From Catajapyx aquilonaris (lineage: Eukaryota): DNA of 53,533 nt. The translations under genes were made by a program, and so were the position numbers. A model generated the notes under the pieces. It ran no database searches. It saw nothing but the letters and a program-made list of their open reading frames with translations, and was not told the DNA's origin. Below are positions 1-53,533 of this stretch, in pieces. Within the stretch, counting starts at the first letter, position 1. Each line of letters begins with the position of its first letter. Where the stretch lies: assembly GCA_000934665.2 (NCBI GenBank), contig KZ538768.1:124001-177533 (forward strand). Reading direction: 5' to 3'.

Positions 1-1429
1 CGTGCGCACGCATATGATTATACAATATTTATTTTGACTGTGATTTTGCCTTTTTGGCATACAATAATATTTGAGCGAATAATATGACAGGTCTGCAATG
101 GTTGTTGTGCAGGGCATGTTTTTAACTTCCAGCTTATGCCATTCACTCTATGGCTCTCGAATGTAGTTTTTATTTTTACACGCTTTTTATTTTTCAGGCT
201 AATATGTCGCATGGTCTGTCGCACTTGTTAGCGACAGACTGCTTCCGGTTTTGTCCGGTGCTGCCACCTACACCTGTCATCCCTCATAAGAAAAGAGCAG
301 CTACAGGTCAAATAACAGCTATCTGCCAACCCAATTAATAGGCCTAAACTACACAAAAATTATAAGGATTTGTGCCAAGGATTTAATTGAAAATGCAGCC
401 CAACAACGCTGGTCGTTGTTGCTCAGACGTGTGGTCACACCCGGAGAGCTAATTGGTTGCCGGGTTGGTTCCTCCTGCTCCGGACACGCAGCTTTATTAG
501 TCAGAGAGGGCCTTCCTGGAGAGAAGACGTGTGGATTTAGGAGCGGCAAAGCAAGCAACGTAGCATCGTCCTCTTTCTCTCTCTTCGGCTCTGGCTGGCG
601 TGGTCCAAGGTGGTGCTGAGGACAAGACGCTGCTGGTACCAGCCATGGCAGGACGGGAAGCACCAAGGAGGACCAGTCTGGTGAGGATCCTCCCCCCAAC
701 TTACATCGCTTCTCCCCCAATATCGCCCACACAGCATGGCCAGGGCTGGCTGGCTCAGCACGTGTTTCATCACCCACTTGCATTTTGTCACAACAACAAT
801 GATGATGATCCTCCACATACTCAACTGAATGCATCTCGGAGCAAACTAGCCAAACTGCTGCCAGGTGCCGGTCATCATGTTGCCTTCTGCAGTCTCTTCC
901 TCCCTCTGGACATGTTTTGTATTTATCATGGTCAAATTACCATTATTGACAAGGGTAGTCAAATTTCATGATTGGGAACTACACCATTGCAATAAGGCTA
1001 GGCCCACCACATGCATTTCATCACACAGCCAATACAGGGTGAAGGGAAGCTCGTAGACAATCGCCAGGTAGACTGATATATAGTACTTGCAAAACTAATA
1101 TATGGATGTGCAATTAGTTTTTGACTCCGTTGCGTCGTTAACGCCTACGGGGCTTTAGAGAGGGCCGGATGGTAAAATATGAGGTAAAAACGACAAAGTG
1201 CATGGGTGTCGCACTCCGATTCTTACTCTGATGGGATTTGATCACCTATTGCACATGATGCGTTAAGGGACCAAGGCTGGATTGTTCGGAGGCAAGGCAT
1301 AACAGCATGAAACTACGAGTATATGATATCAATAATTATTTTTGCAGCACTGTTTGGAACCACCACTGCCTTAGTTGATGCAATTTTTCCACTGCTGTCA
1401 CTTTTATCGACATATCTTGTATTCTTTAG

Positions 1430-1939
1430 AATCTCTGTCCACGAGAAAAGGAGAGGAAGTTCTTGGAGCCAGTGAGACTTCAACCTAAGCAAAAGCCTAA
1501 CATTCCTTGTACATTGACATATTTCAACTCCCCGTCGGAGATATGGGTGCAGCTCAGCGTAAACAGTTTGATCTTGGGGGCCTTGATGAAAGAACTTGAG
1601 ACTGTGGGCCCTACCTTCATGCCCCTAAAGCCTGACACCTTTAAAGTGGGGGACATGGTTGCAGTGGAGTATGAGAATGAATGGTGTCGTGCGAAGGTCA
1701 CCTCTATTGCCCTCCGAATAGGCATTCAGTATGTGGATTATGGCAATAGAGACGAAGTCAGTGCTTCACAAGTGTTTGACCTGCCGGAGGAGTGCAAGAA
1801 CTTGGCTCCACTGGCCACGCAATGCAGCCTGGCACGCGTGAAGGAAAGGGACTGGCAGACAGGCTGGGGCCAAGCTGCTTGTGCTCTTCTTGCCAAGTTC
1901 ATGAAGAAGAAGACCATCTCCGTAGAGTGCATTGCCCTG
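1430..1939 (+). CDS. gene 1 exon D: extended Tudor domain
   Basis: ttctttag acceptor, gtgagt donor, 170 codons; SPSEIWVQ..EWCRAKV..YVDYGN..LAPLATQCSL. Confidence 0.85.
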
Positions 1940-4900
1940 GTGAGTCTTGGTTTGTTAAGACTGTTGACAAGAGCTTTTTGGAGCTTATTTATAGCATTAC
2001 ATGAAAAAGAGTGTTACTGCTTCAATTTTCATTATTACACATCATCCATTGATAGGATTGTGATTTGAAGATGTCCCCAGGTGCATACCAACAGTAATAT
2101 ATACTTGTGTGAAGTTATTTTAGAGGATGGTTGAAACTTGCATTGTTTTACACGGTAGAATCAAATGAAAGTGGGATAGTGAATTGTACGTGGGGTAATT
2201 TGCCATTAAAGAATTAAAATACTTACCTTGTTGATAGATTAGTGTGCACTACTCCACTCTATCTGACCCACTCTTGGGAATTGCAGATGCCTACTTTCAT
2301 AATGCCCATTACAACAAGTGCAATTATTACTAGTCACAAGAACAAGGCAACATGCATTCTAAAATCATGATCAAAATTTAATGACAATTATGTTTAATAT
2401 TAATTTTAAATGCTGCCCTTGTACTGAGAGTTTGAAAAAAAATTCAGGTAGATAATAGCTCTTGACATTTATGATCCCAAAGTAGTAGTTTTGGACATTA
2501 GGTTTGATAATTAGATTCATATTAATATTACCCTTACATGCACTTCCAGAATGAGACAGTTGCACTAGTGGACTTCTATGATTATGACAAGGGTAAGAGT
2601 GCATCTGATCTGCTATTCGAGAATGGCTTTGCCTTACGGGTACCAGAGGTAGTGTCACCATTGGAAGCTGCACCATCAAGGACGAGGTACTGTATGAGAT
2701 CAACAGGCCGATTATCTGATTGGTTGTTTTTTTTGGTGCTACATTCGAGGAAATAGAGTCTTACTAACTATAATATCTTGAGACCTTAACCCTTTGATGG
2801 CGGGGTTTTATGGGCCTTTGTTTCGCTATGTGAAAAAATTTGTAGGAGTTATTGTAATGAAAAACAATATGCTCCAATATTTATCATTTTAAGTCGTGGT
2901 GATCCTTTTGAATGTAAAATGCCAAAAAAGTTCATCTACAGGGTGTTCCAGAAAAAAATTTAAGCTGCAATTAACTTTAAACTTAATTAAATTTATTTAA
3001 ATTTTTAAAGTCACAAAAATAATACGAAAACACTACTGTGAGAAATTCCTAAGAGTCCAGACTTACGGTACACCCTTTTCTGATGCCGCGGGAGCCAGGA
3101 GGGGGTACATTTAGCTCACGCTGGGAGGCGGAAAAACTTATTAGCATACTCCATGGCAGTTGAGTCTCCTTCCATGAGGTGGTAGGAACAGTTTGAGCCT
3201 CAAACTGCACCATTTCTGTCTAAAATCTATTGCGTCCAGTTCAAAAACCAGCGGACATCATATGATGTCCATAGGCCTCAAAGGGTCAAATTAGGTGAAA
3301 TCAGTAAGAGATTGATACTGTATCTACACTATTAATACTCTACTCTGACGAGAATTCCTCCTAGACCCATTAGACCTACGGCGTTGGGAGTGGTCTCTAA
3401 TTTAAGGCACTCATATGTACATGTGCATTTGGTCATACGAGGATATTGAGGACCTCCTCCTCAATATCCGCTGGCAACCCCATATCTGTTTGGGAAACGC
3501 TGTGAATATGATGATGATGATGATGAACTTTGTTGTAAAAATTCCCAGGAAGTGAGGAAAAAAGTACAAATGTCAAAGTTTGTTTGTACTATATTATGTT
3601 TGTCCAGGTTTGGTTACCATGGCAACCTGAGGGAACCAGAGGTAGTGTCACCATTGGAAGCTGCACCATCAGAGATGAGGTACTGGATGAGATCAACAGG
3701 CCTATTATCTGATTGTGTTTTTTTTTTGTATGCGACATTCGAGCAAAATAATAGTACTAACAATAATATCTTGAGATGTTAAATAAGGTGAAGTCAGTAA
3801 GAGATTGACACTGTATCCACCCATTGCGCATGCTCGGAACGGGGGCCAATTGGAGGCGTGCGGTAACAACAAGTGGCAGACCAATCAGAGGGCTTGCACA
3901 CGCACCGCAAGCATTTTAATATTATAGAAGAGTTTTAGAAGTTTGCATATATGCTGAAAAACTGCTGGGTTTTCTCAGAAATGAGCCAAATTTTTTCCAG
4001 TGGGAAATTTTAAAAATAAACACTAGGTGTGATTATGCAAAATTCTGCAAATTAAGTATGAATTGGTACTATCCTTATCTGAATTGTTGAGCATCATGGC
4101 TGTGAATATTTTCCAGGTCCCCAACCGACAAGGAGACAGCTCTCTACATCAGGGGACTTCCATCCACGAAGACCATAGTAAGTAATGTATAGAAAATACC
4201 GAAGCAGTTTGGAGGAGGGGATATGGTGTCCGACTGCTAATCGGGAGGTCCTGGGATCAAATCCCGGGGCCGGCAACTCTGACCGTGGTTTTCTGTGGTT
4301 TCCCACGGTCCTTCCAGGGAAATTCCGGAGTTGCTTCCGTAATTAATAGGCCAGAGCAGCTTCCTTCCGTCCCTATCCTATCCCAAAGAGCACAGTAAAA
4401 TGAAAAAATCAAAAAGTTCCAGGCAAAACAAACTTCCCCTCTAATGAGCCTATGGCTGATAACGGGGTATGAATTATTATTAATGTATGGAAAATGAGAA
4501 CGATCTGACGTCATCAACGTTTCCATGGAAATACCCCCACAGAACAATATGAGTAAACTGTGTCAACAAAAAGCTACAATGGAAGAACGATGACGTCAGA
4601 TCGTTCTCTCGTTTTCCGTACCATTAGTTATGAGATTGGACAAGTCATTGAAGAATGAGCAAGACAGTGTAAATGAAACATGATGTTGCATGCTTAAAAA
4701 CAGTACGGTATAGATACTTGGGGCTGGTTTTTCAGTTAGTTTTGCGATGCTGTTAGAGGCTTTCCCCCGCTCCGCCCTCATAATCTCTTAGCCACACCAC
4801 AGGTTTTTGAGCATGCTACTAGGGCCCACAAAATAGTTTAACCATCCCGATAATAGTCGCAGCTCTAATGACAGGAGGGGCTGCCTCTTAACTTTCAACT

Positions 4901-7900
4901 AAGCGGGAAATTCACACAGCCGGTATTTCTGTATACTGGAGCGATCTTTACCATAGTATACACTGCCCTCCCTATTATCCATGCTAATGAATGCACAAGT
5001 GTGGCCGGATAATCGGGAAATGGTCCTAGATACCATCAAAATGAGCTGTTAACAGGTTTTTAATGTGCTAAAAATAATAATAATTGGATTAGTGCACCGC
5101 CCATTTTATGGGATAGTACATTTATTTGCTTTTTAGGCGTACAAACATCGTTGGTCCTTTTCCGTCATGCCGGGGTACCGCAAGCGAAGGGGGATGAGTG
5201 GGAGGGATGTGCAGTGCAATGTCTTTGCTATGGTCATTTTGTGAATTCCGTCGGGTGGTTAGTCTCATGGAATCCCACCCGAGACGAAGCCAGAGATGGC
5301 CCTGAACTCTGCACGAGATGAAGGGGGGGAATTCCTGAGCTTGGGATCGAACCTGGGACCCTTACATCCGAGGGTGCATACGTTACCGCAGCGCCACTCT
5401 GCATCCCCGTTTTTTATGTACTCCTGTACATAGTGTATGCTGCTTTAAATAAGTTTTAATCAAAATAATTAAATACAATATCGTATATTTTTAGATTGTT
5501 GTCTGGATAAAGTCTGTTATGCTTATTTGTGAGACACTGACATTTTCCCCCCGACTTTCTATAGGTTTCACGGAAGTGGAGATTTTCATTGTCTTGTCTG
5601 AGTCGACAAAACCTACATTTTAAACTATAAATACAGTAAAACTTCTATAGGTTGAACTTCCCTATAAATCGAAGAAAATGATGAGCTTGGTTGGTCACAA
5701 TGTAAAATGAAATAGGAAATAAACTTCCCTAACTCGAATTTCTATAACTCGAAGTTCTCCATAACTCGAAGTGCTGGCAGGGCCTTACGATGGGCTATCA
5801 ATGCATTTTCAGTCTCCCTAAGTCGAAGTTCATGTTGGCGAGTACGGAAAATTGTCTCATTTCCCAGCCGAAGGGTCGAGAGTAGGCCACATCCCACATG
5901 TACAGAAAGGTTCAATTTCCTGACCTCCGTCTACCAGGCATACCGAAAGAAGTGTTTGACTCGATTGTGACAATTGAATCTTTGAGTCTAAGAGTAGGCA
6001 AATGTCCATAAAGGAGATTTTTCACAACAAAACAATGAGGAACATTGTAAGTGTGATAGTGAGAGTTATTTTTAAGTTTTGAACACCTTTTGTCGCTGGA
6101 TATAAAGGTAGGCTTCCTTATAGAGTTATGTGCTAAAAAAAATCCAAACTTTTCTAACTCGAATCTTCTATAACTCGAAGTTTTTTCCCAGTCCCATGGA
6201 GATTCGACTTATAGAAGTTTTACTGTATTAATGAATACAGGTGACCGTCACATATTGACACATGGTCTTTTTCTTATAACAAGAAATAAACATCTAACGG
6301 GGAAACATACAGAGTGTTTTAAAAATCTGTAGCCGAATTAGAATTTGTTTTCCATTTCCGTCACTTTCCTCCCCATAATCGCAATTCTGGGGAGGAAATT
6401 GATGTTATATATCGGATAAGTGTCCCTGGTGGAAAACTGAGCGGCATATATGGGAAAGCATTAAAAGCGGGAAGCGCTATAAGCGAGAAAATTTCCCATT
6501 GGGCCTTATGGGGCTGATCAAGGGACCGGAAAAAAGGAGCATTAAAAGCAGGAAAGCATTATATGCGGGAGCGTTATATCGAGGTTTTACTGTACACGCG
6601 ATGCTGCCTTTTCCATAGGTTCTGAAGTAATTATACCACAGTTTTCTCATTTGTTTTCCTTCCACAATTGCATTAAACATGTCTTTTCCCCTTTACATGG
6701 GTGTTAAGCCTTTTCACAAATGGATGTTGCGGCGTTTGTAACACGTGACATGAATTTTTTTCACACCTCTCCTTTCTACCGATTTTCTTGAAATTCGGTC
6801 CATTGGCCCACCCCAAGAGATGAAAAACGCTCCTATAGTTACCTGCTCAAAATGATCCTGTGACCCCTTTTTTGGGTGGCAGAGGTCAACTCGTCAAATT
6901 CCAACCGATTCTGTTGGAATGTGGTGGATAGGTAGCCCACCCCAAGGAATGAAAAACACTCGAAAAGTGACATGCTCAAAATGACCCTGTGACCCATTTT
7001 TGAGGGGGGCAGAGGTCCATGCACCGAATTACAAGAAAATCTGTGAGTGGCACTTAGAAAGTGTCCCTTTTGAGCAGAGGGGTTATTCACTAAGGGTAGT
7101 CCATGTACACCTTTGTATATTTTGTAGTCCAGGGGTAATCTGGGTAGTCCGGGAATAATTCAGGGGTAATCTGGGGGGTAGTATGAGGGTAGTCCGGGGG
7201 GTAATTTGGGAAGTCCGAGGATTATTATTCATTAATATCTCTCTCCATCAAAGGACATGGGTTAACTCCTTATGCAAAAGTTGCGCCGTTAGATTTTGCT
7301 CAAATTTGGTCAGTTAATAAAGCTCGACCCCAGGGTCAATTTCTCTGAAGGACGAAGAAAATCTACCATGCCGTTTGGCTGCTAGAGGCGCTCAAAGTCG
7401 GACTTTTATGAACTTTCAGGTGCCTCCTATCGGGCTAATTTTCATGTATGTTGTAGAGTTTCATGCGCTGAGTCGAATGAGCCATGTGGCAATTTTCTAT
7501 GACAAACCATTTGTCAGTTATTGTTATGGTGCACTTACAATCCCAGTACCGTACAGCAGATACAGTAGGTGCAAGATCCGTTGTTGAACTTGGTTATGCA
7601 TCTAGGCGCCAAATGGCTTGTCACAGAAAATCGGCACATGGCTCATTTTACTCAGCTCGTGAAACTCTACAACATACATGAAAATGAGCCCTGTAGAAGC
7701 CACCTGAAAGTCCATTAAAGTCTGACTTTGAGTGTCTCTAGCGGCCACATGGCACGGTAGATTTTCTTCGGCCTTCAGAACAATTGACCCTTAGGTCAAG
7801 GTCCATCAACTGACCAAGTTTCAGCCAAATCCAACAGCGCAACTTTTACATAAGGAGTTAACCCTTGTCCTTTCTGGAAAAAGGGAAAGAGAACTCAGGC

Positions 7901-10900
7901 CCTGGGGTAAGGCAGTGGCTCAAAAACTATGCCATCAAATGGTTAATCCAGTTGTGTAAGCTTCTTTTTAACCTTTTTTTCCCTCCCTTTCCAGGAGGAA
8001 GTTTCTGCTCTCTTTGAGAGAGAGACTACCCTACGCCCACACACAGTGCGCAAAGACCTAGTCCGTGGGTCGTGGTTTATTGCCGCATTTTACACGCACA
8101 ATGATGCCCAAAAAGCCATGGAGAAGTTACATGGCTTTTGTGTAGACAAATCCTCCACTCCCCTGACTGTGACATTCAAGACAGCGAAACGGACCCTGTG
8201 TGAGGGTGATGGCCAGAGGGTTGGGGAAAAGAGAGTGACATTCTCTGAAGAGCATGCAAGTAGCCTAAGTCAAGCACAGGTGACTATTTGTCTAGCATTA
8301 TCCACTTCCATACTTTTGATGTCCCAGATAACTCCTGATTATACTTCCAGCAGTATCCTGCCCAGAGAAATAATTGTTTGGCACTTGCTGAGACTGGTGA
8401 TGGTGACAAAGCTGGCCCACAAAGGTTTGTAGAGTTGAATAAAATAACTAGGTAATGAGGGTAGTACACTACTTGAAATAAGGGATTTATTCGCATATTG
8501 AAGTGCTTGCAGAAGTGCTCTGATTTCACAGTTTCTCTCGACTTCCTGAGTTTTGCTTTAAAATGTGACATCTCTTAGGTGATGGTTATTTTCCAAATTT
8601 ATGCTAATGATGTGATTCTTTGAATATTTTTCAGGTTTGATGTGACGACTGATTACAAAGCGCTGTACATTACCAACATCCCAAAACATTTTAATGAGGT
8701 AAGTTACAGAGCCAGAGAACAAGGGGACATGTCCATAGTTTTGTGCCCAACAAATCCTTTAAGTAATTAGTACAGCTAAACTTGTAACCAATGAGCATGA
8801 ATAATTGAACAGCATCTCCCAGAAATGAGAGAGAGAAGCTGCTGAAACATATATGAGGTTCAGCATAAAAATTGCTTAAATGTTAATTACCAAGTAGTCC
8901 CCAAATCATATTTTTCAAGGTACTTTCCATAGATGTTACTGTAGAGGCAAGTCCTTAAAAATGTCCAATATGGGATACATTGAGTTGGGCAGCAGTGATG
9001 TCAGAGGGCGATACAATATCATATCATTATTTTGATCGTAGATCGCTCAGAATAGCTCAAAAACCAATATGTATTTCTTCAAACAAAAAACACCAAAGTT
9101 CATTTAAAAATAAGCATGATTTCTTACATGTGTTTTCAAAATTGAGGCTAGGACCCCATTGACACCCAAATTGCGCAAATACTGATTCATTAAAAAGTTC
9201 ATATCCTACATAACAAGAAAGCAACGAGGTAGAAAGCCTGATTCAATGACTCGAGCGGGGTACCAACAATATTGTCAATAATCGATGTAAAAGGTAAACC
9301 ACTTTTAGTTCTGAACCACTGCAGTTTTTAAGCATCCGAGTTATGTACAAATCCAACTTACAGAACTCAGGAACCTCTCCCCATGAATAGACCAGGGACT
9401 TCCTCTGCATCACACGTATTTCTCATCCCTTGCAGTTGGTAGCTTTCTGCAGTGATTCACCCCAAATGCCACACTCAGGGTATTCCCTCGTATCCCTCGT
9501 ATGCTCCAATCAGCATAGCCAATAAGCCTTCCAATCTGTGATTAGCAGATAATATTTATACTAGCCTTTACTGTACCAAAGTAACTGCTTCACAATAAGG
9601 AGCTTGGTGCTTAAAAATTCAATAACTGAAATGGCCATTTCAATTGATCACCCTGTACATTTTACTATTGTTACTTCCAGAGAAGGATGCGGCAAGAGAT
9701 TGAGGCAGTGGCTTCAGTCCATCCAGACTCGATGCATATGGAAGAACATTGGTGCATTGCTGGCTTTCACAACAGTAGTGCTGCACGAACAGTATTGCGA
9801 AAGCTAAAAGGTCATCGACCCATAGACTGCTCTGGTACCTTGCACGTGGAGTTTAAAACAAAAAAGGTCTTCAGCAATGAAGGTAATGGCCACATCAGTC
9901 GTCAGGTGCTGGAAGGTGCCCATCATCACAGGAGCTCTTCACAGCACAGGTCAGTAGATATGAATTTAATACTTTCTAACATGGTTTTTATATGAATTGT
10001 GTACTTACTATGGTTATATTCAATCGTGCCTACATTAAGAAATTCGATTTAGAAGTATCACTATTGTATTGACCATAAGTTGTCATTGGGGGTCAGATAA
10101 TTATTATTCTCTAAAAAAAACATCAAAATAGGTATGCAAATATTTTCTTAAAGTTGATCAAATATGCTCTCGAATATTCTCTGCAAGGTAAAGAAATATA
10201 TATTCCTGGGCCGTATTCTTGTGATCTTGATGTCTGTAAAGCTCAGTAATCACCAGGACAGCTTCTTATTCCATTGCTATTAACTTCTGATCATGACGTA
10301 CTGTATTGTGAGAGAATGTGACGAGATTCTTCTTAATTTCTTGTTGTGTCATTCACTGCCTCCTCTCAGTACACTTCTCTCTACTAACAAGGTCCTTTTT
10401 ACGACTATCAGGACAGTACAATATTCCCCAACCTCGTAAATCTATTAGCGAAATGAATGAATTTTTTCCAGTACTATGGTAAGTGTAATGAAATATGCTT
10501 AATTTTAATTGCAGGGATAGGAGCATTGGCCGGGATTATTGTACTCGAAGAAGCGGACAGGAAAACAGAAAGTATGAGAGTTCATCAGAAAAGAGTGGAA
10601 GGAGGAATTTTTCCACAAAAATGGAGACCAATGCTCTGCCTAACAATCGTACACTCTTCGGTACTCCTTATCAACTTATCCCAGAGAAGGGCCTTGTCAG
10701 CTGCACTGTGTCCTATGTGGCATCTCCTTGGGAGATATGGCTGACGCTTCCAGCTAATGCTGCCATCAGATCTGCCATGATGAGAGCAATGTCATGCCAA
10801 TGTCCTTTTCTGGAGCATGTCGGGCCATCTTCAGTTGAAAAGTCACAGCGGATAGGTGTCAAGGTCGTTGAGGAGTGGCACCGCTTCTGGGTTATATCAA

Positions 10901-13900
10901 CAGATCCCTTAATCGCCCAGAACATAGACATTGGTGGAGCTCCTGATGAAGTGGCTTTTGAGGATGCGGTCAGTCTTCCAGAGGAATTTGAGAATGTGCC
11001 ACCTCTTGCCATTCGCTGCCGTCTTGCAGATGTGGAACAGAGCCGTGCGAATCGCTGGAGCAACGAAGCCTGCCAATTGCTGAAGACATTTACACAAGAC
11101 AATATGAAGGTTGAGTGCCTTGGACAGGTGAGAATGATTTTAAAACCACTGATAGGGTAAAAGAATCACGCACAGTGAGATAGGTATGTGGAGGGTGCAT
11201 GTGCTTCAGGCACTATTTTGTTTGGATAAGTAGTGCATAATGGGGAACTAGCCTTGGTCTGGGATTTGGGATTTTTGTTCATAACTAGCTAGCCCATGAC
11301 TGTAAACATACATTCCATCACTTTGTTGCATCAAAATGACATTACTGGATAAATTACAGCACATTTAAAAGTGCCTTCAAAATTGGCGGGAAAAACGGCG
11401 GAGCCGGGTGGTGCCAATCGAAAGGGTGCACTGAAATGCCTGGTTGACTGCGAGATATGAGGAATTTGACTTTGAATTAACCGCGGACACGACGGAAAGC
11501 ATTTGCAAGGCGGATGTAGGCCATCGAGGTGGAGAAAAGGACCTCAATGTGCCGAATTCGGGTGACAGATAATTCCTACCAGTTGGCATCACTGCCACAT
11601 ACAAAGCGACTTGAGCGACCTGGAATAAATACGCGCCCCGGCCGCTATCTTGCTCACGGAATGGGACGGTTGCTAACAACAGCGAAGCATTTTACGACAA
11701 TGACGGGGCGCGTTCTATAACACCATTTTTGCGTTCATTTCACTTCGCGTGACGTCAACATTTTCTAGGCTGACAGTGACGTCACCAGTAGCCTACATAA
11801 AAACCCCAATTACTCCGGAACTGAAACTGATATCTTGAAACGGAATATGCCAAAAAAATCCAAAAAATGTGGGCGAATTTATTATGTAGTTTCCAAAATG
11901 AAGGCTACTTCCCCATTGTGTAAATGAGAACAGTTAGAGCAAGAATTGGAAACGAATGATAAAAAAAGTGACAAAAGAGCTGCAGCATGATATTAGTCTC
12001 TTTGGGCAAAGCTTACTGAAGTAATAAGCTGCTCGACTGCATAAGGCCTCTGTGTTACCCTGTGCGTGCCTGCCATCTGGCAAGTGGGGTGCTCTCAACA
12101 TCAGATCATCGCCGATATTTGGGCGGGCATTTCAAGTGAAGATATTGTAGCCCCCGATTTAAAAGCTGCTCTAATTACTTTTTCACATCCCGAAAACACT
12201 GTCGTTCTGAAAACTCACATGATATAAAGATTCCACATAGTTATAGCCTCAAAACACATTTATTTACAGCACTAATACTGTAAAAACAGGATGTACAGGC
12301 AAGTTTGAAATATTTATATGTTCTTGCACCCACATCTTTATTTTTAGTGAAATGTTTAACCATGGCATGGCATGTTGACGGCCCATGAGGTGGCAGCAGG
12401 GTTTGAAGTGGAGTAGGCCTAGTGGTAGGGATACTGTTAGGCATGGAGAGCTCAGTCAAGGTAGACCGGTCATTCTTAATGCAACAGCTCCATCTCCCAT
12501 CTCCATGGGCTCTTCGTGATTAACATGGGGTGTGCCTTGCTGCTCAGCTGTTGACTCTCTGTCACGGTTTTCTGTGGGTAGATAATTATGTACTTGCAAG
12601 GGAAGTGTCTGTAGGGCCATCGGCCAATCGGCCCGAAAATGACACTAGGGGTAAATCGCAGGCCAGAAATTTATTGGTGAAAGTAAAAAGTTGCATTAGC
12701 CAATCGTTTTCGAGATATGGGCGACTATAGGTGCCCGGCAAACCTGCTTGGTGACAATGGGGCGCATTCGGCAGAAGGAATTATAAACAGTCTTCGTGGC
12801 TCAGTCGGTAGCGCGTCCGCGTCATGATCCGAAGTCTCCGCGTTCAAGTCCGCGGGAAGCGACTTTTTTTTCCCCCCTCCCTCTCTCGTCTCGGAGCATC
12901 GTTTTCTTTTTCTTTCTTCCCCAACACCGTTTATCACCGCATATCTTCCCTTTTGCAATCAACAGGAATAAATAAACAGCTTGCTGGGAAGTGCATTACT
13001 TTTTTTTTACTGAGCTTGTGACTATTCATTTTTCCGGGGTCTGGTACGTAATACCGAAAGACATAGCTTTATTACCGAAAATATACAGAGAACATATACC
13101 TTTCCACTTTTTTCCCGTCGGTATTTTATCCCGTTCCTATTTTTTTCGTAGGTATTACGTATTAGACCCGGGACCAATTTTTCCGAATATGAAGCCATGG
13201 AGAGAGTAGGTAAGCATCGGCAGAAGAAGAAAAAAAAGTAATGCACTTCCCAGCAAGCTGTTTATTTATTCCTGTTGATTGCAAAAGGGAAGATATGCGG
13301 TGATAAACGGTGTTGGGGAAGAAAGAAAAAGAAAACGATGCTCCGAGACGAGAGAGGGAGGGGGGAAAAAAAAGTCGCTTCCCGCGGACTTGAACGCGGA
13401 GACTTCGGATCATGACGCGGACGCGCTACCGACTGAGCCACGAAGACTGTTTATAATTCCTTCTGCCGAATGCGCCCCATTGTCACCAAGCAGGTTTGCC
13501 GGGCACCTATAGTCGCCCATATCTCGAAAACGATTGGCTAATGCAACTTTTTACTTTCACCAATGAATTTCTGGCCTGTGATTTACCCCTAGTGTCATTT
13601 TCGGGCCGATTGGCCGATGGCCCTACAGACACTTCCCTTGTTAGTGTACATCCACATTTTGTCTTAAAATGTGTTCTTCATTCATTAGAGAATGCTGGCT
13701 CATTATACAGAAAGTTTTAAAAATAAAGAACCGAGAAACGAATAAAGTTACAATTGTAGCCCAATATAATAGGAGTATTTTTTATTCCTTCAAGGATGTC
13801 TTGAATGCTACCTTTGTTAGTAGCATATGTAAATAATTTCAGACCTGCAATTTATCAAGTTGGTACATGGGCAGGGTTCAGTGCCTCCTTGGCCTAATTT

Positions 13901-16791
13901 GACCACAAATGATGCTTCTAGGATTGTGTGACAGCATATTTAGTTTGTGGAGGCAATGATGTAATAAAAACCAGAGGGAGGGGGAGGGTGTTGTCGAAGT
14001 ATGGCTAAGTATAACTAGAGGAGGAGGGGAGGGAGCTTCAAAAATGACAAAAATGTTACTATGAGGGCCGTACTGAAATGATTTACAATTTATTTTTTTG
14101 CCACAAAACCACCCAGTTATTTTGATGCTTGAGAGAGTGTCTGGTCTGCAAAATTGGGTCCAACCATTGACATTAGGAGCCCATGTGTCAAAATGGCTTG
14201 TTAACCATCAATAATTAAGGTCTGAAAATATTAGAAGCCAAAATTTTTACAGCTCGTAAAAGTAATTGTTCGCAAATGACATTCTAAGAAGCCACTTTTA
14301 CTGGGGAAAAATCACTAATTGAAACAGGCTCCTCAACCAGAACACATAGATTATTTCCGGTGATAGTGTAATCCTACTACTTCCTATAGGAAGAGGGTAA
14401 ATTGTAGCATGGTCAAAACTGGCCATTAATCGGGCAAATGTGCAAAGCCTCAGCCAAGATATTTAACTTTGAACTGCAAGAATCCTATAAGTCATGATTA
14501 ATGAAGGATGGCTTGGGAAAAAGAAGCTGCAGAGTACCTGGTATCCTGTCATGTTATCAGAGGTATGCCTTGCATTGTCAGTCACTTTCAGTGACCTCAC
14601 TGTCTAATAGTATAGGAAAATTGTGGCAGAAATTTGTTACTGTATCTTTCTCTAAATAACATCAAATTTGCTTTTAATTAGTACATCTTCTCCCCCCAAA
14701 GGCCTTATGTACAGCCCACCGGGGTAAAGAAAATAAAAAAAAATAAAAAAATAAAAATTAGTACATCTTAAAGCAAGTGTTAGAACATTGTTGCTGTTGT
14801 TAGTGCCTTGATGTGGCAGATATTTAATACAAATGGAACTGTATATTTCCCCATTTGTGTTTTCCAGGAGCAGGCAACTATGCTGATACGCCTTGTTAAT
14901 TCAAGTGGTGAGAGTGCATCAGATATGCTGGTTAAGAAGAATCTTGCCCGTACAGTCCCAAAGATTCAGTCTCCCAAGAAAGAACCAGTTTTATCCACAC
15001 CTAAACAGTCTTCTTGCACTGACCTAGCTAGCTGCATCTCTCAGTTGGAACTTTCTGCTCCCAAGACAGAGATGGTACCTGCCACACCTTTCATCTTATT
15101 TCCTAACCCAGCAAGCTATCTCTCAAAAGTGTCTCGTGGTGAGAAATTACAGTTGATGGTATGTGATACTCCCACAGGGAAGTCCTGTATTATGACTGTA
15201 AGTCCACCCGAAATTGTGAGAATGATGCGCACAATACATCATGATGCCGAAACATTACCTAGATGCCAACCGTCACCTGGAGATGTGGTGCTTGCGAAGC
15301 CCATGGAATGTGGCTGGTTTCGGGCTTATGTTGTGTCCTCAGAAAATGACAACTTCAGCGTGATAGACATTGACCATTGGAAGAGGGTGGAAGTGAAATA
15401 CGTGGTAAATATGCCTGAGCTATACCGGAAGATTCCTGGACTAGCTGTTCTATGCCACCTGGATGAGGAGGCCCCATGGATGAAGCCTGGGACAATCTTA
15501 GGGAAAATAACAGACACTGATTGCCCTGATGGAACTGTCAAGTGCACTTTGTCCCATGGTGACATGAAAGTGAGAGGCACCCTGGTTCCTTGGACTCAGA
15601 TGATTACTTCCATGGAGGAATTGCCAACCAAGAGTAGGTCTTCCCTGGATGGAGCTACTGTGAAACTAACTTGGTTTGAAGACTGCAACAAAGTCTACCT
15701 GGTCAAGAAGGATGAATTGGCAGATCTTGTCTGCAAGCTCACCAGAGTTATTGAAGAAGGTAAGCATGCACTTTTTCAAACATGTCCTTGGCTCTCTTTA
15801 GGGCTGTTGCATTCGCTACTACTTTATGCGAAGCTGGTTATTCGGCATTAATATCCATAAAAACATCATCGACTCTGTTGAGAAAGAGCCCAGGTTTAAA
15901 TAGATGTCAGTTGTACCCATTGTACACAATGTTGACCATATGTCAGGGGTGGCCAAAATTACTTAACGGAAGAGCCAAATGCGATAAGCTTCAGACACTG
16001 CAGAGCCGCAAGACACGAACAAATGTTACAAAATTACATACATTTTTATTGTTCCATGCATGGGCAATATCTGAAATTACTTACCGAAGCAGTGGTGGCG
16101 GAGGGGATATGGTATCCGACTGCTAATCGGGAGGTCCTGGGTTCGAATCTCGGTGCCGGCAACTCTAACCGTGGTTTTCTGTGGTTTCCCACGGTTCCTC
16201 CAGGAGAATTTCGGAGTGGTTTCCTAAACTAATAGGCCACAGCCGCCTCCTTCCTTTCCTATCCTATCCCAAAAAGGGCAGTAAAAAATGAAATGAAGAG
16301 TTTCAGTCAAAAAAAGATATATCCCCCCTAAAGAGCCGCCGGCTGATAACGGGGTATGAATTATTAATTATTATCTGAAATTACTTTCTAGGGGGGCCCG
16401 ATGTGGCAAAGTTTGAGAACCGCTGATGTAGGGTCTATATCTCCTAATAAAATTGTGCAATCAGAGTTAAACATGCAGGTTGTAGAATGATGCTGCTATT
16501 TAGTGAGAGCTTATCACTGTAGGTCGACAACTTCTGTCTTATGTGAAGAATGTACTGACTGACTATGGCTGACCCTGGATGCAATGCAAACTTTTCAATT
16601 GCGTAACTTTCATTAGGCCCTTTCTTAGTGCATTTGTGTCACTGACAATGGTATCATGGTTATTTTAAAAATAATTTGTAGAATGGAGTAACACCTCTCT
16701 AGACAGGGTCACTGGATAAGGTTGTATGCATCCATCATCTCCTAATAGTTAAGACTTTTAAGTACCCTGAAACATCACAATTGTTTTCATT

Positions 16792-16844
<53 letters not shown>

Positions 16845-19375
16845 TATCATCATCATCATCATTTCATCATCATCATCTTCTTCCATAGCAAAAGGGAAGG
16901 CTGCCTTGCTGGAGTTACCAAGAGTGAATGATTTGGTTGCCTGCAAGTTAGAGAAGTCCTACTATCGTGCTCTTGTAACAAGTACCTTTCCTGGGAGAAG
17001 AGAGGTGGAAGTGAGGCTTGTGGACACTGGTAGTAAAGTTACTACCCTGGTGGACACTCTGGCCAGGTTGGACAAAGCATTCCAAGACCTTCCATATCTA
17101 GCAGAACTGGCCCACCTTCATAATGTCCCAGCTTCACTGAACAAGAAAGACGATGTTTTCCATAAGTGCCTGGAAAAAACAGTGACATGTGTGGTTCGAA
17201 GCTATGAGCCCCTTACTGTTGAGCTGTACAGTCCCAAGGGGAAGTGTGTCAATGAGCTTCTGTGCAAGGCTGTCCTTCCAGTAGCTGCATGCCAGGTAAC
17301 ATTTCAAGTTTTATACTCGGGGAAACACTACTAAACTTCAAAAGCGGGATATTTGGAGACAATTACATTTTTGTGTTTGGTGACTTGCATGAGGATGACT
17401 CAAAGAATTACCTAAAACCTGTGATGTTGTGGATAGGAAAAAAGAGAGGAGGAAGTGTCATCCAATGCCAATGATGTTTTAAAAAAAGGTAAAACTCACA
17501 TTCTTGTGATCAGTATCACGCCTTACATAATTTTTTTCAGAGCTAATCCTGCTTGCCGAAAAAATTTCAAATGCCAGTAAAATTTGAATTTACAGTAGCA
17601 TATTTACACATGAATTGCAGGTGAAATTGACATAGACGCCCATATAAATAGCAGAATCTCGAAGTTCTGCAATAATTTTCTGCAGTGGTCATTAATCTGC
17701 TAGGAAAAATAATCTAACAAAATGCCGTATTTTTGAATTGATGCCATCGAGTCGACAATTTTTGACCTGTTGGCGGTATTTTGAATTTGCAAGTAGATTG
17801 CATAACCACAGAGTAGTGCTTCTGGAACTCTTTCTGTGTCAACCTCAAGCATTTAGGACAAAATTTAACTCAGCAGTGATTAAGTCATTATTTTATTGAT
17901 CGTTTTTGTAGAGGGTGGAGAAGCGATAAACCGTCGTCTGTATTACAATAATTACACATCGTTGGTTAGTTTGAAGGAAAATTGACCAAGGACGATCGCA
18001 ACTGAACCATGCTTTAAATTAATTATGAAGCTCTGAATAGGGAGAGGTAAATTAAAAGTGGGTCATCGATTGTCATGACTAATTTGGAGGATTTGCCTGT
18101 AGTGGTCATAATGTGATGAGCTATGCAAAGATCTCTCTCACCCGTAATGTTTCATGTTACCCCTCCAGTTTCATTCACCACCAAAATAATTTTCCTCGCC
18201 CTTGGGTGAACCATTCACTACTCTACGTTAAGGATAAAAAACAAACTCCTCAGTTGTTTGCTTGTGCTGGCCTTGTTCTTGCAAGATATTAATTTCCAGA
18301 TTTTGTACATGCACAGATTTTATTTACCATGAGCTAAAGGGTTCAACTAATTGCCGGAGCATACAGTTTGCCAAGACCCAAAAGCAAGGAAGTCAGCATC
18401 ACGGAAATGGTCCAGATATGTGTCAATGGTCAGCCTACCCCCAAGTGTCCAGACCATTTTCGTGCCATTAATAGTACCTCTAGAAAGTTCAACTGATGCT
18501 GCATAATGAATAGGTCTTGCTCATTTTTAAAGAACAGGTGACACTCTTGTCTCCTGAGCATTAAGCCTACTCCAGAAAGGAGTGAGTGAAATGTCACATG
18601 ATCGGTGGTTATGGAGGGATTACAAACTACAGATATCCACTGGATTTGATTCGCGCCTAATCCACTTTGTGTCAATTGCCCAGTCCCATATACTACTCTG
18701 CCAGGGGTTGCACCATTTCATTTGGAGTGATGCTGCTTCTGTGTACAAGCCTTAACTTCTTCCCACTTTCATTGTTGGATTGTGGACTTGGGCAGCGCAC
18801 CGCCCCATTTAGTTGGTAACTGCAAAATATTAATTTCATTATTTACTATTTAATTGCAGGAAAGTGTGTTGTCTCAGTTGGTGGTGGAAGAAGTGGTAAG
18901 CCTCATTGTGAGGGAGCCCCTGGGCAATCTGGCAGGCTTGGCAACTGTGAACACTTCGAAAAATGAGATTGTGTCACTCTCGACCATCACATCAGTTGCT
19001 CGCAGGTCACCCCGTTGCGAACCATTACCTGGTGAAATAGCACTTGTCAGGTCAGCCAGCGAGGCTTGTTGGATGCGGGCTTATGTCAAGGAGGTAATGG
19101 GTGATGCAAAGATTAAAGTGATTGGAATAGACTGCTGCGTAGAAGAAGAGGTGGAGGAGGCAGTCAAAATGCCAGAGGGGTACAAAGACATACCAGCCCT
19201 TGGAGTAAGGTGTGACTTGGAAGAGGAGGGCATCCCGTTAGAAGATATGATCACAGCCACTGTAGTCCAGACGAGGGACGCTGATGGAAAAGTTAAATGC
19301 CTCGCTGGCAAGCAAGTGCTAATTCTAAGTCCATGGACTGGTGTGATGAGTGATCCTGAAATGGTGTCTTTTTAG
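1430..19375 (+). CDS. RRM + multi-Tudor protein, gene 1 (TDRD/Vreteno-like piRNA-pathway-type scaffold); 5' end lies upstream of the window
   Basis: Phase-consistent GT-AG exons: 1430-1939, 2550-2686, 4117-4177, 7995-8279, 8351-8424, 8635-8698, 9681-9949, 10515-11127, 14868-15759, 16889-17295, 18860-19375(TAG); 3828 nt, open. Tudor motifs (WCRAKV..YVDYGN, WFRAYV, YYRALV..LVDTG, WMRAYV) and RNP2 motifs (LYIRGLP, LYITNIP). Architecture eTudor-RRM-RRM-eTudor x4. Confidence 0.75.
2550..2686 (+). CDS. gene 1 exon E: C-terminal end of eTudor
   Basis: cacttccag/gtactg; ALVDFYDYDKGKSASDLLFENGFA; paralogous exon at 32192-32325. Confidence 0.8.
2790..3285. mobile_element. piggyBac-like non-autonomous element
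   Basis: TTAA|CCCTTTGA...TCAAAGGG|TCAA; empty site visible in the local duplicate near 3779. Confidence 0.6.
3816..3928 (-). mobile_element. Fragment of Helitron-like element 5' end
   Basis: Matches 53259-53437 (cccattgcgcatgctcggaacgggggccaat...gcattttaatattataga). Confidence 0.6.
4117..4177 (+). CDS. gene 1 exon F: RRM1 RNP2 strand
   Basis: ttccag/gtaagt, phase 2 to 0; SPTDKETALYIRGLPSTKTI. Confidence 0.75.
4185..4624. mobile_element. MITE with TA TSD, interrupted by a SINE
   Basis: TIR atg(g)tayggaaaa..gagaacgatctgacgtcatc; absent at the paralogous site 34771-34785. Confidence 0.75.
4198..4480 (+). mobile_element. tRNA-derived SINE, family 1
   Basis: tRNA-like head (gactgctaatc, B-box-like), (att)n tail, 15-bp TSD taatgtatrgaaaat. 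Confidence 0.9.
5120..5408 (-). mobile_element. tRNA-derived SINE, family 2
   Basis: Minus strand ggggatgcagagtggcgctgcgg..ggttcgatccc (A/B boxes), A-rich tail; body resembles 33758-34100. Confidence 0.7.
5634..6225. mobile_element. Tc1/mariner (pogo-like) MITE
   Basis: TA|CAGTAAAACTTCTATA...TATAGAAGTTTTACTG|TA; subterminal tataactcgaa repeats. Confidence 0.85.
6400..6592. mobile_element. Partial pogo-like MITE
   Basis: Ends atatcgaggttttactg|ta; same family as 30805-30980. Confidence 0.65.
7250..7873. mobile_element. Foldback/MITE with ~265-bp diverged inverted arms
   Basis: aaaggacatgggttaactccttatg... / ...cataaggagttaacccttgtccttt. Confidence 0.8.
7995..8279 (+). CDS. gene 1 exon G: RRM1 body
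   Basis: ttccag/gtgact; EEVSALF..WFIAAF..AQKAMEKLHGF..PLTVTF. Confidence 0.8.
8351..8424 (+). CDS. gene 1 exon H: linker
   Basis: Follows a 71-nt intron; needed to restore phase 2 for the next exon; same 74-nt length in paralog 35667-35740. Confidence 0.65.
8635..8698 (+). CDS. gene 1 exon I: RRM2 RNP2 strand
   Basis: ttttcag/gtaagt; FDVTTDYKALYITNIPKHFNE. Confidence 0.75.
9681..9949 (+). CDS. gene 1 exon: RRM2 body
   Basis: acttccag/gtcagt; WCIAGF..AARTVLRKLKGH..LHVEFK. Confidence 0.75.
10515..11127 (+). CDS. gene 1 exon: extended Tudor
   Basis: ttgcag/gtgaga; VSYVASPWEIWL..EEWHRFWV..LPEEFENVPPLAIRCRL. Confidence 0.8.
12790..12863 (+). pseudogene. tRNA-Met(CAT)-like sequence in left foldback arm
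   Basis: A box TGGCTCAGTCGG, CAT in the anticodon loop, B box GTTCAAGTCC, T8 downstream; anticodon stem mispaired. Confidence 0.65.
13374..13447 (-). pseudogene. tRNA-Met(CAT)-like sequence in right foldback arm
   Basis: Mirror copy of 12790-12863. Confidence 0.65.
14868..15759 (+). CDS. gene 1 exon: Tudor end + Tudor + start of next Tudor
   Basis: ttccag/gtaagc; GESASDML, PSPGDVVLAK..GWFRAYV. Confidence 0.8.
16083..16371 (+). mobile_element. tRNA-derived SINE, family 1
   Basis: A box gtggcggagggg, B box ggttcgaatc, perfect 15-bp TSD tatctgaaattactt (16068-16082, 16372-16386). Confidence 0.92.
16788..16877. repeat. (CAT)n microsatellite
   Basis: ~30 units, imperfect. Confidence 0.95.
16889..17295 (+). 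CDS. gene 1 exon: Tudor core
   Basis: ccatag/gtaaca, phase 1 to 0; PRVNDLVAC..YYRALV..VRLVDTG. Confidence 0.8.
18860..19375 (+). CDS. gene 1 terminal coding exon: Tudor
   Basis: ttgcag acceptor; PLPGEIALV..WMRAYV; TAG at 19373-19375; AATAAA at 19682. Confidence 0.75.
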   Translation, partial: ESVLSQLVVEEVVSLIVREPLGNLAGLATVNTSKNEIVSLSTITSVARRSPRCEPLPGEIALVRSASEACWMRAYVKEVMGDAKIKVIGIDCCVEEEVEEAVKMPEGYKDIPALGVRCDLEEEGIPLEDMITATVVQTRDADGKVKCLAGKQVLILSPWTGVMSDPEMVSF

Positions 19376-20589
19376 AGTACAGTGCAGGGGGTGGAAAGTT
19401 TCAGGGTGAAGTGACGGGTTTGATTATAACAATGGACTCTTTTCACAAAAAATAATAGCAACAACAATCCTTACATTTATAAGGATTGTTGTTGCTATTA
19501 TTGTTTGTGTGCAAGGGTATCCTGAGGGCTGAAGATCTGGAGTTACACCTTGCATTAACATTTTTTAGTTTCAGATTTAGCCATTGTGTACTTCAGTGGA
19601 ACTTTTTTTCTATGGGAGTGTATAGCTCCTAACCCAGAACACTCTTAGCCCCCAAAAATGTTAGAGGGAAGCAAGCAGGGCAATAAAACTCCTGCCATTT
19701 TATTTATTTTTGTTGGAGACTTATGATCACAACAGGAATCTACATCTTGTGTGCAGAAAATGGCTGGAGGTGATTAACCCATCAATGCTGAATAGTCTTG
19801 TACAAATCTGGGGGAAACAGTTACCTTTGACCCCAATGACCATCTCTGCTCCAGCCCCCCTGGTGATTCAGAAGTGTAGGATAGTGTTGCTAAGAGATTT
19901 ATTTGGAAAGCTGCGAAATTTCAAGCAGGACATGTTAACTCATTCGTGACCAGCCCACATGACATGAAATTTATTGTTGACGCGTCTACACATGCAATAC
20001 TTGGTGCTAAATGATGCTCATGTGTGAGAGTATCAAAGTCTTCAATTTTACAGGTGAGCTATTAATCAAGAAATACTGAACGTGTATTTTTGCTTTATCT
20101 TTATTGACGAACTGAGTGAAGAAATAGAGACTTTGAATACTGCTTTGTACAGTCTATATGTGCATCAAGTAGAGCCGTGTAAATTTGTGTGTAAAATTTG
20201 TGATGGAAGTACTATATTGATTTGTATTTGAGATATCAATTGCACCTTAGTCAGATATGAACGGGGTTATTCAAGACCATGTAGGTCAGATCAATATTGT
20301 ACCACATAATGTAGGTATTACCTTATGATATTTTGTGAACATGAGAGAAGTGCAGGAGAAGAATTTTCTCAACTTGAAACAATGTTACAAATTGAGGGCT
20401 CAGATTATTATAGATAGTCAGTTGCAAGGCTGCGTGCTACGTATACAGCCAACCCCTTTCCACCCTTCATTTTCAATTTGTTGTGGTTCCAGGAATCACA
20501 TGGAGTTCTGAAGATCTGCTGGTTTTGGTGCAACTTGTATGTAATATTTTATCTTGCATTACAAGGCCCATTGTTAAAGGTACTAGAGG

Positions 20590-21000
20590 GTGTCATTGAA
20601 TCGACCAGTCAGACCTGTACCTGTGGCTTAATTGTCACCAGAGGATCATGTTATGTAGAGGAGTTATGTCTGGGCAGCCTCATTACTGAGATAATTGATC
20701 ATTTGCGATTTAGCGATTGGGCCTAAGAGTGATTGTCAAATAGCAGTGACAAGTGTGACTTCGGACTTCCCTATTGAATGTCAGGCATACTAGTAGCCAA
20801 ATGGAAAAGCTGATATTTTGACTGGTGATGCGATTTAGGGGCTGAAGGTTTCCATACCTCCCAGGATACTTTGTACTTGTCTTTGAAGGCAATTATGTCA
20901 GTAATGAGGCTGCCCAGACATAATGACTCCTCTACACAACATGATCCTCTAGTGACAATTCAGCCATGGGTACAGGTCTGACTGGTTGATTCAATGACAC
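20590..21000. mobile_element. MITE-like element with ~105-bp inverted arms
   Basis: gtgtcattgaatcgaccagtcagacctgtac... / ...gtacaggtctgactggttgattcaatgacac. Confidence 0.75.
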
Positions 21001-22949
21001 TTTTGCATTTGGCTTCAATGCAAAATCGTCTTAATCTTGTTGAGCAATATAGTACCAGCATTAGACCCTGAAGATATCAGCTTGGAAGCTATTTACAAAG
21101 GGCCCCCTCCTAGACATTATCCTGTATGCACACCTAGGGCAGATGACATGGGCTAGAGTTGACAGGAGAAAAAACAGGTGCAAAAATTACTCGAAATGCT
21201 TGGTTAATTCAAGTGTACTTACTCCCAAGAACACTGATGAGACACTGCCCCACTGCTGGACCAATGGGCTTCATGGTGAGCATGTGACATTGCTTACTCA
21301 GAGGAATTCTTTGTTGGCAGTAGTGGAAATTTTATGGCATGTGTATTGGATGTCTGGTCCAGCAGGGGAACTGATGTCTCGGTGATCGTGGGAGTGAGGA
21401 CACTTGAATAAATAATTTCTCAAGTCATTTCTTCTTCTTTCCCCCTCTGTCTCATGTCAGCTGCCCTTATGGCAGTTGGGCCTGATGCGTACTGTCTGGG
21501 GATCCCTTGGGAAATATCATCTGGTTTTCCTACCATTTGGATATGAACCAAATTTAAAACATGACAGGTGAGGCTTGCCCCAATTTTTCGCATGCTTTTA
21601 ACAGGACTTATTCTTAACCATGTTTGTGCGTTCAGTTGACTGGCCATTTCATTTGGGTGACCCCTGCAGGATATACTGTAGTCTTAACATAAAACCAAGT
21701 CTTGCCCAGTTATATGACTGATGCATCATGGGGGGGAAATACTATCATTACAAATTTTACACACATTCTTGCAAGATTTTAGGATTAGGTGACCTTATAA
21801 TTACAGGGTCACATTCTCTCAGGCTATGCATAAAGAAAAATAATATAAGACTGAGTTTGTGTGGAGTGGAGGGAGAAGGCTCATGGATGCTGTTGTGTTG
21901 ATTTTTATAACAATGCTGGTATGTGATCTATTTTCATCATGTTTAATATCACACTTTGACTTTTGACATCTACCAACTGGTGAGTTAAGATTTTTATATC
22001 CTTTTACGTTACAAAATAACAACATGCCAATAGTGGTGAGATTGGCCTGTAAAAGTCCTACTCTGCGATGTTAAAACTTTTCTGTTTTCAGTAATTATTT
22101 TGAAAAGTGACAGCCTACACAGAAACTGTCTTTCAATTGGCACCCTTCTGTTATCTGGGATGTCACTTGGAGGCTGGACTGTTGCATGGTTATGTTATGT
22201 TGAATAAATTAAAATGAGTTCTCATTAGATACTATTGCATGTGGCCATGCTAAAGTTGGTTTATGCCTTGTTATGGTTGGCTCTTACTCTGCCATCTTGA
22301 GCCCCACCAGTGTCAAATCTTCATTAGCAGATGAGTGTTAATCAAACCAATTGGATATGACTATTATAAATATTTATAAAAATGTTTTCAAATAAATTCT
22401 TCGTGTCACTTGTTGTAAGTGACATGAAGAATTTATTTGAAAACATTATTAATTGTTTCCTTAGTTTGCGCTCTGTACGTGACTATTTTTCTTTCGCCTT
22501 TTTGCAATAGTAAATCACGAACTTGGAACTGAACAGCTACTGAACGATTGCAGAACAAGGCAAATGTGATAATGATAATCAGGCATGAAAGAATCCAACT
22601 TGGTGACACCCTTAGACAATACCTTTGTCTAAGGTGATACCTTTTTGTCGCTGGTTTTTGGCTAACTTTTTGCCCAGACTTTCATGGGGCCTTCAGCAAC
22701 AGTTTTTGAGCGAACCATTTACATTATGATGATAGATGTTTTCCATTTCTGTAATGCGGGTACAAATAAAGTCGTACCAAGAATCACAGATGTTATTTGG
22801 TATGAATGTGGTTTATAATGATGTGGGGTTTTTATTATTGCCAAACAATGCGAGTACTTGCAGAGCAATATTCCAAAGGATATGCCAGGGGCCAAGGCAG
22901 CACTAATGTCGATGGAAAGTAATTTGGGGGATGTTAGATACCGCATTAT

Positions 22950-23398
22950 TTAATTCGAAATATTCGAATTTCGCGCCTTTTTCCCACCCTCCCCTTTCCT
23001 CCCTCCTTCCCACTTCCCAGTTCCCCTCCTTCCCCTTGCATCTTCTAAAATGGCGTCCATTCCTTCAGAAGGCTCGTTTTTCTTTCCTCCTTCCATCTGA
23101 TCGTCCTTCTCCCGCCCGTCGAACCTGCGTTTAATCCAGGTAGGTTGGCCCATGGGCAATCCCCGACACCCTGGCCGCCTTGAAGGGGCCAATCGACCTT
23201 CCCTTGCACCCGGATCGAGTCGGATTGAAGCCGGACACGTCGATCCGTCCTCTCCTTCCATGTTCCACACATATGGCCCCATTTTCATTGCAATAACGTT
23301 CTTTCTTCAGGTGAGCCAGCCCTCTGTTGCAGCAGTGTTTGGTACCGTGGTTTGGTCAGCCATAGAGTTGTTGAAGAAGCCAGGGGAGCATGGAAAGG
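22950..23398 (+). promoter_or_regulatory. Probable promoter and 5' exons of gene 2
   Basis: CpG-rich patch; YY1/Pho-like AAAATGGCG 23047-23055; donor cag|gtaggt at 23139/40, acceptor ttcttcag at 23310, donor AGG|gttagt at 23398/99. Confidence 0.55.
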
Positions 23399-26300
23399 GT
23401 TAGTATTTTATATTCCACTAGTTATATCAGTGCAGTAAGGGAAAGTTGTGTGCTGAAAAGGATGAGTAGAACAGGGCTGTGAAGTGATCGAAGTACCGTT
23501 GCACCTGAATCAATTAGTCATCAGGCTAAACTAGGGCACAAGGTTTTTTCAGTTACTTTATTTTTGTACGTTGTAAGGGTGCTGGGGACTGATTCTCAAG
23601 GATTTGTCAGTTTGTCAGTCAGAATTTAATATAGCAGAAAAGCAGGTACAGTAGTTTCATAATTTGTGTCACTTGTACAAAAACAGTTATTTCTTCCACA
23701 GGCAGGCTTCGGCAGGCATTCTTATCACATGGATGGGAAAGAAAAGCCCAGAGGCATTCTTGCCTCTTTAGTGCCAGTACTTCCGAAATATGACTCTGCT
23801 GATGACTGCGTCACAACTTATGTCACCTCCCCTTCGGACATGTGGGTCCACATGTCAGCAAATGGAGATATTCTGGCTGCTGTCTCCAATCACCTGAGGT
23901 CCATCTGCCCTATTCTGAATCCCCTAGAGCCACACACCATTGAGAAGGGATTAAAAGTTGCAGTGAGGTGTGAGGACAAGTGGTACCGGGCTCAAGTGGA
24001 GTCCTGCTACTTACAAGTACATCTGCTGGAATATGGCTACAGCACTCCAGTATCTCTTGAAGATGTGGTTAAGTTGCCTGCTGAGTGTCAGGAGCTGCCT
24101 CCATTGGCTACTCACTGCAGCCTTGGAGGCGTGCTGCCTGTAGACGTGGAGAAAGGCTGGGACCAGGAAACCAAGATTTTAGTGGAGAAGTTTGTTAGTG
24201 AGCCTGGTCTTCAGGTTACGCATCTTGGACTGGTGAGTATGAGCATATAGATTCATAGTGTGCATGAATTGCATGCCACAAAACTGATATGTGAAAGCAG
24301 TGTCTCGTTTACACAAAGCGGTATGAGCCATTTGACAGCTGCACATTGCAATAAGGTAATGTTTTCTGGGCCAAATGACCTCATTGCCATTTGCCGATGT
24401 GCCTCATTCCTGTTGGATGGCATAGAAGGACATTTTCCCTTGGAATAATGTTCAGCTGTGATTCATACTGTACAATATTAAGATAACATGACCCCCTCAA
24501 ACCATGGGAGTGAGTGACCTAGTTTACACCCAACCGGACAGCTATTAATGCAAATTTCTAGGAGTGTTGAAGTTACAAGAAATAGAAAGAGAGGTGCCAA
24601 AGAGGTGATCCTTCCATCTGCATCTGCTCAAGATTTAATTCATTATTTAATTCATTTCTTTCACATCAATAACGAAGTTGTTTTTTTTTTTTCTGCTGAT
24701 CCCTCCTGAAATAGTAGTCCGGACGCTAAGAGCCAATTTTGAGGCGAACCGTTCACTTTGTGAAGATAGCATGAAATTTGGCATAGATGTAGAATAAACC
24801 TTACTCTTCAAATACAGATGTGGAGCCACGCGAGATTTTGCCCCGGAGGCGGGTTGGCTACCCTGAAGCGAGTGAAAAGTCTCTTTCTGAGCGAACTATG
24901 CTTCTTAGGCGGATATGTGCCAAACAAATGTTGTGGGGAAACATGTATCCTACAAAAAGTATATAGTAACATTTCCACGTACGGTCCGTATTTTCGGAGC
25001 TACTGCGACTTGAACCAAATTACGGGACGAAAAAAAAGTCAACCGTGCATTGGTGAAATTTGGTAAGAATGTCCCTGAGACCATACTCTTCCAATCCAGA
25101 TATGGCGCCACGGCCGTTTTCGTCCTGGAGGCCCGTAATTGCGGGTTGGCTACCTTGAAGCGAGTTGAAAGTATTTTCTGAGCGAACTATGCTTCTCAGG
25201 AGGAAATGTGGCAAACAAAGGTTGTACAGAAACATGTATTCTACAAAAAGGTATAAGTACGTTTTCCACGTAGAGTACTTATTTTCAGAGCTACAGTGAC
25301 TTGAACCCATAGTCATGGAATTAAGGGAATTAAGGTCAACAATGCACTTTGGTGATGAAAGCATGAAATTTGGTAAGAATGTCCCTGAGACCATACTCTT
25401 CCAATCCAGATGTGGAGCCACCCCAATTTTCGCCCCGGAGGCCCGTAATTGCCGGTTGGCTACCCTTCAGCGAGTGAAAAGTATTTTTCAAGTCGCTGCA
25501 GCTCTGAAAATAAGGACTCTAAGTGGAAAATGTACTTATACCTTTTTGTAGAATACATGTTTCTGTACAACCTTTGTTTGCCACATTTCCTCCTGAGAAG
25601 CATAGTTCGCTCAGAAAATACTTTCAACTCGCTTCAAGGTAGCCAACCCGCAATTACGGGCCTCCAGGACGAAAACGGCCGTGGCGCCATATCTGGATTG
25701 GAAGAGTATGGTCTCAGGGACATTCTTACCAAATTTCACCAATGCACGGTTGACTTTTTTTTTCGTCCCGTAATTTGGTTCAAGTCGCTGTAGCTCCGAA
25801 AATACGGACCGTACGTGGAAATGTTACTATATACTTTTTGTAGGATACATGTTTCCCCACAACATTGGTTTGGCACATATCCGCCTAGGAAGCATAGTTC
25901 GCTCAGAAAAAGACTTTTCACTCGATTCAGGGTAGCCAACCCGCCTCCGGGGCAAAATCTCGCGTGGCTCCACATCTGTATTTGAAGAGTAAGGTTTATT
26001 CTACATCTATGCCAAATTTCATGCTTTCTTCACAAAGTGAACGGTTCAAACCCTTACCATCCGGACTATAGAGGAAAATATTATTCTTGAATAGCATTCA
26101 AGTCAATTTTATTTGTGGAAAAGATATACGTATGTTACCTCCATGATGATAACATACTGTATGTTCAAGTGATGTAAGTTAATTAAGTTTCACTCTGTCA
26201 TAATTTTAAATGGGCTTTTTGCATAACTGATCCATTTCCTTGTCACTGTTTCTTGAGACCAGTCATGTGAGTGTGGGCATTGACTTAAATAAAGTAAATC

Positions 26301-29300
26301 CACCAACTTGTGTCCCCCACCATTTTTCTCGCCCAATTTATGACCTCCTATGGAAAAAGTTAAATAACAAGAATTCAAAACATGTAGCATAGTAATTAAC
26401 CACTTTGGGAGCACTTCCTATCTTTATTTAGCAACCTGTAGTAAGGTGAAGGTCAGTAGTGAGTTGGTTCTCAAGAATTAAATTTGAGTGTCAAGTGCTG
26501 CACAGCGACAGTGTATTATGGGGTGAAAAATGCCATTTCCGTGAAGACAGTGGTTCTCAAACTGAGGGGCGCGCCCCTGGGGGGGGGGGGGNNNNNNNNN
26601 NNNNNNNNNGGAAGTACCATACAGGTATAGCATGAGAGCGCCTTTTTCAGTGCTAAAAAGCCGCTCAACCAGGTTCAACCCGCTGCACTTGCCAGTCGGG
26701 GCCAGTCAATTCGAACAGAAAGGATGTGACGTCCCACCGTAATAAAATAATTGATTACTCCCGTATTTCTAATTGTTTTGTAAAACTGATCGGGGTTGTC
26801 GCCACCTACGATTTTTCCTCACCCCCTCACAGCACGCTTGACCCGTGACTCTGAAACACCCTGTATATTTTTTACATGTTTATTTTAAAATGGGGGAACA
26901 GTTTGAAGGTTACAATTAGTAATTGAAGATGTCCTTTTCCTCTTGTGAATGTTTGTTCTAATCGTACCGATGCATTTTAAGAGTTAGTGTGGGCGTGTCA
27001 GAAAAATCTGTCGTTCGCCAATTGATGACACCCTTAGAAATAGTGTGTATTTACATTCGAATTGTTACATTTACAATCATATTGTAATAGTTTTATGATT
27101 ATGAAATGGATCTAAAAGGAACATTCGATGAATAGCCTTTTCAGTCGTTAATGATGATTGGATCCAATATGTTAATGACACCGTCTGTCATAAATAAGAT
27201 GTTGGGCTGTCAGGATTCGGTATTTCATGCATTTTCAAGACATATTGACATTTATTGGACTTTTATTTCTAACGGAACTTTTTGCCGATGCACGGATTAT
27301 AGGGAGTGTAATGTACATACTCTTCAGAAAGAGGCATAAAATCATCAGTGATAAAGTGAGCCAGACTTGGACATAATCCAGAACCCCCATCATGCCGGAA
27401 AATCTGGTTTTCACAATAAAAATTAAAATTAAAAAGTGCAGAAAGAAAAAAATGGGTGTCATAAAATGGACAAAAGCAGGGGTCACAAATTGGATTGAGG
27501 GTGTACAGGGTCATGATGCAGCATGATAGCAAATTTCACTTTGTGTGGTAGTCAGTATTAAGGAAAGTAAAACACAGATTCAGGTCGAGCATCAAATTAA
27601 CTATCCAGACAAGTCTGTAACATTATTATTATTATTATTATTTTTCTTTAGGGTGTTATGTGCAGAACCCAAAATCGGTATTTTTTTTTCTCCTTAAGAT
27701 GGTATATAAATTGGTAGGTTTACCTTAATATATTCTTTGCCTAATGAGTTGCTTTGTGGCATTTTTACATCTAGTTTCAACTATTAAAGCCTTTTCCCAT
27801 TATGCACCAATAGCATTAAATTGCTGTGAAAAACTTATATTAATGAATGTTGCAATGGAAGAAATCTTGGAAGAAATTGCTGTGGTTTGTTCTTTCATGT
27901 GATGCAGCAATGTTAATCAACATGGCATTTTCAGAGAGAGGGAAGACCCCTGATCAAGTTGTATGACGTGAGAGGCGAGAGTTTGGCAGACATGCTGATC
28001 AAGAAAGGCCACGCCCAGCCATTTGAACCTGAGAGAATGCCTGATTTGACAGAGGTTGTTGGCTCCTGGCTGAAGAAAGGGATGGAGCTACATGCAGCTA
28101 TCAAAGTGGTGGATATACAGGGAGGCCGACCCATGTGCATAATATCTTCCGAGGGGAAGGAAATTAAGTGCAGCCTGGATTCATGGGTAAAGCACATGGG
28201 AGAGTCAGCAGCTCCACAAGACAAAGATGAAGTCCATGCGACTGGCTTCGAAGCAGTTGCCGGGGCCAATGGAACTGACCAACACCTGGGCTCGCAAGAA
28301 ACATTTAGCAATACACGGTATTTATTTAATAAAATAATTAGAGTTGATGAGGTGGACAATATATTTTTAGGCCTTGAGTGACTGACTCACACTGACTCCT
28401 TGCCAGGGATTCCTGCTGTACTAGGGTGTCATTTGGTTTACAAACAATTTTGCATGGTTCTGTCCTTGGTTCTGTCCATCAGCTTGTTTGATTTAAGTAG
28501 AAAAATTTATTGAGCTTTAAACTTCATTGATCAAGTTGCCAAGTCCTCCTGTTCTTTATCATCGAATTAGGTGGTATGGTGGTGCAGTGGTAAGGCCACA
28601 GACCCTTGAGATCCGAAGTTCGATCCCCCAGTTTGGACAGAGGATTTTCTGATTATGGAACTTTTCAGTGGCTTCTTTCTGTTGGGCCTCAAAATAAGAA
28701 TTCCTATGAGGCTAAAGCTTATCATAGGATAGGGTATCCATTTATTAGTACAAGTATAAGAGTGAATGTTGGGATGACTCTTAATTTTTTATATGCTAGC
28801 ACAGTGGTTTCCAACTGGGGGGTCGCGAGCCTTGGTTCAACTTTTTTTGTGTGCAATTTCTGTGCCAATTGAACCATTTTTGCGTCTGTACAGAGTGTAT
28901 GTTTTCTGGAAAGGGGGCAATTGTAGAAAGGGCTGGGGTAGGGGAGGAAAGGTGGGTTGCACATTTATGTAACCATGTTTAGGGGGTCGCAGTTGGTAAA
29001 ATGTTGGCAACCACTGTGATAGCATGTCTGTCATCTTACTGATTGAACCAAATTATGATAATTATAAAATCATTAGATGATATGATTTGATGAAATCATT
29101 TCAGGGAGACAACAAGAGATGACAGTGGACTCCACATTAAAGGACTGCCTCCGCATTTTACTGAGGTACGTTTGGGATATGAAATGTAGTTTGGTACATA
29201 TTTAACTTATCAGCACTGACCATACAATAACCCACCCTTTCTCTCCTATCTCCTAGACGTCAGATAATAATCTGAGGTGGATAATTGGGGTTCTACTGTA

Positions 29301-32300
29301 TATCGAATTCAATTTTTTAGTTGGCATATTTTTCATTCATTCATTATGTCAACGCATAATCCCAGAAATGGGGTAGCCAGGAACAACTAGTTTATGCCTA
29401 GCCATCTCGTATGACCATTACAATGGATCTTCTGGTGACTGGTCAGGCCACACAGAAGATATAATGAATTAGGTGATGATGACAGGTGATATGGACACAT
29501 ACATACAAATACATGAACATACAATGTAAAAAGTTAATAACAGTATAAACAAAAATATAGAGCAGCTGGAGACTAGGCCGCCAACTCCATCCCTTCGGCG
29601 ACGGTGTTTGGCACCAGGTTGGAATCTTGCCAGAGAGCACCCAAACTTGCGTCCTTCCAGTCAAAACTTAATTAGAACTTAGGTTAGTTGGCATATGCTA
29701 AGAATAAAATGTTTATGAAGCATGACCATGATTTTGAAGACTACATTTGGCTACAGCTAGACTTTCATGAAAACCTAGATCCAGTTTGTTGTGTATTTTT
29801 TTGCACATGTGAAACTTGTACTCTCTGTATCACCTGATCCCATTTCGATCACAATATGAAACTTTGGGAGGTGCAAGAGGATAGTACAAAGTAACTGTGA
29901 GAATTTTTTTCAAACTTTTAAAAATCACATATTTCGAAATATTTAAATTTAAAAATTTTATTGAATTTAAAATTTTCAATAAATATGCTAACCACTGTCA
30001 TGTTACATATCAAATTTAAGGCCATCTAAATACTTCTAATATGAGGCATTGCCCAGGTTTCTATCTCATGCCCAGGTTTGTATCTCGTCTGGTTCCTGAG
30101 AAAATAACACCTAAGTATGTCAAGACGCTGCAATTTTTAGTCAAAATTAGAATATTTCACGTTTAATTACTTTTGAACGGTAGGCAAAAAAAAAATCTTT
30201 CTTGTGGTTTTCATTCATAACTAGGTAAGGACACATGGTACACCAAGTTTCATCAAAATCTGAGGGGTCAAGGCCAATCAGTGTGATGATTTGACATGGA
30301 ATGACCCCCATTACATTTCAACCAGTGTTATGACACATTGTCATACCCACAACAATGGGTAAGACTCAACTAGCTCAGATGGGACGCAGGTTCCGTTAGG
30401 AAGGACACCAGAATGAGAGTTCAAACCAGATGTATTATTTCCTTCAGAGTATACAGAACAAGTGCCAAAGAGCGAGAGGGCCGCTGAGCAACACCCCTGC
30501 TTATATAAGGTCGCTTCCCCCCACAATGACTTCGGGACTTGAAGGGGGAGGAGAGTGGGAGCATGAGTTGGGGGTACTGGGCACGTGCCTCACAGGGCGG
30601 GAAGGGGTTGGAAATACAACATGTCAGGAACAAGGTTCCTGACATGTTGACATAAAATGATAAATGCAAATAAATTTCACAATATAAACTGTTACCAGTG
30701 TATACATAACTTTCTACTCCCAATTTATTAGAAGAATGTGGATGTACAGCATATGTATAGCACCCTCAATTTATAATATTTAATTTAGGCAAGGTATGAA
30801 ATTACAGTAAAACCTCGATATGAAGCTCTACAAGGGACCTCCCAAAAGTAGCGTTGTAAGCAGGATAGGATTATATGCAGGAAAATTTACCTTACGGAAA
30901 TTATCAAGGGGCCGGAAAAAAAGGGGGCATTAAAAGCGGGAAAGTGTTATATATGGCAGCATTATATCGAGGTTTTACTGGATACGATATTAATAATTCT
31001 TTTCACATCACCGTTTGGAACCACCATTGCCTTAGTTGATGCAATTTTTCCAGTGCTGTCACTTTTATCGACATCTTTTGTATTCTTTAGAATCCCTGTC
31101 CAAGAGAAAAGAAGTTCTCGGAGCCTACACGACTCCATCCTAAGAGAGTTCATAACCTCAATTGTATGATGACGCACTTGAACTCTCCCGCTGACATCTG
31201 GGTGCAGCTCAGCGTAAACAGTTTTATCTTGGCCGCCTTGATGAAAGAACTTGAGACAGTGGGCCCTACCCTCATGCCCCTAAAGCCTGACACCTTCAAA
31301 GTGGGAGACATGGTTGCAGTGGAGTTTGAGGATGAATGGTATCGTGCGAAGGTCACCTCTATTGCCTTCCGAATAGGCATTCAGTATGTGGATTATGGCA
31401 ATAGAGACGAAGTCAGTGCTTCAGAAGTGTTTGACCTGCCGGAGGAGTGCAAGAACTTGGCTCCACTGGCCACGCAATGCAGCCTGGCACGCGTGAGGCA
31501 AAGGGACTGGCAGACCGGCTGGGCCCAAGCTGCTTGTGCTCTTCTTGCCAAGTTCATGAAGCAGACGACCCTCTCCGTAGAGTGCACTGGACTGGTGAGT
31601 CTTGGTTTGTTAAGCCTGTTGACAAGAGATTTTTGGAGCTTATTGCATTACATGAAAAGGAGTGTTACTGCTTCAATTTTCATTATTTCACATCATCCAT
31701 TGATAGGATTGTGAGTTGAAGGTGTCCCCAGGTGCATGCCAACAGTAATATATCCTTGTGTGAAGTTATTTTAGAAGATGGTTGAAACTTGCATTGTTTT
31801 GCATGGTAGAATCAAATGAAAGTGGGATAGGTAATTGTGTGTAGGGTAATTTGTCATCAAAGAATTAAAATTACTTGCCTTGTTGATAGATTTGTGTGCA
31901 CTACTCCACTCTATCTGACCCACTCTTGGGAATTGCAGATGACTACTTTCATAATGCCCATTACAACAAGTGCAATTACTAGTCACAAGAACAAGCCAAC
32001 AAGCATTCTAAAATCACGATCAAAATTTAATGAATTATGTTTAATATTAATTTTAAATGCTGCCCTTGTACTGAGAGTTTGAAAAAAACTCAGGTAGATA
32101 GCTCGCTACATTTATGATCCCAAAAAAGTCTTTTGGACATTAGTTTTGATTATTGGATTCATGTTTATCTTACCTTTACATGCACTTCCAGAATGAGACA
32201 GTTGCACTAGTGGACTTCTATGATGACAAGGGTAAGAGTGCATCTGATCTGCTATTCGAGAATGGCTTTGCCGTACGGGACGCAGATGTAGTGTCACCAT

Positions 32301-33685
32301 TGGAAGCTGCACCATCAAAGACAAGGTATTGTATGAGATCAACAAGCCTATTATCTGATTGGGTATTTTTTGTGCTAGATTTGAGTAAATGTGGTATTAA
32401 TAATAAGATCTTGAGTGTCAGGTGAAGTCAGTAAGAGATTGATACTGTATCTACATTATTATAATTATTAATACACTTCCCTGACAAGAATTCCTCCTTG
32501 GACCCTTAGGCCTACGACGTTGGGAGTGGTCTCTAATTTAAGGCAATCATGTGTAAATGCGCATTAAGTTTTTTTGTTATAAAAATTCCCAGGAGGAGAG
32601 AAGAAAAGTGCAAGTTTTTTTTGTACCGTACTGTGTTTGTCCAGCTTTGGTTACCATGGCAACCTGATTTTCAGTTTTGCCTAATTTTGGCAATAGGTTC
32701 ACTAGTTGGATTTTAATAGCCTGAGGCCGGGTTGCACCGGCTCCCGGAAAAGTCTGGCCGAAGAAGAGCCACATTAGTTTGTTATTCATTGTTGACAGAA
32801 TTGTTGACAGCAATGAATAACAAACTAACCTGGCTCTTCTTCGGCCAGACAAATTTTCCGGGAGCCGGTGCAACCCGGCCCAAAGGTGCGTTTACATGTG
32901 AGTGATGACATCCCTGAGTAACCAGAGTTACGATTGTTACTGTGATTGTTACTTTTGCTCCTAACAATTGGATTCATCGCTCGGCAATGACATTGCGCGA
33001 TCAAATCGCTGACAAGTAAACGCATCTGAAGAGTTTTAGAAGTCTGAATATGCTGAAAAGCTGGGGTTTTCTCAGAAATTAGCCAAATTTTTTCCCAACG
33101 CGAAATTTAAAAAATAAACACTGTGTGTAATTATGCAGAATATTCTGCAGCTTAAGGGGGCGCAGGAGCAAAAATACAGTAAAACAGATGGTGATTGTTT
33201 GCACAACGATATGTGGGTTTTGTTGCCCCCTCTCAAACAATCCCCCATGGCCCCCTTCTGTTGCTAAACTGCCTTCCCGTTCCCACACTACATTTGAAAC
33301 TCGTGTCTAAGCTTCGTGTGTCTCTGGCGACGACCCCAACAAACTTGTTTATGTATGCAGCATAGGAGGATTCAACATGCCTATGCTTCTGCAGCTATAT
33401 GGCCTCAAAAATTGTTCAATCGACACAGAAATTGCACCAAAAAATAGTAGATCATCTGGCGCAGGGCATCTAGTTCATCTTTATTCCATTTTCCGCCTAG
33501 AAATGACCTTACGGCGAGTTGAAGTGAGAGGAAAATGGAGTTTCTGAAAAGTCAATTTGAATAACATGGTAAATAAATCGCGACAAAATCGGACTCGCTT
33601 CTATGCCCGTATGGCCGCAATTGTGTCGAGTATGGTACCATTGTCAAGGCCAAACCTTTGTGTAAGGCACCTAGTTTGTGAGGTT

Positions 33686-33731
<46 letters not shown>

Positions 33732-36700
33732 TAATAATGATAATAATGATAGTAATAGGGGAGGTGTAGATGGCCGAGATGGTAACATCTTGGATTGCTG
33801 AGTGAAAGGCCCCAGGTTCGATCCCCACCTGGGAAACTTTCCTTTCACCTGCTTCAGGAGGGTCTCTGACCTGCACCAAGGAGGTGTCTGGCAACCTAAC
33901 CTCCTGGGGGACAGCACATGACCCATTTGTAGACATTGCACTTGCACCTATGTTCCCTCCCCAAAAAATCCCTACCCCTACCCTACATCCTTGACTCCTT
34001 GCACCGGTGAATGAAGTTAATATAGGAAAATGGAGTGAAATGGTGGTATTCCACCCCCCTAAAAAGGCTCAGCCTTATCACGGGGTAACATAAAAAAAAA
34101 GTAATAGTACTAATAGTAATGGTAATAATAATAATCATTCATACCCGTTATCAGCCGGCGGCTCTTTAGGGGGGGAGTTCATCCCAATTTTGTTTTAACT
34201 GGAACTCTTTGCTTTCATTTTTACTTTTCTTTTTGGGATAGGATAGGGACGGAAGGAAGCGGCTGTGGCCTATTACAGTATTTAGGAAGCAATCCTGGAC
34301 TTCTCCTGGGTGGACCTTTATAATTGATATTAGGGAGGTTGGCCCAGGATTGCCTTTCAACCTCCAAAGATAGGGAAGGAAGGAAGCGGCTGTGGCCTAT
34401 TATGCGGAAGCGACCCCAGAATTATTCTTGAAAGACCATGGGCAACCACAGAAAACCATGGTCAGGGTTGCCGGCCCCAGGAATCGAACCCATGACCTCC
34501 CGATTAGCAGTCGCACACCTTATCCACTCTGACACTAAACTGCTTCGGTATTTGTGAGGCTTTTGGATTAATTATGAGTTTCGACACAAAAAATTAAGTT
34601 CCCTGTGAAATGCTTCCTACCGTATTTTTGCTACTTCGCCCCCTTTAAGTATGATTTTGTCCTATGTTTATCTGAATTGTTGAGCATCATAGCTGCGAAT
34701 ATTTTTCAGGTGCCCATCAGAGAAGGAGACAGCCCTCTTCATCACGGGACTTTCACCCACGAAGACCAAAGTAAGTGGTTATGAGATTGGGCAAGTCATT
34801 GAATAATGAGCAACACAATAAATGAAACACCATGTTGTATGCTTAAAAACACTATAGATACTTAATGCCAGTAAAGAATAATGTCACAAATGTACGGTTA
34901 TTACTTGACATTAGTACATCTCTATAAGATGTGCCTTGTGGAACCATTCCATACTGTGAGGTATATGGTGCTGCCTTCTCCATTGGTTCTGAAGTTCTTC
35001 CACAGTTTTCTTTCTTGTTTTCCTTCCACAAGGATGTTTTGCGATTTTGCCCCCTTTTACATGGGTGTTGCTCCTTCCATTATTTCCTTTCTTAGATGTT
35101 AGAGTACTCACTCTTATTTTCATTTTTGCTACCCTTGGCTATTTTTTATTCCTATCCCAAATGCTTAACTCTTAATTTATTCACTACATTCATCCATTGA
35201 CATCCACAGTGATTCCAGGCATGTTATTAATCCAGTTGGTGCTGTTATGTTGTCACATATTGCTGTGTAAAGTTATTATTAACTTTTTCCCCCTCCCTCT
35301 GCAGGAGGAGGTTTCTGCTCTCTTTGAGAGAGAGACTACCCTACGCCCTCACACTGTCTGCACGGGCACACTACGTGATGATCAGTGTTGGTTTATTGCC
35401 GTATTTCAAACGCACAATGATGCCCAAAAAGCCATGGAGAAGTTACATGGCTTTCGTGTAGCCAAATCCTCCACTCCCCTGACTGTGACATTCAAGAAGG
35501 CAAAACGGTCCCCACGTGAGGGTGATGGCCAGAGGGTTGGGCAAAAGAGTGTGAGATTCTCTGACAAGCATGCAGGTGGCCTAAGACAAGAACAGGTGAC
35601 TATTTGTCTAGCATTATCCACTTCCATACTTTTAATGTCCCAGATAACTCCTGATTATACTTCCAGCAGTATCCTGCCCAGAGGAACTGTGTGGCACTTG
35701 CTGAGACTGGTGGAGATGGTGACAAAGCTGGCCCATCAAGGTTTGTAGGTTTCAGTAAAATATCTAGGTAATGAGGGTAGTACACTACTTGAAGTAAGGG
35801 ATTTATTCGCATATTGAAGTGCTTGCAGAAGGGCTCTGATTTCACAGCTTTTCTCAAGTCTTCCTGAGTTTGCTTTGAAATGTGACATCTCATAGGTGAT
35901 GGTTATTTTCCAAATTTATGCTAATGATGTGATACTTTGACTATTTTTCAGGACAACTGATCACCGAGCGTCATTCATGACCAACATCCCAAAACATTCC
36001 AATGAGGTAAGTGACAGAGCCGAAGTACACCCGCGAGCATAAAGATGGAGACGGCAGGCCCTTTTTGACATTTTTTTAAATCCGACTCAAATTAATGAAC
36101 TCTTTTTGGACCGAGTTGGCTGCTTCAGGCGTGTGTTCGTGTATTTATGACAGTATATTTGAAACCGTAATAGCTGAGATTGGCAGAGCAGCCTGCCGAA
36201 GGTGAGGACCTGCCGTCTCCATCTTTATGCTCGCGGGTGTACAAGGGGACATACCCCAAGCAAATCTTTTAAGTAATTAGTACTAAACTTGTAATCAATG
36301 AGCATGATTAATTGAACTGCATCTCCCAGAAATGAGAGAGAGAAGCTGCTGAAACATATCTCAGATTCAGCTTAACTTAAATGTTAATTACCAAGTAGGC
36401 TAGTCCCCAAGTCATATTTTTCAAGGTACTTTCCAGAGATGTTACTGTAGATGCAAGTCCTTAAAAACGTCCAATATGGGATACATTGAATTCAGGTGGA
36501 ATTCAAGGAACCTCTACTAGAACAATCCTTCATGGAATGGAGACAGTAACTTGCTTAGGGACTTAATGCCGTGTGTTCATATGGCATCTTCAAACATAAA
36601 GTTCACTCCTGGCTGTAGGGCTGTCAAAAAAAACACAATATAAAAGAAAATCACACCGCTGTTCTTTTTCCATAAGGGCATATGGAAAAAGAACCGCTTC

Positions 36701-38783
36701 TTCGGTTCTTTTTCCATCCCTGTTCACAAGTGTTGAGGAAGCCAGGGAAACATTGAAAGGATTAGCTTTTTTATATTCCACTAGTTATCAGTGCAGTAAG
36801 GGAAAGTTGCGTGCTGAAAATTATGAGTACAAAAGTGCTGTGAAGTGATCCAGGTACCCTTGCACCTGCAGGGATGGGCAGTATTTAAATACTTTTTGGT
36901 ATTTAGGGATGTATTTATAACTACATCGGTTCTCCTGTATATTTAAATACTGTATTTCAATACATTTCTGAGTATCTAAATACAGAAGTAGGTATTTAAA
37001 TACATATCTTAAATACTTTCCCTAATTCCCTTTCTATTTATATTAGCATAAATCTTAATTCGGAAACCAAGATCTGCTGAAACCTAATGGAGTTGGTGAG
37101 AGGGGAAACCCCCCAAGTCTAGCAGTACTGCTAGACCGTGGGAATTTTTTTTTGGGTGTGGGATGACTCATGGGTGTATGAATCATCAACCTGCCATCCA
37201 CTTCCTGCACTCACAACTCACAAGCTTGTGAACAGGTACTGCAGTGTGTACAGGAGTGGCAGAGTGGCAACAGTGTGGCTGCATGTGTGGGCCTGTGGGC
37301 CTGCGGTGGGCTTTCGTCCCTCGCCGCCACATTCCATGTCCACAAAAATGTATTTGAAATCAATGAAATGTATTTACAAAAGTATCTAAATACTTTTGGT
37401 GTATTTAGTATTTAGTATCTAATTACTTTCTTATTCAGTATTTAGTATTTAATTACATTTTTTTGCAGTAGTTCGTATTTAGTATTTAATTACATTTTTT
37501 TTGCAGTAGTTCGTATTTAGTATTTAATTACATTTTTTTGCAGTAGTTCGTATTTAGTATTTAATTACATTCAAGTATTTAGTGCCCATCCCTGTGCACC
37601 TGAATCAATGAGTCAGGCTAAACTAGGGCACAGGGGTTTTCAGTTACTTTATTTTTGTACGTTGTAAGGGTGCTGGGGACTGATTCTCAAGGATTTATCA
37701 GTTCGTCAGTCCGAATTTAATATAGCAGAGCAGCAGGTCCAATTTTTGTAAATAATTTGTGTAACTTGTACAAAAACAGTTATTTCTTCCACAGACAGGC
37801 TTCAGCAGGCATTCTTATCACATGGATGGGAAAGGAAAGCCCAGAGGCATTCTTGCCTCATTAGTGCCAGTACTTCCGAAATATGACTCTGCTGATGACT
37901 GCGTAACAACTTATGTCACCTCCCCTTCGGACATGTGGGTCCACATGTCAGCAAATGAAGATATTCTGGCTGCTGTCTCCAATGAGCTGAGGTCCATCTG
38001 CCCTATTCTGAATCCCCTAGAGCCACACACCATTGAGAAGGGATTAAAAGTTGCAATGAGGTGTGAGGACAAGTGGTACCGGGCTCAAGTGGAGTCCTGC
38101 TACTTACAAGTACGTCTGCTGGAATATGGCTACAGCACTGCAGTACCTCTTGAAGATGTGGTTAAGTTGCCTGCTGAGTGTCAGGAGCTGCCTCCATTGG
38201 CTACTCACTGCAGCCTTGGAGGCGTGCTGCCTGTAGACGTGGAGAAAGGCTGGGACCAGGAAACCAAGATTTTAGTGGAGAAGTTTGTTAGTGAGCCTGG
38301 TCTTCAGGTTACGCATCTGGGACTGGTGAATATGAGCTTATAGATTCATAGTGTGCATGAATTGCATGCCACAAAACTGATATGTGAAAGCAGTCGTCTC
38401 ATTTACACAAGGCGGTATGAGCCATTTGACAGCTTTGCATTGCAATAAGGTAATGTTTTCTGGCCCAAATGTCCTCATTGCAATTTGCAGATGTGCCTTA
38501 TTCCTGTTGGATGGCATTGCAGGACATGTTCCCTTGGAATAACATTCAACTGTCATCCATACTGTAGGCCTACAATTAAGATAACATGACCCCCTCAAAC
38601 CATGGGAGTGATTGACCTAGTTTACACCCAACCAGACAGCTATTCATGCAAATTTCTAGGAATGTTGATGTTGCAATAAATAGAAAAAGAGGTGGCAAAG
38701 ATTCTTCCATCTGCATCGGCTCAAGATAGACTTTAATTCATTCTTTAATCATTCTTTCATCATTCTTTCACGTCAATAACGAA

Positions 38784-38814
<31 letters not shown>

Positions 38815-41800
38815 TTGCTGATCCCTCCTGAAATGAAGGAAAATATTATTCTTGAATAGTATTCAAGTCAATTTTATTTGTGGAAAAGATACATGTTACC
38901 TCCGTGATGATAACATATATGTTCAAGTGACGTAATTAAGTTTCACTCTGTCATAATTTTAAATGTGCTTTTTGTGTAACTGATTCATTTCTTTGTCACT
39001 GTTTCTTGAGACCAGTCATGTGAGTGTGGGCATTTACTTAAATATATTATTTGCCTAATGAGCTGCATTGTGGCATTTTTGCGCCTAGTTTCAACTAGGA
39101 AGGCCTTTTCTTCCCATAATGCGCGATTAATATTAAATAGCTGTGAAAAACTAATATTATTAATGAATGTTGCAATGGAAGAAATTTCTGTGGTTTGTTC
39201 TTTCATGTGATGCAGCAATGTTAATCAACATGGCATTTTCAGAGAGAGGGAAGACCCCTGATCAAGTTGTATGATGTGAGAGGCGAGAGTTTGGCAGACA
39301 TGCTGATCAAGAAAGGCCACGCCCAGCCATTTGAACCTGAGACAATGCCTGATTTGACAGAGGTTGTTGGCTCCTGGCTGAAGAAAGGGATGGAGCTACA
39401 TGGAGCTATCAAAGTGGTGGATATACAGGGAGGCCGACCCATGTGCATAATATCTTCCGAGGGGAAGGAAATTAAGTGCAGCCTGGATTCATGGGTAAAG
39501 CATATGGGAGAGTCAGCAGCTCCACAAGACAAAGATGAAGTCCATGAGACTGGCTTCGAAGCAGTTGCCGGGGCCAATGGAACTGACCAACACTTGGGCC
39601 CGCAAGAAACATTTAGCAATACACGGTATTTATTTAATAAAATAATTAGAGTTAATGATGTGGACAATTTTTAGGCCTTGAGTGACTGACTCACACTGAC
39701 TCCTTGCCAGGGATTCCTGCTGTACTAGGGTGTCATTGGGTTTGCAAACAATTTTGTATGGTTCTGTCCTTGGTTCTGTCTATCAGCTTGTTTGATTTAA
39801 GTAGAAAAATTTATTGAGCTTTAATCTTCATTGATCAAGTTGCCACGTCCTCCTTTTCTTTATCATCGAATTAGGTGGTATGGTGGTGCAGTGCTAAGGC
39901 CACAGACCCTTGAGATCCTAAGTTTGATCCCCCAATTTGGACAGAGGATTTTCTGATGTGGAATTTTTCAGTGGCTTCTTTCTGTTGGGCCTCAAAATAA
40001 GAATTCCTATGAGGCTAAACCTTACAGTACAAGCATAAGAGTGAATCTTGTGATGACTCTTTATTTATTATATGTAGCATGTCTGTCATCTTACTGATTG
40101 AACCAAATTATGATAATTATAAAATCATTAGATGATATGATTTAAATTGAAATCATTTCAGGAAGCCAACAAGAGATGACAGTGTACTCTACATTAAAGG
40201 ACTGCCACCACATTTTACTGAGGTATGTTTGGGATATGAAATGTAGTCTGGTATATATTTTAACTAATCCTTACACCAGACAATCACCCAACCTTTCTCT
40301 CCCACCTTCCTAGACTCAAATCCCTGGGCAGAGGAGAATTGGAATATGGACCAGGGTCTAATGGCCCTGAGGCTTTCCTGGATATTTTTTCTGATAACTA
40401 CATATTCCCATAGAGGGGTAGCCAGTGGTGTCCAGGTATTTCCTGACCTCCTCGTTAAGACGATATCTGAATAGGTTAATAACTGTAGTGGTTGAAAACT
40501 GAAAACGGTTTATCTTTTACTTCCATCATTGATATCAAGAATTGTTGGCACCCAGGTAGAGATCTGGAATCAGGCTCTTGCGTGATATATGGCATGAATT
40601 TTTAATTTAATGAATCCGTACTTGTGCAATTTGGATGTCAATAATTGAGGAGAGATTTTTACATTTTGAGATGGGTAGCTAGTAGGTGATGCACTTTCTA
40701 TGGACACCAGTGTATGTTAAATTTAAAATATTCCTCTCATATTAAAACTAAAAACTAAAAAATAAGGAAGATACCCAGTTCCCATCCTCAATCAAAATTA
40801 TAGTTATTGTCATTTTTCCACTCAATTTCCACATATCTTCAAGGCTCCCAAAAAATGCCAAAAAAATGTCTCTTCAAGGTCAAGCCCAAGGTTAGGCAAG
40901 TGGTCCGAGACATGACACCTGTGCTACAGTTGTCCTCCAACTCAATGCTTCTTAGTTCTAGTATAGAATATTATACCTGGTCTCACAAAATAATAATATT
41001 CCCATTGTCAGGCAAGGATGATGTACTGACCCTTACCTGTTACTCTGTACATTGTTTGCCAAACCTTGGCCAAACAAAGGAAGAGGGCTGGAGATGATAC
41101 TTTTTCTCAGAATTTGATTATCAGCTGAAAATTCCTATGTACTGTTTCATAATTTAGCTCACATCAGATCTGCAGCAGTTGAAATGTCACGAACTTTTCT
41201 GTGCCAAGATGGTATCCCTGGGCCTTCCAAATTTTAGTTGGTCCAGAAGAAACAAATGTTCACCCTCCCGACATAACCACTTAGCAACCTCCCCCACCTC
41301 CCCCTCTCTCCTTTCTCCTTTCTGTTCTTGTCAAGTTGCCTTCAACACTTGTGGGCTTACCAGGTATTTTTGCAGATACAGATGTGAACTACATTATGAA
41401 ACTTGTTTAGGTTATGATCAAAATGCACTCTAGATTCGTGGTAGAAGTTTTCTTTCTCTCTCTCTCCCTCTCGGTTGAAATATTGCTATTTCAATTTGCC
41501 ATTGAGCTGCATGCATTTCTTGTCCCCTACCTGCATAATCATAACTAAACTGAAAAGCATGCTAAAATGCCATTGTTATTTTTATCACACAGGACGAAAT
41601 CATGAGGCTCTTTGAGAAGATAACAGCCTACAGACCTTGTGGCATTAAAAAGGGCCTTACTGGGCTGTGGTGCTTTTTATTCTATGAAACTCCTCAGGAA
41701 GCACAGGAGGTCCGTAAGATGATGAATGGCTATCGTCTGGACAATATTTCGAATCCCTTGTTTGTTGACACGAAGCGGACCAAGTTGATCAGAGGGAATG

Positions 41801-44800
41801 ATGGGAACCCCAAGGAGCATAGCAATGAGCCTTTCTGCACAGTTAAGAATGATAGTTGGCACTTGCTAAAGTCACATGACATGCTGCAGAAGGAAAAGCA
41901 ATCAGGTATTGTGGAACCTGTGCAAGATACTATGGATATGCCAATATCAGAGAGTGAATCCATGTCCACTACTGCTGACAACCTCTTTGAGGCTGAAATG
42001 GCTACACCACAAATGCCAGCACCTCGAGGAAAGGCTGTGAGTGGCGAACAGTACCCAGCTCAAGAGAGCTTTCTTCTGCAAGTGAAACCTGATGCAGACC
42101 TGCAACTGGTGGTGACTAAACCACGTAAGGTTGGATCTTTCCCAGCCACATTGAAACAAACAGAAAGCATGGCAATTGGTGAGGCTACTGTTGAAATAAA
42201 TGAGATTGCTCCCACCTTGCCTCAGTACTATCCTTCACCAGGAGAAGTGGTGTTTGCAAAATCTGCAAGTGGCGGCTGGAATAGGGCCTATGTCAAGTGT
42301 GCCGCAGATGATGAAAAGTTCCTAGAAGTCATATATGTGGACTTCTGTTGTGATGGAAAAGTGAAGGAGGTAGTGGCCATGCCTGACAAGTACAAGAAGT
42401 TACCAGGACTGGGTGTTCAATGTACACTAGAGGAAGAAGCTCCATGGATTGAAAAGGGCGTTTTGCAAGTAAAGGTGCTGGAAGTGAGAGGAAATGGAGC
42501 AGAGTTGCTATGCCTCTTGTCCATGGAGAGCAATGAAGTGAGGGCCATCATGACCCCCTGGAACTATGAAATAGGATGCCAAAACAGGCCTACCGAAGAG
42601 GATGTCACGGTACACATCATTGGTGATGAATCCAAGGAAGGCAGCTTATCTCTGGAGAGTTCATCACAGAATGAAAGGTACTGTATTTGTTGTTATTTTA
42701 ACTTCTGAGGGTGGGAGGCAAATTAATGTAGTCAGTAGTGCACTGCCACATTTTGAATCAGTCATCTCATTAGGTTATCTGACTTCCACAATTTAGCATC
42801 AGTTGCATGATCGATGGTAAATCTAGAACAAGTTATTAAAACATTAGGCTGAAGCACTTGTTCTGAATTTTCCTTCAGCATTTTAGTGATATGTAGTCTG
42901 CTTCTTTTGGGCAATTGAGTGCGGAAGATCCAATCAGATCCAACTTTTCAGGATATCAGGGCCAAGTTCAATTAGCATAGATTTTTTTGGTGCCTTATTA
43001 TTTACTGTATGAGCAGGTTTGCATTATGTTTTTTCGTATAGCTCATGCCCAATAATCCCTTTATAATATGCCATGTTTTGTGTCATTGGACTACAAATAC
43101 CATGGACTGACATTCTTCTTTTCATCATAGAGAGTTAACTCAGAAGAAACAGTTGCAAGTGTCCCATGGTGGGTTCAGACTGAGCTTTATGTCACCACAA
43201 TTTAACTCGCACCATGATGAGGAGAGGGACAAGGGAGAAGGAGGAGACTTCCTGGATAAGAACGGACAAAGCACTCGTGGAACGTCAAGCCAAGCGAGTG
43301 TGCTGGAGAACAGAGAGGCTAGGAATCTGTATGATGAGAAGAGCTTTAAGCCCTGTAATAGTGAAGGGTCAATCGAGGAAAAGCCTTCGGTAAATAAAGA
43401 AACATTGAATACACAATTTATTGTTTTCAGAGGCTGAGTATTTCTGGATTAGCATGCTTAGGGTGAACATGTGGTGAGTGCAACAATAGCGAGATTGAAA
43501 ACCCATTTTCTTTTCAGGAGTCAGATTTACCCTTTTGGTGCAGCTCTGCAGATGGCAGAGAGGTTGGATGCCTGGCTGACACTGGGACTGTTCCACATGG
43601 TGAGACTAGGCTCTCATTTTTCTTTAGAACTGATACATTTGATTAATAAGCGGCATGCATTGGCAGTTTTAAGTCCATACCCACTGGTTCACGATGTACT
43701 TGGCAGGCAATAACGCTTTCCAAATTTTTGGGCCACTCATGTAGCGATAAAGGTAGGAGGACACACATTACGTGCAGGATGTAGAAAAATTCTGGGACCA
43801 ACATAAACTGCAAATGATGACTTTGGCCATATTTCATAAGACACTTGAGAATCATGACAACAGTGGAAATGTAGTAGTGTATTTTGTCTTAATTTTTGTA
43901 TGCAAGCAATATATTTTGTAACACCTAATGTGGTTAAAAATTTTTTTTCTCTAGATCATAAAAAATTTAAGTTACTGGGAATTATCCAAGTCATGTGTGT
44001 TTCAGATGTTAACTGACATTCACATTGATGGAAATGTGGATGCCTACTCCTCTCCACTTTAAAGTTTGCTGTGAGGAATTCATACCCAAACGGCCCAAAT
44101 GAACTTGTTGCAATGTGCAGATGTTCCTTTTCTGGGTGGGACAGCAGTGTAGTTGTGAACTTATTCTCTACTAGTACTGCCTTACAGAGTTACAGAAAGG
44201 TCATCACCAAAGAATCTGAACTTCCACTCATATTGGCCTTGCTATTGATTAAGATACTGGTAGCTTACAAGAAATTGCATTGTGTAATTTTTATGTCACA
44301 CTATCCATACTTTTGGGTAAGGCATGTGAAAGTACAGATTTGACTTCTCTTACGCAGAAAATGGCGATACGACTCGGAAAGAACCACCAAGAGCTGACAA
44401 TGAAGTGGCCTCCCACATGCTGAGTGATGCATCATGCACTCGTGCCTCTGAAAAGCTGGTATGTTCTAATGGGAAGGAGGCAAATGTGAAGCTGGCAGAT
44501 GTCAGTTACAATACACTATGCCACTGATCAACCTAATGCAGCAATTTAGATAAACACTAATTTACATTTCTGGCAGGCACACCTCTTGGACTTTCCATCT
44601 TCAGCTGAAATGGTGTTACTGGGCAACATGGCTGCCTACTGCGAGGAGATTGGGAGTTTGATGAGTCAGCTGCCAGACTCCTTAGGTGACATGAATGATG
44701 TCAATGATTATGTCAGGAAGGCTGCTTTGGAGACAGGTGAGGAGCCGGCAGGAAATTACAATGAAATGACACCAACCATGGAACTGGATGAAGCAAAAGG

Positions 44801-45702
44801 TGTCAGCCGTGATGCTTTGCAGGTAATAATTTGTTATAGGAATACAAACACTCAGTCTTCTCTAGATGCCATAATTGGCTGCATAATTGGCTGCATGTTT
44901 GAATAAGAGTTTGTTATTATGGATTGATCACACTATGAATGGTCAAATGATGCTTCAGAATTTCATCGAACTCAGATCATTCAGTGTGAAATGGGCACAA
45001 ACAGCATCACATTGCCTTTTTTGTTTTTATTTCCAGCATAATGAAACTGCAGGCATCTTGCACAGCTCAGATGGAAAGGGCATGAATGGCTCTGAGGAAG
45101 GGCGTGCATCTGATCCAGAGTCCAACCGTTTTGCTCACATGAAGCACATGGAGATGGACCACCAATGTTTGTCTCATTTCCAAGGATTGGGAAGCAGCCT
45201 GTGTCAGGTGACACCTGGGCACCAGATGAAGGTCATTGTCACAAGATCCCTTACCACTGAGGCCTTCCTTGCCACTGTCATATCATCTATGGATGTCTTC
45301 AATTACACAGCAGAGCTGGATGTAGTTGCGCACAACTTACCGCGATGCAAGCCATTACCGATGACCATCATGCTTGCAAAGGTACCAGGGACATCCTGGA
45401 AGCGTGTGTATATCCAGAAAGTGGATGGGGAGTTGATGGACGTTCTGGTGATTGATAGTTGCAAAGAGGAGGTGATGAAGGGAGCAGAGGTAGCTGAAAT
45501 CCCTGTGGAGTTCAGGAGGTTACCAGGGCACGGGGCCAGGTGTGATCTAAAAGAGAAGGTCACCTGGATGGAAGGGGTGATGGTCGGTGCTCGGGTGGTG
45601 AACAGGAGCGAAAACCACGACCTGTTTCACTGCATCCTTCGCTACAATGGGAGGAAAGTGGAGGGCACATTTGCTCCATGGCATAGGGGCCTGCAGGAGT
45701 AA
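23390..45702 (+). CDS. RRM + multi-Tudor protein, gene 2 (chimeric paralog; could be annotated as two genes split near 36.5 kb)
   Basis: Phase-consistent exons: 23390-23398(ATG GAA AGG), 23702-24232, 27935-28317, 29105-29165, 31091-31594, 32192-32325, 34710-34770, 35305-35595, 35667-35740, 35952-36006, 37795-38325, 39243-39625, 40162-40222, 41593-42677, 43131-43389, 43518-43599, 44358-44458, 44577-44822, 45037-45702(TAA); 5517 nt, open. One intron crosses the N gap. Confidence 0.6.
23702..24232 (+). CDS. gene 2 exon A: extended Tudor
   Basis: ccacag/gtgagt; TYVTSPSDMWV..KWYRAQV..LLEYG..LPPLATHCSL. Confidence 0.85.
24715..26068. mobile_element. Foldback DNA element with internal ~275-bp subrepeats (Academ-like termini)
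   Basis: tag|TAGTCCGGA...TCCGGACTA|tag; ~550-bp near-identical inverted arms; absent from the paralogous site near 38833. Confidence 0.85.
26548..26591. mobile_element. hAT-like terminus running into the gap
   Basis: CAGTGGTTCTCAAACT followed by a G-run. Confidence 0.5.
26592..26609. other. Assembly gap (18 N)
   Basis: N run. Confidence 1.
27935..28317 (+). CDS. gene 2 exon B: Tudor end + orphan C-terminal module
   Basis: tttcag/gtattt; LIKLYDVRGESLADMLIKKGHA. Confidence 0.8.
28802..29016. mobile_element. hAT-type MITE
   Basis: CAGTGGTT..CAAC / GTTG..AACCACTG; 8-bp TSD tgctagca/tgatagca; empty paralogous site near 40075. Confidence 0.85.
29105..29165 (+). CDS. gene 2 exon C: RNP2-type exon with no downstream RRM body
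   Basis: tttcag/gtacgt; DDSGLHIKGLPPHFTE. Confidence 0.65.
30339..30644 (-). mobile_element. Possible solo LTR
   Basis: TGTCA...TGACA ends, TATA-like cttatataag and polyA-like signal on the minus strand; no clean TSD. Confidence 0.35.
30805..30980. mobile_element. pogo-like MITE
   Basis: ta|CAGTAAAACCTCGATAT...ATATCGAGGTTTTACTG. Confidence 0.8.
31091..31594 (+). CDS. gene 2 exon D': extended Tudor (copy of gene 1 exon D)
   Basis: ctttag/gtgagt; EFEDEWYRAKV..YVDYGN. Confidence 0.85.
32192..32325 (+). CDS. gene 2 exon E'
   Basis: Paralog of 2550-2686 with a 3-nt indel. Confidence 0.75.
32725..32880. mobile_element. PIF/Harbinger-like hairpin MITE
   Basis: GGCCGGGTTGCACCGGCTCCCGGAAAA... nearly fully palindromic. 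Confidence 0.75.
32884..33027. mobile_element. PIF/Harbinger-like MITE
   Basis: aggtgcgtttac / gtaaacgcatct TIRs. Confidence 0.55.
33688..34549 (-). mobile_element. SINE family 1 with an expanded (ATT)n tail and an internal partial duplication
   Basis: Head ..gcttcggt at 34549; TSD tttgtgagg at 33675-33683 and 34551-34559. Confidence 0.8.
33758..34100 (+). mobile_element. tRNA-derived SINE, family 2 head, inserted in the (AAT)n tail
   Basis: A box tggccgagatgg, B box ggttcgatcc, A-tail, TSD agtaata. Confidence 0.8.
34710..34770 (+). CDS. gene 2 exon F': RNP2
   Basis: tttcag/gtaagt; ETALFITGLSPTKTK. Confidence 0.7.
35305..35595 (+). CDS. gene 2 exon G': RRM body
   Basis: ctgcag/gtgact; paralog of 7995-8279. 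Confidence 0.8.
35667..35740 (+). CDS. gene 2 exon H': linker
   Basis: Paralog of 8351-8424. Confidence 0.6.
35952..36006 (+). CDS. gene 2 exon I': degenerate RNP2 exon with no downstream RRM body
   Basis: tttcag/gtaagt; TTDHRASFMTNIPKHSNE. Confidence 0.6.
36028..36239. mobile_element. Tc1/mariner-type MITE
   Basis: Perfect 31-bp TIR cacccgcgagcataaagatggagacggcagg, TA TSD; absent in gene 1 near 8715. Confidence 0.9.
36869..37594. mobile_element. hAT-type MITE
   Basis: CAGGGATGGGCA/TGCCCATCCCTG TIR, perfect 8-bp TSD tgcacctg, subterminal gtatttaaatac repeats; empty site at ~23500. Confidence 0.92.
37795..38325 (+). CDS. gene 2 exon A': extended Tudor
   Basis: Near-identical to exon A, same 531 nt. 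Confidence 0.8.
39243..39625 (+). CDS. gene 2 exon B'
   Basis: Near-identical to exon B, same 383 nt. Confidence 0.8.
40162..40222 (+). CDS. gene 2 exon C': RNP2
   Basis: tttcag/gtatgt; DDSVLYIKGLPPHFTE. Confidence 0.75.
41593..42677 (+). CDS. gene 2 exon: RRM body + Tudor
   Basis: acacag/gtactg; DEIMRLF..WCFLFYETPQEAQ..MNGY..PLFV; PSPGEVVFAK..GWNRAYV..YVDF. Confidence 0.85.
43131..44822 (+). CDS. gene 2 low-complexity linker exons (43131-43389, 43518-43599, 44358-44458, 44577-44822)
   Basis: Four GT-AG exons whose phases chain 2-0-1-0-0 with no stop; no recognisable domain. Confidence 0.55.
45037..45702 (+). CDS. gene 2 terminal coding exon: Tudor
   Basis: ttccag acceptor; LAKVPGTSWKRVYI..LVID..LPGHGARCDL..APW; TAA. 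Confidence 0.8.
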   Translation, partial: HNETAGILHSSDGKGMNGSEEGRASDPESNRFAHMKHMEMDHQCLSHFQGLGSSLCQVTPGHQMKVIVTRSLTTEAFLATVISSMDVFNYTAELDVVAHNLPRCKPLPMTIMLAKVPGTSWKRVYIQKVDGELMDVLVIDSCKEEVMKGAEVAEIPVEFRRLPGHGARCDLKEKVTWMEGVMVGARVVNRSENHDLFHCILRYNGRKVEGTFAPWHRGLQE

Positions 45703-47689
45703 CCTAGTCAGAAGACCTTCCCGCCCCCCTTTTCCTTTTTTTCCTTTTTTCCCCCTTTTTTCATTTCTTTTCTTTTTTTCTTTTTTTGCATTAGCTGCAC
45801 AGGATTTTTAAGGGCATTCTACCTCATGCAGTGATTCGACAGTTGCCACTAGTGGTTTCACTAAAATAATCATGATCATGTGATTCCATACTGTTAGTTG
45901 TGCATTAGAAGGATGTTGTAAGAGAAAGACAATCAGAAGTTGGCATTTTGACTGCAAAATATTTAATGATATTTCAGATCATCACAATGAATGACGATTA
46001 TGGTACTTAACGCAATGGACGTGGCAAAAGTAAGGGCCACAATTTTTAAAGATTTTCGCTGTAGAGATGGAGTGACTGGAATATTCACGTGATACCTGAG
46101 AGCCAATAATCACTAGGTGTGTTTTGACCTGCAGTCACTAATCCTCCTGAAATCATCTTTCCTCAGGCATTAGGCTTGCCCTTTCAGAATCAGACTCAGG
46201 GCCCTGCTTGTCTATTCATCATTTAACTGCAGCATCCTTCATTTTATTGCCTGAGATTTTTGCCACCAATGAAATGCTTATTGGTAGCTTGTTGGTAGTC
46301 AACACATGTTAGTCAAAGGATGCCAGATCAATGCTGTAAGTGGAATGATTTATAACCTCCAGTACTGAACTCTGAATGTGTCTGACAGTTTCCCTGTAGG
46401 TGCGAGTTCTCATATTGTCATGCATTCATCATGTGCCATGTTTTATGCACATTACGGTGACAGTCAAAATGACAGTAAGGTGAAATATACATGCTCATAC
46501 AGTAATAATGCAGTGCTTAGCAATTAGCAAGGTTAGCTGGAATGTTAAACTAAGGAACCTTTTGCCATGTCCCTTGTGCATGTTTGTAACAACCAAATAT
46601 TTCTAAACCAGAGACTTCTGTGACTCCTTTCTCTAAGGTGATGACACTCTTCATATGTTCACTGTACCAATTACTGAAACCCCGAACCCCCGTACGTATT
46701 GGTGGCTGCGTCATAAATAATAATCATGCAGTCATGTTGTTAGAAAATCCATGTCCCACATGGCTGCCACACTTGAAAGTGAAGCAACAGAAGCAAGAGG
46801 AAATAAGTGTTTGATAATAATTTTACCAATGATACAGAGTCAGTTCTGAAACAAACTGGTCTAGACGATATTCCCTACCAATACGTACAAGTGAATATTC
46901 CATACCCACCCTTCATTTTCCATTGTGATTTTTTCTTTTTTTGTTTCTTTCCTTGTTTTTACTGCTGACCTAGCTCGCTTCCTCAAGACAAGTCCAAGCA
47001 CTTGTGGACAGCCAGCACAATAACACGTGCAGTAAACAAGGAGGTTTTTAAGTGCACAGTACCTGATAATTCTTTTTTATTATAACTTTTTAGATGTAAG
47101 TTTTAGTTGGAGAATTCTGAAGCATTCTCAGGGGATTCAAATTCAAAGGCTGGGCAATTCGAGTAATTGAACGTATACATTGGCAGTAATGACTACACAC
47201 CATTGCATTTCTAATGAGGCAAAAGCTGGTGCCTGCCACTTACCATACAGATGTATGGTAACCATGCCATGGGTGCAATAGTGTTACTTGCCTAATGATA
47301 ATTACCCTCCTCTTCCTGAGTAAAAATGCTAAATTTGGAGTACAAAATTTTATTACGTAATTTTTGTAATTGTAATCATGCAGTAAAGTACTGTGCCGTT
47401 AATTGCTGTGTATTTCATTTATGGTGACCCAAACACAAAATTTCCCTTCATACGAAGTAGGAGCCAAAAGTTTCAGGCCTGACCAGTAGGCGTATGGACC
47501 GAAAAACCAAAATTGCGCGCAATTGACCCGCGTGGTTGCCAGATGGTGCACATTAATTATCAGTTTGTAATTAGTCATGAAACACACTTTGCACAAATAA
47601 AGTGAGGGATAGTTAACGCTGTGCCGAATAATAAAATGTTAAAGTGTGTGTTGTTATAATTACGTCTGGCAACACTGTGGTACTCACGC

Positions 47690-47817
47690 ACATGAAAAAA
47701 AACCCCCGAGCAATGAGGAAAGATGGCGTCTCGTTGAAGTGGCGTGGTCGCACTTTTGTCACCTTCTGCCGGCCTATTTTAGTCTGCCTGCTGGTCGCCC
47801 ACTGTTAGCTGATCATC
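47690..47817 (+). promoter_or_regulatory. NOP56 promoter / 5' UTR
   Basis: CpG-rich segment directly 5' of the ATG; YY1/Pho-like AAGATGGCG 47720-47728. Confidence 0.5.
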
Positions 47818-49579
47818 ATGGTGAGTGTCCAGGGGGTCAGGAGACGCCCAACGAGCTCATTTAGTGCATGTGACCATTGTTCGGGGGAGATAATTATTAA
47901 TTAATTTTTTAAATATTCAGACCCAGACGTATGTGCTGTTCGAGCATGCGGCGGGGTACGCCTTGTTCCGGTTGAAGGAGTTTGAGGAGGCCGGAATGCT
48001 CCTGCCGCAGGTGGAGGAGTCCGTGACCAACTTGTCTCGGTTTAATGCGGTGGTCCAGCTGGTCAGCTTCAGTCCATTCAAGAGCGCACAGCACGCTCTG
48101 AACGGAATCAACGCGGCTTCGGAAGGCCTGATGACCGAGGAACTGCAGCTCTTCCTGGAGACAAATCTGCCCAAATCTGGCAAGAAGTCTGCCAAGTGCG
48201 TACTCGGAGTGGCCGACCCCAAACTGTCTGCCGCAATCGCTGAGGCCATGAATGTCAGCTGCCAACACACAGGAGTCATTCCGGAGGTTTTGAGGGGGAT
48301 CCGACTCCACTTTGCAAGCTTGGTGAAGGGCTTCACTGTGCAGAGTGCTGGGCAGGCCCAGCTGGGACTTGGGCACAGCTACTCCAGGGCAAAGGTCAAG
48401 TTTAACATCCACAGGTCGGACAACATGATCATTCAGAGCATTTGTCTGCTTGATCAGCTTGACAAGGACATCAACACATTCTCTATGAGGATCAGGTAAG
48501 TTCAATGATTCAAACTGCGGTTTTCATATGTATTGACTCTTGTTATGTTTTCCAGGGAGTGGTATTCCTACCACTTTCCAGAGCTGGTCAAGATAGTGCC
48601 GGATAATCAGATGTATGCAAGAGTGGTGCAGTTTGTCCGCAACAGGCAGGATCTTACCGAGGAGAGCGTGGAGCCTTTGGAGGAGCTGCTGAATGATTCG
48701 GCCAAGGCTCAAGCGGTTCTGGATGCTGCCAAGTCCTCGATGGGAATGGATATTTCTCCAATGGACCTTATCAACATTGAGAGGTTTGCCACCCGCGTGG
48801 TAGACCTGGCAGAGTACAGGACCAAACTGCATCAGTACCTTTCCGATCGAATGAATGGAGTTGCTCCCAACCTGTCGGTACTGATTGGAGAGCAGGTTGG
48901 CGCTAGGCTCATCTCGCATGCAGGTTCACTGACCAACTTGGCCAAGTTCCCAGCCTCAACTGTGCAGATCCTAGGTGCCGAGAAAGCACTCTTCAGGTGA
49001 GGTTTGAATAAGCCATGCTTGAATTTGTAGCAAGTGTACTGACCTAACATTTTGCTTTTCAGGGCTTTGAAATCTAAGGGAAACACCCCAAAGTACGGCC
49101 TTTTGTTCCACTCTACATTCATTGGGAAGGCAGCGGCCAAGAACAAAGGTCGAATATCCCGTTACTTGGCCAACAAGTGCTCCATAGCATCCAGAATCGA
49201 TTGCTTTTCCGACGTGCAGACCTCCATCTTTGGCGAGAAGCTGAAGGAGCAGGTGGAAGAGAGACTCAAGTTCTACGAGTCTGGTGACCTCCCAAGAAAG
49301 AACATAGAAGTCATGCAGGAGGCTATTACGGAAGTCACCTCTGCCATGGAGCTGTCCTTCACGGAACCGAAAAAGAAGGACAAGAAGAAGAAGAAGAAAA
49401 GGAAAGCGGCAGAAGCTGGACTGGACACCACGGTGGAGGAAGAAACCCCTATAAAGAAGAAGGCAAAGAAGGTCAGCGTAGGAGAAGTTGCTAATGGAGA
49501 TGCAGAAGACGAGGATGAAAGCCCAGTTAAATCAGGAAAGAAGAAGAAGAAGAAGAAAAAGGTGGCCCAGGATGAGTGA
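47818..49579 (+). CDS. NOP56: Nucleolar protein 56 (box C/D snoRNP core protein), 511 aa
   Basis: Exons 47818-47820(ATG), 47921-48495, 48556-48996, 49063-49579. [102 protein letters not shown], lysine-rich tail; [13 protein letters not shown] is NOP56- rather than NOP58-type. Confidence 0.97.
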
Positions 49580-50288
49580 TCCATCGTTGCGCATAGTTTC
49601 TGTATGACCATGGGACTCATTTGGGCATCCTTCTAATTAATCATGGTTTAAGCTAAGTTTATCTGATTTGGAATTTCTCATCAAATTAGTTTAGCTTCAT
49701 TGTGCGCCAAATTGAGGGATCTACTCGCAGGCAGTTTTAGCACTAGCCTTAGTTAGTCTAAAACCACCTGTGTGTAGACGTGTTTAATGATTTGGTGCCC
49801 AAAGGACTTGTTTCCAATCAAGGTGGTTTCGTATTTAGCAAACATCTGGCAATAGATTCCGGGGAATTATTTCGCAGTTTACAGAGAAACATCCCAGCCA
49901 GACATATGAGGGGAATAATTATTGCAAAATATTTTTTTGGCGTCTTTCAGACTATGAAGCCATATCCGTACCCAGGTTCAATTTTGTGCACTTTTTATCA
50001 TTTAAAGAATTTACCTTGCCTGAAACATTGTGAACTTTTTTCTTGTGATGGCACACTTGCATTGAAAAGGAACTTTCTGATCAAGTAGATATGGTTGGAG
50101 CTGATAGGTAGATAAGCCACACAGTATAATTTTCATCTTGGCGTTTTAAGCTGGGACCTCAGTTAATTTGCCGAAAGCAGATGAAGAAATGATCAGGAAT
50201 AAAACGAAGTGAAACAAAAGTTTCAGTAAGCGTGACATGACTTAAAAAATATAAGGCACTTATTTGTGTTGCCTGTTTTCATTCACTA

Positions 50289-50421
50289 AAGTGCGGAAAA
50301 CGAAATGCCGTCATAATTTTGTTGTCGTGCAACAATAGGCGTAAACAATGTTTTCTCTTGTTGACACTCTCCTATTGTTGTGTGACAACGACGTCAGATC
50401 GCCATTTGGTTTTCCGCGCAG
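50289..50421. mobile_element. Degenerate MITE related to 4185-4624
   Basis: gcggaaaac.aaatg ... gacgtcagatcgccatttggttttccgc. Confidence 0.5.
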
Positions 50422-50871
50422 TACAAGTGTGAACAATTATGGAAGGAAGATTGTACAGCTCTTACCTTATTCAATTTAATTTCAGGCTCATAATTTTTGA
50501 CTGTAAATTACAAAGTTATTGACCCACCCTCTTCACAGAAGAAGCAAAAATGCCATTCCTGTCCTTGTTCTGCTATTTTACTTGTATTCCTCAAGTTACA
50601 ATTATACAGTAAAATGATATATGAGTAGTTTATGTTGCACATCTCTATTTTTTATTTAAAATTACCATGAAGTGATATCACAGGTGCACCGTTGTGCATT
50701 ATGCATTATTCCCAGTGTGATCATTTGTATTACAGCCTAACTATCAGGGCAACAGCCATGTAAGTGGACTTGCTCTTTTCCATAATCCATATAGGACAGA
50801 TGTCTTTTAAAAATTACTAATTGGTACCTGACATATAAAGATTAAAACTAAAAGCATATATGTGTGTGTAA

Positions 50872-51082
50872 AGGCCTGTATCCACGTACAAGATTTCTCG
50901 CATACGAGGAGCCAACTGTGCATGCCCAGATCTAAGGAACGAAGAAAAGTTAAAATTTTCAACTTTAATCCCCTTTTCGAGGGACGAGAGGGGCCCTGAG
51001 GCGACAAAGAGTCCATCTCAATGTACAAGATTTCTCGTGCAAGAGGACTTGCATACGAGGAGCTCGCACGTCTATACCGGGG
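50872..51082. mobile_element. Degenerate MITE
   Basis: ggcctgtatccacgt ... acgtctataccgg ends; internal gtacaagatttctcg repeat. Confidence 0.4.
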
Positions 51083-52085
51083 TTCAGACGAGCGCGCTCT
51101 AGCCTTCCCCTCCCAGCGAGTTGGCCTCCTCTCACAGCATGGCCAACGAGTTAGACTCTTCTTCCTCTTGCTGTGATGGGCACAAATATGGAGGTATCGG
51201 CATGAAACTTGAGTATCTGGTCTCGAAAGGATTGAATTTTCAGGTGTAGTGATCAGATATTTCTCCTGTGGCAATTTTTGCGGTAGCTGTGCATTTTTTT
51301 TCCTGTAGTTGAGACATTATCTTGTCCTCTCCTCTGTGGGAAATGAAAGTGTGGTATAATGTGACATGGCTTGAGATGCACCCGTATTCTCAGGAGTTGG
51401 ACAAGATGACCAGCGCTTCAAAACAGGAGCCATCTGCGGCCTTCTGTCATTGTTGGATGTTCCGGTCAGCCAGGAGATGGAGAGGACCAAGCACTTCACA
51501 TATGGAGGCCAAGGATGGTGCTAATGCTTGACCTATAATTAGGGACTGTAAATGATGACGTCTTATAAATATCCCATCCCCACGTTGCTTTTGAGAGAGT
51601 ACTCCATGAAGTATATCAGTTCGAGAGTAACATCCTGTGGTGATGGCGTACTGCGGACAGAATAATTTGGGAACATACGCAGTTTCTTATCATTTTTTGT
51701 TTGTTTTTGACGAGTGTGAGAGTCGATGCTCTTCATGTGTGGGAATGTATTATTTTCTTTTAGTGGACATGTCCCTTTTTAGGCCTTCTGAAGCAGGTAT
51801 AGGGTGGCCCGGGGTGGCCATTTCCAAATCTTCAGAAAGAAGGACACAGCTGGTAGGTATATCGTATAATTATATGCTTTATACAGTAGCCTACAATACA
51901 TTGTGTGACCCATGACCTCGGGTCACACCCTGACTAGCTCAGTAACGCAGGTTCAGTTGGAGAAAAGATAGACTGTGAGACTGGGAGAAAAGGGTGGAAG
52001 AAGTGGCGGGGAAAACTGGAAAAGCCGCGAAAATAATGGTTTCTGATAACATACTGTATAATGAATATGCCTTTTTTACTTGATA

Positions 52086-53437
52086 CTAGGAAAACCCTCG
52101 CTCCGCTCGTATTTTCCTAGGGCGCTGGCCTACAGTGCCCACCAGATTTTCAATCGCTTCGGACTTATATTGCCAGTGATGATGCCAATCACATCCACAC
52201 CCCCCACCCTCACCCTTTCCTCCGTGCATTCACATATATGTGATTCCCTATCCTGCGACCAATCTGCAATCCCACCTTTGCATTGGCTGGGAAATATGCA
52301 TTTTCCCACCTCAACATACCCATACCTTTGCAATTAAAAAAAAACAACAATTTATTATTGTATGAACAAAAATTCACAACCTCTACCGCCTCTATTCGCA
52401 TGCACTCGCACATGTATCTAAATCATATGCACGCTTTCCGACCATGTTTTTCTAACTGCTCATAACTTCCCTTTATCATAAACAGCCAATGGAACTTGGC
52501 AGTGTCTGTATTAGATCAGTGGTTCCCAACCTGGGGGTCGCGAAGCCGTCTCCGTGGGTGTCGAGGGTGGCCGCGATTATTTTAATAAATAAAAAATAAC
52601 TACAATTTTAAAAAAATATTACACGATCAAAAACTGGTTTAATTCTTCCCGACACTTTATTTTGACGTTCTCGGCCTATCCCCGGGTTCAGTGTTAAATA
52701 TCGCGGCTAATCCTGCAACTCTTCCCACTGGGGGATGCCAGTACTGCAGTCAGATGTGAGAGGACCGTAACTCATTATCCACTTCCCTTGCGGCGAGAAA
52801 AGAAAGCAAGTGTTACCGACAGCATCCAAGAGGTGGCGTTGGGGGAAGGGGGAAAAAAGGAACGGCTTCCCAACTCCACCTGTTGGGTGCTTTTGGTACC
52901 ACTGCTTTTTTTTCTCGTCGCAAGCGGCGCAAGGGGAAGTGAGCATTGAGTTACGGTCTTCTCCTATCTGACGGCAGCAGTAAGGACCTCGTTTAAAAAA
53001 CCGGAATTATTTTACTTTGTTCATAAACGGCCATGGAGTTTATATTGGCACCATTGATAAACAACAGATTCCGACCTTGGCCAAAATTCGATTCGGTTTG
53101 TTTACGGCACGTTCCATTCCCCCCTCCTCTCCCCCTCCCCTGTTGTGAGGTCACCGTGAAGACGTGCGGGCGGAGGAAGGTGGAAGGGTGGAGGGGTATT
53201 CACGGGAGAGGAGAATGATGCGTCCTCGTTGACGTCCAGCAAGCGACTGTGGCGTTCTTCCACCCATTGCGCATGCTCGGAACGGGGGCCAATCGGAGGC
53301 GTCGTGGTAACAATGCGCCATGGATACGACGCAGAAACAATGGACGGAGGGCCAATGGGAAGAGGTGGCGGCAACAATACGGGGGCGGACCAATCAGAGG
53401 GCTCGGTCAAACACCGCAAGCATTTTAATATTATAGA
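52086..53437 (-). mobile_element. Non-autonomous Helitron-like element
   Basis: Minus strand: host A|TCTATAATATTAAAATG ... GGAAAA-cgagcggagcgag-TTTTCC-overlapping CTAG|T host; no TSD. Confidence 0.6.
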
Positions 53438-53533
53438 TAACTGAAACACAAATTATCACATTCTTTTACTTATTAGCACACTAATAAGGCTAAAAAATGT
53501 TACCTAAATGAAATATTTTATGGTGATTGTTGA

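Follow-up and report, generated by a model that had tools for sequence, protein, structure and literature searches.

TDRD1, TDRD6 and Drosophila Tudor each carry many tandem Tudor domains, an array that probably grew through internal duplication and that has no interleaved RRMs. Sdic of D. melanogaster is a chimeric gene formed by tandem duplication across neighbouring genes. Chimeric genes of this kind, from tandem duplications spanning parts of two genes, are documented in Drosophila surveys (PMC5460883). Vreteno combines an RRM, a MYND domain and two or three extended Tudor domains, and acts in piRNA biogenesis (PMC10711660). TDRD10 is listed in a table of PMC12147562 with an RRM, a single extended Tudor domain and an unknown function.

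The locus described here lies in a 53,533-nucleotide stretch of the Catajapyx aquilonaris genome (the window) and contains two neighbouring genes, the second of which (gene 2) has the appearance of an exon-shuffled chimera. Like TDRD10 and Vreteno, its predicted product has RRM-like and extended-Tudor domains in the same protein, with the Tudor modules repeated. However, the modules of gene 2 alternate (Tudor-RRM-Tudor-RRM and so on), whereas the other two have one N-terminal RRM. Orthology with TDRD10 or Vreteno was not detected, the best relatives being 25–30% identical, in Tudor domains only and not collinear. A tandem array of many Tudor domains is shared with TDRD1, TDRD6 and Drosophila Tudor, but here the RRMs are interleaved and the duplication is young, with introns that align and breakpoints that can be read. 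As in the Drosophila chimeras, the duplicated segment would start in one gene and end in its neighbour, the junction would place 5' exons of the downstream gene before exons of the upstream gene, and intronic breakpoints would hold the frame. In contrast to those cases, the second copy appears to have lost 14.4 kb, so that the junction chimera would continue into the parental copy that was kept. The predicted result is one gene with internal repeats (A-B-C ... A'-B'-C'), not a separate third gene.

Duplicated blocks and gene 1

Self-blastn of the window delimits two duplicated blocks on the + strand, and the window reads X, Z (unique, 9–23 kb), Y, X', Y' and Z' (unique, 40.3–45.7 kb). Block X (1321–8986) belongs to gene 1 and is duplicated as X' (30982–36492), a copy of the gene-1 exons D–I. 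Block Y (23369–29258), the first copy of the 5' part of gene 2, is duplicated as Y' (36731–40315). The main X/X' matches pair 1321–2782 with 30982–32415 (89.4%, 1463 nt), 7953–8721 with 35264–36029 (86.7%) and 8746–8986 with 36255–36492 (88.7%), and the smaller pieces between them are collinear. Those of Y/Y' pair 23369–23507 with 36731–36868 (87.1%), 23500–24712 with 37595–38834 (91.0%), 26072–26291 with 38837–39044 (90.0%), 27719–28801 with 39033–40079 (91.1%) and 29020–29258 with 40075–40315 (89.7%). E-values of the block matches range from 0 to 1e-41, far past chance. Besides self-blastn, the blocks and their exons are supported by Pfam Tudor matches, conserved splice sites and an RRM profile (X), by Pfam, alignment and the gene model (Y), by Pfam, conserved splice sites and the gene model (X'), and by alignment, conserved splice sites and the gene model (Y').

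X' has neither a start nor a stop of its own. Its homology begins sharply at 30982, 109 nt upstream of exon D', and the sequence before this border has no match to 1–1320 in sensitive blastn. The homology of Y' to Y begins 21 nt upstream of the putative ATG, and thus a copy of the promoter is absent from Y'.

Within X, gene 1 has exons D (Tudor, 1430–1939), E (2550–2686), F (first strand of RRM1, 4117–4177), G (rest of RRM1, 7995–8279), H (8351–8424) and I (first strand of RRM2, 8635–8698), all on the + strand. The unique remainder, Z (9681–19375, +), is drawn from Pfam Tudor matches and candidate exons of an ad hoc gene finder. It holds the rest of RRM2 (9681–9949), Tudor exons matched by Pfam at 10515–11127, 14868–15759 and 16889–17295, and the last exon of gene 1 with its stop (18860–19375), and is missing from the second copy. 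Gene-1 exons D, E, F and G are old paralogues of gene-2 exons A, B, C and the first Z' exon, with amino acid identities of 39% (D and A), 43% (E and B) and 35% (G and Z'). The C-terminal exon of gene 1 is likewise paralogous to the last exon of gene 2 (32% amino acid identity).

Exon model and domains of gene 2

The model of gene 2 was curated by hand from splice sites conserved between the paralogues, with the start site and exon boundaries placed in silico. It comprises 19 exons from 23390 to 45702 on the + strand, with 18 GT-AG introns, and its frame of 5559 nt (1852 aa) is open to a sole stop at 45700–45702. Block Y contributes a putative start exon of three codons (23390–23398), exon A (Tudor, 23702–24232), exon B (27935–28317) and exon C (29105–29165), which encodes the first strand of an RRM and has the donor GAG/GTACGT. 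From X' come D' (Tudor, 31091–31594), E' (32192–32325), F' (34710–34770), G' (35305–35595), H' (35667–35740) and I' (35952–36006), and from Y' come A' (Tudor, 37795–38325), B' (39243–39625) and C' (40162–40222). The unique 3' part, Z' (41593–45702), rests on Pfam, paralogy, the gene model and the RRM profile. Its first exon (41593–42677) carries the rest of an RRM and a Tudor domain, four inner exons follow at 43131–43389, 43518–43599, 44358–44500 and 44577–44822, and the last (45037–45702) carries a Tudor domain and the stop. All block borders in the model are phase 0, and at the hybrid junctions, C to D' (29165 to 31091) and I' to A' (36006 to 37795), this holds on both sides.

An earlier sequence-only reading had described the same duplicated blocks in the same order, and self-blastn bears it out. 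It had also proposed that gene 2 is an in-frame chimera of a start, A-B-C, D'-I', A'-B'-C' and unique exons with both hybrid joins in phase 0. The rebuilt model can be read in exactly this way, with the frame open and the phases as proposed. The claim of an open 19-exon model therefore stands, but the length given for it (5517 nt, 1838 aa) does not; the difference of 42 nt probably sits in the unique exons. The three-codon start exon is weak (donor score 1.4); a first exon that instead ends at 23310 would have a much better donor (score 7.8). The copy of the start exon in Y' (~36752–36760) has decayed, with ATG changed to ATT and the donor GT to AT. The ad hoc gene finder, a dynamic-programming method that chains all exons into one gene, was used for candidate exons and not as evidence for a single gene; small exons were unstable at all four penalties, and filler mini-exons were chosen over the C to D' join. 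Neither Rfam nor a tRNA search gave a match anywhere in the window.

The Tudor profile (PF00567, gathering score 23) matches 10 of the 20 long open reading frames scanned, five of them in gene 2, at 23663–24250 (67.0 bits), 31091–31714 (73.5), 37765–38343 (68.6), 41566–42708 (25.2) and 44887–45702 (23.2). An intron interrupts the RRM behind the first strand; on single exons Pfam RRM_1 (PF00076) matches two of the four, both below threshold (E of 0.11 and 0.19). A profile built from the four exon translations matches solved RRMs, namely ELAV-like 1 (E=5.1e-5) and Bruno-like 4 (E=0.001), and RRM proteins are in the majority among its top 30 matches. RNP2-like motifs can also be seen in exons C, C', F, F', I and I', judged by eye against the consensus. 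In the full chimera, Tudor domains are predicted five times and complete RRM-like domains twice, and the RRM first strands in C and I' would be orphans.

Similarity to database proteins is limited. Against longer database proteins the D' exon has a single match, at 25% identity, and the A' exon none. HMMER with a 380-aa open reading frame against all representatives returns 26 matches at E<=0.001, the best 30% identical. When six of the 27 database relatives (P0001–P0006) were placed on the window by tblastn, they gave scattered Tudor-domain matches only, so that the ancestral architecture cannot be read from them. The MYND domain had no match in the 32 open reading frames and exons scanned, a set that covers part of the small exons.

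Divergence, origin and products

Exon-adjacent intron sequence differs at 104 of 1371 positions between X and X' (7.6%) and at 123 of 1715 between Y and Y' (7.2%; Fisher p=0.68), while interior intron blocks of X are diverged at 51 of 423 positions (12%). Both copies retain the splice-site AG and GT in all nine exon pairs. The six indels between X and X' exons (6, 3, 6, 3, 3 and 9 nt) are all multiples of 3, as opposed to 14 of 39 intron indels, which gives a chance expectation of 0.36^6 = 0.002. Over 975 nt the Y/Y' exons are free of indels, although the intron rate would predict 12.3, and they have fewer substitutions than the introns (26 of 975 versus 123 of 1715, p=4e-7). Taken together, the kept splice sites, the in-frame indels and the greater likeness of Y/Y' exons than introns are signs of selection on the frame and argue that every duplicated block is still read as protein. 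For a neutral X', simulation with 57 substitutions gives a probability of ~0.014 for no frameshift and ~0.12 for no stop. X and X' have a pN of 0.102 and a pS of 0.157 (p=0.018), with protein divergence of ~22%. As judged from these patterns, the retained frame shows that X' is translated within some product, and cannot tell which.

Several smaller observations concern the same exons. Exons D–I and D'–I' are conserved no better than the adjacent introns, and the changes in D and D' are symmetrical, with seven sites in each. Between the copies, identity over the first 100 nt of exon D is only 73%. A faster rate in X exons than in introns was considered and set aside, as it appears against exon-adjacent introns (p=0.006) but fails against the interior intron blocks.

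We lean slightly towards a partial tandem duplication of ~28 kb with a 14.4-kb loss, which would have given one 19-exon chimera in gene 2. The ancestral state would be two old tandem paralogues made of extended-Tudor and RRM modules, ending at 19375 (gene 1) and 45702 (gene 2). The copied segment would start at 1321, in the intron that precedes exon D of gene 1, and stop at ~29258, in the intron that follows exon C of gene 2. The second copy would have lost the equivalent of 8986–23369, comprising the 3' half and stop of gene 1, the intergenic region and the gene 2 promoter, either within the same event by template switching or afterwards. With each breakpoint either inside a phase-0 intron or 5' of exon 1, the C donor could splice to D' and the I' donor to A'; the first-exon copy in Y' would be skipped, since it is without an acceptor. 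All 19 exons would then share a single open frame and be expressed as one spliced mRNA. By its likeness to RRM-plus-Tudor proteins of the piRNA pathway, the encoded protein may be a germline Tudor scaffold. The features of a partial tandem duplication are seen here, in that the ends lie inside two neighbouring genes, the copies are collinear and adjacent, and the frame joins exons of both parents. The fillers at the two junctions (1.7 kb and 238 nt) are unaccounted for by this origin.

The sequence-only reading had proposed that a block of gene 1 was placed between tandem copies of A-B-C, or that a truncated duplicate of gene 1 was fused to a downstream paralogue. Either would mean two separate events, with A-B-C duplicated later in the second case. 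An origin of this kind is unlikely. The pS of X/X' is 4-fold that of Y/Y' (0.157 versus 0.036) and, like the 12% divergence of interior X introns, could mean that X' is older; a single age despite these values needs rate heterogeneity or gene conversion. However, the exon-adjacent introns are equally diverged, which argues for one age of both pairs and at 7–8% upholds the claim, based on introns that still align, that the duplication is recent. In addition, the order of X before Y in both copies would be a coincidence after two events but is automatic under one tandem duplication, which is the simpler account. The same reading held that the origin could not be resolved with the 5' end of gene 1 outside the window. 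This objection is weakened by the paralogy of D/E/F/G to A/B/C and the first Z' exon, since D is then probably the first large coding exon of gene 1, and an upstream set of A-B-C-like exons is unnecessary. A somewhat less remote alternative, though still improbable, is that the structure is real and the products differ. In one version the locus would be transcribed as two units: a shortened chimera (start, A-B-C, D'-I') would end by read-through of the I' donor, which reaches a stop after 11 codons, and A'-B'-C'-Z' would be separate, with a new promoter and a Met inside A'. An in-frame Met is indeed shared by A and A' at model codon 13, and the 727-bp transposon just 5' of A' could bring a promoter. 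In the other, alternative isoforms would skip blocks, with C to 41593, I' to 41593 and exon 1 to A' each in frame, as every module border is phase 0; either of the first two joins restores a whole RRM, whereas the full chimera strands two orphan strands. On the other hand, the promoter region was not copied in Y' and the putative first-exon copy there is decayed. From I' to A' (36007–37794) there is no canonical poly(A) hexamer (AATAAA or ATTAAA), and the CpG observed/expected ratio upstream of A' (36501–38000) is not elevated, at 0.34–0.39 compared with 0.49 for the window and 0.96 for a neighbouring promoter.

An assembly artefact, with X' placed between Y and Y' via flanking repeats or with two haplotypes joined head to tail, is very improbable. 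Repeats occur in the Y-X' filler and in parts of the introns (word depth 89 to ~10,000), short public contigs fail to bridge repeats, the Y-X' junction included, and one scaffold gap lies inside the first copy. All DNA reads (four runs) come from one sample, possibly the source of the assembly itself; a fifth run, X5, is of unspecified kind, and its contigs match only 22.0–22.8 kb and repeats. Read contigs are mostly 0.4–2.3 kb, and most of the joints listed for them have 20–30-nt sides in repeats and were left out. However, the sole N gap (26592–26609) falls in the intron between exons A and B of the first copy, away from the two hybrid junctions, whose sequence is gap-free. Introns differ between the copies by 7–12% and the X/X' proteins by ~22%, and six in-frame indels separate the exons; across 20 kb, variants that do not come from the paralogue are far fewer. 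A half-depth signal is absent; in run X1 the word depth of X' (25.6–33.8) equals that of the unique flanks (25.8–27.5 and 26.7), although this is a weak measure. Clustered 'heterozygous' variants in D' and E' proved to be contigs of the paralogous copy: all 14 apparent variants on X' carry the X-copy letters, so that both copies are present in the reads. A joined haplotype would also run on beyond the border at 30982, and transposon insertions with target duplications are private to each copy, the site in the other being empty. The haplotig reading was rejected on copy divergence, depth, the sharp border and these insertions.

If the 19-exon mRNA exists, gene 2 would be a clean and datable case in which a multi-Tudor scaffold gained domains by shuffling of phase-compatible exon blocks, and in which parental genes, decayed first-exon copy and breakpoints are still legible together. 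The growth of alternating Tudor/RRM arrays could be followed in it, and it would be a natural experiment on the tolerance of extra Tudor modules and orphan RRM strands. The mechanism, a two-gene tandem duplication and then a deletion, is well documented, and the value of the locus is that of a worked example rather than a new principle. It is also conceivable, but doubtful, that D–I and D'–I' both diversify under positive selection with the frame held and the A-B-C copies as anchors, in a piRNA-type germline scaffold that adds client-binding modules by exon-block shuffling in an arms race with transposons.

Inserted elements

Only copy Y has, in its A-B intron, a fold-back repeat (24746–26047), whose 561-nt arms are 97.9% identical; the N gap and a high-copy repeat of high word depth come after it. 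The filler between Y and X' (29259–30981) forms the main part of the hybrid C-D' intron and is moderately repetitive, with a word depth of 89–1283 in run X1 against ~26–37 in single-copy contigs; sensitive blastn gave no homology to 1–1320 or to the sequence after Y'. Directly after I', X' contains a small element with 38-bp terminal inverted repeats (36025–36242), which is very high-copy in the reads (word depth ~10,000) and for which the counterpart site in X is empty. The 727-bp insertion (36869–37595) is found in Y' only, the counterpart site in Y being empty. Its terminal inverted repeats start CAGGGATGGGCA, and it is flanked by the 8-bp target duplication TGCACCTG.

Parental paralogues and duplicated blocks

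The window is 53,533 bp long with ~42% G+C, is depleted in CpG (observed/expected 0.49), and contains a single N gap (18 N at 26592-26609). Tudor domains (PF00567) were found in 10 of 20 long ORFs scanned, on the + strand, and comparison of ORFs with one another indicates two old tandem paralogues. Gene 1 (+) carries a Tudor exon (D, 1430-1939), a short exon E, an RRM-like domain spread over exons F, G and H, and the start (first strand) of another in exon I. The remainder of this second domain (9681-9949) is followed by four further Tudor-bearing exons and a stop at 19375. In its simple form, gene 2 (+) consists of Tudor exon A, exon B, and exon C with the first strand of an RRM-like domain, then a long exon (41593-42677) with the rest of that domain and a Tudor domain, and four small exons; the last exon is again a Tudor exon and runs to 45702. 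Amino acid identity is 39-41% between D and A, 43% between E and B, 35% between G and the start of 41593-42677, and 32% between the last exons, and a similar C-terminal motif lies a few residues before the end of each gene. A profile built from the four 'rest of RRM' exon translations matches solved RRMs (ELAV-like 1, E=5.1e-5; Bruno-like 4, TNRC4, 0.001), and RRM proteins make up most of its best 30 matches. Single exons fall short of the threshold of Pfam RRM_1 (two of the four match, at E 0.11 and 0.19), as expected where a phase-0 intron splits the RRM after its first strand.

Self-blastn confirms the block duplication proposed by the sequence-only reading. Block X of gene 1 (exons D-I, 1321-8986) matches X' (30982-36492), and block Y of gene 2 (exons A-B-C, 23369-29258) matches Y' (36731-40315), at 80-91% identity with gaps counted. 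As that reading also had it, the duplicate introns still align, and the order along the window is X, Z (the unique rest of gene 1), Y, X', Y', Z' (the unique 3' part of gene 2).

A 19-exon model of gene 2 (+) was built from candidate exons, pairwise alignments and splice sites common to the copies. It comprises exon 1 (23390-23398); A (23702-24232), B (27935-28317) and C (29105-29165); D' (31091-31594), E' (32192-32325), F' (34710-34770), G' (35305-35595), H' (35667-35740) and I' (35952-36006); A' (37795-38325), B' (39243-39625) and C' (40162-40222); and unique exons at 41593-42677, 43131-43389, 43518-43599, 44358-44500, 44577-44822 and 45037-45702. Each of its 18 introns is GT-AG. The predicted phase 0 at both hybrid junctions, C to D' (29165 to 31091) and I' to A' (36006 to 37795), was recovered. 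The frame is open as claimed, its one stop being terminal, but the rebuilt model measures 5559 nt rather than 5517 nt. The start exon is uncertain, since the donor of the three-codon exon 1 is much weaker than that of an alternative exon ending at 23310.

A small tandem repeat in gene 1 (2638-2789 and 3631-3782, 86% identity) carries a second copy of the end of exon E, possibly with an additional 72-nt exon at 3608-3679. It is single copy in X', so either it arose after the duplication or X' lost it. An inverted repeat in an intron of gene 1 (12597-13007 and 13230-13640, 411-nt arms, 99.5% identity) resembles a very recent insertion of a fold-back or transposon.

Coding constraint and alternative readings

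AG and GT are kept in both copies of all nine duplicated exon pairs. The X/X' exons differ by six indels (6, 3, 6, 3, 3 and 9 nt), every one a multiple of three; only 14 of 39 aligned intron indels are, giving a chance probability of ~0.002. The Y/Y' exons contain no indel in 975 nt, against 12.3 predicted from the intron rate (12.6 per kb), and fewer substitutions than adjacent introns (26/975 vs 123/1715, p=4e-7). For X/X', pN is 0.102 and pS 0.157 (p=0.018). Were X' alone drifting neutrally, the probability of no frameshift would be ~0.014, and that of no stop ~0.12 under 57 random substitutions. With three paralogous Tudor exons as reference, changes between D and D' divide 7-to-7, which for this exon supports placing half of the changes in X'. 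All three 'new' blocks look translated. With neither start nor stop, X' would be translatable only within a longer message, which is the chief, if indirect, support for the chimera. The first ~100 nt of exon D/D' (1421-1526 vs 31082-31180) share only 73% identity and contain a 6-nt indel, and the remainder is 89-99% identical; the divergent D' segment directly follows the new C to D' junction.

We infer a single 19-exon mRNA from gene 2. It is possible, though rather doubtful, that the products differ, as separate transcription units or as block-skipping isoforms. A separate unit could draw on an in-frame Met in exon A' and a transposon upstream of A', and every block-skipping isoform would stay in frame. 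However, the 36-37.8 kb region has no AATAAA or ATTAAA hexamer, and CpG observed/expected over 36501-38000 (0.34-0.39) is not above the 0.49 of the window, both of which count weakly against a separate unit. Misplacement of X' in the assembly through repeats is unlikely. Contigs are too short to bridge the repetitive filler between Y and X', but the sequence around both hybrid junctions is free of gaps, and each copy has private transposon insertions whose matching site is empty in the other: Y' alone has a 727-bp element flanked by an 8-bp target duplication, X' alone a 218-bp element with inverted ends of 38 bp, and Y alone a fold-back repeat.

Contigs from three DNA runs of one sample, possibly the assembly's own source, were compared with 22001-42000. 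In run X1, word depth, a poor measure of copy number, is 25.6-33.8 for single-copy contigs in X' and 25.8, 27.5 and 26.7 in unique flanks; runs X2 and X3 agree on this same poor measure. Clustered 'variants' bear the letter of the other copy in 14 of 14 cases on X' and 4 of 7 on Y/Y', which indicates that both copies are in the reads and that true heterozygosity is low relative to the 7-12% between copies. A repeat in the E'-F' intron of X' (33340-34673) reaches a word depth of 55,000-92,000, compared with ~30 for single copy. Pieces related to it lie at 4194-4482 and 16082-16374, and its minus-strand ORFs gave no Pfam match.

Origin of the chimera

Divergence of exon-adjacent introns is alike in X (7.6%) and Y (7.2%, p=0.68), and X precedes Y in both copies. 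The simplest history would be a single tandem duplication of 1321 to ~29258, starting in the intron that precedes D and stopping in the intron that follows C, together with a 14,382-bp loss from the second copy, corresponding to 8986-23369; the two steps could also be a single template-switching event. Such a loss would have deleted what remained of the gene-1 copy, including its stop, as well as the intergenic region and the promoter of gene 2, and its boundary would fall 21 nt before the putative start codon of exon 1. As a first exon has no acceptor, the exon 1 copy would simply sit in the new I' to A' intron. In Y' this copy has ATT in place of ATG and AT in place of the GT donor, a decay in keeping with disuse. 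The parental introns concerned are all phase 0, so the in-frame result follows from module structure and not coincidence. Caveats on a single age are that pS differs 4-fold between the X/X' and Y/Y' pairs, that interior X introns are 12% diverged (51/423), and that the fillers 29259-30981 and 36493-36730 match nothing elsewhere in the window.

The sequence-only reading made the origin depend on a gene-1 5' end outside the window. This is weakened, as D is a paralogue of the first large exon of gene 2; moreover, the window itself contains one plausible start exon (645-680). A tRNA-like stretch in the B-C intron of both copies (28570-28650 and 39874-39955), at which ARAGORN reports no tRNA, is probably a tRNA-derived SINE and, being shared, older than the duplication.

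Relatives, Tudor motifs and the neighbouring gene

On this sequence evidence, gene 2 is a real, young chimeric gene and is probably functional. The mechanism forming it is already known; Sdic is a chimeric gene of the tandem-duplication type. Chimeric genes at junctions of tandem duplications spanning two genes are well described (PMC5460883). In a literature search, the one paper that combined chimeric gene, tandem duplication and Tudor domain dealt with something else. Searches with the D' and A' exons found no database protein containing gene 2 exons, and protein database searches no orthologue closer than 30% identity. RRM and Tudor domains occur together in TDRD10, listed with a single extended Tudor, an RRM and function unknown (PMC12147562), and in the piRNA biogenesis protein Vreteno, which combines an RRM and a MYND finger with two or three extended Tudors (PMC10711660). 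The window genes likewise have RRM-like and Tudor domains, but no orthology to these proteins was seen, and MYND had no match in the 32 ORFs and exons scanned.

By eye, the alignment shows a 'DYGN' motif in Tudor exons D (1430-1939) and D' (31091-31594), with WYRA in D' and WCRA in D, and 'EYGY', without the Asn, in A (23702-24232) and A' (37795-38325). Judged by the aromatic cage known from extended Tudors, D' may be able to bind methyl-arginine, and A and A' may lack this ability. A NOP56/58-type snoRNP gene (47894-49579, +) with NOP5NT and Nop domains in three large exons/ORFs lies 2.2 kb downstream of gene 2; Rfam found no snoRNA in it. The CpG-rich stretch 47501-48000 (observed/expected 0.96) is probably its promoter.
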